From assembly GCA_963781585.1 (NCBI GenBank), contig CAWAGQ010000011.1, forward strand, positions 160,001 through 224,000: a DNA stretch of 64,000 bases, written 5' to 3'. The notes under the pieces were generated by a model, which was not told the DNA's origin, searched no databases, and saw nothing but the letters and a program-made list of their open reading frames with translations. The position numbers and the translations under genes were made by a program. Position 1 is the first letter of the stretch. Every line of letters begins with the position of its first letter. Below are positions 1 to 64,000 of the stretch, piece after piece. This DNA is from an uncultured Gemmatimonadaceae bacterium. Its GTDB lineage: Bacteria > Gemmatimonadota > Gemmatimonadetes > Gemmatimonadales > Gemmatimonadaceae.

Positions 1-1519
1 CCGTGATCTCGATCGTGAGCCGGTCCCGCGGCTCCAGCGCGTCGGCCCCCACCAGCGACGCGATGTCCCGCAGCTCGCGCTCTCGCTGCAGCAGCGCCAT
101 CAGTTCGTTCCGCAACTCCGGCCAGTCGGGCCCTACCTCCGCCACGAACCACTGCGCGCAGGCGTCGGCGTAGAGCGAGTAGCTGGTGTCCCAGTTCACC
201 GCCGGGAAATGTCGCTGATGCGCCAGCGACGGGTCGAGCGCCCACAGCGCACCGGTCACCCGCAGCGCGGCCTGCGTGACCGGCTCCGAAAAGTCGCCGC
301 CCGGTGGCGAAATGGCGCTCACGATCGTCACGGCGCCGTCGCGCTCCGGCGCGCCTGACGCGCGCACCCGGCCGGCGCGCTCGAAGAACTGGCCGAGCCG
401 GGTTGCCAGGTAGGGCGGAAATCCCTCTTCCCCGGGCATCTCCTGCAGCCGGGCCGAGATCTCGCGCAACGCCTCCGCCCACCGCGACACACTGTCCACC
501 ATCATCGCCACCCGATACCCCATGTCGCGGAAATACTCCGCCACCGTGGCCCCGAGATAGATCGATGCCTCGCGCGCGGCCACCGGCATGTTCGACGTGT
601 TCACCACCAGCACCGCGCGGTCCATGATCGAGCGACCGGTCCGCGGATCCACCAGCTTCGGGAACTCCTCGAGCACCTCGGTCATCTCGTTGCCGCGCTC
701 ACCGCATCCCACGAACACGACCACATCGGCATCCGAGAACTTCGCCAGCGAATGCTCGATGACCGTCTTGCCGGTCCCGAAGCCGCCGGGCGCTGCGGCA
801 CTCGCCCCCTCCGCTACCGGGAAGAAGAAATCGAACACCCGCTGTCCGGTGATGAACGGCCGGTCGCCCGGAAGCCGGCGCGCGATGGGCCGGGGAATGC
901 GCACCGGCCACCGGTGCGCGAGCCGCAACGATGTCCCGTCCTGAAGCGCACCGATCTCCTCGTCCACCGAGAACTCGCCAGCGCGGAGTTCGACAATCGT
1001 CCCCGACACGTCCGGCGGCACGAGCACCCGATGCAGAAGTCCGGGGCGCTCGTCCACCGCCCCGAGCACGCACCCGCCGGTCACCTTGTCGCCGGCGGCC
1101 AGCGCCGGCTCGAAACGCCAGCGCTGCGCCCGGTCGAGCGTGTCCGCGCGCGCGCCGGGCGCGAGATAGTCGCCGGCAATCGCGGCCAGACGGTCAAGCG
1201 GCCGCCCCGTTCCGTCGAGAATGGACCCGATCAGTCCCGGGCCGAGCTGCGCGGTGAGCGTGCTCCGCGTCAGGCTCACCGGTTCGCCCAGCGCCAGCCC
1301 GCGTGTATCCTCGTAGACCTGGAGCGTCGCCGTGTCGCCGTCGAGGCGAATCACCTCACCCAGCAGCTTGCGTTCGCCCACCAGCGCCATCTCGTACAGA
1401 AACGCCTCACGCGCTGGCCGTGCCTCCACCAGCACCCCGGATATCCGTACCACGTGCGCCGTGCCCGACGCGGCCTTCACCGGGGCGCCGCCTGACGAGG
1501 GAACCGCCGGCGCGCTCAC
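1..1519 (-). CDS. ntpA: V/A-type ATP synthase subunit A (3' end runs off the window)
   Basis: Manual translation from GTG at 1519, overlapping the subunit F stop. Contains P-loop [58 protein letters not shown]. Absent from the ORF track because no stop lies in the window. Confidence 0.96.
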
Positions 1520-1842
1520 TGCAGCCTCACCCGGTAGCCGATGGCCCGGCGCAGCAACTCGAGCACGTAGGACTCCGCTCCCTCCGCCCGTTCCTCCCAG
1601 GCAGGAGCCGGGAAGGGCACGATCACCGGCATCGGCCGCGCCAGCAGTTCCTGCCGCTCGGCGTCCGGCATGGCGTCGAGCAGTCCCTGCTCCACGAGCA
1701 GCACCCCGACGTCGGAGCGGTCGGCGAACGCCTGGAGGAGCGCCGCTCCGTGGACGGCGTCGCTTGCCTCCGTGGTCGGGAGCCCCGCGAGCGAGAACCC
1801 CGTGCAGGCGGCCGGGCCGCCGATCACGCGCAGACCCGTCAT
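1516..1842 (-). CDS. ntpF: V/A-type ATP synthase subunit F
   Basis: ~108 aa starting MTGLRVIG...GFSLAG and ending LRRAIG; ATGA overlap with subunit C; operon position. Confidence 0.88.
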
Positions 1843-2870
1843 ATGGTAGTGAGCAGATCGCCTGGTCCGGCCGCTGGCGCACCAAGCGCCACTCGCCAGA
1901 TGATGAGGCGCAGGTCGCGCAGTTCGGCGCGAAGTCGCAGCAAAAAGGCGACGAGCGGCGCCACCCCGAGCGGACTGCGACGCGCCGCGGCGATGGATTC
2001 GCGGAGCTGCGCGGACAGCGCCGCCGCCTCCCACGAACTGCGACGCGCGGCGCTCAGCACGCCGGAGAGGGCACCCCCGCGGAAGAAACGCTCCAGCACC
2101 GCCTCGGCGGCTGGAACGTCAGGCGAGCGCGCGGCGGCGATAAACGACGCCTGATCAAGGCCCCGCCCGCCGGGGATGAAGAACGACGCGGGATCGACAC
2201 TCGTCGGTTCGGCTGCGAGCTGCACGACGGTCCATGTGTTCTCCACGTCGATGCCGCGGCGCACGAATGCCTCCAGGTCGCGCCGCGCGCCATCGGCCCG
2301 TGGAGCCCGGTGCACTGCGCGAAGGGCTGTCGCCGCGTAGCAACGGTTCACCGTCAGTTCGAGACGCAGCAGGTCGGGATGTGGCGCCCGCGATTCCGGG
2401 AGCAGCGGCTGCCCGAACGGATGTCCCCATACCGAGAGCAATGCGGCCACCTGGCCCACCGATGCCTGACGAGCGAGTTCCTGGAGCGCGCGTTCCGGCA
2501 GCGCCGGCGTGGCCACCAGCCCCGCCATGCGTTCCCCCTCGGGCCTGCCGGCCGCGGCGCCCCGCAGCATGGCACGCACGCTGCGCCGGTCCTCGTCGAG
2601 AAAGATCGGCGCCAGCAACGGCGCGCGGTCGCCGCTCCAGCGGGCGATGATGTGGAGATACCCGGCGGCGGTGCGACGCTCCGCCAGCTCGAGGCGCTCG
2701 GGTCCGGGCGCGACTTCCTCGAGGAGCACCTCACTCCGGGCTTCAGCGAAGGCCCTGGCGAGCTGCGGGAGATCACGAGCGTGCGCAAACGCGGCGAGTC
2801 TGGCGTGCCCCAGCAGATGCGTCGTCAGGCCACGCACCCGCGCCGCGATATCCTCCCAGCCACGTCTCAC
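1839..2870 (-). CDS. ntpC: V/A-type ATP synthase subunit C (AC39/d)
   Basis: 343 aa; ARVRG N-terminus, DVEN and FIPGG motifs, ELRDLRLI near the C-terminus; lies between E and F. Confidence 0.85.
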
Positions 2871-3451
2871 GGCGTCACGCCGGCGCGCGCCAGCAGCGCG
2901 ATCGACAGTGCCGGGCGGAGGCGGCGCACACGCTGCACGAGAGTGTTGTCCACTCGCATCGATCCGTCTCCCGCCTCGAGCACGACCCCCGCGGCGACCG
3001 ACTCATCGATCTCGACATGCGCCGAGCGCGATCCGCCAAGTGCCGCGCGAACAGCGGGAACGAGTACAGCCGGACACCGCGCCACGAGCCCCGCATCCGG
3101 GAAGAATCCGGCGGCCTCGCGAACCAATGCGTCGACAACAGCCGTTCCCTCCGGTTCGGTGACCGCCCTAGCGAGTCGTGCCTCCACTCCGTCGAAGACG
3201 CGGTCGAGGAATCGCTGTCGAGCCTCCAGTACGCGCACGCGTGCCTCGTGCACGGCATGCGCACGCTCCGCGTCCGCCTGCCGGGCGAGCTCCGAATCAC
3301 GCGCCGCGACTGCCGCCTCGCATCGTTGCTCCACCAGCGCCGCCGCGTCGCCACCGATGCGCCCGGCTTCGGCGCGCGCAGCCTCCAGAATTGCGCGCAC
3401 CTCATTGTCCGCGTCGCGCGCCAGCGACTCCAGCAGGGTGTCGAGCGCCAT
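2867..3451 (-). CDS. ntpE: V/A-type ATP synthase subunit E
   Basis: 194 aa; N-terminal coiled coil MALDTLLESL..., C-terminal GVVLEAGDGSMRVDNTL. Confidence 0.88.
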   Translation of the reverse strand: MALDTLLESLARDADNEVRAILEAARAEAGRIGGDAAALVEQRCEAAVAARDSELARQADAERAHAVHEARVRVLEARQRFLDRVFDGVEARLARAVTEPEGTAVVDALVREAAGFFPDAGLVARCPAVLVPAVRAALGGSRSAHVEIDESVAAGVVLEAGDGSMRVDNTLVQRVRRLRPALSIALLARAGVTP

Positions 3452-3461
3452 CCGCCCGGTC

Positions 3462-3680
3462 TCAGCCGCCGCGCAGGATCATCATCATCGCGACCACGAA
3501 TCCCAGAATGGTCATCGTCTCGGGAATGGCCACCAGGATGACGATCGTGTTGGTGAGCTCCGGCTTCTCCGCCAGCGTCGCCGCGCCGGCCGCACCGATG
3601 CGCGACTGCGCCCAGGCGGTGGCGATGGCCGAAATGGCCATGACCAGCGCCGCGGCCAGGGGAATCCACATCGTAGTCAT
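3462..3680 (-). CDS. ntpK: V/A-type ATP synthase proteolipid subunit K/c
   Basis: 72 aa two-helix hairpin; AQSRIG...AEKPE...IPET with the ion-binding Glu. Confidence 0.92.
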   Translation of the reverse strand: MTTMWIPLAAALVMAISAIATAWAQSRIGAAGAATLAEKPELTNTIVILVAIPETMTILGFVVAMMMILRGG

Positions 3681-3699
3681 GCACGCTCCAGCGCAAAGG

Positions 3700-5595
3700 T
3701 CATTTCGAACTCACCGACGGCGTGGGCCGCCAGTGCGCCAACGGCTGATACGGTCGTCCACCCGGACTGTAGAACTTCCCGAAGAACTCCACGTAATGCA
3801 GTCGCAACGCATGGATCGTCGGACTGAAGATCCCGATCGCGAAATTCACGAGGTGAAAGAGCAGGGCGAACAGAAACCCCACCACCGTACTGCCGACGGC
3901 GCCGGCCATGCGATTGGCGACCACCGCCAGCATCACACTCGCCACGCCGAGTGCCATCACGCGCGCGTAGGACAGGATGTTTCCGAGCGTCGAGAGAAAC
4001 TCCACCGGCGCGATGATGCCTTCAACCGCCACCAGCAGCGGGAACGCGACCAGCAGAGCCACCACGCTCGGCGTGAGGAAGGCGCGCGGCAGGACTTCCA
4101 GCGCGGCGAGCAACGACAGGACGATCAGGACGACCATCACCGCCGATACGCCGTTGCCGATGGCGTGTCGGCGTTCGTGACGCCAACGCGTCAGCGCGCC
4201 GAGTACCAGGCCGAGTACGATGTGCACCACCCCCAGGCCGACCGCCACCAGCAGAAACGCGAACAGCGCCTCCTCGCGATCGAACAGGATCGCACGCATG
4301 CCGAACGCATGTCGACCGAAGTCGCCGAAGAATTCGCCGAACAGCACGCCGCACACGATCGCGACTGCCGCGCACGGACCCATGATCTCCGCCGCTGTGC
4401 GCGCAAACGAGCCCGGCTTGGCACGGGCGTGCAGTACCAGTCCGAGTGCGACGAGAATCAGCCCGTATCCCACGTCTCCGAGAATCAGCCCGAAGAACAC
4501 CGGGAAGAAGACGCCGACGAACGGCGTCGGATCGATCGATCCATAACGAGGCAGCGGCATCATCCGCACCAGGGACTCGAACGGACGGAACAGGCGCGGA
4601 TTGGTGAGAACCACCGGCGCGTCCTGTCCAACCCAGTCCTCGGTGGCCAGTTCTTCCACCGCGACCAGAGGGCCGAGGGTCTTCGACAGCAGCTCCAGCA
4701 GCCGCGCTTTGTGAATCTCCGGCACCCATCCGTCGATGGCGAACAGCCGCGCGGTGGTGCCGCAGTGTGCGAACGCGTCGAGCGTCGTGAGCGCGTCGTG
4801 GGCCGCTACCCGCGCGCGCTCCAGCTCGGGGCCATCCTCGCGCGCAATAGCGCGTAATGCGCGAGCCGCTTCCCCTTCCTCGCGCGGGATGGCGCCGAGC
4901 CGCGCCATCATCATCGGCACTGCCTCGGTCAGCGACCGCGCGCGGAACTCGGAAGGAAGCGGCACCTCGGGAAGTCGAGCCTCGGTGAGCATTCGCTCGA
5001 TCTTCTCGGCCGACCGCGCCGGCATCACGATCAGCACGACGATGTCTCCGCTGCGCAGCGGCTGCATGGTCACCGCCAGATCGCCGTTCCCGCGGGCCCG
5101 CATGGCGGCGATCACCTCCTCGGCCGCCGATCGCTCCGCGGCCGGGATCACCACCGCGTGCGTAACCACCCGTGGCATCCGCGCGAGCTTCTTCAGTTGC
5201 GGTCCCAGCGCGTCCAGGAGCTCCCGATACCGCTGGATGAGGGCCCGCTCCTCCCGAAGCCGCACCTGCGAGGCGAGCAGCTCGGCGACGCGCCCGCGGA
5301 CCCGGAGGGCACGCCGCGCCCATCGCGCCAGGTCCGACACCTCCGCCGGCGCGGCCGCGGGTGCCATCTCCTGATGAAACCCGAGGGCTTCCAGCGAGAA
5401 CTGGATGTCATCCACCAGTCGAACGAGCTGACGACGCCGTCGCAGATCGCGCGGCGAAAGAGCCATTGGTGCCAGAGGCTCGTGCGGCGTACTCTCCGCC
5501 AGGTGCAGCAGACCAAAGTCCTGCAGCACGCGCAGCGTTTCGGCCAGGCGTTCGCGCGCCCCGACCACGCGGATCTTCGCCATGCGCACGATCAC
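3700..5595 (-). CDS. ntpI: V/A-type ATP synthase subunit I (a)
   Basis: 631 aa; soluble N-terminus, IDPTP, GDVGYG, LSYARVMAL (essential Arg), HALRLHYVEFFGKFY. Confidence 0.95.
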   Translation of the reverse strand: MIVRMAKIRVVGARERLAETLRVLQDFGLLHLAESTPHEPLAPMALSPRDLRRRRQLVRLVDDIQFSLEALGFHQEMAPAAAPAEVSDLARWARRALRVRGRVAELLASQVRLREERALIQRYRELLDALGPQLKKLARMPRVVTHAVVIPAAERSAAEEVIAAMRARGNGDLAVTMQPLRSGDIVVLIVMPARSAEKIERMLTEARLPEVPLPSEFRARSLTEAVPMMMARLGAIPREEGEAARALRAIAREDGPELERARVAAHDALTTLDAFAHCGTTARLFAIDGWVPEIHKARLLELLSKTLGPLVAVEELATEDWVGQDAPVVLTNPRLFRPFESLVRMMPLPRYGSIDPTPFVGVFFPVFFGLILGDVGYGLILVALGLVLHARAKPGSFARTAAEIMGPCAAVAIVCGVLFGEFFGDFGRHAFGMRAILFDREEALFAFLLVAVGLGVVHIVLGLVLGALTRWRHERRHAIGNGVSAVMVVLIVLSLLAALEVLPRAFLTPSVVALLVAFPLLVAVEGIIAPVEFLSTLGNILSYARVMALGVASVMLAVVANRMAGAVGSTVVGFLFALLFHLVNFAIGIFSPTIHALRLHYVEFFGKFYSPGGRPYQPLAHWRPTPSVSSK

Positions 5596-5963
5596 GTGGT
5601 TGGCTCCGGGCCCTCGATCCGCAGCACTCGCTCCACCACGAAGTCCACCAGCCCGGCTATCCCGGCCTCATCCCACGCGGCGAAATCGGCTGCCCGGCGA
5701 TCGGCATCGCCCACGATTTCAGCCAGCGCTGCGCGAAGGCTCTCTCCACGCCGCGACTCCAGCAGCCGGATGCGCTCTTCTATGGTTGAGGCACAGGCGT
5801 GGTCGGCCAGTCCCGCCGCGTCCCGCGCGCGGCGCACGATCTCCCCGGCTTCATCACGTGCCGCATCGAGGCGCGCCGCGAGGCGATCCTCTGCCTCCAG
5901 CAGCGTCGCGAGCATGTCGTCGGGCGTATCCGTCGTGCTGCCCTTCTGCTTCTCGTGCCGCAT
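5592..5963 (-). CDS. Probable V/A-type ATP synthase peripheral stalk subunit G/H
   Basis: Ala/Glu/Arg coiled-coil ORF at the head of the operon; GGAG RBS before ATG at 5963; stop overlaps the subunit I start. Confidence 0.7.
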   Translation of the reverse strand: MRHEKQKGSTTDTPDDMLATLLEAEDRLAARLDAARDEAGEIVRRARDAAGLADHACASTIEERIRLLESRRGESLRAALAEIVGDADRRAADFAAWDEAGIAGLVDFVVERVLRIEGPEPTT

Positions 5964-6132
5964 GCTCCTCCCGAACGCGGGGGCGGGGGCGGGGCGGACG
6001 CGACCGACGACGCAGCCACACCGCATGCTGACGGTGAGCCCGCCGCAGCACCTTCGAGCGGACGCTACTCCGCCCCGGGAGCACTGAATAGGCGGGGAAA
6101 GGCTCCGACGTGTCGGGTAAAGCCGGACAGGT

Positions 6133-8676
6133 TCAGAACTTCGCGCGGACGCCGAGGCTGAGCGTGCGACCCGGGACGACAGTCACGTTGTCGGGTTCGC
6201 CGCGCTGCTGGCCCAGCAGATTGTCCCCTGTGAGGACGAGAGAGAAGCCACGCAACAAGTCGCGGGAGAGGCTCGCTCTCAACCGCGTCACTCCGCTGTA
6301 GTCGATCCAGTAGGAGCGCAGAAGCGCTCCCGTGAACTGGCCGGCGCCGCCCTGGGCCGTGGCGAGGTTCTGCGCCAGCGAAAGCCGATCATAGTTGATC
6401 CAGTTGGCGGCCCTGGTCACGCTCCAGGATGTCAGCCAATGCGTGCCGCGCCAACTGGCGGACAGACTGGTTGTGCGCGCGGGCACTTCGAGCATCCGGT
6501 CGCCCGGCCGAAGGTCTCCAGTGTAGCCGGCGGCGATGCGCTGGACCCGGCTGTCCACCAGCGACAGCGCCCCTGAAAGGGAAAGCCGGCCCAGATCGGC
6601 CGTGCTCTGAAACTCCCAACCGCGGTTGGCGACCTGCCCCATGTTCTGCAACTGATACCACACGTGCTGACCCTGCGTGGGCGTTCCCGACTGCGGGTCC
6701 GCGGTGACGGCAACGGACTGAATGAGCCCGGAGGCGTGCTGGTCGAAGCGCGTCACCTTGAGGGAGAGTGTCCTTCCGATCAGGATGTCGGTCCCGACCT
6801 CGATACCGGATTGCGTTTCCGGCTCCAGTTCGGGATCCCCGTTGTCGTCGCCGCTTCCCCTCCAGAGCATCCGGTGAAGTGGTGTCTGCGGCGGGCGAAT
6901 GCCCTTGCCGTAGGCGGCCCGCAGCTTCACCGTCACCGGCCCGCGATCCTTCACGTACGCAATCCCGAGCACGGGGAGTGTCGCCCACTGTGCCTCGTCG
7001 GTGTAGCCGCTGTTCCGCTCGAGCCGCAACCCGCTGGTCAGGAACCAGGTGTTGTGAATCGCGAGGCTGGTCTGCGCCACGAGTCCGGTCGTGTTACGCC
7101 ACGACACGGCGCGAGCCGGCGCGGCGGAGAACATCGGACCCAGGTCGGCAACGGTCGCTTCACGGAGGGTCGACTGTTCGGCAGTCAGCGTCACCCTGGC
7201 CGATGTCCTCTCGGGTGCGCCAAACCGTGCCACGCTGCTCAGACGCACGGTGCCCCGGTCGGCGCCCCCCCGCGCCGCCCGCAGCGCCGAGTCGGTGGCC
7301 GAGGGGATCGGTCCGTTGTCGAAGGCGACGTTCGTGAGACGATAGCCGTCGATTCCGAGCACCACGATGTGCGTCCAGCGGCTGCCGGCGAGCAGGGTCC
7401 CGGTGGTGCCTAACGTGTATTCCCGCACCGCCTGCGGCCCGGCGGGGTTGGGCGTGCCTGACGACTCCATCGAGTCCCCGGGCGGTCGCTCCAGATCATC
7501 GTACGTCCGGCGGGTGGACTGGGAATGCGACGCAAACCATGCCGCCAGCACCGGACTCGGCGCCGTACCGGCGCGCTCGTCGAAAAACCGGGCCGACCCC
7601 GTCAGACTGCCGTGCGCGCCGATCAGTCGAGTCGTGCCGTTCAGGCTGAGGTACCGGCTGTTTCCGTCGGCCACGAAGTTCCCCATGCTGCCGACCGTCA
7701 TGTCCAGATCGGCCGACCGCAGGCTGTTCCCTGCCCGGAGCGACAGCGCGTGATCCTGCACCAGCACACCAAGCGGCGAGAAGGCGCTGCGCGACACCCC
7801 CGCGCTGGTACGCAGCGTGGCACGCGGCTCGTCCGGCGACACGCCGTCGTGACGGGTCACGACGTTGATGACGCCGCTGACCGCGTCCGCCCCGTACAGC
7901 GCGGCGCCCTGCGGGCCACGAATCACCTCCACACGCTCCAGCGCTTCGGGATTGAACTGGGTCAGGAGAAGCGGATTGGCCACCTCGATGCCGTCGATGT
8001 ACACCTTTGGATAGTTCACGCCAAACGAGCTGGCGCCGCGGATACTCGCGTATCGTGACACCAGGCTCGCCGGGGACTGCTCCCAGACCCAGACGCCGGG
8101 AACGACGCCGTCGAGGGCATGCGAAAAATTGTCGGCGTCGCGCTGCTGCATCTCGCGCGAAGACACCACGTCCAGCAACATGGTGCGCGCGCGCTCGGTC
8201 GTGCCGGTCGTGCTTCCGGTGACCACTACGCGGTCGAGCGCCTCAGCCGATCGTGGCGGTGCCGCGGTCGCCCCGCTGTCGGGACGCGCGCGTCGCGGCG
8301 CGAGCACGACCTGGTCCGGACCAACGGCAACCGGCGTCACCGCCGCCCCGTCCAGGAAGCGCTGGAGTACGTCGCCCACCTGCGCCTTGACGAAATCGCC
8401 GCACACGCGTCGATCGAGCTCCAGCAACTCCGAGGAGTACGAGAAGCGGATGTGCGACGTGGCGCTCAGATGGTCGAGCGCGCTGCGCAGCGAGGTCGCG
8501 CCCACGTGCAGGGAAACGAGCCGGTCGAGCGGCGGAAGCCACTGGCGCGATTCCGCAGCCGAATGCTGCCCGCAGGGTTGGAGGGCGCGCGCCGTTCCCG
8601 GCGCCGCGGCCGCACCGACCGCGACGACGCAGGCAATGAACAGGCGAGGTCGGCCGGGATGGCCGACCCGCCTCAC
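6133..8676 (-). CDS. TonB-dependent receptor/transducer with N-terminal signalling (STN-like) domain
   Basis: GTG at 8676 overlaps the FecR stop. Signal peptide, SLRSALDHL..RFSYS STN-like segment, TonB box LDRVVVTG, plug ERVEVIRGPQGAALYGADAVSGVIN, C-terminal Phe. Confidence 0.88.
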   Translation of the reverse strand: MRRVGHPGRPRLFIACVVAVGAAAAPGTARALQPCGQHSAAESRQWLPPLDRLVSLHVGATSLRSALDHLSATSHIRFSYSSELLELDRRVCGDFVKAQVGDVLQRFLDGAAVTPVAVGPDQVVLAPRRARPDSGATAAPPRSAEALDRVVVTGSTTGTTERARTMLLDVVSSREMQQRDADNFSHALDGVVPGVWVWEQSPASLVSRYASIRGASSFGVNYPKVYIDGIEVANPLLLTQFNPEALERVEVIRGPQGAALYGADAVSGVINVVTRHDGVSPDEPRATLRTSAGVSRSAFSPLGVLVQDHALSLRAGNSLRSADLDMTVGSMGNFVADGNSRYLSLNGTTRLIGAHGSLTGSARFFDERAGTAPSPVLAAWFASHSQSTRRTYDDLERPPGDSMESSGTPNPAGPQAVREYTLGTTGTLLAGSRWTHIVVLGIDGYRLTNVAFDNGPIPSATDSALRAARGGADRGTVRLSSVARFGAPERTSARVTLTAEQSTLREATVADLGPMFSAAPARAVSWRNTTGLVAQTSLAIHNTWFLTSGLRLERNSGYTDEAQWATLPVLGIAYVKDRGPVTVKLRAAYGKGIRPPQTPLHRMLWRGSGDDNGDPELEPETQSGIEVGTDILIGRTLSLKVTRFDQHASGLIQSVAVTADPQSGTPTQGQHVWYQLQNMGQVANRGWEFQSTADLGRLSLSGALSLVDSRVQRIAAGYTGDLRPGDRMLEVPARTTSLSASWRGTHWLTSWSVTRAANWINYDRLSLAQNLATAQGGAGQFTGALLRSYWIDYSGVTRLRASLSRDLLRGFSLVLTGDNLLGQQRGEPDNVTVVPGRTLSLGVRAKF

Positions 8677-9821
8677 TGCGGACCTCCTTTGGCGTGGATG
8701 ATCGCCGTGTCGCCGCGATGCTCCACCCGGGCTCCGAGCGCGAGCGCGACGTTCTGCAGCACTCGCTCCAGTGGTTCGCCGGTGAAGGTCATGGTCAGGT
8801 GACGCGATTCGAGGCTGGTGTCGGCAACCCGTACATCTACGCCGTACCATCGCCGCAGTTCCGAGCGCACCTCCGCCATCGTTGCCTCCCGGAACACCAG
8901 CCGCCCGGCGGTCCACGCGAAATCGTCGCTCGATGCCGCGCCCCTCTGCGCCACCACCCCCCCGTCGCGCGCGAGCACGCCGACGTCCGAATCGTGCAGA
9001 ACCACTCCGCGGTCCGCTGGTGCTCCGGCAGGTGAGAAAAGAACGGCTCCGGATCGCATTGCCACCCGGATTTCCGCGCCATCCTCCGATCGTACGCTGA
9101 AGCTGGTGCCCACGTCGCGAATGATCGCCCTCCCCACGTGCACCGTGAAGCCATGGGCGTCGTCATGCCGCACGTCGAAGAAGGCCTCGCCGGCAAGCGT
9201 CACCTCCCGCGCCGGGTCGCCGAAACGCTGCGCCACCTCGAGCCGGCTGCGTGGCCCGAGCACCACCAGGCTGCCGTCGGCCAGGTGCACGGAATCGCGC
9301 TCGCCTATGGCCGTCTCGTAGCTTCGTGTCAGCGCCGCGCGCAACGGGCCGCCGTCCGCCTGGCCGCGTCGCCGACCCACGCTGTTCCAGAGCAGGGTAC
9401 TCCCGGCGATGACGCCCACGAGCGCGGCCGCACGCAACGCGCCGTGCCGCCACCACGGCACGGGAGCGCGGAGCGGCACGTGCGTCCGCGGACGCACCGA
9501 ATCGTTCCGGTGCACGGCGACCCGGTGCAAAGCTGTCTCGACATCTCCCTCCCCGGCGACATCCCGGCGCAGCGCCACGCGGTGGAGCGCACCCTCGATG
9601 TCGATCTCCTCGGTGGCCACATTACCCACCCGATCGAGGATCCCATCGAGCGCGCCCACCAGCTCGGCATCAGCCGGATGAGCATCGAGCCAGGCGCGGA
9701 CCCGAGCTGTCTCGTCCGGCGGGCTCTCCTCAGCCAGAAACCGGGCAAGCATCTCCCAATCCGGAGTGCCGAGCGGCGACATCCTGGGGGGCGGTCCTTC
9801 AGGAGGGGGGGAGGCGGTCAT
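8673..9821 (-). CDS. FecR-family anti-sigma / signal transducer
   Basis: Single TM; TAIGER..HLADGSLVVLGPRS, LAGEAFFDVRHD, DVGTSFSV, WTAGRLVF. Confidence 0.92.
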   Translation of the reverse strand: MTASPPPEGPPPRMSPLGTPDWEMLARFLAEESPPDETARVRAWLDAHPADAELVGALDGILDRVGNVATEEIDIEGALHRVALRRDVAGEGDVETALHRVAVHRNDSVRPRTHVPLRAPVPWWRHGALRAAALVGVIAGSTLLWNSVGRRRGQADGGPLRAALTRSYETAIGERDSVHLADGSLVVLGPRSRLEVAQRFGDPAREVTLAGEAFFDVRHDDAHGFTVHVGRAIIRDVGTSFSVRSEDGAEIRVAMRSGAVLFSPAGAPADRGVVLHDSDVGVLARDGGVVAQRGAASSDDFAWTAGRLVFREATMAEVRSELRRWYGVDVRVADTSLESRHLTMTFTGEPLERVLQNVALALGARVEHRGDTAIIHAKGGPQ

Positions 9822-9924
9822 GCTATACCTATATACAGCCAGCCGCGGTCGTACCCTACGTTTCGCATTCTGCTCCGCCGCCCGGCGCCTGTAGTCGGAA
9901 GAGGGGAGGGGAGGGGTTGGTCCT

Positions 9925-10037
9925 TCGGCCTCTGGCCTTTGACTTCTGGCCTTTGACCTCTGGCCTTTGACCTCTGGCCTTTGACCTCTGGCCTTTTGGC
10001 CTCTGGCCTCTGGCCTCTGGCCTACAACCTTTGGCCT
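9925..10037. repeat. Degenerate heptamer tandem repeat (TGGCCTC/TGGCCTT/TGACCTC; 14-bp period TCTGGCCTTTGACC)
   Basis: Directly visible between divergent fecR and the sigma gene. Confidence 0.9.
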
Positions 10038-10105
10038 CCTACAGGAGTATCAGATCGCGCCTTTCGTTCAGCCAGTCGTTCTCCTTTGCCCGCCGCCGAC
10101 CGCGA

Positions 10106-10657
10106 ATGACCGACGAGGAGCAGTTCCAGCGCTTGCGTGACGGCGATTCGGCGGCTTTCGAGGAGATCTTTCGCACGTCATACGCGGCGCTTGTGGGAAG
10201 CGCGGAACGAATCGTACGCAGTCGCGCGCAAGCCGAGGAGATCGTGCAGGACGTGATGCTCGAATTGTGGCGCCGCCGTGAAACGCTCGCTCCGCATGGA
10301 TCGCCACAGGCATATCTCTTCCAATCGGTTCGCAACCGGGCGCTGAACGAGGTCCGTCACCAGCGGGTGGAGCGCCGCAACGAGCCGCACCTGTCACTCG
10401 AGCTCGCGCGACACGCCGGTGCCGACTCTGGCGCGATTGAAGAGGAGATCGAAGCGGCACTGCACGACGCGATCGTATCGTTGCCCCCGAAATGCCGCCA
10501 GGTATTCGAGATGAGTCGCGTACGCGGTTTGCGATACGCCGAGATCGCCCAGATCCTGGGGGTCTCGGTAAAGGCAGTGGAAGCGCACATGGGGCGTGCC
10601 CTGCGCACCATGCGCGAGCGTCTCGCGCCATGGCTGCCGGACGGGGAGGCGTTGTGA
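10106..10657 (+). CDS. ECF RNA polymerase sigma-70 factor (FecI-like)
   Basis: AEEIVQDV..LW, YLFQSVRNRALN, LPPKCRQVF, YAEIAQILGVSVKAVEAHM; divergent from fecR. Confidence 0.93.
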   Translation: MTDEEQFQRLRDGDSAAFEEIFRTSYAALVGSAERIVRSRAQAEEIVQDVMLELWRRRETLAPHGSPQAYLFQSVRNRALNEVRHQRVERRNEPHLSLELARHAGADSGAIEEEIEAALHDAIVSLPPKCRQVFEMSRVRGLRYAEIAQILGVSVKAVEAHMGRALRTMRERLAPWLPDGEAL

Positions 10658-10726
10658 GTGGGAGAGGGTGCGCCGCCACATGACCAGGCAATCACGAATG
10701 TGCGCCGGCAGTGGGGCTGATACGAC

Positions 10727-12343
10727 GTGCAGCCGATCGCGATGACGGTGGCACGCCGCGCGCGAATCTCATTCGTCGCATTGCTGGCGTGGGTCGTGCC
10801 CGCGCTGGCGGGCGCGCAGAACGTGGTGGGCGACACTGCAACGCATCGCGCTCCGGTCATTCGCGCCGTCGAGATCGCGCGACAGACTGTGTTCGACTCA
10901 CTCGAAGCCGAGTTCTGGCTCTATCATCTCGTCAACTCGCTTCACGTTCGTACCCGCCCCTATGTGATCCAGCGCGAGTTGCTCTTCGTCCCGGGTGAAC
11001 CCTACGATTCGGCGCGCGTCAACGAGTCCGAGCGCAACCTGCGCGCCCTCGGCATCTTCCAGGATGTGTCGATCGACACCGCGATGACCGATTCCGGCGT
11101 CGTGGTACGCGTTCGAACCATCGACGCCTGGACGACCACCGCCGGACTGGGACTGAGCACATCGGGGTCGCAGTACATTCTCGATCTGTCGCTCCAGGAG
11201 CTCAATTTCCTGGGCACGCATACCATTGCCGCGATCGGGTATGTGAACGATCCGGATCGCAGCAGCATCTCCGTCGGCGTCAGCACACCCCGCGTCATCA
11301 ACAACCGGATCGGCGTTGGCGCGTCGTACCTCGACCGGTCCGACGGGCATGCCGGGGCGCTGTCGCTCACCTATCCATTCGTGAGCCTCTCGTCACGCCA
11401 CGGCGGCTCGCTTCGTACGACATTCGTCAACGGCCGGGTGCTGCGGTTCTTTCGGGGCAATCCGGTTCCTTCTCAGGAGCTGCGTCGGCTGTATTCCATG
11501 GTTCGGGGTGACGCGGCCGTGGCGCTGATGGGCAGCCCGCGCGGCTACGTCCGGCTGGGTCTTGCCGCCCAGGTGCGACGCGAGGACTTCGGACCGGACG
11601 ACGGCTCGATCGCGATTCCACGGACCATCACCGCGGCCGCGGGGCCCACGCTCGGCGTCAGGCGGCCGCACTATATCCGGATGCACAACTACCAGACCAT
11701 GGGCCGCGTTGAGGACGTCGATCTCGGCGCCTGGATGCAGAGCGAGATTCTGGCTGCGCCCCGCGCCTGGGGCTATGACCGGGATGGCGTCGGCGCCGCG
11801 GTCACGGCCGGGATCGGGCATCGCATTCCTTCGGGATTCGTCCAGATCGTCGGAGGCGCCAACGCGCTCGTCACCAGCCAGGGAACGGACTCGGCGTCGG
11901 CCGGCGCGTCGGCCGTACTCGTTATGCAGGCCGGTCCGCGGCACCTGCTGGTGGCGCATGCCGGCGCGGGACTCCTCAGGAACCAGTTCCCGGGCGGCGA
12001 GTTCGACTACGGGCTGGGCAACGCCCTGCGCGCGTTTCCCGCGCACGCCTTCACCGGCAACCGTGAATACCAGCTCCACGCCGAGTATCGATTGATCATC
12101 TGGCCGCGCATCCTCGGCCTGGTGGGGGTCGGGGTCGCCGCGTTTGTCGATCACGCCGGTGCCTGGTACGACGGCCAGCCCTCGCGGACGGGGACGGATC
12201 TGGGCGTGGGGCTGCGGCTGGCCTCGCTGCGCGAGCCGGGGAGCGCTTGGCGCTTCGATCTGTCGCGCCGCCCGACAACCGACGTGCTGAGAGCGGCGTG
12301 GGTGATCTCGGTGGGGCGCGGGTTCGTCTTCCCGACGTTCTGA
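10727..12343 (+). CDS. Omp85/BamA-TamA-like outer-membrane protein (POTRA + barrel)
   Basis: Signal peptide; POTRA motif RTRPYVIQRELLF...ESERNLRALGIF; LRAFP, AEYR, FVDHAGAW, DLGVGLR; C-terminal F. Confidence 0.8.
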   Translation: MQPIAMTVARRARISFVALLAWVVPALAGAQNVVGDTATHRAPVIRAVEIARQTVFDSLEAEFWLYHLVNSLHVRTRPYVIQRELLFVPGEPYDSARVNESERNLRALGIFQDVSIDTAMTDSGVVVRVRTIDAWTTTAGLGLSTSGSQYILDLSLQELNFLGTHTIAAIGYVNDPDRSSISVGVSTPRVINNRIGVGASYLDRSDGHAGALSLTYPFVSLSSRHGGSLRTTFVNGRVLRFFRGNPVPSQELRRLYSMVRGDAAVALMGSPRGYVRLGLAAQVRREDFGPDDGSIAIPRTITAAAGPTLGVRRPHYIRMHNYQTMGRVEDVDLGAWMQSEILAAPRAWGYDRDGVGAAVTAGIGHRIPSGFVQIVGGANALVTSQGTDSASAGASAVLVMQAGPRHLLVAHAGAGLLRNQFPGGEFDYGLGNALRAFPAHAFTGNREYQLHAEYRLIIWPRILGLVGVGVAAFVDHAGAWYDGQPSRTGTDLGVGLRLASLREPGSAWRFDLSRRPTTDVLRAAWVISVGRGFVFPTF

Positions 12344-12408
12344 GTCACGAGTGCTTGGGTCCGGCGGCGAGGTAATGTCTGCGAGTTGTATCAGCCGTCG
12401 CGGCACTC

Positions 12409-12437
12409 TTGACGCCTCGCGACCGGCATCCTATCAT
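12409..12437 (+). promoter_or_regulatory. Sigma-70 promoter TTGACG-17-TATCAT
   Basis: Near-consensus boxes with a 17-nt spacer, ~20 nt upstream of the riboswitch. Confidence 0.7.
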
Positions 12438-12454
12438 CACCGCACAATCGAACG

Positions 12455-12510
12455 TCCGTGGTGATTTGCCGCCTATTGCCGCCACGTAAAACAATGAGCT
12501 AAAAAGCGAC
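12455..12510 (+). ncRNA. SAM-II (SAM_alpha-like) riboswitch aptamer
   Basis: CGTGGTGATTTG...TTGC.GCCACG.AAAACAA...GCTAAAAAGCG resembles the SAM-II pseudoknot consensus; P1 CGTGGT/GCCACG; upstream of sulfur-related genes. Confidence 0.78.
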
Positions 12511-12548
12511 GCGCCCGGCGGCAGTGTCAGCCCGGGCGTTTTCGTTTT
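12510..12548 (+). terminator. Intrinsic terminator, probable riboswitch expression platform
   Basis: GCGCCCGG...CCGGGCGT hairpin followed by TTTCGTTTT. Confidence 0.7.
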
Positions 12549-12570
12549 GGTGCCTTTCACCGGCCAGTCC

Positions 12571-12681
12571 ATGATCGCGTATCGCGCGCAGTCATCGCAG
12601 GTCTGCATGTGTACACCCTGGCGGCCTCCCTCGGGAGAGCGGTCCGGGGTTGCCGTGCATGGCGCACGCGACCCGAGCTAG
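12571..12681 (+). CDS. Putative 36-aa leader peptide with a Cys-Met-Cys motif
   Basis: MIAYRAQSSQVCMCTPWRPPSGERSGVAVHGARDPS*; followed by hairpins and a terminator; no clear SD sequence. Confidence 0.45.
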   Translation: MIAYRAQSSQVCMCTPWRPPSGERSGVAVHGARDPS

Positions 12682-12704
12682 AGCGAGAAGTCGCTCCAGC
12701 GCCC

Positions 12705-12739
12705 GGCCCGGCCCTCCTCGAGGGCCGGGCCTCTTTTTT
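12705..12739 (+). terminator. Intrinsic terminator/attenuator directly upstream of the ATP-grasp gene
   Basis: GGCCCGGCCCTC-CTC-GAGGGCCGGGCC (12-bp perfect stem) followed by TCTTTTTT. Confidence 0.85.
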
Positions 12740-12760
12740 CTTGCACGCAGGAGAAATGAT

Positions 12761-13803
12761 ATGACTGCCATTCAGACCTGGAGCCGGCCGCTCGCTGTGC
12801 TCCACGAACATCCCGACTGGTTCCGCCCGCTGTTCGCCGAGCTCGATCACCGGGGCCACGAGTATCGCCGGCTCGACGCGGCCTCGCACACCTACGATCC
12901 CGGTGAACGCGACGTGCCGTATTCGATCGTCTTCAATCGCGCCAGTCCGTCGGCGTATCTGCGCGGCCACGGCGCCTCCACCTTCTTCACGCTCCACTGG
13001 CTGCGTCACCTGGAGCGCCACGGCGTTCCGGTGGTCAACGGCAGCGCCGTCTATGCGCTGGAGCTCTCCAAGGCGTCGCAGCTCGATCTCCTCGATCAGC
13101 TCGGGTTGCCGTATCCGCGCGCGGTGATCATCAACGATCCCGCGCACGCCCTCGCGGCCGCCCGCCTGCTGCGCTACCCGATCCTGGTCAAGGCGAATAT
13201 CGGCGGCAGCGGCGCCGGCATCGTGCGCTACGACTCGCCGGCCGCCCTCGCCGACGCGGTGGCGGCGGGGGCGGTGGCCCTGAGCGTGGACGGCACGGCG
13301 CTGGTGCAGGAATGCGCGCCGCTGCGCGGGGGGCACATCACCCGCGTCGAAACGTTAGGCGGCCGCTATCTGTACGCGATCGATGTCTTTCCCGCGGCCG
13401 GCTCGTTCGACCTCTGCCCGGCCGATGCCTGCCAGACCACCAGCGGGGTGGAACTGGTGCGCGGCGCCTGCGCGGCCGACGCGCCCCGCGGCGGCCTCCG
13501 CGTCGAGGCCGCCCACCCGCCGGCCGCCGTCATCGCGCAGGTCGAGCGAATCGCCCGCGCCACGCAGCTCGATGTCGGCGGCATCGAGTATCTGATCGAT
13601 GATCGCGACGGCCAGGTCCGCTTCTATGATATCAACGCCCTCTCCAATTTCGTCGCCGATGCGCCGAACGTGATCGGCTTCGACCCGTTCGTGAACCTCG
13701 TCGACTACCTGGAATGGCGGGCACTCGGCGACCAATGCGACGCGTCATCCGCGGCGTTCGCGCCTCCCCGCCTCTCGCTCTCCACCGCTCACCACGTCAC
13801 GCC

Positions 13804-13807
<4 letters not shown>
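12761..13807 (+). CDS. ATP-grasp ligase (RimK/glutathione synthetase-like)
   Basis: AGGAG RBS; VVNG..ELSKA, YPILVKANIGGSGAGI, LVQE, DVGGIEY, YDINALSNF. Confidence 0.85.
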
Positions 13808-16070
<2,263 letters not shown>

Positions 16071-16116
16071 CTTTTAACACAGCTACTCTGCGGTGAAAAA
16101 GATTGCGGTGAAGAAA

Positions 16117-18861
16117 TTAGCGCCCGGGCGACGCGGTCGGCGGCGTCCAGAATCCCGGCGCCCCGTGGGCCTGCGCCGCGACGTCGTGCGAGAAGAACGC
16201 CGCGTTGAATACTGCCCGGAACGACCCCTGTGGTTGGCCCCGCCACTCCGGCTGGAACGCGAACAGCACCACATGGCCATCCCCATGTCGCGCGTCGATG
16301 GCAGCCGCATATCCCTCCATGTACTTCTCGCCTTTCAGAAAGCCCGATCGAAGGGGCGAAACATCGCTCGCGTACTTCGCCAACACCGCACCCTCGAATC
16401 CGTCGAGTGTGGTGAACACCGGGCTGCCACTCACGAAGACATCGGCCTGCTCCGGCATCCCCGCCATCACCGGATGGGTCGGATCGGTTGTCACGCGCAT
16501 GATCGAACCGCCGGTGAAGTACTCCTGGCGCGAGACACCCGCGACGACGTTCCGCACCGGCAACTGGAATGTGCCGATCGCCGACGAGGTCCCCTGGTTC
16601 CAGAAGACGACCGTCCCGCCGCCCCGCACGAATTCGTCGACTGCGCGCACACGCGTGCTGTCGTCCATCGCGCGCATCCGCGCACTGTCCTGCGCCGCCT
16701 GACTGGGTGGTGCCCCTCGGCCACCCCCACGCCCTCCGCGGCCGCCACCACCACCGCCGCGGCCGAAGCCCCGCCCGCCAGCCGACAGCGCCTGCGACCC
16801 GAACAGGATCGCATCGAAACGCGAGGAGAGGTTCCCCCCCTTCAGATCGTCCGGCCCGATGAGCGAATAGCGGTAGCCGTGCGTGTCGAGCAGCCATTCG
16901 CTCCATCCCTCGTCCATGTTCCCCGGCGACGCCTTGTAGAGCGCAATCCGCGTCGCCACCGGAATCGACGATCCGGCGGCTGACGACATGCGCTCACCGC
17001 GCACCCACAGTTCGCTCGCCCACGCGCCAAGCTTCGTCGCGTCGACCCCCGAGACCAGATACCGCGCCGCCTTCCCGCCGGCCGCCGGTTCGTAACGCAC
17101 CGATCCGCCGGCGCCGAGTGCACGGTTGATGAGACGGAAGGCGTTGGTCTGCGCCGGGTCGAGTGAAACGACGTCGCCGGAACCGGTGAGCCCACCGGGC
17201 GGTGGAACGATCCCGGCCGCCTCGGCGTTCGTCGTGAACGGATAGTCCGGCGCCGCTCCCCACGCGTCCGCCTTGCCCGATACCGGCGCGAGCGCGGACC
17301 GGAATGCGGCCGGCAGCGGCACCGAGCCCTCCACTACTTGCACATTCATTTGATAGGGGAGCGTCCACCCGGCCGCATCGTACGGCAGGTCTTCGCCCAG
17401 ATCCGGGTACTGCTGTGGCTCGAACAACTCGCGTACCAGCTGCGCGAATTCCTGGTCCATGGGAATGACCCAGGTGCCGCGCGGATACGTCGTGCCGTTG
17501 TACGACGCCTCGCGACTCAGCTGCTGTATGCGCACCCCGAGGAACGCCATGCGGCGCAGCAGCTCAACCGGCGCCACCGGATCCCACTGGTCTTGCGGGA
17601 TGAGATACGCATATGGCGCCGAAGTCCGGAACTGGTGAATGGTGCGCGTCCCCGCCTGATACCGGTTGTACAACACCTCCTCCTTGAACTTCGAGGCGTA
17701 CCGGAGCGTCGCGATCGACGCCGTCACCATGTAGTCGACCGCATCCCGGAGCCCCCATTTCCCTTCTGCCCACGGACTCACGTACAACGGGAGCGGGCGG
17801 AGGTCTCGGTACGCCTGCGGCAGACTGTCCACCGTGGTCGTGCGCGGCGTGGCGCAGTTTCCGCCCTGCGTCTCCGTCCACCACGACGGGATGTTCTGGT
17901 ACATCGGCATGTAGTCGATGTAGCCGGGATACCAGGCATCGTACGTCTCCAGCATGTGCACCGCGCCCGGCTTCCCTTGAGCGTCGAGCTCCTCGGCAAT
18001 CCGCGTGCCGATCGCGTTGACCTCGCGCGCCATGATCGGCGGCACGCGCAGCCCCACCGGATCGGCGAACGGCGGAATCCAGATTCGGGTGGGGAACGGC
18101 GACGACTGGTGGTGCACGTAGATGATGTCCGGTTCCCACGCCCGCCACGTGTGGGCGATCACCCGCGACTCGATCTGGTTCAGCATGTAGCTGTCGCGGT
18201 TGTTGTCGTGCCCGACGTATTTCTGGTAGAGCTCCATCGGTCCCGGGTTCTTTCCCTCGTCGCGCGCCCGGCACCAGTTCACCACGATGTCCTGACCGTC
18301 CGGATTGATCGAGGGCCAGAGGAAGAGAATCACGTTGTTGAAGATCGCCTGCATCTCGGGGTCGTCGGCGTGCGAGAGCAGTTCGTAGGCGAGTTGCGGC
18401 GTGTGCTGCGAGCCCGCGATCTCGGAAGCGTGCAGCCCGCCGCTGATGTCGACGATCGCGCGCCCCTCCCGCGCCAGCCGGTGCGCCTCGGCGTCCGTCA
18501 GCCCCTCCGGATGCGCCAGCTGCATGTTGATCTGCCGGAAATGATCGATGGCCGCGAGGTTCGCCGGCGACGAGATGAGCGCGACCGTCCACGGGTGGCC
18601 GAACGATGTCTTGCCCACCTCCATGAGGCGGATGCGAGGGCTTGCCGCCGCCAGCTTGCGGAAATAGGCGATCGACTGGTCATAGCCGAACAGCTTGTAA
18701 TCGGCGCCGACCGGAAACCCGAACACCGACTCGGGTGTGGGGATGGCCGGTCGCTGCCCCGGTGCCTGTGCCTCCGCTGGCTGGGCGACCGCGACGGCGA
18801 GGGCGAGGGTGGTGGCGAAGGATCGAAGGGCGCGGTGGCCCCTGGAAACAAGGCGCGGCAT
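16117..18861 (-). CDS. Secreted M14 zinc carboxypeptidase-family protein with C-terminal class I GATase-like domain
   Basis: Signal peptide; LHASE, NPDG, DNNRD, HHQ zinc/substrate motifs; MDEGW..W, FVRGGG C-terminal domain. Confidence 0.88.
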   Translation of the reverse strand: MPRLVSRGHRALRSFATTLALAVAVAQPAEAQAPGQRPAIPTPESVFGFPVGADYKLFGYDQSIAYFRKLAAASPRIRLMEVGKTSFGHPWTVALISSPANLAAIDHFRQINMQLAHPEGLTDAEAHRLAREGRAIVDISGGLHASEIAGSQHTPQLAYELLSHADDPEMQAIFNNVILFLWPSINPDGQDIVVNWCRARDEGKNPGPMELYQKYVGHDNNRDSYMLNQIESRVIAHTWRAWEPDIIYVHHQSSPFPTRIWIPPFADPVGLRVPPIMAREVNAIGTRIAEELDAQGKPGAVHMLETYDAWYPGYIDYMPMYQNIPSWWTETQGGNCATPRTTTVDSLPQAYRDLRPLPLYVSPWAEGKWGLRDAVDYMVTASIATLRYASKFKEEVLYNRYQAGTRTIHQFRTSAPYAYLIPQDQWDPVAPVELLRRMAFLGVRIQQLSREASYNGTTYPRGTWVIPMDQEFAQLVRELFEPQQYPDLGEDLPYDAAGWTLPYQMNVQVVEGSVPLPAAFRSALAPVSGKADAWGAAPDYPFTTNAEAAGIVPPPGGLTGSGDVVSLDPAQTNAFRLINRALGAGGSVRYEPAAGGKAARYLVSGVDATKLGAWASELWVRGERMSSAAGSSIPVATRIALYKASPGNMDEGWSEWLLDTHGYRYSLIGPDDLKGGNLSSRFDAILFGSQALSAGGRGFGRGGGGGGRGGRGGGRGAPPSQAAQDSARMRAMDDSTRVRAVDEFVRGGGTVVFWNQGTSSAIGTFQLPVRNVVAGVSRQEYFTGGSIMRVTTDPTHPVMAGMPEQADVFVSGSPVFTTLDGFEGAVLAKYASDVSPLRSGFLKGEKYMEGYAAAIDARHGDGHVVLFAFQPEWRGQPQGSFRAVFNAAFFSHDVAAQAHGAPGFWTPPTASPGR

Positions 18862-19020
18862 CGAAATCTCCTGCGTGGTATTCGCGCGAAACTGCCGGAA
18901 TCAATCGAACGAGTGCGTCTGCCTAACTGTACCAGGTCGCGAACGGCTCACTCCCCCACCCACGCTCGCGAAGATGCGTGCGCTCTCCCGGTCCCACCAG
19001 TCCTGCATCACCCATCGACA

Positions 19021-19824
19021 TCAGCGTTCACGGGTCCAGAGGAGCAGGACCCCGCAATCGGAATTCATCGGGCTGTATCCGGCCGGGAGCGTCGCTCCGC
19101 CGGGGTGATACTCCACGCCGGCAAAGTCGCGGACGCTCAGCCGGCTGAAGTCGGGTCGTGTCGCGGCCGGCTGGGTGTAGTCCCAGATGCGCGCGCCGTC
19201 CATATACACGGTCACGAAGCACGTAATCATCCGGTCGGCGTTCAGGAACACCGGACCCGGTGCCTGCTTCCGACCGGACGCCAGATAGATCGACCCGTTC
19301 ACGCGCACCAGATACACCCCCGGGATCTGCGAGAGGATCACGCTGTTCAGCATCTTGTCGTCGTTCTTGCGGAGCGTCTCCTCGGAAATGAAGTGTCCGA
19401 ATCCGCGCGCCCGCCGCTCCTCGAACGCGCGCAGGGCCGGCGAGATGTAGGTGTGGGTCGTCGTGGTGTGCACCGTGTCCAGCACCGTGACCTGCCGCGT
19501 GAGTGCATAGTCGCGGTGCAGCGTCTGGTCCGCGGCCAGCGTGACGGTGTCTCGTCGGGGCAGAAAGCCGATGCGCCGCACTTCGACCGCCAGAGCGCCC
19601 GCGGGCAGCCCCGCGAGCCGGAACCGGCCATCGGCCGAGGTCACGACCCGCTGATGCAGCAGGGGAATGGACACCTCCGCGTCGGGGAGTCCCATCCCCG
19701 TCGAATCATCCGTCACCGTCCCCACCAGAGCCGCTGCCTGGGTCGGTTGCTGCGCCGGGATCGCGCGCACGCCCGCGGCGAGCAGCAGCCCCGCGGGGAT
19801 GAGCTGTCGCGTCCAGCGACGCAT
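19021..19824 (-). CDS. Secreted protein: carboxypeptidase-regulatory-like domain + TonB plug-like domain, no barrel
   Basis: Signal peptide; GTVTD..G..LPDAEV, DGRFRL, RRIGF; FEERRARGFG; VYMDG, GVEYH, CGVLLLWTR. Confidence 0.7.
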   Translation of the reverse strand: MRRWTRQLIPAGLLLAAGVRAIPAQQPTQAAALVGTVTDDSTGMGLPDAEVSIPLLHQRVVTSADGRFRLAGLPAGALAVEVRRIGFLPRRDTVTLAADQTLHRDYALTRQVTVLDTVHTTTTHTYISPALRAFEERRARGFGHFISEETLRKNDDKMLNSVILSQIPGVYLVRVNGSIYLASGRKQAPGPVFLNADRMITCFVTVYMDGARIWDYTQPAATRPDFSRLSVRDFAGVEYHPGGATLPAGYSPMNSDCGVLLLWTRER

Positions 19825-19854
19825 CGGCGGTCCCGGGGCGCGACAGAGCGCCGG

Positions 19855-20622
19855 CTACAGCGCGCCGACCGCGACGGTGCGGAGCGTAGAGCTGCGCAGG
19901 ATGCTTTCGACGACCATGCGCTCGGTGGCGTGAATCTCCTCCTCGACGAGTCGCCTCGCCTCGGGTGCCTGCTTGCGACGGAGAGCGGCAAGCAGGGCCT
20001 CGTGGCTATGGACGGCTTCCTGACTCTGTGGGTGCAGGAGCATTCCGAACTGGATGATGCGCTGACTCTCCACCAGCAGCTGGTCGACCAGCGCGGCCAG
20101 CTTCCGGTTGCCGCAGGCGTCGGCGATGGTCGCGTGGAAGAGGCGGTTCGCGTGCAGGAATGCGCGGACAGACTCCGGTTTCGTCACGTCGTATCCAACG
20201 TGACAGAGCTCGTCCAGGGCGTTCGCATGTGCTCGATCCAGCCGGCCGGTGGCCAGGGTGATCGCGGCCGGTTCGACGATGAGCCGCAATCCACACAGGT
20301 CTTCCACGTCCCGGAGGCTGATCGGAGCGACGGCATATCCCTGCCTGGGACGCACCACCACCAGCCCCTCATGCACCAAACGGCGCAGGGCTTCCCGCAC
20401 GGGCGTCTTGCCGGCCCGCATCTGGTTGGCGACTTCGCTCTCCGTCAGGCGCTCTCCGGGCGGCCGCTCGCAGGCGATGATCGATTGGCGGAGTTGAACG
20501 TACGCGATTTCGCTGGCGGAGCCCGCGGCGAGCGATCGCGTCGGGCCACCCCGTCGTCCAGGCCGCGCCGCCGTGGGTTGGTCCGCGAGGCGACGCGGAA
20601 TGCCTTTCAGGATCTTTCTCAT
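19855..20622 (-). CDS. GntR/FadR-family transcriptional regulator (start uncertain)
   Basis: PGERLTE..A...GKTPVREAL..L..EGLV; FCD domain NRLFH...HEALL. Confidence 0.9.
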   Translation of the reverse strand: MRKILKGIPRRLADQPTAARPGRRGGPTRSLAAGSASEIAYVQLRQSIIACERPPGERLTESEVANQMRAGKTPVREALRRLVHEGLVVVRPRQGYAVAPISLRDVEDLCGLRLIVEPAAITLATGRLDRAHANALDELCHVGYDVTKPESVRAFLHANRLFHATIADACGNRKLAALVDQLLVESQRIIQFGMLLHPQSQEAVHSHEALLAALRRKQAPEARRLVEEEIHATERMVVESILRSSTLRTVAVGAL

Positions 20623-20967
20623 GCCGTCCCCGGGGTCGGACTGCTCTCGTCCCATGTGCATTGACACGACATACCAGGAGCCGTACAGTAATATATCACG
20701 ACCCGGGCTTCGGGCCGAGAGTTTTTTCGCAGCGACTGTCGTCTCCAGCGGCGCACGCGCCGGTGTCGAGCGATCGTCGGTGCGGGCGTTGGTCGGAGTC
20801 ACCAGAATGCCCGGCCCACCGGCGGCCCGTTCGCCGGCAGGCCTGAGTGGTTTGCGTCAGCCGCCTAACGAACGATGCGCACGTCGCGACCTGCGGCAGG
20901 CGCCCGCCGTTGCGACGGCAGACGAGTCGGCAGGTCGTTCGCATTCATCAGCAGGAGGACTCCGATT

Positions 20968-23900
20968 ATGAACCTGTTTCATTGCAGACGTCTGGCGGTC
21001 ACGGGCGCGGTGCTCGCCCTTCTCGGACCGCCCCTCCACTCCCTCGCGGCGCAGGGCACGCTCACCGGCAAGGTCACGGCCCAGGCCAACGATCAGCCCC
21101 TCGCCGACGCCACCATCCTCGTCCTGGGGACCAACTCGTCGGCGCTGACCGGACCGGACGGCAGCTACACCATCAAGAACGTCCGCGCCGGCACGTTCGA
21201 CGTGCAGGCCCTCCACGTCGGGTTCCGGCCAATCAAGAAATCGGTCACCGTCAGCAACGGCTCGACCACCAAGGCCGATTTCGTCCTCGAGATCTCGATC
21301 GTGCAGCTCCAGGAGGTCGTCACCACCGCCACCGGACAGCAACGACGCATCGAGCTCGGTAACGCGGTCTCCACCCTCGGCAACGTCTCCAAGGTCGTGG
21401 AGCAGTCGGCGGTGCGATCAGTCTCCGACCTGCTGCTCGCCAAGTCGCCAGGCGTGGTGGTCCTTCCCAACACCACGCTGGGGGGCGCCCCGACGGTCCG
21501 AATCCGCGGGACGTCGTCGATCAGCTTGAGCAACGCGCCCATCTACTATGTGGACGGCGTGCGCTTTTCCTCGAATGATCTGACGTCGGGCACCGACACC
21601 CGGTTCTCGCTGCTGAACACGCTCAATCCCGATGAGATCGAGGATGTCGAGATCGTGAAAGGGCCTTCGGCCGCCACCCTCTACGGCACCAACGCGGCCA
21701 ACGGCGTCGTCCTCATCACCACCAAGAAAGGGAGATCGGGGCAGACCCACTGGAACTGGACCGCCGAAGGCGGACAGGTCAAGGACGAGGTCCCCTATCC
21801 CACGATGTACGCCAACTGGGGACACTCCCCCACCGATCCGAGCAAGATCATCCGCTGCCGGCTGGCGACGATGGGACCGACCACCTGCATCTCCGACAGC
21901 CTGACGAGTTACAACTACCTGCGCGACCCCAGCCGCACCTTCCTGAATACCGGCAACCGGAGCCTGTACGGCGTGAGCGTGCAGGGTGGGAACGACGTCG
22001 TGCGCTTCTTCGCCAACGGAGACCTCGAAAACGAGATCGGGCCGATGCAGATGCCCGGCTACGAGATCCAGCGCTTCGACTCGCTGCACGTCAAGGTGCT
22101 GGATCAGTGGAAGAACCCGCTGGCGATGAACCGGAAGTCGTTCCGCGGTAACCTGTCTGCTACGCTGAGCCCGAAAATCGACCTGAGCATCAGTTCGGGA
22201 TTCACGAACCTCTACAACCGGATCCCGCCCGAAAGTGATCTGATCATCTCGTTGCTCTACGTCGGGATGCAGAACTACGGATTCAAGGGCCCTGGACTCG
22301 ACAAGATCACCAATCAGGTGAATGGCACGCCGCTCAACGACGCCTTCCAGTGGGCGCCGGGCGACATCATGCAGAACATCAACGAATCGACCGTCCAGCG
22401 GACCACGATGAGCACCAACGGCAACTGGCGGCCGTTCTCGTGGATGCAGAACGACGCGACGATCGGCATGGACCTGTCCAACGCCGGATACTACCAGATC
22501 TGTCGCCTCGAAGAGTGCCCGCCGCAGAACGCCACCGCGCGACTCGGGCGTGTAACCGACAACAAGCACAATTACCTGAATCTCAGCGCCCGCTTCTCGA
22601 GCAACTCCTCGTGGAACGTGAGGCCGTGGGCCAACCTCCAGACCTCGATCGGGGGTGACTACACGAACGTCGAAGACGACTTCGTGAATTCGGGTGGGAC
22701 CATCCTGCCTCCGGGCGCGTCGACGGTAAGTGCGGCATCCACCCGGTCGGCATCGCAGCAGCAGCCGACGGCGGTGAAGACGCTCGGTCTGTACGTGCAG
22801 GAGCAGGCGTCGCTCCGCGATCGCCTCTTCCTCACCGCCGCGATCCGCACCGACCAGAACAGTGCCTTCGGGACCAACTTCCAGAAGGTCTACTATCCGA
22901 AGGCGAGCATCTCGTGGCTCGTGTCGGATGAATCATTCTTCCCGCGCCTGTCGTGGGTAAACAGCTTCCGACTGCGCAGCGCCTACGGCGCGAGCGGCGT
23001 GCAGCCGGGCGCCACGGCGTCGTTGGTGACGTTCAACCCCGGTAGCGTGAGTATCCCGGCACGCGGATCCACCACGGGGTCCGACACCCCGGGGCTCACC
23101 GCCAATCAGCCGGGGAATGCCAATCTCAAGCCGGAGAAGTCCACCGAACTCGAAGCCGGCTTCGAGTCCCAGCTGCTCGGCAACCGCCTGCGCCTCGACT
23201 TCACCTACTATCGGAAGCAGACCAAGGATGCCCTGGTCTCGGTGAGCCTCGCGCCGTCGTCCGCGTCGTCGCAGCTCAGCCCCCTCCAGAACATCGGCTC
23301 CACCCGCAACTGGGGCCAGGAAGCGACCATCAACGCCCAGCTGCTCGACATCAGGCCCGTCACCTGGGACGTCACCATCAACGCGTCGCACAACAGCAGC
23401 AAGGTCGTCAACCTGGGCCTCGATCCCAACACCGGCGAGCCGCGCATTCTCCGCAGCGGCAGCCAGGGCGGCGAGGTGCGCCAGATACCAGGCCTGCCGA
23501 TCAACTCGATGTTCTACCGCCCGTACACCTATAACGACGACAACGGCGACGGCATCCTGCAGGTTGACGAGGTACACGTCGACTCGGCATTCAAGTACTT
23601 CGGCTATCGCACGCCGCGCGACCTGGTCTCCATTCAGACCGGGGTCGAAGTGCTCAATCACCGCCTCCGCATCAACGCCACCTTCGATCACAAGGGTGGG
23701 GGCGGCACGCAGGACGGCGCGAACAACTTCCAGTGCTCCACAGGACCGTTCGCGTGCCAGGAGGTCGAGGATCCCAGGGCTCCTCTCGCGCTGCAGGCCC
23801 GCGCCGTCGCCAAGACCTATGGGACCCTGCTCGGCGGCACGACCTATAAATCCGGTGCCGGCTACTGGATGTCGAACAACTTCTGGAAGTGGCGTGAGAT

Positions 23901-24120
23901 CTCCGCGGTGCTCACGTTGCCCGACCGTGTGGTGGGCTACATCAGGGCCCAGACCGGATCGAACATCGTCTTCGCGGCGCGCAACCTGCGCGTCTGGACG
24001 AATTTCACCGGCTACGACCCCGAGGCGAACTACGGCCTCAATCAGTCGGACGCGCAGAACGAGTTCCAGACTGCCGGCGCGCCGACGTACTACACGATCC
24101 GCGTCAACCTGAAGTACTGA
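20968..24120 (+). CDS. SusC/RagA-family TonB-linked outer-membrane transporter
   Basis: [72 protein letters not shown]; C-terminal Y. Confidence 0.94.
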   Translation: [1050 protein letters not shown]

Positions 24121-24142
24121 CCCCCTTCCGAGGACGATACTC

Positions 24143-25549
24143 ATGACCAGATCTGCATATCGCGCTCGTTGGGTGGCCAGTGCAATGGCCGCTTCCGTCG
24201 CTTTCGCGGCGGCCGCGTGCAACGTGAAAGACACCCTGCTCGAGCCACAGAACCCGGGGTTGATCGACGAGACGGCGGTGGGATCGCCGTCGGCGGCCCT
24301 GGCGCTGAAAGTCGGCGCCATTGGCCGACTCAAGCAGCTCGTAAACTGCGGGGGCGAGTGCATGTGGGAGGAAGGCGGGCATCTCGCCGACGAGTTCAAG
24401 AACTCCGATTTCCAGCCGGCCCGCCAGGACGTCGATCAGCGCACGATGACGACCAGCAACAACCTCCCGAGCTACGCCACTATCACCACCATCCGGGGAT
24501 ATATCAGTACCGCCATCGAAAAGATGCAGCAGTACCTGCCCGACGACCATGCCAACATCGCCGAGCTGTACATGGCGCTGGGATTCGTCGAGATGTCGAT
24601 GGCCGAGACGTACTGCAACGGTATTCCGCTCGGCAAGACGGTGGCCGGCGTGGTCGACTACTCCGACCCCGCGTTCACGCCGCTGACCAACGCCGAGGTG
24701 TACGCGATCGCCGCGACACATCTCGACAGCGCACTGACCTTGGTCGGGTCGGCGTCCGATGCGGCCAGCACCGACGTGCGCCGGGTCTCGCTGATCGTCA
24801 AGGCGAGGATCCTGGTCGACCTGAAGCAGTTCAGCGCGGCGGCGGCTCTCGTGTCAACCAGTGCGGTGCCGTCCACCTACCAGTACATGTGGACCAGCTC
24901 CACGGCCAGCAATGGCGACGATCTGGGAATCTGGAGCCTCAACAACTCCGTGGCCCGTATCACCGTGAGCGACAGCTTCGACATCATCAACGGAGAAGTC
25001 AACCTCATTCACAACGCGATCCCGTTCGTCTCGGCGAATGATCCGCGCGTACCGGTGATCCCCGGGAGCCAGGTCAACGTGGTGGCCGAAGACGGCGTCA
25101 CGCCGCTCTTCATCCAGCGCATCTGGCCCAATCGCGACGATCCGATTCCGATGGCGTCGGGAATCGATGCGCGGCTGATCGAGGCCGAGGCGAAGTTGAA
25201 CGGCAACGATATCGCGGGGATGATGACCATTCTGAACCAGCTGCGCGCCGATCGTCCCAAGATCGGCAACTACCAGCCGGGGACGATGGCTCCCCTCCCC
25301 ACGCCTTCCTCCCAGGACGCGGCCGTTTCGCTGTTCTTCCGCGAAAAGGCGTTCTGGACGTTCGGTCGCGGACAGCGGCTGGGCGACCTGCGCCGCCTGA
25401 TCCGGCAGTACGGCCGGCCGCAGGACCAGGTGTTCCCCACCGGGAACTACCTCAAGGGTGGCGTCTACGGCAGCGACGTGAATTTCCCGGTGCCCGACGG
25501 CGAGCTGGTCAACCCGAATTTCCACGGGTGTCTCGACCGGAACGCCTGA
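24143..25549 (+). CDS. SusD/RagB-family lipoprotein
   Basis: Lipobox AAAC; RLIEAEA, LNQLR, E.AF...GRGQRLGDLRR; follows SusC. Confidence 0.9.
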   Translation: MTRSAYRARWVASAMAASVAFAAAACNVKDTLLEPQNPGLIDETAVGSPSAALALKVGAIGRLKQLVNCGGECMWEEGGHLADEFKNSDFQPARQDVDQRTMTTSNNLPSYATITTIRGYISTAIEKMQQYLPDDHANIAELYMALGFVEMSMAETYCNGIPLGKTVAGVVDYSDPAFTPLTNAEVYAIAATHLDSALTLVGSASDAASTDVRRVSLIVKARILVDLKQFSAAAALVSTSAVPSTYQYMWTSSTASNGDDLGIWSLNNSVARITVSDSFDIINGEVNLIHNAIPFVSANDPRVPVIPGSQVNVVAEDGVTPLFIQRIWPNRDDPIPMASGIDARLIEAEAKLNGNDIAGMMTILNQLRADRPKIGNYQPGTMAPLPTPSSQDAAVSLFFREKAFWTFGRGQRLGDLRRLIRQYGRPQDQVFPTGNYLKGGVYGSDVNFPVPDGELVNPNFHGCLDRNA

Positions 25550-25568
25550 CGCATCGTGTCGTGCAACG

Positions 25569-25609
25569 CGCAGCCCGCGCCGGACCATCGGTGCGGGCTG
25601 CGTCATTTT
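25569..25609 (+). terminator. Hairpin/terminator after susD
   Basis: GCAGCCCGC...GCGGGCTGC stem followed by a short T run. Confidence 0.55.
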
Positions 25610-25677
25610 CCGGATGCAGGAAGGGTCGCGCAGCTGCGCGCCCCATGAGTTCATCGTTTACGCTCAGGAGTGGTCCA

Positions 25678-28593
25678 ATGTCCCGCGTTCTCCGGTGCCT
25701 CACGCTCACCGCCTCCCTGATCGCGGTGCCGGTCGCCGCCCAGCAGGGTGGCCCGCACGTCACTCCCGGGGTTTCGGCCCTGCCGCGCGTCCCCGAGAAG
25801 GACTATTCCCGGTGGGAAACGTTAGGCAGCGGCGCGCTCTCGCCCGACGGCCGCTGGGTGGCGTATGACTTCCGCCGGGTGGGCGGAGGGGGCGAGCTCC
25901 ACTACCGGGCCGTAGCCTCGGGCAGCCAGCAGGCCGGAACCGAACGGATCGTGCACAACGGATCCGGCCCCGCCTTCACCAGCAACAACCGCTGGCTGCT
26001 GTATACCGTGAACGGCGATACGACCGGCGGGGGCCGGGGAGGCGGCGGGGGTCGGGGTGGGCGGGGCGGTGGCGCCGCGGGCGGCCGTGCCGGGAACCGC
26101 AACAAGGTCGGTATCGTGGATCTCGGCTCGGGAACCACGACGATGCTCGAGGAAGTGCAGTCGTTCGACCTGAGCAATGACGGCGTACACGTGGCGCTCC
26201 GCCGCTATCCGCCGCAGGGAGGCGGCCGCGGTGCCGACCTCGTCGTCCGCGACCTCGAACACGCCACCGACGTCACGTTCGGAAACGTGGCCGATTTCGC
26301 GTGGAGCGATGACGGCGCGCTGCTCGCCATGATCATCGACGTACAGGGCAAGACCGGGAACGGCGTCCAGGTGCTCGACGCGTCGACCGGCACGCTGCGC
26401 GCGCTGGACGCCGGTGACATGCTGTACGCCGGCCTGCAGTGGCGGGACAAGAGCGACGATTTGGTCGCGTTGCGGAGCCGCGCCGACAGCGCCTTCGCCG
26501 ACACCAGCTATGTCGTCATCGCCTGGCGCGGAGTACACTCGGCAAACCCCGAGAAGCGCCTGTACGACTTCGCGAGCGACAATGCGTTTCCGGAGGGGAT
26601 GCGGGTGGCGGCGTATCGGGATCCCCAGTGGTCCGATGACGGCGCCACCCTGTTCTTCGGCATCGCACCGCGCGAGGTGAAGGTGCCGCCGCCGCCGCGC
26701 CGCGGCGGTGGGCCGATGCCCGCCCGCGTCGAGGTCTGGCACTGGAAGGATCTGCGCGAATACCACCAGCAGGATCGCCAGTCCGCCCAGGACCGGACGC
26801 GGACGCACCTGGTGGCGTGGCACCTGGCGTCGAACAAACTCGTCCGCCTGGCCGATGACTCGCTGGAGAACGTGCAGTTGTCCGCGCACCGCAATGCCGC
26901 GATGGCGTCCGACGAGGATCCGTACTTCATGGACGTGATTTCGGGTCGCGCCTACCGCGACGTCTATACGGTGAACGTCGCCACCGGCGAACGACACAAG
27001 GTCGTGACCAGGACGGCGTTCAACGCCGACCTCAGTCCCAGCGGCCGCTACCTGCTCTACGTGCAAGGCGGCCAGTGGTGGTCGCTCGACCTCACCTCGC
27101 AGGCCCGCACCAACCTCACCGGCAATATCCGGAGTGTCTTCGTCGACATGGAGGACGATCACCCGGTGCACGAACGCCGGCCGTACGGCCTCGCCGGATG
27201 GACGCCTGACGAGAAGGCGGCGCTGCTCTACGATCGCTTCGATGTCTGGCAGGTGAACGTCGACGGGACGCACCCGGTGCGGCTCACGCGCGGGAGCGAA
27301 GACTCCACCGTCTACCGGGTGGTGTCGCTGGACGAGGACCGGCCGGTCTTCGGCGGCCGAGGCGGAGGCGGCGGGGCGACGACCGTCGATCCCGCGAAGC
27401 CGATCATCCTGTCCGCCACCGGCGAGTGGAGCAAGAATAGCGGCTACGCCCGCCTCACGCCCGGTCAGCCGGTCGAACGGCTGATCTGGCTCGACAAGAG
27501 CGTCACCCGCCTCACGAAGGCGAAAGACGCGGACGAGTACCTGTTCCTCGAGCAGACGTACGAAGACTCGCCCGACTTCTTCACGAGCGCGGCGACGATG
27601 CACGACCCCCAGCAGATCTCCCACACCAACGCCTTCCAGAGCGACTATGCGTGGGGGAAGCAGGTGCTGATGAACTACCGCAATGGACACGGCGACCGGC
27701 TGCAGATGATGCTGACGTATCCGGCCGACTACCAACCCGGGAAGAAGTACCCGATGGTGGTCTACTACTATGAGAAGCTGTCGCAGGGCTTCCATCAGTA
27801 CGTGGTTCCCACCGATCGGGCCACCTACAACACTACGGTGTTCAGCCAGGAAGGGTATTTCGTATTGCGCCCCGACATCCGCTTCCGTCCGCGCGACGCC
27901 GGATTCTCGGGCCTCGACTGCGTGACCTCGGCGGTCAGGGCGGCCATTGCCGCCGTCCCGGACATCGACGCGAAACACGTGGGCAACATGGGCCACTCGT
28001 GGGGCGGGTATCAGTCGGCGTTCTACGCCGTGCACAACAAGGGCGTCTTTGCCGCCACCATCGCCGGCGCCCCGCTCACCGACTTCATCAGCATGTACGG
28101 CTATACCTCGTTCAACACTGGCGCGCCCGAGACCGGCCACTTCGAGACCGGACAGGAACGGATGCAGGTCTCGCTATGGCAGGATCCGATGGCCTACGTC
28201 CGCAACTCCACGGTGTTCGCCATCGACTCGCTCAAGACGCCGCTCCTGCTGGAGGAGGGTGACGCCGACGGCAACGTGAACTACTGGCAGTCGATGGAGC
28301 TGTACAACTTCGGACGGCGGCTCGGGAAGCAGGTGGTCTTCCTCATCTATAATGATGAGAACCACAGCCCTGCCCGTCCCGAGAGCCAGATGGACTACCA
28401 CCGCCGCCAGATCGAGTGGTTCGCCCACTTCCTCAAGGGCGAACCTGCCTCGGACTGGATCACGAATGGCGAGAGCTACCTCGCCCGGCAGAAGTTGTTG
28501 CGCGCCGCCGGAGCCAACGGCTCGGCGACCGCTGATGCGGCCGCTCCGGCGGGAGGGGGACGTGGGCGCGGCGGCGGGCCGCCGAATCCGTAG
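25678..28593 (+). CDS. Secreted S9 prolyl-oligopeptidase-family peptidase
   Basis: AGGAG RBS; signal peptide; beta-propeller repeats (SPDG, WSDDG); GHSWGG nucleophile, DGNV Asp, ENHS His. Confidence 0.92.
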   Translation: MSRVLRCLTLTASLIAVPVAAQQGGPHVTPGVSALPRVPEKDYSRWETLGSGALSPDGRWVAYDFRRVGGGGELHYRAVASGSQQAGTERIVHNGSGPAFTSNNRWLLYTVNGDTTGGGRGGGGGRGGRGGGAAGGRAGNRNKVGIVDLGSGTTTMLEEVQSFDLSNDGVHVALRRYPPQGGGRGADLVVRDLEHATDVTFGNVADFAWSDDGALLAMIIDVQGKTGNGVQVLDASTGTLRALDAGDMLYAGLQWRDKSDDLVALRSRADSAFADTSYVVIAWRGVHSANPEKRLYDFASDNAFPEGMRVAAYRDPQWSDDGATLFFGIAPREVKVPPPPRRGGGPMPARVEVWHWKDLREYHQQDRQSAQDRTRTHLVAWHLASNKLVRLADDSLENVQLSAHRNAAMASDEDPYFMDVISGRAYRDVYTVNVATGERHKVVTRTAFNADLSPSGRYLLYVQGGQWWSLDLTSQARTNLTGNIRSVFVDMEDDHPVHERRPYGLAGWTPDEKAALLYDRFDVWQVNVDGTHPVRLTRGSEDSTVYRVVSLDEDRPVFGGRGGGGGATTVDPAKPIILSATGEWSKNSGYARLTPGQPVERLIWLDKSVTRLTKAKDADEYLFLEQTYEDSPDFFTSAATMHDPQQISHTNAFQSDYAWGKQVLMNYRNGHGDRLQMMLTYPADYQPGKKYPMVVYYYEKLSQGFHQYVVPTDRATYNTTVFSQEGYFVLRPDIRFRPRDAGFSGLDCVTSAVRAAIAAVPDIDAKHVGNMGHSWGGYQSAFYAVHNKGVFAATIAGAPLTDFISMYGYTSFNTGAPETGHFETGQERMQVSLWQDPMAYVRNSTVFAIDSLKTPLLLEEGDADGNVNYWQSMELYNFGRRLGKQVVFLIYNDENHSPARPESQMDYHRRQIEWFAHFLKGEPASDWITNGESYLARQKLLRAAGANGSATADAAAPAGGGRGRGGGPPNP

Positions 28594-28642
28594 CCCGACG
28601 CTGGCGACGGGATCGGGACCGGCGCACCGCCGTTTCCCCGGA

Positions 28643-28681
28643 AACACGACGGGCCGAGCATCTTGCTCGGCCCGTCGTGTT
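28643..28681. terminator. 18-bp perfect inverted repeat between convergent genes
   Basis: AACACGACGGGCCGAGCA-TCT-TGCTCGGCCCGTCGTGTT. Confidence 0.7.
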
Positions 28682-28787
28682 CATCCGGGGCACCGCAAAC
28701 CTGGCCATTTGCTTCGGACCGTGTTCCCGTCTGCTGTGCAGACGACCCACATCCGTCCGATCCGTAGCCAGAGTTCTACAGGTTCAG

Positions 28788-29729
28788 CTACTTCTCCTGT
28801 ATGCAGCCGGCGTGATCGTAGCCCGACTTACTGTTGTAGGCCGCGTTCGACCAGTTGCCCTGAATCTTCCACTTGCTGCCATTCGCGAACGTTACCGATA
28901 AGGAGCCGAACGTCCACGCGCACTTGTCGGCGTTCTCCGCCCCGCTCCGGTCGTACCAGGCGTTGAGGTGCGGATCGGTAAGCGCTTCCGACAACTCGTG
29001 TCCCGCGACATTCGCGAGTGCCGAAAGACCCTGGCTGTGATTGAGCGTAGCGCTTGCTCCGGGGTCGCATCCCGGATCGCCGTCCAGGAGGAAGAAGAAC
29101 GCGAACTGCACTGTCTTTCCACCGCAGGTGCCGGCGCTGTGCCAGGCGCAGTAGCCGTTGCTGCCTCGCGGCAGATCCACGTACACCGGATAGTATCCAT
29201 CCGCCCGTGGACTCGAGATCAGGCTGCACACTTTGGCCAGCACAGTGCTGGTGCTCGGCGCCTTCTTGGGGCCTGCGGAATTGTCGATGATGGGCGTCGA
29301 GGTCGAGATGTCAGTGGTCACCTGCCCGCTGCCGTCCGTGTATTCAGTTGTCGTGTTGGCGTACTTCGATCCGCCGATCCCCGCGTAGAACAAGCTCATG
29401 CCCGAGATCTTGTCACCGGCAAAGCTGCTGTTGGTCCATGAACTGCCCCAGAAAATCGGAGTCACCGCGGCGCCGTGCATGACCGGGCCGCCATGATAGA
29501 CCATGTTGGCGGACGCCCGACCGTGCGATGCTTTCGCCGCCCGGGTCAGTCCGCGAATCAGGTGCAGGTGCGCCTCTGGTTCGCCCGGCCGTCCCTCGTC
29601 AGGCAGCGTCACACTCAGCGAGGGCTCCACCACCGTCCCGATGTTCGGCGCTGTCGGCGCAGCATCGGGATTGGTACAGGCGGCGACCACCAGCATCGTC
29701 GTCGCCGACATCCAGACCGCTCTCTTCAT
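28788..29729 (-). CDS. Lipoprotein with Phi-1/EXORDIUM-like domain
   Basis: GGAGGAG RBS; lipobox VAAC; YHGGPVM, CAWHS, HELSEALTDP..NAWY, ENADKC, IQGNWSN. Confidence 0.72.
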   Translation of the reverse strand: MKRAVWMSATTMLVVAACTNPDAAPTAPNIGTVVEPSLSVTLPDEGRPGEPEAHLHLIRGLTRAAKASHGRASANMVYHGGPVMHGAAVTPIFWGSSWTNSSFAGDKISGMSLFYAGIGGSKYANTTTEYTDGSGQVTTDISTSTPIIDNSAGPKKAPSTSTVLAKVCSLISSPRADGYYPVYVDLPRGSNGYCAWHSAGTCGGKTVQFAFFFLLDGDPGCDPGASATLNHSQGLSALANVAGHELSEALTDPHLNAWYDRSGAENADKCAWTFGSLSVTFANGSKWKIQGNWSNAAYNSKSGYDHAGCIQEK

Positions 29730-29800
29730 AAAACGGCTCCTCCAGGCGAAAAATGTGCTGCACGTAAACTCGTCCCGACCCTGAACCCGGCCCAAATGCA

Positions 29801-30592
29801 TCACCGCGTGCCGGTCCCGCTCAGCACGCGATCGATGATCCGCTGAAATGCTTCCACCGGCTGCACTCCCTCGAGCGGCACACCGTTCACCACGAAGCCC
29901 GGCGTTCCCGAGAATCCGAACCGCCTGGCCTCCTCCCGGTCCGCGTCGATCACCGCGCGCACCGCCGCGCTCCCCGCATCCCGCTTGGCGCGCGATAGAT
30001 CGGCACCCACCTTCTGCGCCGCCGCGTCGACGAACGCCGCACCCTGCGTCGCCAGCTGATCCTGGTGCTCGTACATCTCGTCGTAGAATCGCAGCGCTAT
30101 GTCCGGATTCTGGCGCACAATCGCCTCGAACATCAGCGCCGCCGGCATGGCATGCGGATGAAACTCCATCGGCATCTGCTTCACCACCAGCCGCACGTCG
30201 TCGCCGTACTGACGCATGACGTCCACGAGCACAGGCCGTGCCTCGCGACAGTAGGGACACTCGAAGTCCGTGTACTCGACGATCGTGACCCGGGCACGTT
30301 CACTGCCAAAGCCAATCCGGTGATCGAGAACCGGATGCAGGGGATGCTGGAACGCCGCCTCGACGCGCCGGGTCTCTTCGTCCGCCATCCGCGACTGACG
30401 CGTGGACTGTGTCGCGCGCGCCACACTGTCCAGCAGCACAACGAACTGCTCGGGGTGCGCCCGAATGGCATCGAGAACCACCTCGGGGTGTCGCACCAGC
30501 GTGTCGCGGATCTGGTCCGGTGACGGTGAGGCACAGGCCGCGGCGGTCAGGAAGGCTGCGATGGCGCCGCCCCGCAGGCGGGCGCCTAACAT
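29801..30592 (-). CDS. DsbA/thioredoxin-fold lipoprotein
   Basis: AAAC lipobox; EYTDFECPYC, HPHA, GTPGFVVNG. Confidence 0.88.
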   Translation of the reverse strand: MLGARLRGGAIAAFLTAAACASPSPDQIRDTLVRHPEVVLDAIRAHPEQFVVLLDSVARATQSTRQSRMADEETRRVEAAFQHPLHPVLDHRIGFGSERARVTIVEYTDFECPYCREARPVLVDVMRQYGDDVRLVVKQMPMEFHPHAMPAALMFEAIVRQNPDIALRFYDEMYEHQDQLATQGAAFVDAAAQKVGADLSRAKRDAGSAAVRAVIDADREEARRFGFSGTPGFVVNGVPLEGVQPVEAFQRIIDRVLSGTGTR

Positions 30593-30803
30593 GTCTCTTC
30601 GTCCACGCGCTGGAGTCTCCTGCCGCTGGTGCACCACGACCACCGGATGCCCCTCGTGTCCGTGCCGAAGCGATCGGGACACTCTAGGGCCCTCCGGCCA
30701 ATCGCGCAATTGTCGCGCGCGCGCATGGGGGGATGTCACCGCGCCCGGGCCACCTGGCGCACATCGCCGTGGTGTGCTCTCGACCTCCGACCCTCAGCCA
30801 AGA

Positions 30804-30882
30804 GCGATCCCGCGACCCGATGCCCGCAGCGCGATCCCGCGACCCGATGCCCGCAGCGCGATCCCGCGACCCGATGCCCGCA
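30804..30882. repeat. 27-bp tandem repeat x~3 (GCGATCCCGCGACCCGATGCCCGCAGC)
   Basis: Units start at 30804, 30831 and 30858 with no spacers. Confidence 0.92.
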
Positions 30883-31099
30883 CGGTCGCGACCGGTTCCC
30901 CCGCTGCCCGGTTCGCCCGCGCCCGCGACCGATCTCGTGAGCGTGGGGCCCGACCCGAAGGGGCACGCGCCGCCGCAGTGTCCGGCTCGTCGTGCCTCGC
31001 CAGACTCCGCGGCGCGAGCTCGTGACGGGAACGGGGCCGTCACCTGCACCGCTGATGTAACGCGCCTCCGGGCTCACTTGCCCCGGACAGACTCCCCAC

Positions 31100-31123
31100 T
31101 ACGTTTAGTTCGATCTAAACGTA
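31100..31123. promoter_or_regulatory. Probable operator palindrome TACGTTTAG-N6-CTAAACGTA
   Basis: Perfect 9-bp AT-rich inverted repeat 30 nt upstream of the regulator gene. Confidence 0.65.
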
Positions 31124-31153
31124 CGTAACTCTCCATTCCTAACCGGCCCACCT

Positions 31154-31636
31154 GTGTCTCCCCCCGCCGAGCGATTCACCGAGCAGATCGGCGTCATCCT
31201 CGAGAAGGAAGGACTCCCCCGCTGTGCAGGACGCCTCTTCGGCTGCCTCCTGATTGCCGAACGGGAAACGTCGCTCGACGACCTCGCCAGTTGCCTGGCC
31301 GTGAGCAAGGCCAGCGTGAGCATCAACGCCCGGCTCCTCGAACAGCACGGCGTGCTCGAGAAGGTCAGTCGCCCCGGCGACCGCCGCGACTACTATCGGA
31401 TCGCCGAAGACCTCTTCGAACGCATGATGGAACAACGCCTCGGCAAATGGACGCGTCTTCACGAAGCCGTCTCGGCCGCCCGGCGCACGCTGCCCGCCAG
31501 GAGTGAACTCGTGAGGCATCGGCTCGACGAGTTCGCCCACGGCTCCGAGCAGCTGATCCGCCTCATCCGCAAATCGATCGCCGCCTGGCGCAGGCAATCA
31601 CGCCGCCAGCGCCCCCTCCGCGCCGTGACACGCTGA
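31154..31636 (+). CDS. GbsR/MarR-family transcriptional regulator
   Basis: GLPR.AGRLFG.LL, SLDDLA..L.VSKASVS, PGDRRDYY. Confidence 0.88.
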   Translation: MSPPAERFTEQIGVILEKEGLPRCAGRLFGCLLIAERETSLDDLASCLAVSKASVSINARLLEQHGVLEKVSRPGDRRDYYRIAEDLFERMMEQRLGKWTRLHEAVSAARRTLPARSELVRHRLDEFAHGSEQLIRLIRKSIAAWRRQSRRQRPLRAVTR

Positions 31637-32967
31637 TGCGCATCTGCCTCGTCATCCGCGCTGCCGCGGTCGCGGGCGTGTTCATCGCCCGTCCTGGTGT
31701 CGGTCAGAGCCCCGGTCCCCGCGCCCTCTCGCTCGGCGATGCCGCCCGCCTCGCTGTCCGGCAAAGTGTCGATGCGGTCACCGCGCGGCTTCGCGTCGAC
31801 GAAGATGCAGCCAGGGCCCGGCAGGAACGCGCCGACCTGCTACCCGACCTCAGCGGAGCGTTCGGCGACGGCCAGCGGACCTACAACACCGCCTCGTTCG
31901 GGATTCCCTTCCCCGGCTTCGACCCCAACGGGCAGATCATCGGCCCGGTGCGGACAGTCGACGTGCGAGCCCGCGTCGTCATGAGCCTGTTCGATCCGGT
32001 CGCCCGCGGCGAGTACCGCCACGCCAACGCAACCACCAGTCAGGCCGAAGCGGAGGCCGCTTCGGCCGGTGAGCGCGTCGCCGCCATCGCCGCCGCGGCC
32101 TACATCCGGGTTCTCCACGCCCAGGCGCGGATGTTCGGCGCCACCATGGATTCTGCGACCGCCGACGAACTGCTCGCGATCGCGAAAGACCAACTCGCCG
32201 CCGGCATTGGCGTGGCACTCGATGTCACCCGCGCCCAGACCCAGGCCGCCGAGTTTCGCCTGCGCCTCATCTCCGTGCGCAACGAGCGCGATCGCGCCCG
32301 GCTGGACCTGCTCCGCGCGGTCGGGCTCCCGCTCGACGCCGACGTCGCCCTGACCGATTCGTTAGGCGCGCCGCTGCCCGGAGAGAGCGCGCCGGGTGAC
32401 TCGACGGCGGTCGCAAGGGCGCTGGAGCGCCGCCCGGTCATACGCGCCGCCGCGGCGGCCGTTGAAGCGGCACGCCGCGACCGCGCCACCGACCGGGCGT
32501 ACCGGCTCCCCTCGATTGCCGCCTTCGCCGACAAGGGAGTCACCAGCAATGCCTACGGCAATCTGCTCGGCACCTACAACTACGGCGTCCAGCTCTCGGT
32601 GCCGGTCTTCGACGGATTCAAGACCCGCGCACGGGTCCAGGAAGCGGATGCCGTCCTGGAGGCCGCCGAAGCGCGGGAACGCGACGTGCGCCAGCAGGTA
32701 ACGCTGGAGGTGCGACGCGCCCTCGTGGACCAGGAGGCGGCGCGGCAACAGGTGAGCGCGGCACAGGAACACCTCCAGCTCGCGCAGCAGGAACTCGATC
32801 AGGCCCGCGAGCGTTTCCGCGTCGGCATTGCCGGGAACGCCGACGTGATCAGCGCGCAGCTCGCTCTCGGGTCGTCACGCGGCGCGCTGGCCGACGCCCT
32901 GGCCGCACACCTGAATGCCCGCGTCGCCCTCGCGGCGGCTGAGGGCGAACTCACCACGCTACCGTAA
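31636..32967 (+). CDS. TolC-family outer-membrane efflux protein
   Basis: LSL.DA, two OEP repeats (LLPDLS, RLPSI, SVPVFDG, RFRVG). Confidence 0.88.
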   Translation: MRICLVIRAAAVAGVFIARPGVGQSPGPRALSLGDAARLAVRQSVDAVTARLRVDEDAARARQERADLLPDLSGAFGDGQRTYNTASFGIPFPGFDPNGQIIGPVRTVDVRARVVMSLFDPVARGEYRHANATTSQAEAEAASAGERVAAIAAAAYIRVLHAQARMFGATMDSATADELLAIAKDQLAAGIGVALDVTRAQTQAAEFRLRLISVRNERDRARLDLLRAVGLPLDADVALTDSLGAPLPGESAPGDSTAVARALERRPVIRAAAAAVEAARRDRATDRAYRLPSIAAFADKGVTSNAYGNLLGTYNYGVQLSVPVFDGFKTRARVQEADAVLEAAEARERDVRQQVTLEVRRALVDQEAARQQVSAAQEHLQLAQQELDQARERFRVGIAGNADVISAQLALGSSRGALADALAAHLNARVALAAAEGELTTLP

Positions 32968-33033
32968 CGCACGCCATTCCCGGTGCGCGGCGCACCAAAC
33001 CGGAAGCCCGTCCAGCACCCGTCCCCGCCATCC

Positions 33034-34158
33034 ATGGCCACGACTGTCGAGAACCAACCAGCTACTGCTGCACATCCACCGAGCCCCGTGTCACCGCGTG
33101 ACCCGCGAGCGCGAATTCGACGGGCCGTCATCGTCATCGCCGTCCTGATCGCGGCGGTGGTGGCCGGCACGTGGGGGTATCGAGCCTGGCGCTACTCCCG
33201 GAGCCACGAGTCCACGGAGAACGCGCAGGTCGATGGACACATCGTTCCGGTGCTCGCCAAGGTGGGGGGCTTCGTCAGCGAGGTCCGGGTCGCCGAAAAC
33301 GATACCGTCCGGTCCGGGGACACACTCGTTATGCTCGGCGACGAGGAGTACCGCGTGAAGCTGGCGCAGGCTGACGCCGACCTGGCTGCCGCTGCCGCCA
33401 TGGCTGGTGCTGGCGCCGGTGCGGCGACCGGACAGGCCCAGGCGCAGGTGGGCACCGCCACGGGACAACAGTCGGCCATCGACGCGCAGATCGTGGCCGA
33501 GCGCGCCGTCGCGGCGAGGGCGAAATCCGACCTCGCGCGTTATGAAACACTGGCGACCCGCCAGATTGTCTCGCAGGCCCAGCTCGACCAGGCGCGGTCC
33601 GCGGCGCAGGAGGCGGACGCGCGGGTGCAGGCGCTGGAACAACAGGCGGCCGCCGCCGGAGCCACGGTGACGAGTGCCGAAGCCGGCGTCAGGCTGGCTC
33701 ATGCCCGACTGTTGGCCGCCCGGGCGGCGCGCGCGAATGCGGCCCTGCAGCTCGAGTACACGCGGGTGCTCGCCCCCGAGGGGGGCGTGATCGCCCGCAA
33801 GCAGGTCGAGAAGGGGCAGCTCGTGCAGGCGGGTCAGCCGCTCATGGCCATCGTGGCCGACACCGGCGTCTGGATCACCGCGAACTTCAAGGAGACCCAG
33901 CTCGCCACGGTGCACGTGGGCCAGCTGGTGGAGATCGATGTCGACGCGTACCAGGGATGTACGGTCGAGGGCCGGGTACAGAGCATCAGCTCCGCGACCG
34001 GCGCGCGCTTCGCTCTGCTGCCGCCCGACAACGCCACCGGCAACTTCACGAAGGTGGTGCAGCACGTTCCGGTCCGCATCGACGTCACGCGCGGCTGCGG
34101 ACCCGACCGGCCGCTCCGCCCCGGCATGTCCGCGGTGGCCCATGTGCGCGTCCGATAG
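33034..34158 (+). CDS. HlyD/EmrA-family membrane fusion protein
   Basis: TENAQVDG, ANFKETQL, LLPPDNATGNFTKVVQ, LRPGMS. Confidence 0.93.
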   Translation: MATTVENQPATAAHPPSPVSPRDPRARIRRAVIVIAVLIAAVVAGTWGYRAWRYSRSHESTENAQVDGHIVPVLAKVGGFVSEVRVAENDTVRSGDTLVMLGDEEYRVKLAQADADLAAAAAMAGAGAGAATGQAQAQVGTATGQQSAIDAQIVAERAVAARAKSDLARYETLATRQIVSQAQLDQARSAAQEADARVQALEQQAAAAGATVTSAEAGVRLAHARLLAARAARANAALQLEYTRVLAPEGGVIARKQVEKGQLVQAGQPLMAIVADTGVWITANFKETQLATVHVGQLVEIDVDAYQGCTVEGRVQSISSATGARFALLPPDNATGNFTKVVQHVPVRIDVTRGCGPDRPLRPGMSAVAHVRVR

Positions 34159-34248
34159 ATCGCAGGAAACGCGATCGACGACCTCCCCTGCGCGTTCCGG
34201 GTCGATCCGCGCGGGTCGGCCGGAGCCGCTCACCCCGGTGCCTGACGA

Positions 34249-35868
34249 GTGACATCGGTTCCGGGAGCGCTCACGGGGAGGCACGGTCCAGCCGGCGTGG
34301 CCGCGCGGCCGGTCCCTCGCGATCGCGGCGAGCCGCACAAGTACCTCATCGCGCTCGCGGTCGTGCTCGCGTCGCTGATGCAGGTGATCGACACTTCGAT
34401 CGTCAACGTGGCCATCCCGCACATGATGGGCGAACTCGGCGCCAGCATCGACGAGATCGCCTGGGTGTCCACCGGCTACATCCTCGCCAGCGTCATCGTC
34501 ATCCCCATGACCGGCTGGCTGGCGGCGTTCTTCGGTCGCAAGCGGTACTTCACCACCTCGATCATCATCTTCACGATCGCGTCGTTCTTCTGCGGCGCGT
34601 CGGGTTCACTCGGCACCCTGATCTTCTGGCGGATCGTGCAGGGCATCGGCGGAGGCGCCCTCCTCGCCACATCCCAGGCGGTGCTGTACGAGGCGTTCCC
34701 AAGGGACGAAATCGGCACCGCGATGGCACTGTTCGGGGTGGGCGTGATGATTGGCCCAACGATCGGTCCCACGTTAGGCGGGTGGCTCACCGACAACTAC
34801 AGCTGGCCGTGGATCTTCTTCATCAACGTGCCGATCGGGATCGCGGCCGCGTCGATGGTGGTCGCCTACGTCCACGACACGGCATACCAGATCAAGGCGA
34901 AGACGGTCGACTACCTCGGGATCGTCCTGCTCGCGGTCTCGGTCTCGTCGCTCCAGTATCTGCTGGAGCATGGCCAGCGGGAAGGCTGGTTCGAATCATC
35001 GCTCATCCTGGCGCTGGCCGTGGTCGGGATTGTGGCCGGCTGCGCGCTGGTGTGGCGTGAACTCACGGTCGACGAGCCGGTGGTGGACTTCCGCATCCTC
35101 CGACACCGCGACGTCACCATCGGCATCGTGATCGGGGTGGTCTTCGGGGTCGGACTCTTCGGCTCGGTGTTCGTCCTCCCGATCTTTCTCCAGGGCATGC
35201 TGCACATGTCCGCCTGGCAGACCGGGTGGGTGATCTTCCCCGGCGCGGTGGCGACCGCCATCTCCATGGCAATCGTCGGCCGCATCACCAACTACGTCGA
35301 TGCCCGACTGTTACTGACGGTGGGAACGTCGCTCTTCTTCTATTCGATGTGGGGGCTCGCCCACATGACCGCGACGGCGGGTGCCCAGGACTTCTTCCTG
35401 CCGCTCGTCTGGCGCGGCCTCGGGTTGGGGATGATGTTCGTTCCCCTCACCAACATCACGCTCGCCGACCTCAGCCTGCGCGAGCTGGCGCAGGGGACGG
35501 CCTTGTCGAACTTCCTGCGCCAATTGGGTGGCTCGTTCGGCATCGCCACCATGGCCTCGCTGCTCACCCGGTTCACCAGCCAGGCGAAGAATGTTCTGGT
35601 TGAACACGTGTCGGCGTACGACCCGGCCACGCTGGAGCGACTCTCGATGTTCACGCGCGGGTTCATGGCACGCGGCATGGATCCCGAGACGGCGCGCCGG
35701 ATGGCCCTGACCGCCATCGACAACCAGGTGCTGGGGCAGGCCAACGTGATCGCCTTCGGCAAGGTGTATTTCCTCAGCGGTCTGCTCCTGCTTTCGACAC
35801 TGCCGCTGCTGCTCTTCGTCAAGAAGACGTTGCCCACCGACGAAGGCCCGCGCGCGCACGCCGAGTAG
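34249..35868 (+). CDS. DHA2 (EmrB/QacA) MFS efflux permease
   Basis: DTSIVNVAIP, WV.T.Y, FGRKR, RIVQGIGGG, GPTLGGWLTD..SWPWIFFINVPIG. Confidence 0.94.
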   Translation: MTSVPGALTGRHGPAGVAARPVPRDRGEPHKYLIALAVVLASLMQVIDTSIVNVAIPHMMGELGASIDEIAWVSTGYILASVIVIPMTGWLAAFFGRKRYFTTSIIIFTIASFFCGASGSLGTLIFWRIVQGIGGGALLATSQAVLYEAFPRDEIGTAMALFGVGVMIGPTIGPTLGGWLTDNYSWPWIFFINVPIGIAAASMVVAYVHDTAYQIKAKTVDYLGIVLLAVSVSSLQYLLEHGQREGWFESSLILALAVVGIVAGCALVWRELTVDEPVVDFRILRHRDVTIGIVIGVVFGVGLFGSVFVLPIFLQGMLHMSAWQTGWVIFPGAVATAISMAIVGRITNYVDARLLLTVGTSLFFYSMWGLAHMTATAGAQDFFLPLVWRGLGLGMMFVPLTNITLADLSLRELAQGTALSNFLRQLGGSFGIATMASLLTRFTSQAKNVLVEHVSAYDPATLERLSMFTRGFMARGMDPETARRMALTAIDNQVLGQANVIAFGKVYFLSGLLLLSTLPLLLFVKKTLPTDEGPRAHAE

Positions 35869-35995
35869 CCCGGCTGCGCCGAGCGCACGGGCTCTGTTCG
35901 CGGATTGCCTCTGGCCAACGCGAACGGCGTCCGCCATATCATATGAAGGAGCAGCGGTCAGCCATCAGCCATCGTCAGCGATCGGAGGCATCCCC

Positions 35996-36469
35996 ATGCC
36001 GCTACAGAAGCTGAGGGAGTTCCTCGATCGGCACAGCGCGAAGTATGTGACCGTATCGCACTCACTGGCCTACACGGCCCAGGAGATCGCGGCGTCGGCG
36101 CACGTGTCGGGCAGGGAAATGGCGAAGACGCTCATGGTGAAGCTGGACGGCCGGCTCGTGATGGTCGTGCTGCCGGCGTCCGAGAAGCTCGACTTCGATC
36201 TGCTGAGAGACGCCACCGGCGCGCGCACCGCGGAGCTCGCGACCGAGAACGAGTTCGCCGGACTGTTCGTGGGTTGTGAGCTGGGTGCGATGCCGCCGTT
36301 CGGCAATCTCTATGGTGTGGACGTGTACGTGTCCAGCGGACTCGCCCGGGACGAAGAGATCGCGTTCAACGCCGGATCGCATACGGAGCTGGTTCGGATG
36401 TCGTACGCCGACTTCGAGCGCCTCGTGAAACCGACGAAGATCGTCTCGATCGCCCAGCGCCCGCGGTAG
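35996..36469 (+). CDS. YbaK/EbsC aminoacyl-tRNA editing family protein
   Basis: GGAGG RBS; AKT, GAMPPFG, FNAGSH. Confidence 0.88.
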   Translation: MPLQKLREFLDRHSAKYVTVSHSLAYTAQEIAASAHVSGREMAKTLMVKLDGRLVMVVLPASEKLDFDLLRDATGARTAELATENEFAGLFVGCELGAMPPFGNLYGVDVYVSSGLARDEEIAFNAGSHTELVRMSYADFERLVKPTKIVSIAQRPR

Positions 36470-36727
36470 TAACGTAGAGAAAGGCTCTCCCGTGGGCTGA
36501 TCCAGGACGCGGATCTCGCCGGCGACCAGGCTCAATTCCGGAGCTGTGGGCTCTGCGACCTCTGTGCTCTCCGTGGTTCAGACGACTCGTTCCTGTTCAC
36601 AGCGAGCATCACAAACGCAGAAGGCGGCGCTGGCGCATGTGGCGACCCACGAGCCTCTTCACGCTGCGGCTCGAGCGATTGGCTGCGGAAAGAGCTGCCC
36701 GTGAATCCTCCGCGTGCTCCGCGGTGT

Positions 36728-39184
36728 TCAGCTTTCGCGCAGTACCCGCATCGGCTCCACCCGCGCCGCGCGCCGTGCCGGCACGTAGCTGGCCACCAGC
36801 GCCACCCCCATCAGCAGCAGCGCCACGCCAACGAACGAAAGCGGATCCGTGGCGGCGACCCCGAACAGGAAACGCGTCAGCAGGCCGGTGAGCGCAAAGG
36901 CGATTGCCGCGCCCACCACCACCCCGATTCCCGCCAGGAGCCCGCCCTCGCCCAGCACCATCCGCACTACATCGCCGGTCCGAGCGCCTAACGCCACGCG
37001 CACGCCGATCTCCCGTGTGCGCTGGGTCACCAGGAACGCGATCACGCTGTACACCCCCAGCGTTGCCAGCACCAGGGCCGCGCCGCCGAACACGCCCACC
37101 AGCACGAGCAGAAACCGCCGGTCGGCCAGCGAGCTCGCCACGATGGTCTCGATCGTCCGGAATCGCGGCGGCACGTCGGGACGCAGCGTGCGCACGATGC
37201 GCTGCACCGGCCCAATGACGGTAGCCGGCGCCGTTGATCGAATAACGACGTTGATCGAGCTCACCGCGTTCGGTCGCTGGCGGTAGAACGCGTAAAACGT
37301 CGGGCGGGGATCAGCCGCCAGACTGGCCTCGTGCACGTCTCCAACCACGCCCACGATCGTGAAGGGCGTGATGTCGCCATCCATGTTGCCGAACTCGATG
37401 ACCTTGCCGATCGGATCCACACCGGGCCAGCGCGTCTTCGCCAGCGATTCGCTGATCAGCGCAACATGGGGCGCGTCGGGCGCGTCGCGATCCTCGAACA
37501 GCCGGCCGCGCAGCAGCGGGATCCCCATCGTCGGGAAATAGCCCGCGCTGGCCACCCGGAACTCCGCGTACCCGGTCCGCGTGGAGTCGTGCATCAGTGC
37601 TTCCATGTTCGACCGATCCAGAGGCTCGTTCACGCTGCGCATGATGAGAAACGTGCCATTGCCGGCGCTCGACTCCGTGAGCGGGAATGCGCTCACTCCC
37701 CCGACTCCGGTCACGCCGGGCAGCTGTCCGATCTGCGACAGCAGGTCGTCGTAGAACCGAACCAGCTCCCGCCTCGCCCCTTCATTGCCCGGGTACGGGA
37801 GCGCCACGTCGAGCACCGTCGCCCGGGTCGTGCGAAACCCGGGGTTCACGTCAACCAGGTGGAGAAAGCTCCGGCCCAGTAGCCCCGCGCCAACCAGCAA
37901 CACGAGCGTCAACGCAATCTGCGACACCACCAGCGTCGAGCGGATCCGGACGCCCGACCCCACGCCCGACTGCGTGCGCTGCGATTCGGCCAGCGCTTCG
38001 CGCAGCTCGCCGCGCGTCCCCCGCCAGGCGGTCAGCAGCCCCAGCGCCACCGCCGCCAGCACCGAGACGCCTAACGCGAATCCGAGCACCGGCAGATCCA
38101 CCCGCACTTCGCCCACCCGCGGCAACTTCCCGGGATCGAGAACGAGCAGCGCTTTCACCCCCTCCCACGCCAGAAGAACACCAAGGAGTCCACCCATCAG
38201 GCTCAACACCAGGGATTCGGCGAGGAACTGCCGCGCCAGACGCCCGCGTCCCGCTCCCAGCGCCAGCCGCAACGCCACCTCGCCGCGCCGCGCCGACAAG
38301 CGCGCCACCAGGAGGTTCACCACGTTGGCGCACGCGATCGCCAGCAGCAGGATCGCGGCACCGAGCAGTACCAGCAGCGCGGGCCGCACGTCGCCCGTCA
38401 TCTGCTCGCGCAGTGGAACGACGGCGGCGTCGGTGAGATTGACGAAGTCGCCGTATTGCGACTTGAGCCGTCGCGAGATGGCGGTCATCTCGCGACGGGC
38501 CGTCTCCAGGGAGACACCGTCCCGAAGCCGCCCCAGCACCCGCCAGTTGTGCGCCGTGCGGCTCGGATACCGCTGACTGAGCTCGCGCGGCATCCACAGA
38601 TCGACCCCCACGGGGAAATCGACCTGCGGCGGCATCACGCCCACCACCGTGTAGGTCGCCCCCTCCATGGCGAGCGTCGCCGAGCCGACGGCCGACGGAT
38701 TGGCGCCGAGGTAGCTCCGCCAGAATGCGTCGCTCACGACAACGGTCCCCGGCCCACCAAACGTCTGCTCGTCGCGAGAGAAGAGACGACCCCGCGAGGG
38801 ATGCACCCCGAGCGCCGGAAAGAAGTCGGCCGAGACACTCGCCGCGCGGACGCGCGCCGGCTCCGATCCGCCGGACACCGACACCACGCTTCCGCCGGTG
38901 AACTCCGCGAGGGCGGCAAAGCTATGGCTCTGCGATCTCCAATCCTCGAAATTCGGATCCGCCGCATTCATCTGATGGCCGCTCGCACCCACCTCCCAGA
39001 CCTGCACGATCCGGTCGGCGCCGGGATACGGAAGTGGGCGCAGCAGCACGCCGTTGATGACCGAGAAGATGGCGGTCGTGGCACCGACGCCAAGTCCGAG
39101 CGTCAGAACCGTGACGCCGAAGAAACCGGGTGTGCGCAACAACGCGCGGGTCACATAGCGAATGTCGCGGAGGAAGGAATCCAT
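36728..39184 (-). CDS. Duplicated MacB-like ABC permease (ADOP-type orphan permease)
   Basis: DIRY..R.L.RTPGF, LRPLPY, IACANVVNLL, R.ALGA twice, RRAARVEP; no ATPase domain. Confidence 0.9.
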   Translation of the reverse strand: MDSFLRDIRYVTRALLRTPGFFGVTVLTLGLGVGATTAIFSVINGVLLRPLPYPGADRIVQVWEVGASGHQMNAADPNFEDWRSQSHSFAALAEFTGGSVVSVSGGSEPARVRAASVSADFFPALGVHPSRGRLFSRDEQTFGGPGTVVVSDAFWRSYLGANPSAVGSATLAMEGATYTVVGVMPPQVDFPVGVDLWMPRELSQRYPSRTAHNWRVLGRLRDGVSLETARREMTAISRRLKSQYGDFVNLTDAAVVPLREQMTGDVRPALLVLLGAAILLLAIACANVVNLLVARLSARRGEVALRLALGAGRGRLARQFLAESLVLSLMGGLLGVLLAWEGVKALLVLDPGKLPRVGEVRVDLPVLGFALGVSVLAAVALGLLTAWRGTRGELREALAESQRTQSGVGSGVRIRSTLVVSQIALTLVLLVGAGLLGRSFLHLVDVNPGFRTTRATVLDVALPYPGNEGARRELVRFYDDLLSQIGQLPGVTGVGGVSAFPLTESSAGNGTFLIMRSVNEPLDRSNMEALMHDSTRTGYAEFRVASAGYFPTMGIPLLRGRLFEDRDAPDAPHVALISESLAKTRWPGVDPIGKVIEFGNMDGDITPFTIVGVVGDVHEASLAADPRPTFYAFYRQRPNAVSSINVVIRSTAPATVIGPVQRIVRTLRPDVPPRFRTIETIVASSLADRRFLLVLVGVFGGAALVLATLGVYSVIAFLVTQRTREIGVRVALGARTGDVVRMVLGEGGLLAGIGVVVGAAIAFALTGLLTRFLFGVAATDPLSFVGVALLLMGVALVASYVPARRAARVEPMRVLRES

Positions 39185-39478
39185 GGTGTCCCCTGTGGAT
39201 CGAGGGCGGCGACGTACGGTTGTCGGCTGCCTGCTAACTCGAAGGAATCGCGCGAGGTCGATCCGGGTCGACTACGGAACGCACCCCTGTCCGGATTCGA
39301 CAGTGCAAGGCGCCGAACAGGTTTCGGTCGCGCGCCGGGTCCATCACGCCCCGTTCGGCCACGGCAGGCACATAGAGTACGTTGCCGGCGACTGACTGAG
39401 AAGCCCCGGGAATCCGCTCGCTGGTAGCCGCTCCAGTCACGGCGCCCTACATTTGCGCGGTCGTTCAGCTCAGGACGC

Positions 39479-42400
39479 GTGACCACAGACATCAGGACGC
39501 AACTTCAGGCGACACTCGGCGCTGCCTACACCCTCGAGCGTGAACTCGGGGGCGGCGGCATGTCGCGTGTGTTCGTGGCCAACGAGACCGCGCTCAACCG
39601 CAAGGTGGTCGTGAAGGTCCTGCCCCCCGACCTCGCGGCTTCGGTCAGCGTCGACCGCTTCAAGCGCGAGATCCAGGTCGCCGCAGCCCTCCAGCACCCC
39701 CACATCGTTCCCGTGCTGGCCAGCGGCGAAGTGGAAGGCCTGCCCTTCTACACCATGCCGTTCGTCGATGGAGCGAGCCTGCGCGCGCGACTCGCGGGCG
39801 GCCCCCTTCCCATCCCCGAGATCACGGCCATCCTGCGCGACGTGGCCAAGGCATTGGCGTTCGCGCACGATCGCGGCGTCATTCACAGGGACGTGAAGCC
39901 GGACAATGTGCTGCTCACAGGCGGCAGCGCGACGGTCACCGACTTCGGCATCGCCAAAGCGCTGAGCGCATCACGCCTCGAAGGGGTCGCGGCAGCCACG
40001 CTTACCCAACTCGGCACGTCGCTCGGCACACCGGCGTACATGGCGCCCGAACAGGCGGCGGGCGACCCGTCGGCCGATCATCGTGCCGACATCTATTCAT
40101 TTGGCGCCATGGCGTACGAGCTGCTGACCGGCCAGCCGCCGTTTCACGGACTGTCGCCGCAGAAGCTCCTCGCGGCGCAAATGGGAGAGCGCCCCGTACC
40201 GGTGTCCGACCTTCGTCCCGACACGCCGCCGGTGCTGGCCGAGCTGGTGATGCGCTGCCTCGAAAAAGAGGCGCAAGCACGGCCACAGCGCGCCGCCGAT
40301 ATCCTGGCCGCGCTCGACTCCTCAACCAGCGCCGGGTCGCAAGCCGCGATGCCCGCCGTGCTGCTGGGAGGGCGTGGGGCGCTGAGGAAGGCGCTTGCCA
40401 TCTACGCCGGCGCCTTCATCGTCGTGGCCGTGCTGACCAGGGCGGCGATCGTCGGCATCGGGCTTCCCGATTGGGTCTTTCCCGGCGCGCTGATCGTCAT
40501 GGCGCTCGGACTCCCGATTATCCTCTTTACGGCCTACGTGCATCGCGCCACGCAGCGGGCGCTCACCGCCACCCCGACGCTGACCCCCGGCGGTTCGGCG
40601 GCGCCGGCCTCGACCATGGCCACCCTCGCCATCAAGGCCGCGCCGATGATGAGCTGGCGTCGCACCACGATGGGCGGCGTGTATGCGGTGGGCGGCTTCA
40701 TTGTCCTGGTCGGTGCCTGGATGCTGATGCGCGCGTTAGGCATCGGACCGGCCGCGTCGCTCATGGCGGCCGGCAAGCTCGACGCGCGGGAACGCGTCAT
40801 CCTCGCGGATTTCAAGGGTCAGTCCGAGGATTCCACGCTGCGCCTGACGGTTACCGAGGCGTTCCGCGCAGACCTCGCGCAATCCAACGCACTCACGGTG
40901 ATGTCCGCCAACTCCGTTCGCGAGACGCTCCGTCGGATGCAGCGCCCGATCACCACCCCGGTGGACTATCCCGTGGCCCGGGAGATCGCCACCCGCGAAG
41001 GCATCAAGGCCGTCATCGAAGGCGAGGTCCTGAGCCTCGGCGGTCGCTACGTGCTGTCGGCGCGCCTGGTGGCCGCCCAGACGGGCGACGAGCTCGCGAG
41101 CTTCAGCGAGAATGCCAGCGACGCCAACGACATCATTCCCGCCATCAGCCGGCTGTCGAAGAAGCTGCGCGCCAGGACCGGCGAATCGCTCCGGAATATC
41201 CAGAACGCACGGACGCTGGAGAAAGTGACAACCCCGTCCCTCGACGCACTGGAGAAGTACATGTCGGCCATCCGGGCGATGGAGATCGACGGGGATTTCG
41301 CACGGGGCCGCGAGCTCCTCGAGCAGGCGATCGCCATTGACACCGGATTCGCCATGGCCTACCGCAAGCTCGCGGTCGAATTGAACAACCGCGGGCTGGA
41401 GCCGGCGCGCGTCTCCGAAGCCATCCAGCAGGCGTACGATCACCGCGAGCGGCTCAGCGAATCGGAGCGATACCTGACGGAGGCGATCTACTACTCGTAC
41501 GGACCCCATCCGGACGCATCCAAGGTGACATCCGCGTACGAGACACTCCTGCAGCGCGATCCGGAAAACACCACCGCCCTGAACAACCTCGCCATCGTGT
41601 ACATGTTCCGGCGCCAGTTCGCGCGCGCGGAAACGCTGCTGGTACGCGGGGTCGGGCTCCAGAACGCCGCGGCCGTATATCACGTGAACCTGATCGAAGC
41701 GCAGCTGGAGCAGGGGAAGCTCGCCGAGGCCGAGGCGACTGTGACACGGGCGGTGACCAGCCTGCCTCGGAATCCCGGCATCGCCATGTACGTGCGGGGC
41801 CAGTACGAGCTCGCGCGCGGGAAGTTCGACGACGTCGCGCGGTTTGTCGACAGCATTCGCGCCGACCGCGGTGGAGATCTGTCCACGCAGCGGGACGCGG
41901 ACCTCATGCTGGCCACGCTGTCTGCCGTCCGGGGCAAGTTACAGGACGCCGTCCGCTGGAGGCGCACGTCGCGGGACGCCGCGCTGCAGATCGGGGCGCC
42001 GCAGGCGAAGCTCCGAACCACGCTCGATGAAGCGGTCGTCGACATGTGGTATCGCGACCGGAAGGACGAAGCTGTCAGGGGTGTTGACACAGCACTTCGT
42101 CAGGGCGCCCTGGATTCCTTGCGGGCGGACCTGCGCCCCTACGAAAACCTGACATGGTTCTACGCTCGAGCGGGTCAGGTGGCACGAGCCAGAGCCATGC
42201 TGGCTGGTTATGACAGCACCCGGTCCGCACAGGAACCCGAGCAATTCGCCGCGGCCCAGCATCGCATGCAGGGGGACATCGCGCTCGCCGAAAGCCGATG
42301 GGATGACGCAGCACGCGAACTGCGCGCCGGACAAACCGGCGAGTGCACCACCTGCACCCTTCCCGACCTCGCCCGTGCCTACGACCTCGCCGGCAATGCC

Positions 42401-42652
42401 GACTCCGCCATCGCCGTCCTGTCGCGCTACCAGAGCGCCGGATATCGAGATTTGGCCACCGATGCTGTAAACCTCGCCGGCTCGCACAAGCGGCTCGCCG
42501 AACTGTACGACGCCAGGAACGATCGCCAGAACGCGATGTCCCAGTACGCGCAGTTCATCGAACTCTGGAAGAACGCCGATCCGGAGCTGCAACCCCTGGT
42601 GAAGCAGGCGCGCGACCGCCTCGCGACGCTCCAGCGCGCCGAGCGCAAGTGA
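39479..42652 (+). CDS. Membrane Ser/Thr (Hanks) protein kinase with TolB-like/TPR ectodomain
   Basis: LGGGGMS, VVVK, HRDVKPDN, DFG, GTPAYMAPE; three hydrophobic helices; TPR repeats; W.NADPELQP tail. Confidence 0.93.
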   Translation: MTTDIRTQLQATLGAAYTLERELGGGGMSRVFVANETALNRKVVVKVLPPDLAASVSVDRFKREIQVAAALQHPHIVPVLASGEVEGLPFYTMPFVDGASLRARLAGGPLPIPEITAILRDVAKALAFAHDRGVIHRDVKPDNVLLTGGSATVTDFGIAKALSASRLEGVAAATLTQLGTSLGTPAYMAPEQAAGDPSADHRADIYSFGAMAYELLTGQPPFHGLSPQKLLAAQMGERPVPVSDLRPDTPPVLAELVMRCLEKEAQARPQRAADILAALDSSTSAGSQAAMPAVLLGGRGALRKALAIYAGAFIVVAVLTRAAIVGIGLPDWVFPGALIVMALGLPIILFTAYVHRATQRALTATPTLTPGGSAAPASTMATLAIKAAPMMSWRRTTMGGVYAVGGFIVLVGAWMLMRALGIGPAASLMAAGKLDARERVILADFKGQSEDSTLRLTVTEAFRADLAQSNALTVMSANSVRETLRRMQRPITTPVDYPVAREIATREGIKAVIEGEVLSLGGRYVLSARLVAAQTGDELASFSENASDANDIIPAISRLSKKLRARTGESLRNIQNARTLEKVTTPSLDALEKYMSAIRAMEIDGDFARGRELLEQAIAIDTGFAMAYRKLAVELNNRGLEPARVSEAIQQAYDHRERLSESERYLTEAIYYSYGPHPDASKVTSAYETLLQRDPENTTALNNLAIVYMFRRQFARAETLLVRGVGLQNAAAVYHVNLIEAQLEQGKLAEAEATVTRAVTSLPRNPGIAMYVRGQYELARGKFDDVARFVDSIRADRGGDLSTQRDADLMLATLSAVRGKLQDAVRWRRTSRDAALQIGAPQAKLRTTLDEAVVDMWYRDRKDEAVRGVDTALRQGALDSLRADLRPYENLTWFYARAGQVARARAMLAGYDSTRSAQEPEQFAAAQHRMQGDIALAESRWDDAARELRAGQTGECTTCTLPDLARAYDLAGNADSAIAVLSRYQSAGYRDLATDAVNLAGSHKRLAELYDARNDRQNAMSQYAQFIELWKNADPELQPLVKQARDRLATLQRAERK

Positions 42653-43830
42653 GCCCCGACCTCGCCGCGCGCACCTCGCTGCTCGCCGGCGAGGGTGCGC
42701 TGGATGTCTTCGCGCGCGCGCGGGCCCTCGAGCGCGAGGGCAGGGAAGTCATCCATCTGGAGCTGGGCGCCCCCGATGTGAGTGCCCCACCGCATGCGAC
42801 CGAGGCGGCGATCCGGGCGCTCCGCGAGGGCGACGCGCGCTACGTCGCCCCGGAGGGGATTCCGGAACTCCGGGCAGCGATCGCCGCGGATGCCCGCTCC
42901 CGCGGCATCGACGCCTCCGCCGAGAACGTGCTCGTCACCCCGAGTGCCAAGACCGCGGTGTTCTATTGCCTGCTGGCCACGGTGGAGGCGGGATGCGAGG
43001 TCCTGGTTCCCGACCCGGGCTTCCCGATCTACCCCTCGGTCGCCCGGTTCGCCGGCGCGACTCCAGTGGGCTATTCGGTGGATGCCCGGAACGCTCCGGA
43101 CGTGGATGACATCGTGGCGCGCCTCACGCCCCGCACTCGGGTCCTGTGCCTCAACTCACCCAACAACCCCACGGGTGGCGCGCTGTGCGCAAGCGCCCTG
43201 GAGCGGCTGGCCGGCCTGGTTGAGCGGCATGACCTCATTGTTGTGGCCGATGACATCTACTCGCGGCTGGTCTTCGAGGGTGCCCGGGCGCCCTGCATCG
43301 CGGCCTTCTCCCAGGCGGCCTCGCGCTCCCTCATAGTGGACGGATTCTCGAAGACATACGCCATGACCGGATACCGGTTGGGATACGTGGTCGCACCGCG
43401 CCGGTGGATCCCGGCCCTGACCACGCTCGCGGTGAACGGACACACCTGCGTGGCGCCGTTCATCCAGCGAGCCGGCGTCGCTGCCTTGACCGGACCACAG
43501 GACGCGGTCAAGTCGCAGGTGGTGGCCTATCGCTCCAGGCGCGACCAGCTCGTTCGCGCCCTGAACGAGATCCCCGGAATCGACTGCCCGCTTCCGTCCG
43601 GGGCCTTCTACGCCTTCCCGAGCCTCAGCCGGATACTGGCGCGACATGGGCTGTCATCGCGTCAGTTTGCCGACATCCTCCTCGAGGACCATGGCGTTGC
43701 GACGATCGACGGCGCCGCATTCGGCAGCCGAGGTGAGGGGTGTCTTCGACTCTCGTTCGCGTCGGCTCAGGTCGATCTAGACACCGCCGCATGCCGCATC
43801 CGGGACGCCGTCTCGGGGATCGAGAAGTAG
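42649..43830 (+). CDS. PLP-dependent aminotransferase class I/II
   Basis: GTGA overlap with the kinase; GIPELR, NSPNNPTG, DDIY, GFSKTYAMTGYRLG, GAFY, LRLSF. Confidence 0.93.
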   Translation: MSPDLAARTSLLAGEGALDVFARARALEREGREVIHLELGAPDVSAPPHATEAAIRALREGDARYVAPEGIPELRAAIAADARSRGIDASAENVLVTPSAKTAVFYCLLATVEAGCEVLVPDPGFPIYPSVARFAGATPVGYSVDARNAPDVDDIVARLTPRTRVLCLNSPNNPTGGALCASALERLAGLVERHDLIVVADDIYSRLVFEGARAPCIAAFSQAASRSLIVDGFSKTYAMTGYRLGYVVAPRRWIPALTTLAVNGHTCVAPFIQRAGVAALTGPQDAVKSQVVAYRSRRDQLVRALNEIPGIDCPLPSGAFYAFPSLSRILARHGLSSRQFADILLEDHGVATIDGAAFGSRGEGCLRLSFASAQVDLDTAACRIRDAVSGIEK

Positions 43831-44082
43831 AGTATTCGGCTGTCCAACACAGCGAATGCGCCAGTGGCCCCACACATCATGCAACGAGTGATGTGAGTCT
43901 GCTAATATAATGTAAATCCTGCTGTTATATGCATCGCTGACTCATCCGTTCCATCGCGCTGATTATCTAGTGCGATTGTACTGTCGCCTCGCTGTCGAAT
44001 TCCACGGTTCGCTGCTAGTTGAGCGCAATCTGCGCGGATCTGTCTTCCTAAGGCTGGAAAGGAAGAACGCCGCTCTGCTGGC

Positions 44083-44122
44083 TTGCAATTCAGGAGCTGT
44101 GCTGTATTATTCATCCATGAAT
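44083..44122 (+). promoter_or_regulatory. Promoter TTGCAA-16-TATTAT with operator ATTCAT-CC-ATGAAT over the start codon
   Basis: The -10 box ends 7 nt before ATG 44117; the palindrome recurs at 44624. Confidence 0.6.
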
Positions 44123-44575
44123 CAAATCCCTGATTCGGTTGACGTACCGCCGGCCGGTGAATCGAGCGTAGCAAGCGACATCGTCCTTTCGCTCCTCATG
44201 GCAGCACACAGTCTCGAGGATCGGATCGAAAAAGAACTCGACGCCATGGGGCTCTCGCTCGCAAAGCTGAACGTTCTGAATCGGATGGCAGAAGCGGGGG
44301 AGCCACTGGCTCTCAGCGAGATCGCCGCACGGTTGAACTGCGTTCGCTCCAACGTCACGCAGCTCATCGATCGACTTGAAGGGGACGGATTGGTTCGCCG
44401 CGAGGCCGACGCCGGCGACCGCCGGAGCATCCGAGCGGTACTGACCGTCGAAGGCAGGACCCGCCAGAGTGCTGGCGCGACGACACTGGCGAAGATGAAA
44501 ACCGAACTCACGGCGTCCCTGCCGGCGGCTGATCGCTCGGCGCTCGAGCGCGCGCTCGGGCTACTGACTCCGTAG
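44117..44575 (+). CDS. MarR-family transcriptional regulator
   Basis: GLSL, LSEIA..L...RSNVT.LIDRLE.DGLV.R...DRR...LT.EG. Confidence 0.92.
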   Translation: MNQIPDSVDVPPAGESSVASDIVLSLLMAAHSLEDRIEKELDAMGLSLAKLNVLNRMAEAGEPLALSEIAARLNCVRSNVTQLIDRLEGDGLVRREADAGDRRSIRAVLTVEGRTRQSAGATTLAKMKTELTASLPAADRSALERALGLLTP

Positions 44576-44623
44576 ACCGACAACTACCAGGAGACAACCA
44601 GGGCCATTCAAAGCGATCCTGTG

Positions 44624-44637
44624 ATTCATAGATGAAG
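44624..44637. promoter_or_regulatory. Second TTCAT-NN-ATGAA operator upstream of yceI
   Basis: ATTCAT-AG-ATGAAG. Confidence 0.55.
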
Positions 44638-44711
44638 TATACAGCAGCGAATTGTGCATTACTGAGCAAACACCAGAAGCCAACAGCATCCGAAAGGAGC
44701 AAGGAATCACG

Positions 44712-45302
44712 ATGACCACAGCTACCGTTCCCAACCCGACCGACGCGATGTCGCTCGCCGGCACTCGCTGGGCGATCGATCCCGTCCACACAACCGTCGA
44801 ATTCGCGGTGAGGCACATGATGATCACCACCGTCCGTGGCCGCTTCGACAAGTTCACGGGCAGTGCGTACGTCGATCCGAACCATCCCGACACGCCGCAG
44901 GTCGAAGTGACCATCGATGCCGCGAGCATCGACACGCGTGAAACCCGCCGGGACGAACACCTCCGTTCACCTGACTTCCTGAACGCGGCCGAGCATCCCA
45001 CCATCACGTTCAGGGGTCGCCGTGTGGAAGGCGACATCGCGAGTGCGTTCCGGCTTGTCGGGGACCTGACCATTCGCGGCGTCACCCATGAGGTCGCCCT
45101 GAAGGCGAAGTTCGAGGGGCGCACGAAGGACCCCTGGGGCGGCGATCGCGCGGGCTTCAGCGCTACCGCGAAGCTCAACCGTCACGACTTCGACCTCCGT
45201 TGGAACGTGGCCCTGGAGACCGGAGGCGTGCTGGTCGGAGACGAAGTGAAGCTCTCGATCGACGCGCAGTTGGTGATGCAGGCGGAAGCGAAGGCGGCGT
45301 AA
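44712..45302 (+). CDS. YceI-family protein
   Basis: WAIDPVHT.VEFAVRHM, SIDT...RDEHL, GDLTIRG.T, DPWG. Confidence 0.93.
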   Translation: MTTATVPNPTDAMSLAGTRWAIDPVHTTVEFAVRHMMITTVRGRFDKFTGSAYVDPNHPDTPQVEVTIDAASIDTRETRRDEHLRSPDFLNAAEHPTITFRGRRVEGDIASAFRLVGDLTIRGVTHEVALKAKFEGRTKDPWGGDRAGFSATAKLNRHDFDLRWNVALETGGVLVGDEVKLSIDAQLVMQAEAKAA

Positions 45303-45322
45303 CGGACTGCCGGGCTGACGCT

Positions 45323-45370
45323 GGAGGCGAGGACGGGGAGAGGATCACTTCTCCCCGCCTTGTGCTTCTC
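45323..45370. terminator. Hairpin between convergent yceI and M42 genes
   Basis: CGGGGAGAGG...CTTCTCCCCG core stem with extended pairing. Confidence 0.5.
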
Positions 45371-45432
45371 CGGTCGGTCCATGGTGTCGCCACATTGACC
45401 GACGGTTCCTGCGCCAGGGGATCGCTTCGCAC

Positions 45433-47505
45433 TTACCGCGCGATCGCCACGGCCGTCACCAGTCTGACGAGCGCATCCAGATCGCGGAGGTCCAGCACTT
45501 CGGCCGGACCATGTGAATAGCGCCCCGGCCACGACAGCCCGATGTTCGGCGGGCCCCACTGCTGAATCGACGAGCCGTCGGTGCCGCCGAACGTGGTGCC
45601 GATCTGCAGCGGAATCGTATTGGCCCGGGCGATGCGGACGATGCGGTCGCGCTCCGGACGCGGCACCAGGCTGGCGTTGTCGAGGGCCCGGAGCACCGGT
45701 CCGGCGCCTAACGGAGCGTACGCGAAATGCGGGGACTCGAGGGGCGTATCGCTCGTGACGAAGGTGTCGATGCTGTACACCCGCCGGAGCGAGGTTCCGT
45801 GTCGCTCACCGAAATAGCGGGCGCCATTGAGCCCGCCCTCCTCCTGTACCGACCATACGAAGATGACCTTGTGCGAAAGCGAGTCGGGCTTGAGACGCCG
45901 AATGGCGAACAGGAGCGCGGTATCACCCGAGCGGTCGTCGCTCGCGCGGCCAGTCATTCGCGTCCCGGCCAGCGGCTGCGCCCGCTTGTACGCCGTCACG
46001 CTCAGCCCGGGGTGCACGCCGCGCGCGACCAGCTGCCCCGAGTCGAGCCCGAACCATGCGGTGAGCGCGCCGGGCGACTTCACTCTCGCCGCATCACGTG
46101 GAACGAACACGCCGCGCAGGGATTCCGGGGCGGCACCGCCTGGGTCCGCGTCGAAATGGAGGTACGCCGGCACGCCTTCCCACGACGTGATCACGGCGCC
46201 CCCGCGCGTACGCAGGGTAGCGCGTCCGTCGGGCAGGATGCCCGTTACCTCGAACCCGACCTCGTCGGTGTGCGCGAGGAACGCCACCGAATCGCGGTCG
46301 GGACCCATCGCGACGATGATGTTTCCCATCGAGTCCACCACCGCGATGCGCCGCGCCCAGTCGGGCAGCGCCGCCAGCACCGCCGCCCGCACGCGCCATT
46401 CATGCCCGGACACGCCGGGCAGATCGGCAAGCGCCATCCACTGGCGCGCGAGATCGGCGTATCGGTCGGCGTGAGGCGCCGCGCGCGAGCTGTTGAGTGG
46501 CGGAGCGACCCACGCGTCGCCCGTGAGCCGGACGTTCGCCGCATCCGCCACAGCTCCCTTCAGTCTGCGCGCATCGTCGGCGGAGATGGACTCCACAAGC
46601 GACCCTCCCCATCTCACGCGCGGCCCGATCACGCGCACGGAGTCGATGTCGATCACGCGTGACGCTGCGCGAAACTCCTGACCCAGCCGACTCCGTGTCG
46701 AGACGGCGTCGTAGGCCGTGTTGCGTCCCTCGCTGACGATGGTGAGCGCATCGTAACTGCCCAGGTGCGCGAGAAGGGCGCCCAGCCCCACCCATCCCAG
46801 CGGCGCCTGTGTCGAGAGCACGAAGATGGTCTCTCCCGATTGCACCTGGCCGCTCGATGCGGTCGCGACGGCAGCGCATCCGGCGCGCTGTCCCGCGCCC
46901 GGGCCGGCGGTAAATCCCTCGTAGGTCCACGGCGGCCGGTCCACCGTGACCGGATCCAGGAGCGCGATGCCGAGCGCGCGCACGTCCGCAGCAGTGGCGG
47001 CGCCGACGTCGATCCAGAGGTCGTCCACGCCAACCACGGTTGTGTCGCCGCGATGCTGTGCGGCAAAGTGCCCGTTCGCCACGGCCACGACGCCGGGCAC
47101 CGGGCCGCGCGCCGAGAAGACCTTGATCTGCTGCGCCTCGTGGAACTGATCCCACAGCGGATGCGGCGGCTGGCCACCCACCCGGCGCAGACGCAGATAT
47201 GCCTGGTCGGTGATCTGGCTGACCACGTAGCCGGAATAATCCAGCGCGCACGCCACCACGCGGCGCGGCGAGCCGCTGCCGGAATGCCTGACGAGATTTC
47301 CCCAGACGTCGGCCGTCCATCCGGGGAGTGTCGCCGCGAGGCGCGTGGTGGCCACCACCGGATCGCCGGGCGGTGCGTCGAGCGCGGTCCAGGCCGCGAC
47401 GGCGTCGACCACCTGCCGGTTCGGATCAGGGGCCTGCGCTCCGAGGCAGGCGGGGACGGCCGTCAGGATCGCAGCGGCCCGAAGAGACTTGGCGAGGTCC
47501 GGCAT
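45433..47505 (-). CDS. Secreted M42 aminopeptidase-family protein with two tandem M42 domains
   Basis: C-terminal half: GVSGHE, DSMGN, AHTDEVG, DDR, QEEGG, GGTD, YSH. The N-terminal half is a degenerate copy. Confidence 0.85.
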   Translation of the reverse strand: MPDLAKSLRAAAILTAVPACLGAQAPDPNRQVVDAVAAWTALDAPPGDPVVATTRLAATLPGWTADVWGNLVRHSGSGSPRRVVACALDYSGYVVSQITDQAYLRLRRVGGQPPHPLWDQFHEAQQIKVFSARGPVPGVVAVANGHFAAQHRGDTTVVGVDDLWIDVGAATAADVRALGIALLDPVTVDRPPWTYEGFTAGPGAGQRAGCAAVATASSGQVQSGETIFVLSTQAPLGWVGLGALLAHLGSYDALTIVSEGRNTAYDAVSTRSRLGQEFRAASRVIDIDSVRVIGPRVRWGGSLVESISADDARRLKGAVADAANVRLTGDAWVAPPLNSSRAAPHADRYADLARQWMALADLPGVSGHEWRVRAAVLAALPDWARRIAVVDSMGNIIVAMGPDRDSVAFLAHTDEVGFEVTGILPDGRATLRTRGGAVITSWEGVPAYLHFDADPGGAAPESLRGVFVPRDAARVKSPGALTAWFGLDSGQLVARGVHPGLSVTAYKRAQPLAGTRMTGRASDDRSGDTALLFAIRRLKPDSLSHKVIFVWSVQEEGGLNGARYFGERHGTSLRRVYSIDTFVTSDTPLESPHFAYAPLGAGPVLRALDNASLVPRPERDRIVRIARANTIPLQIGTTFGGTDGSSIQQWGPPNIGLSWPGRYSHGPAEVLDLRDLDALVRLVTAVAIAR

Positions 47506-47625
47506 GACGGGAGGGCGAGAGGGAAGGGGAGTCTGCGGTCGCGCGCGGTCTCCGGCAACCGCCGCTGCGGCGTTGGCTTGCCGTCAGCGTCTTGTGCTAA
47601 TATGCATTTGTTTTAGATTCGGTTC

Positions 47626-48372
47626 ATGTCCACTCGCCGTCTCCCCGATGCGGTCGACGATATCGCCGTGCTCGCCGATCCGGTGCGGCGCCGGCTCTAC
47701 TCTCACGTCTGCAACCGGCCGGACGCGGTCAGCCGGGACGACGCAGCCCGCGCGGTGGGAATCTCCCGGGCTCTGGCGGCGTTTCATCTCGACAAGCTCG
47801 TCGCCGCGGGACTCCTCGTCCACGAGTACCGTCGCCTGACGCGGCGACGCGGCCCGGGTGCGGGCCGTCCGTCCAAGCTCTACCGGCGGGCGATGCGGGA
47901 CATCAGCGTCAGCCTGCCGCCCCGCGATTACCAGTTGGCGGCCCATGTACTGGCGCAGGCGGCCAGCGCTGGGAATACCGCGCGGGCGCGCAGAACGGCG
48001 GCCGGCGCGGTGGAAGAAGCAGCACGACGACACGGTATCGCGATGGGACAGGAGACCGGGAGACAATCGCCGTCCGGCCGCGGAGGCCGCGCCGCGGTCG
48101 AAGGCGCGCTCCGGAACGGCGGATACGAGCCGACTCGCGTGTCGTCAGGCGACATCCGCTTGCGCAACTGTCCATTCGATGCCCTGGCTGGAGACTACCG
48201 CGAGCTCGTCTGCCGGATGAACCTCGCGCTCCTGCGGGGGATGCTGGACGGGCTGGGCGCTACGACGCTGCAGGCGGCGCTCGATCCGCAGCCCGGGGTG
48301 TGTTGCGTCGTTCTGCGATCGTCGGCCAGGCCTGACGCCGGACCGTCGAAGAGAGAGGGTGGAGATGAGTGA
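47626..48372 (+). CDS. ArsR/SufR-like HTH transcriptional regulator
   Basis: LADPVRR.LY, FHLDKL...GLL, GAGRPSKLY, NCPF, VC.MN, C-terminal CC. Confidence 0.82.
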   Translation: MSTRRLPDAVDDIAVLADPVRRRLYSHVCNRPDAVSRDDAARAVGISRALAAFHLDKLVAAGLLVHEYRRLTRRRGPGAGRPSKLYRRAMRDISVSLPPRDYQLAAHVLAQAASAGNTARARRTAAGAVEEAARRHGIAMGQETGRQSPSGRGGRAAVEGALRNGGYEPTRVSSGDIRLRNCPFDALAGDYRELVCRMNLALLRGMLDGLGATTLQAALDPQPGVCCVVLRSSARPDAGPSKREGGDE

Positions 48373-49903
48373 GCACGACGCGGACCTCACCGGACCGGAC
48401 CTGTCTCGCGGCGTATCCCTCCGCGACGTTCCCGAAGGGGGGATGCTGGTGGGGCACGCAAAGGGGAAGCCCGTCCTGCTGGCCAGAACAGGTGGCGAGT
48501 TCCACGCCGTGGGTGCCACGTGCACGCATTACGGCGCGTCGCTCGGCGACGGACTGCTGGTGGGCGACACCGTGCGCTGTCCCTGGCATCACGCGTGCTT
48601 CAATCTGCGCACCGGTGAAGCGGTTCGTGCGCCGGCCCTCGACCCGCTCCCGCAGTGGACGATTTTGCGGAAAGGCGACCGCATCGTGGTCACCGACGAG
48701 ATCGTCGTGCCGGACGGAGCGACAGCTGCGCAGGGTCGGGAGCCTATCGCGTCTCCACCGTCGTCGGTGGTGATCGTCGGGGCAGGTGCTGCCGGCAACG
48801 CCGCCGCCGAAACGTTTCGTCGGGAGGGATTCGAAGGTCCGGTGATCTTGATCGGCGCCGATCACGATCCGCCATACGATCGTCCCAATCTCTCGAAGGA
48901 CTATCTCGCCGGCACCGCACCCGAAGAGTGGATTCCGCTTCGGCCGCCGGAGTTCTACGGCGAGCACGGGATCGATCTCCTGCGCGCACGCCGCGTCGCG
49001 TCGATACGCGTGGCGGCGAAGGAACTGCGGCTCGACGACGGCCGCCAGATCACGTTCGATCGACTCCTGCTGGCGACCGGAGCGGATCCGATTCGCCTGC
49101 CGATTCCCGGCGCCGACCTCCCCCACGTGCACTACCTCAGGACGCTCGCCGACAGCCGCGCGATCGTCGCGCGCGCGACGGACTCGGGAAGGGCGGTGGT
49201 CATCGGAGCGAGCTTCATCGGGCTCGAGGTGGCGGCATCGCTGCGGCACCGCGGCCTGGAGGTGCACGTAGTTGCGCCGGAGTCGGTGCCCCTGGAACGC
49301 GTGATGGGGCGCGAGCTCGGGATGTTCATCAGGGGCCTCCACGAGGCGCACGAGGTCGTCTTTCATCTCGACGACGTGGCGGTCGGGATCGACGCCGGCC
49401 GGGTTACGCTGCGCAGTGGTGTCACGCTTGCGGCCGACCTGGTGGTCATCGGCGCGGGCGTGCGTCCTGCCATCGAGCTCGCACAGGGCGCGGGTCTGAC
49501 CACCGATCGCGGCATCGAAGTGGATGGGTATCTGGAGACGAGCGCCAAGGGGATCTTCGCCGCTGGGGACATCGCGCGCTGGCCCGATGTGCACACTGGT
49601 GAGCGCATTCGCGTGGAGCACTGGGTGGTAGCCGAGCGGCAGGGCCAGACCGCGGCGCGCAACATCCTTGGGCGGCGGGAACGCTTCGACGCGGCTCCGT
49701 TCTTCTGGAGTGCGCACTACGAGACGACCATTCGCTACGTGGGGCACGCCGAACGATGGGACGAGGCGATTGTGGAGGGAGCGCTGTCGGAAGGCTCCGC
49801 GGCGGTCCGTTTTCGTCGCGACGGCCGAACACTCGCGGTGGCGACCCTCGGGCGGGACATCGACAGTCTGCGCGCCGAGGTCACGATGGAAGGAGGAAAC
49901 TGA
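48365..49903 (+). CDS. Rieske [2Fe-2S] + FAD/NAD(P)H oxidoreductase fusion
   Basis: CTHYG...CPWH Rieske motif; [37 protein letters not shown]. Confidence 0.92.
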
Positions 49904-50547
49904 TGCACGAGAATGGGCGAGGAGGAACGGGCGGGGCCATCGCGGGCGGCTCATTGATGGCGCTCGAGGGCGCGCCGGGTGAGGAAGAACTCGAGGCGCT
50001 GGTTGCCCGCCAGCTCGAGCTGCTGGGCGAGGATCCCGAGCGTGCCGGTCTGGCCCGCACACCGTACCGGGTGGCGCGCTCGCTGCGCTGGCTCACGCGT
50101 GGCTACGAGATGACCGTCGAGGACGCGATAGCCGGCGCGCTGTTCGCGGAAGATCACGAGAACATGGTGATGGTGCGGGACATCGAGCTGTACTCGTTAT
50201 GCGAGCACCACCTGCTGCCGTTCTTCGGCAAGGCGCACGTGGCCTACATTCCGGACGGTCGGATCGTGGGCTTGAGCAAGTTGCCGCGTATCGTGGACGT
50301 CTTCGCGCGCCGGCTGCAGGTGCAGGAGCGCCTGACGGAGCAGATTGCGCAGGCCATCGACGACGTGCTCGCGCCGAAGGGCGTCGGCGTGGTCATCGAA
50401 GCGGCACACCTGTGCATGATGATGCGCGGCGTGGAAAAGCAGAATTCGCGGACGATCACCAGCGCGCTGCGCGGCAAATTCCGCGACTGTCCGATGACGC
50501 GGCAAGAGTTCCTGCGCCTCGCCCACGGCGCGCCGATCGCGCTGTAG
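49903..50547 (+). CDS. folE: GTP cyclohydrolase I
   Basis: [47 protein letters not shown]. Confidence 0.96.
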
Positions 50548-50564
50548 TCACTGGCCCATGTCCC

Positions 50565-51713
50565 CTATGGCCTCTTGTCATCCAGACTCACCACCGGCGT
50601 GCCGTACGGCCGGAACCCGGCCCCGTCGCCAACGCCAATCACTTCCAGGGACAGCTCATCCCCGTCCACGTGCACCACGACGAAGTGATACGGGTTCTCG
50701 ATCAGCGTTTTCGATGGAGTCACCACGCGAACCACCTTGACGGAATCCGCCGCGCCGTCCCGAAGGTATCTGGATACGTCGGGATCACCCCGGTACGCGT
50801 ACGGGGGGGCGCCTCCGCCGGCGGTCACGATCTGGTCGATGCGATGTTCGCCTGTCTCGTCGTGATAGTGCTCCACCCAGTGTTCGTACAGATGGTCGTG
50901 GCCCGCAAACAGCAGTCGCACATGTTCACGACGGAACAGCGGCATCCATTTGGTGCGGAGCGCGGCGGTGGGCGGCTCCACGCGGGCGGACCCATGGGGC
51001 CCCGATGAAAACACCGGATGGTGAAAGAAGACGACCACATTCGTGTACCGCCGGCGATCGAGCCCCTCCAGCTGCTTTTTCACCCATTCGAACTGCCCGC
51101 GGTCGTCCGCAATGTCCGTGTCGAAGGTGATGACGAACGTGTTGCCATAGCCGAAGGCATACGCCGGGGCGTGGGCGAGCCGCCGAGGATCACCATCCGG
51201 GGGGATCAGATGCGCCATCGCCGCGTAGTAGTTGGCCACCCCGGCGCGTCGCTGAGGCCCGTTGAAGCCGTAGGGGCCGGGCACATCGTGGTTCCCGAGC
51301 GTCAGGAAGTAGGGCACGTTCGCGTCCTGCGTCAGGAGATCGATCAGCGGCACGAACGACACGTTCCACTGCCGCGCATCAGTGCCGTCGCTCACGGCAT
51401 CGCCGCTCTGGAGCACGAAGCGGATCGGATCCGGGCTGCTCCGGCGGCTGACGATGGAGTCGATCATCACGTGCAGGACGACGGAATGCTCGAACTGCAG
51501 GTCGACACCGTCGTTGCCGCTTCGGGTGTCGCCGTACACGACGAACGAGAAGTGCGTGCTGTCCGCGGTCTGGGCCTCCGGGGGAATCCGTACGGCTGGC
51601 GGGGTGATGGCTTCAACGCCGCCGCGTGGAGTCTGGGCCGCTGCTGGAGCCATCGCGCCGACCAGGAAGCCGATACTGATGACGACTGGTGCGACCGTGC
51701 GAGCAAGAGTCAT
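50565..51713 (-). CDS. Secreted calcineurin-like metallophosphoesterase
   Basis: YGDTR, SGDAV, LGNHD, FHHP, AGHDHLYE; signal peptide. Confidence 0.88.
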   Translation of the reverse strand: MTLARTVAPVVISIGFLVGAMAPAAAQTPRGGVEAITPPAVRIPPEAQTADSTHFSFVVYGDTRSGNDGVDLQFEHSVVLHVMIDSIVSRRSSPDPIRFVLQSGDAVSDGTDARQWNVSFVPLIDLLTQDANVPYFLTLGNHDVPGPYGFNGPQRRAGVANYYAAMAHLIPPDGDPRRLAHAPAYAFGYGNTFVITFDTDIADDRGQFEWVKKQLEGLDRRRYTNVVVFFHHPVFSSGPHGSARVEPPTAALRTKWMPLFRREHVRLLFAGHDHLYEHWVEHYHDETGEHRIDQIVTAGGGAPPYAYRGDPDVSRYLRDGAADSVKVVRVVTPSKTLIENPYHFVVVHVDGDELSLEVIGVGDGAGFRPYGTPVVSLDDKRP

Positions 51714-51832
51714 GGAATCGGTCGGTGGAATGCGCATCCGGACAACTCGGCGACCTGCAAGGATCCACGGTGCAGCCGGGAACGCTTGAGCGGAAGGGTG
51801 CGCTGGGGGCGAACCCCGCATCAGACGATAAT

Positions 51833-51876
51833 TGGGGTCAGACTCGAATTTCGTTCGAAATTCGAGTCTGACCCCA
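51833..51876. repeat. Perfect 21-bp inverted repeat, REP-like
   Basis: TGGGGTCAGACTCGAATTTCG-TT-CGAAATTCGAGTCTGACCCCA. Confidence 0.9.
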
Positions 51877-51985
51877 TTTTCTCCAATCTCCATTCTGTCT
51901 GAGCTCCAGGGGCCCGTTCGCCGGGCGGCCGGGACCTTTCCCACGGATCCTGGATTCGTCAGATGAACGCCATACGGAAGGAAGA

Positions 51986-52552
51986 GTGACTGCGCAACTC
52001 GAACAGGCTACGCTGGGCGGCGGGTGCTTCTGGTGCCTCGAAGCCGTCTACCAGGAACTCGACGGAGTGACGAGCGTGGTGTCCGGCTACGCCGGGGGCG
52101 GCACCGACAGCCCCACCTATGAAGAAGTGTGCTCCGGAACCACCGGCCACGCGGAAGTGGTGCAGGTGACCTTTGACCCGAGTCGAGTGACGTATCGTGA
52201 GATCCTCGAGGTTCTTTTCGCGATCCACGATCCCACCACCAGGGACCGGCAGGGAAACGATCACGGGCCGCAGTATCGCTCCATCATCCTCTGGCACGAC
52301 GAGAATCAGAAGCGAACGGCCGAGGAACTGATCGCCGAGCTCACGGCGGAACGTGTGTACTCGTCGATGATCGTCACCGAGATCGCACCGCTGGACCTGT
52401 TCCACTCGGCCGAGGCGTACCATCAGAACTACTATCGACAGCACCGCATGCAGCCGTACTGCGCCTTCGTGATTTCCCCCAAGCTGGGCAAGTTCCGGAA
52501 GAAGTTCGCCGAGCGCACGAAGGCAGCCGTGGCGAATCGCGCCTCCGGGTAG
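51986..52552 (+). CDS. msrA: Peptide-methionine (S)-S-oxide reductase
   Basis: GGCFWC, SGYAGG, GTTGHAE, QGND.G.QYRS, AE.YHQ.Y, YC. Confidence 0.96.
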   Translation: MTAQLEQATLGGGCFWCLEAVYQELDGVTSVVSGYAGGGTDSPTYEEVCSGTTGHAEVVQVTFDPSRVTYREILEVLFAIHDPTTRDRQGNDHGPQYRSIILWHDENQKRTAEELIAELTAERVYSSMIVTEIAPLDLFHSAEAYHQNYYRQHRMQPYCAFVISPKLGKFRKKFAERTKAAVANRASG

Positions 52553-52727
52553 CGCTGGCAGAGACGACGGGCATATTGCGGGGCCGCGGGCACATGCTCG
52601 CGGCCCCCGCGGCGCTTCCGGGCAACGTCCGTTTCATTCCATGCGTTGTCCGAGCATTGTGTCCACGAGCCGGTGCGTAGCGTGCACCGGGCCGATCGGC
52701 GCCTTCATCCCTCTACCGTCGTCTCGC

Positions 52728-53294
52728 ATGCACACTGCCTTCTGGCGCAGGTGGCACAGATGGATCGGGGTCCCAGCCGTGTTGTTTCTCTGCTTCGCCG
52801 CAGTGACGGGCGTGATGGTGGCGGTTACGGAATTCTTCGGCGCCGATGAGGCGCTGCGCGAGGCCACCCGCGATCTGATCAGCCCCGTGACCGTGGCGTC
52901 GCCTGCGGCAGCCTGGTCCGAGCCGATCCAGAAGGCATTCGCCGACGCGCACACGCGCTTCCCGAATGCACCGGTGGACAAGGTGGAGCTGCAGTTCAAG
53001 GGCGAGCACCCCACGGTGACCATTTTCACGGGAAAGCCGACCGGTGGCGAGGACCGCAAGCTCGTGTTCGAGGCAAAGACGGGAGATCTGGTGGCGAACG
53101 AAACCTACGCCGACAAGCCGTTCCTGTATCGGCTGCACAGCGGTGAAGCATTTGGCGATGGCGGACTGGTGGTGGCGATGTTCTGGGGAACCGCGTTGGC
53201 GCTGATGGGAGTCAGTGGAGGACTCATCTATTGGCACATGTATACCAGGATGAGGATTCGCCACGAGTCGGGGATCCGGCGCATCTTCTGGTAG
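52728..53294 (+). CDS. PepSY-associated TM helix protein
   Basis: RRWHRWIG...VTG, PepSY-like middle, RLHSG, SG..IYW. Confidence 0.8.
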   Translation: MHTAFWRRWHRWIGVPAVLFLCFAAVTGVMVAVTEFFGADEALREATRDLISPVTVASPAAAWSEPIQKAFADAHTRFPNAPVDKVELQFKGEHPTVTIFTGKPTGGEDRKLVFEAKTGDLVANETYADKPFLYRLHSGEAFGDGGLVVAMFWGTALALMGVSGGLIYWHMYTRMRIRHESGIRRIFW

Positions 53295-53383
53295 GAGCGG
53301 CGGCAGGCGCCGCGGTTGCTGGCGAGAGAGTGGCGGGGGCCGTAGGCTTCGAAGCGTAGAACACTCACGTCTATTGCGGAGGG

Positions 53384-54295
53384 ATGATGCGTTGTGCAAT
53401 GCGGCGTAGTTGGGGGGCAGCGCGCGTCCTGCCATTCGTGCTCGGGATTCTCGTCACGCCGGGCGCCCGCGGTCTGGCGCAAGGATCGGGGAACGCGCCG
53501 TGGGATGCCGTTGGTCGGATCCTCAAGTCTCCGCCCGCGCCCGCGGCAGGATACGTCCGGTTCAACTTCCCCCGCCGCGACATCACGCTGAGGATCGGCG
53601 ACGTCACGGTGGCGACCGCGATGGCGTCAGGCACCTGGGCGGGATTCAGCGGCGATCCTGCCAACGCCACGATGATGGGCGACCTGGTGCTGCTCGCCGG
53701 GGAGCTCAAGCCGGTGCTCGCGGAGCTGGCCAATCAGCACATCGCAGTCATGGCTATCCACAATCATCTGGCGGGCGAGTCTCCGCCGCTCCTGTACGTC
53801 CACTATCACGCGGATGGACGCGCCGCCGACCTGGCCCAGCGACTGGATCGTGTGCTCGTCCATACCGCAACGCCACGCCCGGTCACGGTTGCCGCCCCGG
53901 CGCCGGCCACGATCGACACCGCCCTGATCTTCGCCACGTTAGGCCTTCACGGGCGCGCCCAGGGAAACGTGGCCCAGGCGTCGGCGATGCTGGTGAGCGG
54001 TCAGGTGACAATGGATGGCCAGGTGGTCAACCCCGCCATGGGCTACGGCACGCCGATCAACATCCAGATGGTGAGCGCCACCCGTGCGGTGGCCACCGGT
54101 GACTTCTCGGTGCTCGCCCCGAAGGCGGCGGATGTGGTGCGCGCATTGTCCATGAACGGCGTGACCGCCACCGCGATGCACACCCATCTGGTGGGAGAGC
54201 AGCCGCAGATCCGCTATATCCACTTCTGGGCCGATGGGCCGCTGGCCGACGTGCTGCGCGGGCTCAGGGCCGCGCTGGACGCGGCGCGCCCCTGA
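53384..54295 (+). CDS. DUF1259-like tandem-domain exported protein
   Basis: MGDLVL..E, AIHNHL..E.P...Y.H repeated as GDF..L, AMHTHL..E.P...Y.HFW. Confidence 0.75.
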   Translation: MMRCAMRRSWGAARVLPFVLGILVTPGARGLAQGSGNAPWDAVGRILKSPPAPAAGYVRFNFPRRDITLRIGDVTVATAMASGTWAGFSGDPANATMMGDLVLLAGELKPVLAELANQHIAVMAIHNHLAGESPPLLYVHYHADGRAADLAQRLDRVLVHTATPRPVTVAAPAPATIDTALIFATLGLHGRAQGNVAQASAMLVSGQVTMDGQVVNPAMGYGTPINIQMVSATRAVATGDFSVLAPKAADVVRALSMNGVTATAMHTHLVGEQPQIRYIHFWADGPLADVLRGLRAALDAARP

Positions 54296-54387
54296 TCGCC
54301 GGCCAACCACCCGCCGCGGCCGTGTCGCACGGCCTGCCGGATGCCGGCCCGGCCGGGCGAATCGGCCGGGCTCTGGTCGCCTGATGC

Positions 54388-55008
54388 CTAACGACTCGCG
54401 GCTTCGATCACCTTGCGGAACAGGTCGAACGGAATGGCGCCGGGAATGACCTGACCATTCACGAAGAACGTGGGCGTGCCGCGGATGTTGAGCGTGGTGG
54501 CCAGCAGCGTGTTGTGCTCGATGTGCCGGGCGGCGGTGATTCCCCGGGCGCAGGTCGAGAATCGCGACGCGTCGAGCTTGAGATCCCGGACGTAGCGCGC
54601 TATCACGACCTGCACATCCGATGCCCCCATCCATTCCGTCCGGTGCGAATACAGCAGATCGTGCATCTTCCAGAACGCGTCCTGTTCGGCGGCGCACTCG
54701 GCGGCCACGGAAACCTCCCGTGAATGCCTGAAGTTTCCCGTCACGAACGGAACGAACTTCCACTTCACGATGCCGGTCCGGATGTAGGCGGAATCGATCT
54801 GCGGGTACGTCTCGGCGACGAACTTCGCACAGTAGCCGCAGCCGAAGTCACCGAACTCGATGACATAGACGCGCGCGTGGTCGCCGCCGCGGTCGTGCCC
54901 GACGCCGGCGAGGTCAATGCCGGCCCCCCCCTGCGCACGAGCGAATCCCGGCACCGCGAGTGCGATGAGGGTACTCGCCAGGAGAGCCGCAAACCGCGCG
55001 GCCCGCAT
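54388..55008 (-). CDS. DsbA-family thioredoxin-fold protein
   Basis: Signal peptide; EFGDFGCGYC, A.ECAAEQ..FW.MHD, GTPTFFVNG. Confidence 0.88.
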   Translation of the reverse strand: MRAARFAALLASTLIALAVPGFARAQGGAGIDLAGVGHDRGGDHARVYVIEFGDFGCGYCAKFVAETYPQIDSAYIRTGIVKWKFVPFVTGNFRHSREVSVAAECAAEQDAFWKMHDLLYSHRTEWMGASDVQVVIARYVRDLKLDASRFSTCARGITAARHIEHNTLLATTLNIRGTPTFFVNGQVIPGAIPFDLFRKVIEAASR

Positions 55009-55062
55009 AGGCCTTGAGACTGGCAGGGTGGGTGGCATGCGCATCCTATATGTATGTAATGA

Positions 55063-55140
55063 GGGCCAAAGGCCAAGGCCAAAGGCCATTGGGAGGGCCA
55101 AAGGTCCATGGTCATAGGCCAAAGGTCATGGGCCTATGGC
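55063..55140. repeat. Degenerate heptamer repeat tract (AGGCCAA/AGGTCAT)
   Basis: Reverse-complement relative of the 9925 tract; between divergent dsbA and sigma genes. Confidence 0.7.
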
Positions 55141-55191
55141 CGTACACCCCCAACTCTTTTCGCCGAGCCCGTGTCGAAGGGTGTGGAGAAG

Positions 55192-55770
55192 ATGACGCAC
55201 GCCGCGATCGTGAACGATGCCTCAGCCGGCGAAAGCGAGGATCTCCTGATCGCCCGTGCTACGCGCGGAGATCGGGAAGCCGCGCGCGCGCTCTACGACG
55301 CGCACGCGCGCCGTGTCCACCGGCTCGCCTATCGGCTGTGCGGCGACGAGGAGATGGCACAGGACTTCACGCAGGACACGTTCGTGCGGGTGTTTCAGAA
55401 GCTCGAGACGTTTCGCGGCGACGCAGCGTTCGGGACCTGGGTGCATCGCATCGCCGTCACGGTCACGCTCAACGGACTTCGCAAGGAGCGCCGGCTGGCC
55501 CGGCGGTCGGACAATCTGGATGCGGTCGCCGACATGGCCTCGGCTCCAGCGAGCGCCATCGAACCCGATCTCCGGGCGAAACTGGCGGCGGCGATCGAGG
55601 CGCTCCCCGAGAGCTGCCGCACGTCGGTGGTGCTGCACGATCTGGAAGGCTACACGCACGGGGAGATTGCGGCGATGCTCGGGATCGCCGAGGGCACGAG
55701 CAAGGCGCGGTTGTTCGACGCGCGAAACAGGTTGCGCAAGACTCTCTCGCAGTTCTCGCAGGAGCGGTAA
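55192..55770 (+). CDS. ECF RNA polymerase sigma factor
   Basis: GGAG RBS; GDREA, DFTQDTF, F.TW..RIA, LP..CR, YTHGEIA.MLG...GTSKARL. Confidence 0.93.
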   Translation: MTHAAIVNDASAGESEDLLIARATRGDREAARALYDAHARRVHRLAYRLCGDEEMAQDFTQDTFVRVFQKLETFRGDAAFGTWVHRIAVTVTLNGLRKERRLARRSDNLDAVADMASAPASAIEPDLRAKLAAAIEALPESCRTSVVLHDLEGYTHGEIAAMLGIAEGTSKARLFDARNRLRKTLSQFSQER

Positions 55771-55774
55771 CACC

Positions 55775-56395
55775 ATGACGGACGAACGACTTCAGGAACT
55801 TCTCGACGACGCGGCGCGCACCTGGCGCGTCCTGCCGGAGCCCGACGTCGCAGGAATATGGTCGCGCGTGGAGCATGCGGTGTTCGACGGAGCAGGCAAG
55901 CGTCGCCGCTGGATGAAGGCGCCCGGATGGCGCGTGCTGGGGCTGGCGATGGCGGCTTCCCTCGTGATCGGGGTGGCGCTCGGGCGGATCGTATCGCGTC
56001 CGGCCTCCACCACGCCGCTGGCGACGACGCCGGACACGGCGCGCAGGGTTGCGTCGGCGTACGACCAGGCGGCGACGGATCTCCTCGGCCGCTCGGCGGT
56101 GCTGCTGACCGCGCTCCCGGCGGAGGTGCGCCGCGGGGGGGCGAACGAGCGCTTCACGTCGCAGGCGAGCGAGCTGCTCACCACCACCCGCCTCCTCCTC
56201 GACTCGCCGGCGGCGTCCGATCGCCGGTTCAAGGAACTGCTCGAGGACCTGGAGCTGGTGCTGGCGCAGGTGGCCCGGATGAAGCCGGCGCGGGGACACG
56301 AAGAGATGGATCTGATCACCGATGCACTTGAAGAGCGCGACGTGGTACCGCGGATCCGTTCCGAGGTGGCGCGTCTGTCGTTAGGCGACGGATAA
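55775..56395 (+). CDS. Putative membrane anti-sigma factor
   Basis: Directly after the sigma gene; W.R motif, single TM (LAMAASLVIGVALG), helical C-terminus LLEDLELVLAQ. Confidence 0.65.
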   Translation: MTDERLQELLDDAARTWRVLPEPDVAGIWSRVEHAVFDGAGKRRRWMKAPGWRVLGLAMAASLVIGVALGRIVSRPASTTPLATTPDTARRVASAYDQAATDLLGRSAVLLTALPAEVRRGGANERFTSQASELLTTTRLLLDSPAASDRRFKELLEDLELVLAQVARMKPARGHEEMDLITDALEERDVVPRIRSEVARLSLGDG

Positions 56396-56409
56396 GGGAG
56401 ACGACGAGA

Positions 56410-58205
56410 ATGAGAACGACATGGATGGCGCTCGTGGCGCTGGCCGCGGCGGGCGCAGTGGGAGCCCAGCAGCGCCCGGTGACGCCGCCCCGTCCCGACA
56501 CGGGGCGCGTGGCGCCCCGGACCGGGGCGGGGACTGGTGCGCCGCGCCCATTTGACCGAGGCCAGCGCGGGATGGAACTCCTCCCTCCGATTGGCTGGGT
56601 AGGGTCTGACTTCGGCGGTCTGGGCGATCTGGCGGCTCCCGGACACGACTTTGGCCTCGCAGCGTGGGGATTACAGGGGGGTCAGGGTGTTCAGGGAGGT
56701 GGCTGGGCCCAAGGCACCTCGGATGCGCTGCAGGCTCTCCGCAACCGGTTGGAGGACATGCGACTGCAGCAGTTCGACCTGCAGCAGGGTCTGCAGCAGG
56801 ATCTGCAGCTCGACGCCCTCAATCAACGACTGCAGAATCTCGACCTGGAGCAGGGACTGCGGCTCGACGCGCTCAATCAACGAGTGCAGAGTCTCGATCT
56901 GCAGCACAACCTGGCGTGGGGACTCTCCAGCAGCGGCACGGTGCTGAGCGAACGCATGCCGGCACCGTACGCCCAGGGCGACGTCGCCGACTCCGTGTAC
57001 CGGAGCGCGCGCGAGATGGTGAATCGGGGCGACTGGCGCATGGCGGCGCAGACCCTGCGTGCCCTGCCGCAACGGTATCCCAATTCGGCCTATGTGGCCG
57101 ACGCCCTCTACTGGCAGGCATTCTCGCTCTATCGCATCGGCACCACGACCGACCTCCGGCAGGCGCTGACCGCCCTCGATGCGCTGCGTGACAAGTATCC
57201 CAACGCCCGTACCCAGGCCGATGCGTCGACGCTCTCGATGCGCATCATGGGCGCGCTGGCGGACCGGGGCGATGCGCAGGCGCGGGCCGACCTGGCGCGC
57301 GCCGCCGCCCAGAATCCGCAAGGGTGCGACAAGGATCAGCAGGCCGTGCAGATCGAGGCGATGAACGCCCTCAGCCACACCGATCCGGAGAACATGAGCG
57401 CGCCTGCTGGACAAGGTGCTCGCGCGAACGGATGCGTGCTCGGTGCCGCTTCGCCGCGGTGCGGTCTTCCTGATCGGGAACAAGCGCGACGCCGGCTCGG
57501 TCGCGCTGCTGGCGCGTGTCGCGAAGAACGATCCCAGCGCCGACGTGCGCGTGGCGGCCATCGACTGGCTGGGGCGCATCCCGTCCGAGGATGGGCTGAA
57601 CACGCTCGAAGAGCTCACGCGCTCGAGCGACAGCGAGAACGTGCAGCGGGCCGCGATACGCGCGCTCGTCGCACATCCCAGCGCGCGCGCACGCCAGCTG
57701 GTCCGTTCGATCGTCGAGCGCGAAGACGTGCCGGAGCGACTTGCGCGCGGAAGCGCTGTCCGCGTTCGACCGCGATGGAACGTCCACCGATGACGTCGCG
57801 TGGCTGCGCAGCGTCTACGCGAAACTCACCAACTCGCGGCTCAAGCAGCGGGCGCTCTCGGCCATCACGCGCGTCGGCGGAAGCGACGTGGATCAGTGGC
57901 TGGCCGGGATCGTGCGCAACGAAGACGAATCGAGCGAGCTGCGAGCGATCGCGCTGCGGCGGATCGGCAAGTCGATGTCGGTGGCCGACCTCGGGAAACT
58001 CTACGACGATGCGTCGGCGCGGATCGTCCGCGAGCAGCTCATCAGCATCTTCGGCGACCGCAAGGAACCGGAAGCGACCGACAAGCTGATCGACATCGTG
58101 AAGAAGGGGACCGATCCCAATCTGCAGAGGCGGGCCATCAGTGCCCTTTCCTCCAAGAACGATCCCAGGACTACGGCCCTGCTGCTGGAGATCATCAACA
58201 AATGA
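56410..58205 (+). pseudogene. Exported TPR + HEAT-repeat protein interrupted by two +1 frameshifts (pseudogene or sequencing error)
   Basis: Removing one extra base at ~57403 and one at ~57740 joins ORFs 56410.., 57416.. and 57741..58205 into one continuous HEAT-repeat frame. Confidence 0.8.
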
Positions 58206-59491
58206 CGACGACGATGCGCGCCGCAGGCTGGGCGGGGGCGATGGCGATCCTGGTGGTCGCCGCGCTGCCGGCCTGCGCGCAGACGGTGGAGCGCCGGGTG
58301 AACGGCGCCCCGACGGGCAACGTGACGTTCCACTTCGCGGCGCGTGCCAACGTGTGCGGCGATGGCCAGAACTATCTCAGGTCGGACTACGGTAGCTGGT
58401 ACGGGAGCAACTACGATATGTCCCGAACGCTGTCGTGCGACGCGGGTCCGGTGCGCGTGCTGCTGGTGCGTGACGGGCGCGATCTCCTGCGGATTCAGGC
58501 CTTCGCAGGTCCGCTGGCGACGGAGCCGAACGCGACGGATCTCGGTGCGGTCCCGGCCGCTGAGGCGGCGTCGTATCTGCTGGGTCTCGCGAAGACCGTG
58601 GATGGGCGTCCCGGGCGCGACGCGCTCCTGCCGGCGATGCTGGCCGACAGCACGCTGGTGACGCGCGACCTGCTGGCGCTGGCCAAGGACGGCCAGCGCA
58701 GTCGCGAAGTTCGACGGAGCGCGCTCTCATACCTGGTGCGGCGGCGTGGCGATCGCGGGGAACTCTCGGCCGACGAAGTGAGCCGAGCGTTGACCACGAT
58801 TGCGCGCGACGAGTCCGAGACGCGGACGGTGCGTGATCAGGCGATGGGCTCGCTGGCGCGCGTCGAGAGCGGGGAAGGGCTGACGGCGATGGTCGCGATG
58901 ACCGAGGATGCGTCTGATTCGTGGATGGCGCGGCGCGCGGTGGAGCTGCTGGCCAGCTCCGGCGATCCTCGCGCGCGTCCGTATCTGCGGACCGCCGCCG
59001 AGCGGACGGAGCTGACCGAGGAGGCGCGGGTGGCGGCGATCAACGGGATCGCCGGTGACTACGCCACCTCGAAGGACGGGGAGTTCCTGCGGGGGCTTTA
59101 CGGCCGGCTCAACTCCGACCGGCTGCGCGAGGCTGCGCTGAGCGGCGTCGCCAACATCGGAGGCGCCGACAGCCGCCAGTGGATCATGGGCATCGCGCGC
59201 GATTCGAGTCAGGACATCCGCCAGCGGAGGCGGGCGGTGGAGCTGTCGGACCGGATCGGCGTCACGGCGTCGGACCTGAGCCGGATGTACGACGCGGTGG
59301 GCAACGACGAGGTGCGGTCGTCGATCATCAGCGAGCTGGCGCAGCTGGGAACGCGGGCGGCGTCGGACAAGCTGATCGCGATCGCGAAGAGCGACACGTC
59401 GGTGAGCAACCGCCGCCGCGCGATTCAGGCGTTAGGCAGGTTCGACGATCCGAAGGTCCGGGAGGCGTTGCGGGAGATAGTGGGGAGGTAG
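58202..59491 (+). CDS. Exported HEAT-repeat protein
   Basis: ATGA overlap; signal peptide; repeats VRRSAL, VRDQAM, LREAAL, RRRAI..LG..DP. Confidence 0.82.
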   Translation: MTTTMRAAGWAGAMAILVVAALPACAQTVERRVNGAPTGNVTFHFAARANVCGDGQNYLRSDYGSWYGSNYDMSRTLSCDAGPVRVLLVRDGRDLLRIQAFAGPLATEPNATDLGAVPAAEAASYLLGLAKTVDGRPGRDALLPAMLADSTLVTRDLLALAKDGQRSREVRRSALSYLVRRRGDRGELSADEVSRALTTIARDESETRTVRDQAMGSLARVESGEGLTAMVAMTEDASDSWMARRAVELLASSGDPRARPYLRTAAERTELTEEARVAAINGIAGDYATSKDGEFLRGLYGRLNSDRLREAALSGVANIGGADSRQWIMGIARDSSQDIRQRRRAVELSDRIGVTASDLSRMYDAVGNDEVRSSIISELAQLGTRAASDKLIAIAKSDTSVSNRRRAIQALGRFDDPKVREALREIVGR

Positions 59492-59492
59492 T

Positions 59493-59580
59493 CCATAGGC
59501 TATAGGTCATGGGCCATCGGTCATGGGCCATCGGTCATGGGTCCCATGAGCTATGACCTATGGCCTCTGGCCTCTGGCCT
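59493..59580. repeat. Degenerate heptamer repeat tract (GGTCATG/GGCCATC then TGACCTA/TGGCCTC)
   Basis: Visible between the HEAT gene and the kinase; the two halves face opposite ways. Confidence 0.75.
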
Positions 59581-59636
59581 GCTCCAAGTCTAGCCCCCCT
59601 CCTCTCCGCCGGTAGATTCTCCGCACACCCGGAATC

Positions 59637-62600
59637 GTGCGGAGCGCATTGGCCGACATCCGAGAGCAACTCCAGTCATCGCTGGGCGAGATGTACACCA
59701 TCGAGCGCGAGCTCGGTGGCGGGGGGATGTCGCGCACCTACGTCGCTATGGAGCGGGCGCTCTCGCGCCGGGTGGTGGTGAAGATCCTGTCGCCCGAACT
59801 GGCGGCCGGGGTGTCGGTGGAGCGGTTCAAGCGCGAGATCCTGCTGGCCGCCCAGATGCAGCACCCGCACGTGGTCCCGGTTCTCTCGTCGGGCGACGCG
59901 GGCGGCCTCCCCTGGTTCACCATGCCCTACGTGGAGGGCGAGTCGTTGCGCGTGCGGCTGGCGCGGGGGCCGCTGGCGATCGGGGAAGCAGTCAGCGTCC
60001 TGCGCGACGTCGCGCGGGCGCTGGCGTTCGCGCACTCGCACGGCGTGGTGCATCGCGACATCAAGCCCGACAACGTGCTCCTCTCGCAGGGAAGCGCGAC
60101 GGTCACCGACTTCGGTATCGCCAAGGCCATCAGCGCGGCCCGCGCCGCGGCCCCGGGCGCGACCCTCACCATGGCCGGCACGTCGATCGGGACGCCGGCG
60201 TACATGGCGCCGGAGCAGGCGGCGGGCGATCCGAACATCGACCACCGCTCCGACATCTATGCGTTCGGCGCGATGGCGTACGAGGTGCTGGCCGGGCGGC
60301 CTCCGTTCGAGGGCTCGTCACCCGCCAAACTGCTCGGCGCCCATCTGGCCGAGAAGCCGAGGGACGTGCGGGAGTTGCGCGGGGACATACCCGAGCCACT
60401 GGCCGCGCTCGTCATGCAGTGCCTGGAGAAGGATCCGGCGGCGCGGCCTCAGGAGGCGAGGGACCTCGCCAGAGTGCTCGACAGCGTGACGTCCAGCGGC
60501 GCGGCAACCGCCGCTCCAGGGGTGCTCGCGGGCCGGATCAGGGTGGGTCGCGCGCTCGCAGTCTGGGCCGGCGCGACCGCGCTGGTGGCGCTCACCGCCT
60601 GGGCAGCCACGGTGGTGATCGGGCTCCCCGACTGGGTGCTTCCCGGATCGCTGGGCGTGATGCTCGCCGGATTGCCGGCTATCGGATTCACGGCGTGGGT
60701 GCAGCGCGCCACCCGCCGCGCCTACACGGCCACGCCGACGTTCACGCCCGGCGGTACGCTGTCGGCGGCGCAGGGGACGCTGGCCACGCTCGCCATCAAG
60801 GCCAGTCCCCACGTGTCGTGGCGGCGGACGTGGATGGGTGGGATGGTGGCGGTCGGGGCATTCGTGGCGCTGGTGGTCGGGTTCATGGTCCTCCGTGCGT
60901 TAGGCATCGGGCCGGCGGGATCGCTGATCGGTTCCGGGAAGCTCGGCGCCAACGACCAGATCATCATCACCGACTTCAGGAGCCCCGCCAGCGACTCCAC
61001 GCTCGGCGTGACCGTGACCGAGGCGTTGCGAGCGGACCTCGCCCAGTCGGCGACGCTGCGGGTCATGCCGCGGCTGGCGATCGTCGACATCCTGCGGCTC
61101 ATGCAGCGGCCCGCCGACTCGCGCGTCGACTTCGACCTCGCGCGGTCCATTGCCAGCCGTGAAGGGGTGAAGGCGGTGCTCGATGGCGACATCGTGTCGC
61201 TGGGCGGCCGGTACGTGCTCTCCACCCGGCTCATCTCGGCCCAGGACGGTGGACAGCTGGCCGCGTTCAAGGAGGAGGCCGAGACCCAGAACGATCTGAT
61301 CCCGGCGATCGGGCGGCTGGCGAAGCAACTGCGCTCGAAGGTGGGGGAGTCGCTCAAGCTGGTACGCGAGGCGTCGGCGTTGGATCGCGTCACGACCGGT
61401 TCGCTCGAGGCGCTCCGCAAGTATGTCGCCGCCAACGTGCGGCAGAGCGAAACGAGCGACTACTCGCAGGTGAATCCGCTGCTGGAAGAGGCCGTCGCCA
61501 CCGATTCGACATTCGCGATGGCGTGGCGCCGGCTGGCGATGAACTACAACAACAACGGGCAGCCGGAGAAGGCGCAGGCCGCGGTGGTCCAGGCGTACAA
61601 GTTCCGGGACCGGTTGAGCGAGGTGGAACGACAGCTCACCGTTGGCACCTACTATGAACTCGGCCCGGAGATCGACGACGAGAAGGCGCTCGCCGCCTAC
61701 CAGGCCGCGCTGAGTCGCGACTCGCTCAACTACATCGCGCTCAACGACGCCGCGAACATTCTTCGCGCGCAGCGTGAGAACGAGAAGGCACTCAGCTACT
61801 ACCTCCGAGCCGTCGCGCAGTCGTCAACAAGGACGCCGATCACCTGGAACAATGCCATCTCCGCGGCGACTCTCCTGGGTCGCTGGGATCTGGCCGATAG
61901 CCTCGGGTCGGAGTTCGCCAAGCGGATGCCGGGGAATCCCCAGGCGCTCGCGTTGCCAGGACTCCGTGCTGCCGTCCGGGGAGACTTTGACGAGGCCGAG
62001 CGCGTCCTCGAGTTGGTTCGGCCGCGGATCTCAGGGAGCCGGACTTCGACGGCAACCCTTCTCGGGCAACTCGCGAATGTCATCCAGACTCGAGGACGTC
62101 TGCGCGAGGCCCTCCAGCTCCGGAGCCAGCAGCATGAGCCGCAGATTGAGCAGGGAAGTCACGCGGCGCTGCTGGCCGCGGGGCTCGATTCGGTAGCGGT
62201 GGCCGCGGTCGCGCTGGACGATCCTGTGCGGGCGCGGGCTCTGCTGGCGCGGGCGCTGAAGCGGTCGCCGGTGGACTCGATTCCGCCGCTCCAGCGCGAC
62301 TACGATACCTACCTCGTGGTGGCCATGCTGAGCGGGGACACCGCACGCGCGCGGGAGTGGCATGCGGAGGCGCGGAAGGCGTGGGAGGAACTTGGCAAGG
62401 CTATCGTGCGCCCGGCATGGGAGTCGGTCGATGACGCGGCGCTCGCGGTGTCGGAAGGACGGCTGAGCGACGCGCTGGCGAAGATCGACGAAGCCGACCG
62501 ACGACTGCTCCCGCGCACCGACGTCATCGCATCGATGCGCTTCACCATTCTGGACCGCATGCAGCGCGTGGACTCGGCGATCGCCACGGGCGAGGCGTAC

Positions 62601-62831
62601 CTGTCGAACACCAACCCCAGCCGCCTGGGCTCGGATCCGTTTTTCCGGCCGGACATCGAGCAACGGCTGGGCGAGATGTACGAGGCGAAGGGGGATCTGC
62701 AGAAAGCGCTGGATCACTACCAGGCCTTCGTGGATCTCTGGAAGGACGCCGATGCGGAACTGCAGCCGCGGGTGCGTGATGTGCGGGCGCGGGTTGCGCG
62801 GCTGCAGGCGCGGCTGGGGAAGAAGGGGTGA
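59637..62831 (+). CDS. Membrane Ser/Thr (Hanks) kinase with TolB-like/TPR ectodomain, paralog of 39479..42652
   Basis: LGGGGMS, HRDIKPDN, DFG, GTPAYMAPE; three TMs; WKDADAELQP tail. Start may be TTG 59649. Confidence 0.93.
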   Translation: MRSALADIREQLQSSLGEMYTIERELGGGGMSRTYVAMERALSRRVVVKILSPELAAGVSVERFKREILLAAQMQHPHVVPVLSSGDAGGLPWFTMPYVEGESLRVRLARGPLAIGEAVSVLRDVARALAFAHSHGVVHRDIKPDNVLLSQGSATVTDFGIAKAISAARAAAPGATLTMAGTSIGTPAYMAPEQAAGDPNIDHRSDIYAFGAMAYEVLAGRPPFEGSSPAKLLGAHLAEKPRDVRELRGDIPEPLAALVMQCLEKDPAARPQEARDLARVLDSVTSSGAATAAPGVLAGRIRVGRALAVWAGATALVALTAWAATVVIGLPDWVLPGSLGVMLAGLPAIGFTAWVQRATRRAYTATPTFTPGGTLSAAQGTLATLAIKASPHVSWRRTWMGGMVAVGAFVALVVGFMVLRALGIGPAGSLIGSGKLGANDQIIITDFRSPASDSTLGVTVTEALRADLAQSATLRVMPRLAIVDILRLMQRPADSRVDFDLARSIASREGVKAVLDGDIVSLGGRYVLSTRLISAQDGGQLAAFKEEAETQNDLIPAIGRLAKQLRSKVGESLKLVREASALDRVTTGSLEALRKYVAANVRQSETSDYSQVNPLLEEAVATDSTFAMAWRRLAMNYNNNGQPEKAQAAVVQAYKFRDRLSEVERQLTVGTYYELGPEIDDEKALAAYQAALSRDSLNYIALNDAANILRAQRENEKALSYYLRAVAQSSTRTPITWNNAISAATLLGRWDLADSLGSEFAKRMPGNPQALALPGLRAAVRGDFDEAERVLELVRPRISGSRTSTATLLGQLANVIQTRGRLREALQLRSQQHEPQIEQGSHAALLAAGLDSVAVAAVALDDPVRARALLARALKRSPVDSIPPLQRDYDTYLVVAMLSGDTARAREWHAEARKAWEELGKAIVRPAWESVDDAALAVSEGRLSDALAKIDEADRRLLPRTDVIASMRFTILDRMQRVDSAIATGEAYLSNTNPSRLGSDPFFRPDIEQRLGEMYEAKGDLQKALDHYQAFVDLWKDADAELQPRVRDVRARVARLQARLGKKG

Positions 62832-62864
62832 GGGGGGCCTCTGGCCCTTTCACCCTGGATACGC

Positions 62865-63308
62865 TCAAAACAGCGCGACGAATTTCTCCATGCACCCCGT
62901 CCATCCTTCCAGATGCCGCTGGCGCGAGTCCTCGTCAGGCAGGCGTTCGTGGCGGAGGATCACCTCGGTCGACTGGCCGCGGGCCGCGAACTCCACGGTG
63001 ACGATCGAGTTGCGCGCCATGCCGTTCTCCCAGTTCCAGGTGTAGACCAGTCTCGCTGGCGGAGTGACTTCGCGATACTCGCCGGTGGCGATGTGGCGCG
63101 CGCCGTCGGGCGCGACCATCTCGATACGGTACTGGCCGCCCACGCGGAGGTCGACTTCCGCGACAGGCACGGTCATCGGGCCGGGTGCGGCCCACTTCTT
63201 CACTTCTTCCGGTCGCGTCCATGCCTGGAAGACGCGCTCGCGCGGCGCCGCGATCGTGCGGCGGATTTCGAGCGACGTGCCGGTCTGTGCCTGCGCGGTC
63301 TGTGCCAT
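62865..63308 (-). CDS. SRPBCC/AHSA1-like ligand-binding protein
   Basis: GAGGAG RBS; APRERVF.AWT.PE, DLRVGG.YR, G.Y.EV.PP.RLVYTW, GW. Confidence 0.9.
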   Translation of the reverse strand: MAQTAQAQTGTSLEIRRTIAAPRERVFQAWTRPEEVKKWAAPGPMTVPVAEVDLRVGGQYRIEMVAPDGARHIATGEYREVTPPARLVYTWNWENGMARNSIVTVEFAARGQSTEVILRHERLPDEDSRQRHLEGWTGCMEKFVALF

Positions 63309-63649
63309 GCGGAGTTCTCCTCTGCGGTCGGGCGTTCGAGGTATCGGGCGAGCAAGTCGAGCTGGTGCTCCCAGAAGCGCCGGTAGTGGTCGATCCACTT
63401 GGCGGCGTCGCGCATCGGTTCGGCGATCAGAGTGGCGCGGCGCACGCGGCCGTCGCGGCGGATGGTGGTGAGGCCGGCACGCTGGAGGACGCGGATGTGC
63501 TTCGATACGGCGGGGAGCGACATGTCGAAGCGGGACGCCAGTTCGCCGATGGTGGCTTCGCCGTCGGTGAGCCGGGTGAGGATGGTGCGGCGGGTAGGGT
63601 CGGCGAGGGCGCCGAAGGTCGAGTCGAGCGCTTCTGAAAGGTAAACCAT
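63200..63649 (-). CDS. ArsR/SmtB-family transcriptional regulator
   Basis: F.ALADPTRR.IL, ELA..F.MS.PAVSKH.RVL..AGL, GR.R, W...LD.L. Confidence 0.92.
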   Translation of the reverse strand: MVYLSEALDSTFGALADPTRRTILTRLTDGEATIGELASRFDMSLPAVSKHIRVLQRAGLTTIRRDGRVRRATLIAEPMRDAAKWIDHYRRFWEHQLDLLARYLERPTAEENSAWHRPRRHRPARRSKSAARSRRRASASSRHGRDRKK

Positions 63650-63684
63650 ACGGTTTAGTATAGGAGCCGGGAGGCCGCTGTCAA
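63642..63684 (-). promoter_or_regulatory. Promoter TTGACA-16-TATACT and operator TAAACC-N4-GGTTTA
   Basis: Minus-strand -35 at 63679-63684 and -10 at 63657-63662; palindrome 63642-63657 covers the ATG. Confidence 0.75.
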
Positions 63685-64000
63685 GTCAGGCCAGCCCGGT
63701 ACAGCGTCTCCCTGAAGCATGACTTTCTATACATGTTTATAATTCGACTCTAGCCAGGGGGTGCGTTGCGCTATCTCCAAATCTCCCGCAGGCTATCCGA
63801 GAGGCGAGGGCCTCGAACGGAGCCCCTATATCTCACCATCAGTTCCCGCCCCCCCAAGTCGATGCGCGGGCCCGGGGATCGACACCGGTGGCCGCGCGAC
63901 AAAGACCGCTGTGAACCTCTCCCCCCCTCAAACCCCTGACAGACACGGGTTTCCCCCGCACGAAAAAGTCGGCGCTCTCCCCCACCCCCTAGGTATCAAC

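What the first reader, a model, noticed from the sequence alone, without database searches (positions are those of the whole stretch)
7408..60905. Over-represented non-palindromic octamer CGTTAGGC forcing rare TTA codons
Seen (manual count, may be incomplete): GTTAGGC at 13354, 25821, 32361, 34773, 40735, 53938, 56380, 59431, 60899. Its complement GCCTAAC is at 7408, 15766, 18921, 20863, 30584, 36986, 38069, 45706, 54386. Sixteen of the 18 extend to CGTTAGGC, against about 2-3 expected from base composition alone at ~69% GC. Most read as TTA-GGC (Leu-Gly), although TTA is otherwise very rare here. Copies also occur in intergenic DNA, over a stop codon, and antisense within the IS110 gene. The 9:9 strand split argues against Chi/KOPS polarity. 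Inference: a lineage-specific DNA signal, such as an uptake sequence, a HIP1-like or methylation-linked motif, or a nucleoid-protein site.
Basis: partly seen in the sequence, partly recalled or inferred. Interest (0 to 1): 0.72.

Follow-up and report, generated by a model that had tools for sequence, protein, structure and literature searches.

The report
Hyper-abundant CGTTAGGC word in Gemmatimonadaceae
A nine-letter DNA word (cGTTAGGCr) is scattered through this soil bacterium's genome, and through some relatives but not others, far more often than chance or codon habits allow; it behaves like the 'uptake sequences' by which two other bacterial families recognise their own DNA, and it is spelled like the recombination core of integrons.

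Summary
CGTTAGGC occurs 16 times in the window (0.93 expected; 1.7-1.8 under a null that keeps proteins and codon usage). 14 of 19 in-frame TTA codons are G-TTA-GGC.

It is a signal in the DNA, not in the RNA or in translation. The window's sense-strand and frame bias follows from Leu-Gly being the commonest compatible dipeptide. Richer relatives use all four stop-free frames, both strands and non-coding DNA.

Among 79 Gemmatimonadales loci the word is all-or-none: 13 loci hold 0.3-1.9 copies per kb, 58 hold none. Cultured Gemmatirosa kalamazoonensis carries 0.74-1.04 per kb on its megaplasmids.

- The two strands are used equally (162:163), with no replication polarity.
- Copies are conserved between orthologous regions: 12 of 14, against 31% of other 7-mers.
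- The encoded Pro-Asn dipeptide is enriched.
- Integron cassette bodies almost lack the word.
- The published SMRT methylome shows no methylation of it.

The best reading is an uptake-sequence-like, drive-maintained self-DNA signal (confidence about 0.35). Uptake itself is untested.

An unexplained twist: the word fits the integron attC core GTTRRRY. A 66-cassette Gemmatirosa integron uses it as its commonest core.

I found no earlier report of this word.

The parts
7408..7415 (-). CGTTAGGC, in frame ACG-TTA-GGC (Thr-Leu-Gly) in the TonB-dependent receptor gene 6133-8505(-)
13353..13360 (+). CGTTAGGC, in frame ACG-TTA-GGC in gene 12797-13807(+), which has no Pfam family
15766..15773 (-). CGTTAGGC antisense in the IS110 transposase gene 15135-16070(+); the gene reads it CTA-ACG (Leu-Thr)
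18921..18927 (-). aGTTAGGC, intergenic between two minus-strand genes (peptidase M14 16117-18726 and 19021-19824)
20863..20870 (-). CGTTAGGC, intergenic between the GntR-type regulator (19855-20661, -) and a TonB receptor (21010-24120, +)
25820..25827 (+). CGTTAGGC, in frame ACG-TTA-GGC in the peptidase S9 gene 25678-28593(+)
30584..30590 (-). tGTTAGGC, in frame ATG-TTA-GGC at the start of the DsbA-like gene 29801-30592(-)
32360..32367 (+). CGTTAGGC, in frame TCG-TTA-GGC in the outer-membrane efflux gene 31636-32967(+)
34772..34779 (+). CGTTAGGC, in frame ACG-TTA-GGC in the MFS transporter gene 34297-35868(+)
36986..36993 (-). CGTTAGGC, in frame GCG-TTA-GGC in the MacB/FtsX permease gene 36728-39184(-)
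38069..38076 (-). CGTTAGGC, in frame GCG-TTA-GGC, second copy in the same permease gene
40734..40741 (+). CGTTAGGC, in frame GCG-TTA-GGC at R-A-L-G-I-G-P of kinase 39479-42652(+); the same site carries the word in the paralogue and in L004, L007, L010 and L022
45706..45713 (-). CGTTAGGC, in frame CCG-TTA-GGC in the peptidase M42 gene 45433-47505(-)
53937..53944 (+). CGTTAGGC, in frame ACG-TTA-GGC in the DUF1529 gene 53438-54295(+)
54386..54393 (-). CGTTAGGC laid over the TAG stop codon of the DsbA-like gene 54388-55008(-)
56379..56386 (+). CGTTAGGC, in frame TCG-TTA-GGC near the end of gene 55775-56395(+)
59430..59437 (+). CGTTAGGC, in frame GCG-TTA-GGC in the HEAT-repeat gene 58202-59491(+)
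60898..60905 (+). CGTTAGGC, in frame GCG-TTA-GGC at R-A-L-G-I-G-P of the paralogous kinase 59649-62831(+)
353..62940 (.). 23 copies of the sister word CGTCAGGC. Each is 8 bases long, starting at: 353-, 1268+, 1490-, 2117+, 2464-, 2823+, 7456-, 11656+, 20443+, 21899-, 25544-, 27204-, 29597+, 33687+, 34240-, 40842-, 47286-, 47834-, 48143+, 48330-, 50330-, 53625+, 62933+. They lie in all stop-free frames and in non-coding DNA and show the same flank preferences as the T form.

Best explanation
cGTTAGGCr is a double-stranded DNA word. In the window's lineage cGTCAGGCr is accepted as a second form. Some force acting on the DNA itself spreads and keeps the word all over the genomes of a subset of Gemmatimonadaceae, and that force is strong enough to override codon bias and to shift protein sequence.

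The most likely mechanism is the one known for DNA uptake sequences (DUS/USS). A component of the natural-transformation machinery takes up DNA fragments carrying the word preferentially. Recombination of that DNA gives the word a transmission advantage (molecular drive, with or without selection for taking up own-species DNA). The word therefore fills every tolerated position: synonymous Leu-Gly (TTA-GGC) first, then Pro-Asn, Val-Arg and Leu-Thr on either strand, then non-coding DNA. It stays rare in recently arrived DNA.

Shown here: the enrichment, action at DNA level, lack of strand polarity, restriction to some lineages, conservation of sites, distortion of the proteome, near-absence from integron cassette bodies, and no detected m6A or m4C methylation.

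Inferred, not shown: competence, an uptake bias, and a receptor.
For: 1. Enrichment survives codon- and dicodon-aware nulls.

2. Relatives of like GC (0.667 vs 0.674) from the same order hold none in 58 loci (765 kb). The 13 rich loci plus the window hold 164 CGTTAGGC in 289 kb.

3. It acts on DNA.
- In the 13 rich loci the 200 copies fall as Leu-Gly 84, Pro-Asn 31, Leu-Thr 18, Val-Arg 13 and intergenic 54. A stricter local frame call gives 66, 21, 14, 8 and 75 uncalled, plus 16 more assigned to a frame but with a stop codon within 240 bases (9, 4, 2, 1).
- Occupancy of amino-acid-compatible sites is similar or higher in the minor frames: 0.156, 0.384, 0.193, 0.118. The window's compatible sites number 129, 13, 23 and 42, which explains its bias.
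- The logo (C 75% before, R 77% after) is the same in non-coding copies, and there is no further flank signal.

4. Strands are balanced. In 7 of 8 MAG loci the split is near-equal (L032 is 8:13). In Gemmatirosa the total is 162:163 over eight 50-kb samples; 6 of the 7 samples around the 1.1-Mb plasmid are near-equal, and the split does not follow the sign of GC skew.

5. Sites are conserved. Between L007 and L010 (about 80% identical), 12 of 14 copies are conserved exactly, against 3070 of 10021 other 7-mers (p = 3e-5). The same kinase site carries the word in two 48%-identical paralogues and in four relatives.

6. Pro-Asn is enriched against its reversed control: odds ratio 1.72 (p = 5e-4) and 1.87 (p = 0.017).

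7. One-off forms at positions 1, 7 and 8 are enriched over a zero background. A lineage variant (Y at position 4) carries the same flanks.

8. Integron cassette bodies hold 1 copy in 29 kb, against 12 in 14.4 kb beside the array.

9. Each of these properties is described for DUS/USS:
- no orientation bias, an excess in non-coding DNA, and over-represented mismatched forms (PMC1939737, passages);
- frame bias and roughly twofold enrichment of the encoded tripeptides (PMC2817400, passages);
- copies more conserved than their flanks, absence from recently acquired genes, and inverted pairs in terminators (PMC2397512, abstract and passages).

10. ComEC homologues exist in 5 soil Gemmatimonadetes populations, 4 scored 'two domain' and 1 'fragment' (PMC7305173, Supplementary Table 3).
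Against: - No uptake or transformation data exist for any Gemmatimonadota. I found no paper holding both 'Gemmatimonad' and 'uptake sequence'.
- No competence gene lies in the window. I could not examine whole genomes of motif-bearing organisms.
- The ComEC homologues reported in soil Gemmatimonadetes are not known to come from motif-bearing lineages.
- Every property shown here would also follow from strong selection for an intracellular binding site, or from a drive based on DNA repair.
- The word is spelled like the integron core site (GTTRRRY). That is a 0.2% coincidence for a random 7-mer, and the uptake model does not predict it.
- Spacing is more even than random in many samples but not all. 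In Gemmatirosa the CV runs from 0.65 to 1.32, and 4 of 8 samples have p < 0.05.
- The excess in non-coding DNA is modest and depends on my own rough gene calls: 43% of copies against 33% of DNA uncalled.
- The core has 8-9 informative positions, shorter than DUS.
Confidence: 0.35

Rival explanations
1. Binding site of an abundant, sequence-specific intracellular protein. Candidates include nucleoid organisation, segregation or condensin loading, or a marker of own DNA for a defence or repair nuclease. Each site would be kept by selection rather than by an uptake-driven drive.
For: Sites are conserved exactly (12 of 14). The core GTTAG is strict while the edges are looser. Spacing is more even than random in several loci. 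The word is present on both megaplasmids. No methylation is needed.
Against: Selection on any one of thousands of sites should be very weak. Yet the word occupies 12-38% of all codable sites and changes protein sequence, which is easier to explain by a drive. No known nucleoid or segregation site has this density combined with exact spelling inside genes (recalled, not tested). No candidate protein is known.
Confidence: 0.2
2. Linked to integrons. The word would be the double-stranded core (R box) preferred by these lineages' integron integrase. The genome-wide copies would be secondary (attG-like) recombination sites, or would otherwise result from integrase activity.
For: GTTAGGC and GCCTAAC fit the attC core GTTRRRY and inverse core RYYYAAC (PMC3053210 and PMC12901181, passages). 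Only 32 of 16384 7-mers fit on either strand. Gemmatirosa plasmid 1 carries an integron integrase (TIGR02249, 423 bits against a cut-off of 265) next to 66 attC sites. Their commonest cores are GTTAGGC (19 of 66) and GCCTAAC (20 of 66), and C precedes the core in 66 of 66, matching the genome-wide logo. Integrases can act on genomic secondary sites (bioRxiv 10.1101/2022.04.29.490043, passages; attG sites are named in PMC12901181).
Against: Only GTTAGGC is enriched genome-wide. None of the other 15 GTTRRRY words is strongly enriched; at most GTTAGAC (14) and GTTAGGT (11) are weakly enriched in MAGs. The attC cores themselves vary freely. No attC lies beside any solitary copy: the covariance model finds none in the window or in the 21 other motif-bearing loci and 22 of the other loci searched, apart from two weak hits. 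The GTC variant enriched in the window breaks the GNT crossover triplet. Off-target integrase sites are expected to be harmful. No step of integrase chemistry is known to write solitary cores into conserved codons (inference).
Confidence: 0.12
3. A drive based on DNA repair or modification, like that proposed for HIP1 (recalled from memory). A modification enzyme paired with a very-short-patch-type repair activity, or another biased repair, would convert near-cognate sequences into the word.
For: Such a drive would act on both strands, in all frames and in non-coding DNA. It would be lineage-specific, and new DNA such as cassettes would be spared.
Against: The SMRT methylome of Gemmatirosa reports three m6A motifs, none related to the word. 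No one-off precursor is depleted in the rich genomes. Known very-short-patch repair restores C, whereas this word has an AT core in a 67-73% GC genome (recalled). The enrichment is orders of magnitude above that of known repair-linked motifs (recalled). Deamination of the C form into the T form cannot work: the supply of the C form in relatives is only 0.057 per kb, and at Leu-Gly sites the change would turn Ser into Leu.
Confidence: 0.1
4. A Chi-like recombination hotspot, or a KOPS/AIMS-like polar sequence read by RecBCD/AddAB or FtsK.
For: It is a short, non-palindromic, over-represented octamer at about the density of E. coli Chi in the window (0.25 per kb).
Against: There is no polarity. 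Seven of eight 20-kb MAG loci are near 50:50 (L032 is 8:13), even where genes are strand-biased (L007 has 14:15 copies with 16 kb against 6 kb of genes). Six of seven samples round the Gemmatirosa plasmid are near-equal, and the split is unrelated to the sign of GC skew. The word is absent from sister genomes, so it had to be written against codon bias rather than adopted from a common oligomer.
Confidence: 0.05
5. A signal at the level of RNA or translation: bldA-like regulation through the rare TTA codon, a codon-pair effect, or a motif in the mRNA.
For: In the window, 17 of 18 copies are co-oriented with the local gene, and 14 lie in one frame.
Against: In richer relatives about a third of the coding copies are antisense, and many are non-coding. 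The frame bias matches the count of codable sites. The flank preferences are the same in non-coding copies. The C form has no TTA at all yet shares the flanks.
Confidence: 0.02

Closest known systems
DNA uptake sequences: DUS of Neisseriaceae and USS of Pasteurellaceae
   Same: - A short non-palindromic word at about 1 per kb, on both strands equally and without replication polarity.
- Frame bias set by codability, and enrichment of the encoded peptides.
- Copies more conserved than their flanks; mismatched forms enriched.
- Restricted to some lineages, with variant forms.
- Rare in newly acquired DNA.
- Occasional inverted pairs at the base of hairpins.
(papers read.)
   Different: - A different phylum (Gemmatimonadota) in which competence has never been shown.
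- A shorter core, 8-9 informative positions.
- An AT-rich core in a 67-73% GC genome, written with an otherwise unused codon.
- The spelling coincides with the integron core site.
- Uptake bias and a receptor are untested.
HIP1 (GCGATCGC) of cyanobacteria
   Same: A hyper-abundant octamer, inside genes and out, conserved between orthologues (recalled from memory), of unknown function and restricted to some lineages.
   Different: HIP1 is a palindrome and has been linked to DNA methyltransferases (recalled). This word is not a palindrome. It is not among the three methylated motifs found by SMRT sequencing in Gemmatirosa.
Integron attC core site (R' GTTRRRY) and inverse core site (R'' RYYYAAC)
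   Same: It is the commonest core of the 66 attC sites in the Gemmatirosa integron, and C precedes the core there in 66 of 66.
   Different: Solitary copies have no palindromic partner, no L boxes and no adjacent cassette. Only this one of the 16 family words is enriched. Copies sit in frame at conserved codons of housekeeping genes.
Chi (GCTGGTGG) and KOPS/AIMS polar octamers
   Same: An over-represented non-palindromic octamer.
   Different: No strand polarity. Not derived from common codons.
Rare TTA codons read by the bldA tRNA in Streptomyces
   Same: TTA is very rare in a high-GC genome: 0.3% of Leu codons outside the motif.
   Different: Here 74-88% of TTA codons are part of one DNA word (14 of 19; 97 of 110). 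That word also occurs antisense and in non-coding DNA, so the codon is a by-product and not the signal.

Membership tests
DNA uptake sequences (DUS/USS) | A short non-palindromic word, over-represented genome-wide by orders of magnitude | tested here: met
   16 copies against 0.93 expected in the window, and 1.7-1.8 under the codon null. 164 copies in 289 kb of rich DNA, while 58 of 79 loci have none. 291 CGTTAGGC in 400 kb of Gemmatirosa megaplasmid.
DNA uptake sequences (DUS/USS) | Both orientations used equally; no replication polarity | tested here: met
   Window 9:9. L004 22:21, L007 14:15, L010 18:16, L032 8:13, L057 11:8, L063 4:5, L022 5:3. Gemmatirosa 162:163 over 8 samples, with one sample at 12:27.
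DNA uptake sequences (DUS/USS) | Frame bias explained by codability; encoded peptides enriched in the proteome | tested here: met
   Occupancy of compatible sites is 0.12-0.38 in all four frames. The Pro-Asn to Asn-Pro odds ratio is 1.72 (p = 5e-4) and 1.87 (p = 0.017) against motif-free relatives; Leu-Gly rises only slightly.
DNA uptake sequences (DUS/USS) | Copies more conserved than the surrounding DNA | tested here: met
   12 of 14 copies are exactly conserved between L007 and L010, against 30.6% of 10021 other 7-mers. This is one pair of genomes only.
DNA uptake sequences (DUS/USS) | One-mismatch forms also over-represented | tested here: met
   Counts in rich against motif-free DNA: position 1 variants 12/0, 26/0 and 16/0; cgttagAc 6/0; cgttaggT 11/0; cgtCaggc 56/44, a 3.3-fold difference in density. 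Position 2 variants number 0 in the rich DNA.
DNA uptake sequences (DUS/USS) | Rare in recently acquired or mobile DNA | tested here: met
   Integron cassette bodies hold 1 copy in 29 kb, against 12 in 14.4 kb beside the array. The other large motif-free gaps are mixed: 3 of 9 hold toxin-antitoxin, integrase or orphan genes.
DNA uptake sequences (DUS/USS) | Restricted to some lineages, with variant 'dialects' | tested here: met
   Density is bimodal among the 79 loci. The GTC form is enriched 5-6 fold in the window and in L022/L050/L063, about 2-fold in the densest genomes, and not at all in L057/L056/L024. A species tree could not be made: the kinase tree mixes paralogues.
DNA uptake sequences (DUS/USS) | Excess in non-coding DNA | tested here: inconclusive
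   54 of 200 copies were called intergenic. In Gemmatirosa, 43% of copies lie in the 33% of DNA left uncalled. My gene calls are rough.
DNA uptake sequences (DUS/USS) | Competent cells preferentially take up DNA carrying the word | not testable with these tools
   This needs an uptake or transformation assay, for example in G. kalamazoonensis KBS708.
DNA uptake sequences (DUS/USS) | Competence machinery encoded by motif-bearing genomes | not tested
   No whole genome was available to me, and there is no such gene in the window. The only evidence is from the literature: ComEC homologues in 5 soil Gemmatimonadetes MAG populations.
Chi / KOPS / AIMS | Orientation skew tied to the direction of replication | tested here: not met
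   6 of 7 samples round a 1.1-Mb replicon are near-equal (one is 12:27), and the split shows no relation to the sign of GC skew.
HIP1-type / methylation-linked motif | A palindrome that overlaps a methyltransferase site | tested here: not met
   The word is not a palindrome. The published SMRT methylome lists RGATCY, ATGCAC and CCAGN7TCA only. m5C was not assessed by that method.
Integron attC site | The sequence fits R' GTTRRRY and R'' RYYYAAC | tested here: met
   GTTAGGC and GCCTAAC fit the consensus quoted in PMC3053210 and PMC12901181.
Integron attC site | An imperfect palindrome R''-L''...L'-R' flanking a cassette near other attC sites or intI | tested here: not met
   A covariance model built from 27 Gemmatirosa attC sites finds 66 sites in L086 and none in the window. 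In the 42 other loci searched it finds only weak hits, the best being L081 at 30.7 bits. Solitary copies have no conserved flanks.
Integron attC site | The degenerate family of core words is used | tested here: not met
   Outside the array only GTTAGGC is enriched among the 16 GTTRRRY words.
bldA-type TTA regulation | The signal is the sense-strand TTA codon in particular genes | tested here: not met
   Antisense and non-coding copies exist. The C form has no TTA yet shares the flanks.
REP / MITE-type repeat | Extended similarity or a palindrome around each copy, mostly intergenic | tested here: not met
   There is no information outside the nine positions in 218 copies, and most copies are inside genes.

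The most novel reading that the evidence does not exclude
This would be the first DNA uptake or own-DNA recognition sequence outside the Proteobacteria. A subset of Gemmatimonadaceae, abundant and rarely cultured soil bacteria, would be naturally transformable and would prefer DNA tagged with cGTTAGGCr.

Because the tag is also the core of integron attC sites, the same preference would favour import of gene cassettes. That would tie uptake specificity to integron biology.

The idea can be tested directly in the cultured, fully sequenced G. kalamazoonensis KBS708.
Probability: 0.3. Interest if true: 0.9.

Novelty: new variant of a known kind. Interest (0 to 1): 0.8.

Why it matters
Uptake sequences are known from only two proteobacterial families. 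They remain the clearest case of a molecular drive shaping whole genomes and proteomes. A third, independent case in a different phylum would show that the phenomenon is general. It would also predict natural competence in a major soil phylum where gene flow is poorly understood.

The case comes with a clean contrast between motif-bearing and motif-free sister genomes, which is ideal for finding the reader protein by phylogenetic profiling. It also comes with a cultured strain for experiments.

If the uptake reading is wrong, the word is still one of the most extreme oligomer biases seen in a bacterium. It accounts for 74-88% of all TTA codons and is absent from 58 of 79 related loci. Its identity with the integron core site points to an unexplored link between integron recombination sites and host genome composition.

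On the practical side, the word is a strong lineage marker for binning and for spotting foreign DNA in these genomes.

Tried and rejected
1. RNA or translation reading. The window suggested it (17 of 18 copies co-oriented with genes). I dropped it after the relatives showed all frames and both strands and the count of codable sites explained the bias.

2. Shadow-ORF artefact. The 'Pro-Asn' antisense class is exactly what a wrong-strand gene call would produce. I re-called frames locally and with a GC1>GC2 rule, and the class persisted: 21 of 109 confident calls, and 55 of 186 called copies in Gemmatirosa.

3. Other enriched words. Those in the window (AGGCCAGAGG, CAAAGGCCA) and in L019, L025, L028 and L039 are local repeat arrays: tandem heptamers except L028's CTGACCCC. 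They are not dispersed motifs.

4. An extended motif (GGACCGG downstream). It is not supported by the logo of 218 copies.

5. Kinase tree, to ask whether motif-bearing genomes form one clade. The tree mixes paralogues: 7 changes for 9 rich rows, with 77 of 500 shuffles as low. Only L004+L007+L010 cluster. Rows were limited to the 39 loci with a kinase ORF of at least 850 aa, plus the 2 window paralogues.

6. Even spacing as a general property. It is significant in several samples but not in all.

7. Motif-free gaps as islands. Support is only partial.

8. Rfam search on the hairpin elements. It gave only a chance snoRNA hit. The elements turned out to be attC sites.

9. The 21-kb phage-like element of Gemmatirosa and its chromosome are not in the collections I could reach.

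10. Deamination of a methylated C form as the source of the T form. Rejected on supply, and because the change would be Ser to Leu.

11. Literature.
- 'CGTTAGGC' anywhere: 223 papers, of which I saw 20 listed, all primers or unrelated.
- Gemmatimonad + 'uptake sequence': 0 papers.
- GTTAGGC + Gemmatimonad: 0 papers.
- Gemmatirosa + competence: 5 papers listed; I read passages of one, irrelevant; the other four titles are unrelated.
- A general k-mer and uptake-sequence search gave nothing relevant among the 20 listed.
- The Gemmatirosa genome announcement, read in full, does not mention the word.
- Supplements of bioRxiv preprints were closed. The Loot et al. 2024 attG paper is not held.

Full report

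Dinucleotide shuffles give 0.93 for the 8-mer and 2.47 for the 7-mer, and none of 100 shuffles reaches the observed counts. CGTTAGGC is the most deviant 8-mer in the window under an order-3 Markov model.

I called genes by a self-trained codon score and checked them with Pfam. The content (a V-type ATPase operon, TonB receptors with CarboxypepD_reg domains, TPR kinases, MacB/FtsX permeases) and named homologues point to Gemmatimonadaceae.

- 14 copies read NNG-TTA-GGC in frame.
- One lies over a TAG stop codon.
- Two are intergenic.
- One is antisense in an IS110 transposase gene.
- 14 of the 19 in-frame TTA codons are followed by GGC, and TTA-GGC makes up 14 of 154 Leu-Gly dicodons.

I shuffled synonymous codons while keeping every protein and the codon usage. 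This gives 1.7-1.8 CGTTAGGC (maximum 5 in 300 shuffles) against 16 observed. In motif-free relatives TTA-GGC is 1 of 1741 Leu-Gly dicodons, and TTA is 67 of 19753 Leu codons.

**RNA or DNA?**

In the window, 17 of 18 copies point the same way as the local gene. So the 9:9 split only mirrors gene orientation, and at first the signal looked like an mRNA or translation signal.

One scan of GTDB genomes with an alignment of the window's two TPR kinases and 20 homologues returned 79 loci (1.11 Mb), 77 of them titled as Gemmatimonadota MAGs. Density is bimodal:
- 13 loci carry 4-43 copies (0.3-1.9 per kb).
- 8 loci carry 1-2 copies.
- 58 loci (765 kb) carry none. Even the hexamer TTAGGC is almost absent from them.

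In the 13 rich loci the 200 copies fall in all four stop-free frames and in non-coding DNA: Leu-Gly 84, Pro-Asn (antisense) 31, Leu-Thr (antisense) 18, Val-Arg 13, intergenic 54. A stricter local frame call gives the same picture, as does a GC1>GC2 gene rule.

Counting the positions where the protein sequence would allow the word explains the window. It has 129 Leu-Gly sites but only 42, 23 and 13 sites for the other frames. In the rich loci the fraction of compatible sites occupied is 0.156, 0.118, 0.193 and 0.384.

The logo from 218 copies is C (75%) – GTTAGGC – R (77%) with nothing beyond it, and it is the same in non-coding copies. So the word is read on DNA. TTA is 'forced' because Leu-Gly is the cheapest place to write it.

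**A second form.**

CGTCAGGC is also enriched in the window. There are 23 copies, against 9.8-10.2 under the codon null (maximum 17) and 3.8 expected from motif-free relatives. It shares the T form's flank preferences: C before in 88% against 47% in motif-free DNA, and R after in 78% against 52%.

It lies in the frames the T form leaves empty in the window: Leu-Thr as CTG-ACG, Pro-Asp, Val-Arg, and non-coding DNA. L022, L050 and L063 share this pattern; the densest genomes show it only weakly. The signal in the window's lineage is therefore cGTYAGGCr, 39 octamers in 64 kb.

**A cultured carrier.**

A protein search of PLSDB found the two megaplasmids of Gemmatirosa kalamazoonensis KBS708. Eight 50-kb samples, seven of them round the 1.1-Mb plasmid, hold 37-52 GTTAGGC each. 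That is 325 in all, of which 291 have the leading C. 97 of the 110 in-frame TTA codons there are G-TTA-GGC.

**Polarity.**

Strands are near-equal in 7 of the 8 MAG loci tested: 22:21, 14:15, 18:16, 11:8, 4:5, 5:3 and the window's 9:9; L032 is 8:13. This holds even where genes are strand-biased. In Gemmatirosa the total is 162:163. One sample is 12:27, and there is no relation to the sign of GC skew. Chi-, KOPS- or AIMS-type polarity is not supported.

**Maintenance.**

L007 and L010 share about 11.7 kb at roughly 80% identity. 12 of the 14 L007 copies in the aligned regions are exactly conserved, against 3070 of 10021 other 7-mers (p = 3e-5). The differences are single substitutions such as GTTCGGC.

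The two window kinases are only 48% identical yet carry the word at the same R-A-L-G-I-G-P site. So do L004, L007, L010 and L022. Motif-free genomes use CTC, CTG, CTT or TTG at that site.

**Effect on proteins.**

Pro-Asn occurs 1.86 times (Gemmatirosa) and 2.03 times (rich MAGs) per 1000 residues, against 1.23 in motif-free relatives. The reversed Asn-Pro falls: 1.35 and 1.36 against 1.54. The odds ratios are 1.72 (p = 5e-4) and 1.87 (p = 0.017).

**Variants.**

One-off forms at positions 1, 7 and 8 are enriched over a zero background. Positions 2-6 (GTTAG) are strict. No precursor is depleted.

**Spacing.**

Spacing is more even than random in many samples. Among MAG loci the CV is 0.37-0.90, and 4 of 8 have p < 0.05. 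It is not even in all Gemmatirosa samples: CV 0.65-1.32.

**Methylation.**

The genome announcement of G. kalamazoonensis, which I read in full, reports a SMRT methylome with three m6A motifs: RGATCY, ATGCAC and CCAGN7TCA. None is related to the word, and the word is not mentioned (PMC3974934). m5C is not excluded by that method.

**The integron twist.**

One Gemmatirosa sample (L086, plasmid 1, 820-870 kb) contained hairpin elements whose basal stem is GCCTAACG…CGTTAGGC. They are attC sites.
- The neighbouring gene L086:36827-37786(-) is an integron integrase (TIGR02249, 423 bits against a cut-off of 265).
- A covariance model built from 27 copies finds 66 attC sites between 573 and 36168. 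It finds none in the window, and only weak hits in the 42 other loci searched.
- GTTAGGC and GCCTAAC fit the published attC core GTTRRRY and inverse core RYYYAAC (PMC3053210 and PMC12901181, passages). Only 32 of 16384 7-mers would fit on either strand.
- In the array GTTAGGC is the commonest R' (19 of 66) and GCCTAAC the commonest R'' (20 of 66), among 11 variants of each. C precedes R' in 66 of 66.

Genome-wide, however, only GTTAGGC is enriched among the 16 family words. Solitary copies have no attC beside them. The GTC form breaks the GNT crossover triplet quoted in bioRxiv 10.1101/2022.04.29.490043.

Cassette bodies hold 1 copy in 29 kb, against 12 in 14.4 kb beside the array. The mobile cassette pool has not acquired the host's word.

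**Interpretation.**

The word behaves, feature for feature, like the uptake sequences of Neisseriaceae and Pasteurellaceae as described in three papers I read in part: PMC1939737 (passages), PMC2817400 (passages) and PMC2397512 (abstract and passages). The shared features are:
- no orientation bias;
- frame bias with enrichment of the encoded peptides;
- enriched mismatched forms;
- copies more conserved than their flanks;
- absence from newly acquired genes.

ComEC homologues are reported in five soil Gemmatimonadetes populations (PMC7305173, Supplementary Table 3). But nothing shows competence or an uptake bias in this phylum, and I could not examine whole motif-bearing genomes.

I therefore put an uptake-like, drive-maintained own-DNA signal first, at about 0.35. 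After it come:
- an intracellular binding site (0.2);
- an integrase-linked origin (0.12);
- a repair- or m5C-linked drive (0.1);
- Chi-like (0.05);
- RNA or translation (0.02).

The coincidence with the integron core is unexplained under the leading model. It may be the most valuable lead.

**Novelty.**

I found no report of this word. The searches were:
- 'CGTTAGGC' anywhere: 223 papers, of which 20 were listed, none relevant;
- Gemmatimonad + 'uptake sequence': 0 papers;
- GTTAGGC + Gemmatimonad: 0 papers;
- Gemmatirosa searches.

**Caveats.**
- Gene calls are my own rough ones.
- The loci are centred on kinase genes.
- MAG contigs may be mis-binned. L062 has 0 copies in 5.6 kb, while L057 from the same MAG has 0.9 per kb.
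- 'Motif-free' is defined by a zero count.
- The conservation test rests on one pair of genomes.

Noticed in passing
window 9927-10023, 55064-55141, 59494-59580: Tandem arrays of 7- or 14-base units (GGCCTCT/CCTCTGGCCTTTGA, GGCCAAA, CCTCTGG). They lie just upstream of two ECF sigma-factor genes (10106-10657 and 55171-55770) and of the kinase gene 59649-62831. They account for the other 'enriched' words in the window.
   Followed up: partly
L019 3648-3770 and 7583-7700; L025 7629-7733 and 17568-17660; L039 9776-9990: Motif-free relatives carry intergenic arrays of lineage-specific tandem heptamers (ACGAGAT, ACGATAG, ATAGCGG). The arrays are arranged as inverted pairs. L028 has dispersed CTGACCCC inverted pairs. 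Their function is unknown.
   Followed up: partly
L086 573-37786 (G. kalamazoonensis plasmid 1, about 820.5-857.8 kb): A large sedentary integron on a megaplasmid. It has an integron integrase (TIGR02249) transcribed in the same direction as at least 66 cassettes, with 96-98-base attC sites. The array may run past the start of the sample. It may correspond to the collapsed repeat region mentioned in the genome announcement; I did not check this.
   Followed up: partly
L087 25343-25430: A 12-base tandem repeat that encodes (Ala-Leu-Gly-Ala)n. Every Leu is written TTA, so the word is amplified 7 times within 90 bases.
   Followed up: no
window 1-7400: The V-type ATPase operon holds no GTTAGGC but 6 copies of the C form, CGTCAGGC.
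   Followed up: no
window about 48000: GC skew changes sign at about 48 kb, where the cumulative skew reaches its minimum. No dnaA, dnaN or par gene was seen nearby in the Pfam scan, so this probably reflects a change in gene orientation.
   Followed up: no
L057 and L062: Two contigs assigned to the same MAG differ sharply: 19 copies in 21 kb against 0 in 5.6 kb. This suggests a mis-binned contig or foreign DNA. The word could serve as a check on binning.
   Followed up: no
L015, L035, L044, L047, L055, L058, L066, L071: Eight loci hold only 1-2 copies (0.04-0.24 per kb), while 58 loci (765 kb) hold none. They may be lineages in which the word is only beginning to spread, or is decaying.
   Followed up: no

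Follow-up and report, generated by a model that had tools for sequence, protein, structure and literature searches.

The leader of mgtA combines a Mg2+ riboswitch with mgtL, a uORF containing Pro codons. [quoted passage not shown] Among SAM-II OFF riboswitches, many representatives have P1 only a few nucleotides behind the promoter and end in a terminator that follows P2 (PMC1273637). Several types of short reading frame with clustered Cys codons have been described as well. Upstream of cysS in Rhodobacterales, uORFC-8-2 has a terminator at its end and its Cys codons within the first stem (PMC8632094), the actinobacterial cys leader peptides are presented without terminators in PMC1262725, and the mycobacterial polycysteine sORFs are leaderless (10.1101/834739). 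The leader described here places a SAM-II aptamer and a uORF with Cys and Met codons, each followed by a terminator, one after the other upstream of the same operon.

The window, a 64-kb stretch of DNA from a soil Gemmatimonadaceae bacterium, carries all elements of this leader on the + strand. It opens with a sigma-70-type promoter, TTGACG-17-TATCAT (12409-12437; 10/12 consensus matches), followed by an inferred transcription start at a conserved ACAA around position 12444, which is near-invariant across 40 aligned SAM-II leaders. A consensus scan of the region 11800-13300 gave one promoter-like site against a shuffle mean of 0.2; no second promoter was detected there, nor in the leader of the related locus L001, whose promoter hexamers are identical to those of the window. 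As a single promoter was detected, both terminators lie within one 5' leader. They are 155 nt apart, with only a 36-codon uORF between them and neither a structural gene nor a detected promoter. A repeat or mobile-element origin of this spacer was also considered and rejected, since no further copy occurs anywhere in the window. The leader as a whole (12444-12765) folds with a z-score of -4.38, and none of 100 shuffles folded as well. The earlier note had read this region as a series consisting of the promoter, a SAM-II-like aptamer (12455-12510), a first terminator, a 36-codon ORF with TGC-ATG-TGT, a GAGCGA/TCGCTC hairpin and a second terminator (12705-39) just before the RBS; every one of these elements was found, with small corrections to the coordinates.

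Assignment of the aptamer to the SAM-II family is based on the covariance-model score that the earlier note had proposed as a check. The Rfam SAM_alpha model (RF00521) matches 12448-12524 over its full length (model positions 1-79) with 40.1 bits (E=1.4e-05), which exceeds the gathering score of 36 by only 4 bits, and it is the sole Rfam family to reach its gathering score within the 64 kb. In helix P1, 12457-12461 pair with 12482-12486 (five pairs). Across the alignment of 40 leaders, 99.5% of its cells are paired, and one compensatory change occurs at each of two pairs. The two stretches of pseudoknot P2, UUUGC and GCUAAA, are present and near-invariant in the same leaders; no covariation can be counted for them, and the tools applied here leave pseudoknots out of their models. 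Terminator T1, the putative expression platform of the riboswitch, follows at 12507-12549 (hairpin 12507-12544, core stem 12512-12538, U-tract TTTTCGTTTT), with a hairpin energy of -18.5 kcal/mol. It was missed by the consensus terminator scan because its loop is longer than 8 nt, and a hairpin is found at the equivalent place in 40/40 aligned SAM-II leaders.

An alternative pairing of the aptamer 5' half with the loop and 3' arm of T1 reaches -43.0 kcal/mol, compared to -29.0 kcal/mol for P1 and T1 together, which puts the alternative fold ahead by 14 kcal/mol in a calculation where the ligand is not modelled. The GCCGCC:GGCGGC helix, which would act as the T1 antiterminator, is pairable in 87.7% of cells. 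It had previously been suggested that the aptamer 3' strand AAAAGCGA pairs with TCGTTTT in the tail of T1; this pairing can indeed be drawn, but it is without covariation support and the alternative pairing predicted here is far larger. For P2, T1 and the T1 antiterminator alike, and for P1 and T1 taken together, no covariation above that of shuffles was seen in the 40 leaders, because the sequences are too conserved. From these elements we infer a first switch in which bound SAM would allow P1 and the pseudoknot to hold the aptamer, so that T1 forms and expression is off. When SAM is absent, the 5' half of the aptamer would, along with the GCCGCC loop, pair with the loop and 3' arm of T1 instead, and RNA polymerase would read on.

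The uORF spans 36 codons (12571-12681; ATG at 12571, TAG at 12679-12681) and would encode the leader peptide MIAYRAQSSQVCMC..., with the putative regulatory codons TGC-ATG-TGT (Cys-Met-Cys) at 12604-12612. It contains no more than two codons for Cys and one for Met, and the Cys-Met-Cys block, CAGGTCTGCATGTGT, is the same in the window and in L001. The three codons lie inside the 5' arm of a long hairpin in the MFE fold (12604-12659), in which segment 1 is paired with segment 2, and the AUG of the uORF also sits within a predicted hairpin, approximately 127 nt 3' of the inferred transcription start. A six-frame scan for Cys/Met-clustered short ORFs ending at most 70 nt before a strong terminator returned exactly one case in the window, which is this uORF. 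Right after the stop codon, the small GAGCGA/TCGCTC hairpin appears in MFE folds at 12681-12696; equivalents are found in L001 and in 12 type-A leaders, and it may serve as a pause or spacer element.

Terminator T2 (12705-12741) has a stem at 12705-12731 and the tail TCTTTTTTCT. Its stem comprises 12 pairs, 11 of them G-C, closed by a loop of 3 nt, with an energy of -28.1 kcal/mol. The plain number of terminator-like sites in this region is unremarkable (1 found, 0.7 expected from shuffles), and the argument is carried by the strength of T2 and by its conserved position in relatives. Segment 2 (AGAGCGGUCCGGGG..., approximately 12636-12655), a candidate antiterminator strand, has complementarity to the 5' arm of T2. 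Pairings 1:2 and 3:4 are both in the MFE, and the competing 2:3 pairing has an energy of -16.8 kcal/mol in the window, which was equalled by 108/200 and 282/500 shuffles and is thus no better than chance. The homologous strand of L001 gives -22.9 kcal/mol, with only 4/500 shuffles as good, and the RNAalifold consensus is the pairing of segment 2 with the T2 5' arm. In 12/12 type-A leaders, the codons at the end of the uORF are able to pair along the entire 5' arm of the terminator (-12.5 to -22.1 kcal/mol). A comparison of own-locus with other-locus terminator arms over all loci, for which arms were grouped crudely by string similarity, gave no overall signal (2366/5000 permutations as low). 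With each of the ribosome masks modelled, thermodynamic simulation left T2 as part of the MFE; any antitermination must therefore be kinetic.

The second switch proposed from this arrangement would operate by ribosome stalling. A ribosome translating the uORF would stall at Cys-Met-Cys when charging of Cys-tRNA or Met-tRNA is low, covering segment 1 (12604-12621) and freeing segment 2, which could then base-pair to the 5' arm of T2 and block formation of the terminator. With ample charged tRNA, the ribosome would instead reach the TAG, the 1:2 hairpin would re-form behind it and T2 would terminate transcription.

The leader precedes a gene for a RimK/LysX-like ATP-grasp ligase (12750-13807 including its RBS, + strand; GGAG at 12750-12753, ATG at 12761). 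The protein is without internal Met, and its solved relatives, cyanophycin synthetase and RimK, are all remote (E about 1e-4). Overlapping the stop codon of this gene (ATGA) is the start of a gene for an SfnG/SsuD-like LLM flavin-dependent monooxygenase (13804-14850, + strand), whose product matches TIGR04021 at 1.9e-73 with 247.9 bits, under the cutoff of 383. The L001 operon also includes a gene for an MsuE/SsuE-like FMN reductase, and judging by their family assignments the genes of the operon appear to be of a sulfur-scavenging type. The LLM gene follows the ATP-grasp gene in 77/81 loci whatever the type of leader, which rules out that leader type is tied to a different downstream gene.

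The leader was compared with those of 80 related Gemmatimonadaceae loci (81 with the window), arranged by a quick tree. BLASTN of orthologous leaders identified a homologous aptamer with T1 in 40/80 loci. When Rfam was run on 18 regex-positive leaders, 9 reached the gathering score and the other 9 scored 27.1-34.6 bits at the expected place; L001 scored 38.1 bits, and in many relatives the sequence is a GUGGUC(A/U)UUUG variant falling short of the gathering score. Among loci with neither module, L003, L005, L007, L045, L050, L055 and L064 gave no SAM_alpha hit. A Cys/Met-rich uORF with a terminator recurs in 30/80 loci, which answers the earlier suggestion that conservation of the Cys/Met codons in orthologous leaders be checked, and 12 loci with neither module had no convincing Cys/Met uORF within 1.5 kb upstream. 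Sorted by leader, 37 loci have the riboswitch as the only module before the operon, 27 have only the uORF attenuator and 4 have both, the tandem occurring in 3/80 related loci (L001, L014 and L043). These distributions indicate that the SAM-II module and the uORF module are each independently conserved.

A set of 25 uORFs was defined algorithmically, and since they were selected partly by Cys/Met content, their composition (10.9% Cys and 10.1% internal Met over 751 residues) is descriptive and not a test. Each of the 25 leaders has a terminator and the spacing is uniform, the median distance from the last Cys codon to the stop being 45 nt and that from the stop to the terminator 27 nt. Cys and Met vary freely in number and order across loci, with runs such as CMC, MCMC and MMMCCCCMC. 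Pairs of such an ORF with a terminator were found 21 times in leaders compared to 5 times elsewhere in 547 kb, and 2 of those 5 are in fact the L001 leader, whose uORF was picked up solely by the broader ORF+terminator scan.

For the tandem itself, L001 is a close match to the window. Its leader is 83% identical to that of the window, and the two have in common the SAM-II aptamer, T1, a 36-codon uORF in the same frame, the post-stop hairpin and T2. Among the 36 uORF codons, 18 are identical, 3 differ synonymously and 15 non-synonymously, and the identical codons cluster in two blocks, QVCMC.PWR (segment 1) and GERSG (segment 2). This pattern fits a situation in which the RNA and its regulatory codons are constrained and the peptide is not. 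The window leader is also homologous to that of L043 (z=7.9), in an alignment whose 3' half requires indels that break the frame, and both L043 and L014 retain the design of the window leader. The recurrence of the tandem in relatives, together with the close match to L001, indicates that it was inherited.

Taken together, we favour, with a probability of roughly 60%, control of the operon by two independent premature-termination switches placed in series on one transcript, SAM-II/T1 and the Cys/Met uORF/T2. The operon would then probably be turned on solely when sulfur amino acids run short. Full-length mRNA would therefore need low SAM as well as poor Cys/Met-tRNA charging. The earlier note had described this as an AND-type gate for low SAM and low Cys/Met-tRNA, a reading that the elements, their conservation and the single promoter support but that the T2 antiterminator of the window, being at shuffle level, does not; expressed in terms of abundance signals, the leader would act as a NOR gate. 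The wider proposal, of a SAM-II riboswitch and a Cys/Met leader-peptide attenuator in series within a lineage-wide exchange of modules on one operon, has about even odds in our estimation. The distribution of leader types would then suggest that the status of sulfur amino acids is read by interchangeable and stackable parts, some of them RNA-based and others ribosome-based.

A different explanation, which we consider unlikely, is that the riboswitch is the sole regulator and that the uORF with T2 is what decay has left of the leaderless Cys/Met attenuator of relatives, T2 being leaky and constitutive or controlled in some other way. The window uORF has neither a Shine-Dalgarno sequence nor a promoter of its own, it holds a Cys-Met-Cys triplet alone compared to up to 10 Cys codons in the uORFs of relatives, and its chance-level antiterminator and ever-present T2 would be expected of a module in decay. 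Against decay, the window and L001 share the length and frame of the uORF, its start and stop and the QVCMC block even though only half of their codons are the same, and L043 and L014 preserve the design. With a terminator of -28 kcal/mol 29 nt ahead of its start codon, the operon would also be silent if that terminator could not be relieved. The separation of the two modules into different transcription units, with SAM-II and T1 forming a stand-alone sRNA, the uORF being transcribed from an unrecognised internal promoter and no gate in series, is very improbable. Such sRNAs, terminated by SAM-II, are known from Sinorhizobium (PMC9373788), and the promoters found in uORF-only relatives end 7-8 nt before the uORF start, yet the consensus scans detected no second promoter in the window region or the L001 leader, and the 21 nt from the T1 U-tract to the AUG leave little room for one.

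The remaining explanations concern the nature of the second module. It is improbable that the product of the short ORF is a functional peptide rich in Cys, Met and His, either metal-binding or a substrate or precursor of the ATP-grasp enzyme, with T2 setting the ratio of peptide to enzyme. In some systems ATP-grasp ligases modify ribosomal peptides, the ligase encoded here having a weak match to TIGR04187 (2.7e-4), and the type-A peptides have a common C-terminal motif, LMW(H/Q)QP.G.G.AH. The codons of this conserved C-terminus, on the other hand, form the strand complementary to the terminator, and the excess of non-synonymous changes between the window and L001, the frame-breaking indels relative to L043 and the free variation of Cys and Met all speak against selection on a peptide, as do the 37 loci in which the same operon has SAM-II and no uORF. 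Least probable of all is a ligand- or protein-binding RNA switch in which the reading frame is incidental. The uORF/T2 segment is strongly structured (z=-4.16), but a search of 12340-12800 for a second known RNA family at permissive Rfam thresholds gave no credible match, the best being sX13 with 22.6 bits compared to a gathering score of 50, and very divergent leaders have kept an ORF that combines a start, a cluster of Cys and Met codons and a suitably placed stop.

The first module has the promoter-P1-P2-terminator layout of described SAM-II riboswitches (metA element, RF00521; PMC1273637). It differs in its host, since SAM-II is known from Proteobacteria and Bacteroidetes and is found here in Gemmatimonadaceae, and in its target, an ATP-grasp ligase and an SfnG-like monooxygenase in place of genes for Met/SAM biosynthesis. 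Like tandems of SAM-I/T-box(Met) and the bi-mechanism SAM-II/SAM-V tandems, the leader has two sensors with separate expression platforms in one 5' UTR, and the logic proposed for it equals that of SAM-I/T-box(Met) (PMC9481103). The tRNA-charging sensor of the window would, in contrast to that tandem, be a leader peptide with Cys and Met codons, and its riboswitch is of the SAM-II type. [quoted passage not shown]

The second module resembles the Cys-codon leader peptides in placing a short ORF with clustered Cys codons before sulfur- or Cys-related genes, and differs from them in phylum, in the operon and in mixing Met with Cys codons; none of those compared follows a riboswitch. Like the mycobacterial polycysteine sORFs (10.1101/834739), the uORFs of Gemmatimonadaceae loci that have only this module appear leaderless, and among three such loci that were scanned a consensus promoter in the corresponding position was found in L053 and L077, not in L034. 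The mycobacterial system sequesters the ribosome-binding site and has no terminator, whereas the window and its uORF-only relatives use terminators, and with its start well inside the transcript and a terminator following it, the window uORF does not belong to the leaderless polycysteine sORFs ('Cys ribulon').

If the proposed gate is correct, tandem RNA logic would extend from riboswitch/riboswitch and riboswitch/T-box combinations to riboswitch/leader-peptide pairs. It would also add a leader peptide that senses Met besides Cys; a search of the open-access literature found no description of Met-codon attenuators. The conserved, Met-free ATP-grasp ligase and its SfnG-like partner would then represent a pathway, so far uncharacterised, that is switched on when sulfur amino acids are scarce. 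With this locus, riboregulation is documented for Gemmatimonadota, where it has received hardly any study, and the orthologous loci constitute a natural experiment in which one operon has one sensor, the other or both, making their contributions directly comparable. In having a ligand-sensing RNA and a reading frame for translation in one leader, the window finally recalls mgtA/mgtL and metE. In these, the uORF is located inside the riboswitch or interacts with it, and there is a single expression platform, whereas the leader described here consists of two complete terminator modules in sequence.

The leader of the operon carries, in series on the + strand, every element listed in an earlier note made from the sequence alone. 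The promoter TTGACG-17-TATCAT (12409–12437, 10 of 12 consensus matches) was the sole promoter-like site in a consensus scan of 11800–13300 (shuffle mean 0.2). The aptamer that follows (12448–12524), previously described as SAM-II-like, matched the Rfam covariance model SAM_alpha (SAM-II, RF00521; model positions 1–79) with 40.1 bits against a gathering score of 36; this was the only family at gathering score in the whole 64-kb window, and a permissive Rfam scan of 12340–12800 gave no further credible family (runner-up sX13, 22.6 bits where its gathering score is 50). Directly 3' of the aptamer lies terminator T1, a hairpin at 12507–12544 (core stem 12512–12538, −18.5 kcal/mol) followed by TTTTCGTTTT. 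The sequence then reads as a 36-codon uORF (ATG 12571 to TAG 12679–12681) with the regulatory codons TGC-ATG-TGT at 12604–12612, followed by a small predicted hairpin, GAGCGA/TCGCTC (12681–12696), terminator T2 (12705–12731; 12 bp, 11 of them G-C, −28.1 kcal/mol, tail TCTTTTTTCT) and the first-gene start (GGAG 12750, ATG 12761). The leader as a whole folds beyond its shuffles (z = −4.38; 0 of 100 equal it). This arrangement is best read as a single transcript with two consecutive switches of premature termination, in which a SAM-II OFF switch would work at T1 and a ribosome-mediated attenuator at T2, the latter being relieved by a ribosome stalled at Cys-Met-Cys. A two-codon mini-ORF, ATG ATA TGA (12756–12764), overlaps the ATP-grasp start codon and is probably incidental. 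The upstream neighbour (10727–12343, +) encodes a POTRA-domain, BamA-like outer-membrane protein and ends 66 nt before the leader promoter, with no terminator found by scan in between.

The first module was compared across the best 80 of 579 relatives in genome contigs. BLASTN with the window segment placed an aptamer–T1 homologue upstream of the operon, on the + strand, in 40 of these 80 loci, of which a motif search also picked up 39. When 18 of the 40 were run against Rfam, all gave SAM_alpha in the expected place, nine at gathering score and nine at 27.1–34.6 bits; in many lower-scoring copies C replaces G in the GUGAUUUG stretch. The 40-sequence alignment showed a near-invariant aptamer, with P1 paired in 99.5% of cells and two compensatory changes, and a G+C-rich hairpin followed by a T-rich tail after every copy. 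The window promoter just before P1 and the terminator after P2 follow the layout of known SAM-II OFF switches (PMC1273637). In the unconstrained MFE structure of 12438–12560 (−43.0 kcal/mol), the loop and 3' arm of T1 are taken up by pairing with the 5' flank, the 5' strand of P1 and the first GCCGCC; the P1+T1 fold with the pseudoknot region open has −29.0 kcal/mol. The GCCGCC:GGCGGC core helix of the alternative fold is pairable in 87.7% of cells, and this modelled pairing could plausibly be the antiterminator of the SAM-free state. Since no measure of covariation rose above shuffles for either P1+T1 or the alternative structure, the T1 antiterminator remains a candidate. The pairing of AAAAGCGA with TCGTTTT pointed out in the earlier note does exist, but is only a minor extension of T1.

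Further elements were seen at some SAM-II loci. At one (L059), a second and stronger SAM_alpha hit (59.4 bits) is oriented the other way (2585–2660, − strand), roughly 650 nt upstream of the copy that belongs to the operon, and presumably serves a divergent gene. In three others (L019, L021 and L024), scored as SAM-II only, about 200 nt separate the SAM-II/T1 module from the ATP-grasp start. This spacer holds a short ORF starting M-C-G-x-C (L019, L021) or V-S-G-N-C (L024) and, in L019 and L024, a second terminator-like hairpin; the ORF may represent a different or degenerate second module.

The second module recurs as well. In 30 of the same 80 loci, a short Cys/Met-clustered ORF and then a terminator lie upstream of the operon (best 80 of 579 relatives), so that the Cys/Met codons singled out in the earlier note have counterparts in orthologous leaders. 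Examples are M-C-T-M-C-M-C, M-M-M-C-C-C-C-M-C and C-C-C-C-M-C-M-C-P-M-C; at 4–5 of the uORF loci the ORF has no more than one or two Cys codons. In 25 algorithm-defined leaders (24 loci and the window), Cys accounts for 10.9% of the 751 residues and internal Met for 10.1%, compared with 0.95% and 0.1% in 122 proteins that are mostly ATP-grasp homologues; the uORF figures are descriptive only because the uORFs were chosen partly by composition; the median distances are 45 nt from last Cys codon to stop and 27 nt from stop to terminator stem. Less circular are the counts from a uniform ORF-plus-terminator scan, which on both strands of the whole window returned one match, the leader uORF with T2, and in 547 kb of loci 21 matches in operon leaders against 5 elsewhere, two of these 5 being the leader of the closely related locus L001. 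For 12 closely related (type-A) leaders, RNAalifold predicted the terminator and three further hairpins, of which one spans the Cys/Met codons and a small one comes after the stop. In all 12, pairing is possible between the final codons of the uORF and the whole 5' arm of the terminator (−12.5 to −22.1 kcal/mol), which in this model corresponds to a classical segment 2:3 antiterminator.

Both modules stand in series at three of the best 80 of 579 loci (L001, L014 and L043). L001, the nearest to the window, shares the promoter hexamers, SAM_alpha (38.1 bits), T1, a uORF of exactly 36 codons in the matching frame, the post-stop hairpin and T2. Identity between the two leaders is 83%, and the uORF aligns without indels; its codons comprise 18 identical, 3 synonymous and 15 non-synonymous ones when read codon by codon. 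Identity clusters in CAG-GTC-TGC-ATG-TGT...TGG-CGG and GGA-GAG-CGG-TC, of which the first is the Cys/Met segment and the second the candidate strand for antitermination, a pattern that fits selection on RNA and regulatory codons, not on the peptide. A stretch of about 150 nt of the window uORF leader can also be aligned with that of L043 (z = 7.9, equalled by 0 of 200 shuffles); the alignments with L008 (z = 5.5) and L014 (z = 2.5, 5 of 200 shuffles) are weaker. In the RNAalifold consensus of these leaders, the invariant CCGGCCC in the 5' arm of T2 is paired with GG.CCGGG. On a quick ATP-grasp tree with SH-aLRT support only, loci of one leader type tend to group together (18 changes where shuffles give 36.4). 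Well-supported branches force at least 3–4 type switches, and the tandem loci fall among SAM-II-only and uORF-only neighbours. On these sequence comparisons the tandem arrangement is inherited, and comparative genomics supports the two-tier sulfur sensor put forward in the earlier note.

This reading has weak points. In MFE folds, segment 1, which carries the Cys-Met-Cys codons, is paired with segment 2, the candidate antiterminator strand, and T2 is formed. In L001, pairing of the homologous segment 2 with the T2 5' arm over its full length has −22.9 kcal/mol (4 of 500 shuffles as good); the window's own pairing of −16.8 kcal/mol is no better than shuffles (matched by 108 of 200 and 282 of 500). 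Ribosome-masked thermodynamic folding kept T2 every time, and a cross-locus permutation gave no sign that uORFs in general pair preferentially with their own terminator arm. The window uORF has three regulatory codons only, neither a Shine-Dalgarno sequence nor a detectable promoter, and an AUG predicted to be paired. Given these weak points, the two antiterminators, translation of the uORF and binding of SAM count as inferred.

The first gene (12761–13807, +) encodes a RimK/LysX-like ATP-grasp ligase with weak matches (TIGR00768, 6e-15, below cutoff) and only remote relatives among solved structures. Homologues are plentiful, 70–82% identical and from Gemmatimonadaceae wherever source names label them. 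The start codon of the LLM flavin-dependent monooxygenase gene overlaps the ligase stop codon (ATGA, 13804–13807), which suggests translational coupling, and the monooxygenase gene comes straight after the ligase gene in 77 of 81 loci (best 80 of 579 relatives plus the window). The monooxygenase is nearest to SfnG and SsuD (TIGR04021, 1.9e-73; TIGR03565, 4.6e-55; both below cutoffs). In L001 an MsuE/SsuE-like FMN reductase gene (2866–3465; TIGR03566, 1.2e-38, below cutoff), absent from the window, lies between tandem leader and ligase gene in the same operon. Ssu, Msu and Sfn systems scavenge sulfur with two-component FMNH2 monooxygenases, and by analogy the operon looks like such a pathway. 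An IS110-family transposase gene (15141–16070, +; NF033542, 213 bits) lies just 3' of the monooxygenase gene, and several SAM-II-type relatives have an amidase gene further downstream, so that the operon may be broken off at its 3' end in the window. At three loci (L003, L005 and L007), in which a search for both leader modules gave neither, an upstream gene abuts the ligase gene. The window ligase has no internal Met, and internal Met makes up 0.1% of the 122 proteins, mostly its homologues; the low Met may be a Met-sparing composition of an enzyme made under Met/Cys starvation. C219, C224 and C237 are invariant in a 20-sequence alignment.

Interplay between a riboswitch and a uORF is known from mgtA/mgtL. 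The M. tuberculosis metE leader is reported as a further case (PMC11260477). The main text of a review that covers tandem gates (PMC9481103) lacks the terms uORF, leader peptide and ribosome-mediated. The Gemmatimonadaceae uORFs resemble the Rhodobacterales cysS leader peptide, with its Cys codons and terminator (PMC8632094), and differ from the Cys-codon leader peptides of actinobacterial cys operons, which have no terminators (PMC1262725). Consensus promoters end 7–8 nt before the uORF start in two of three uORF-only loci scanned, L053 (3229–3265) and L077 (3258–3293), the third (L034) having none at the scan threshold. The uORF-only uORFs, many of which begin M-T, are thus probably leaderless, like the mycobacterial polycysteine sORFs, which act on a ribosome-binding site (10.1101/834739). 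The earlier note knew of no description of this tandem combination, and searches of the open-access literature yielded no SAM-II/leader-peptide tandem, no Cys+Met leader peptide and no Gemmatimonadetes riboswitches. The finding varies known kinds and does not open a new category, since SAM-I/T-box(Met) tandems already provide its two-input logic (PMC9481103). What is new is the proposed role of the leader peptide as a tRNA-charging sensor behind a riboswitch, the mixing of Cys and Met codons in one leader peptide, and the use of riboswitch, uORF or both for the same orthologous operon in a phylum that has received little study.
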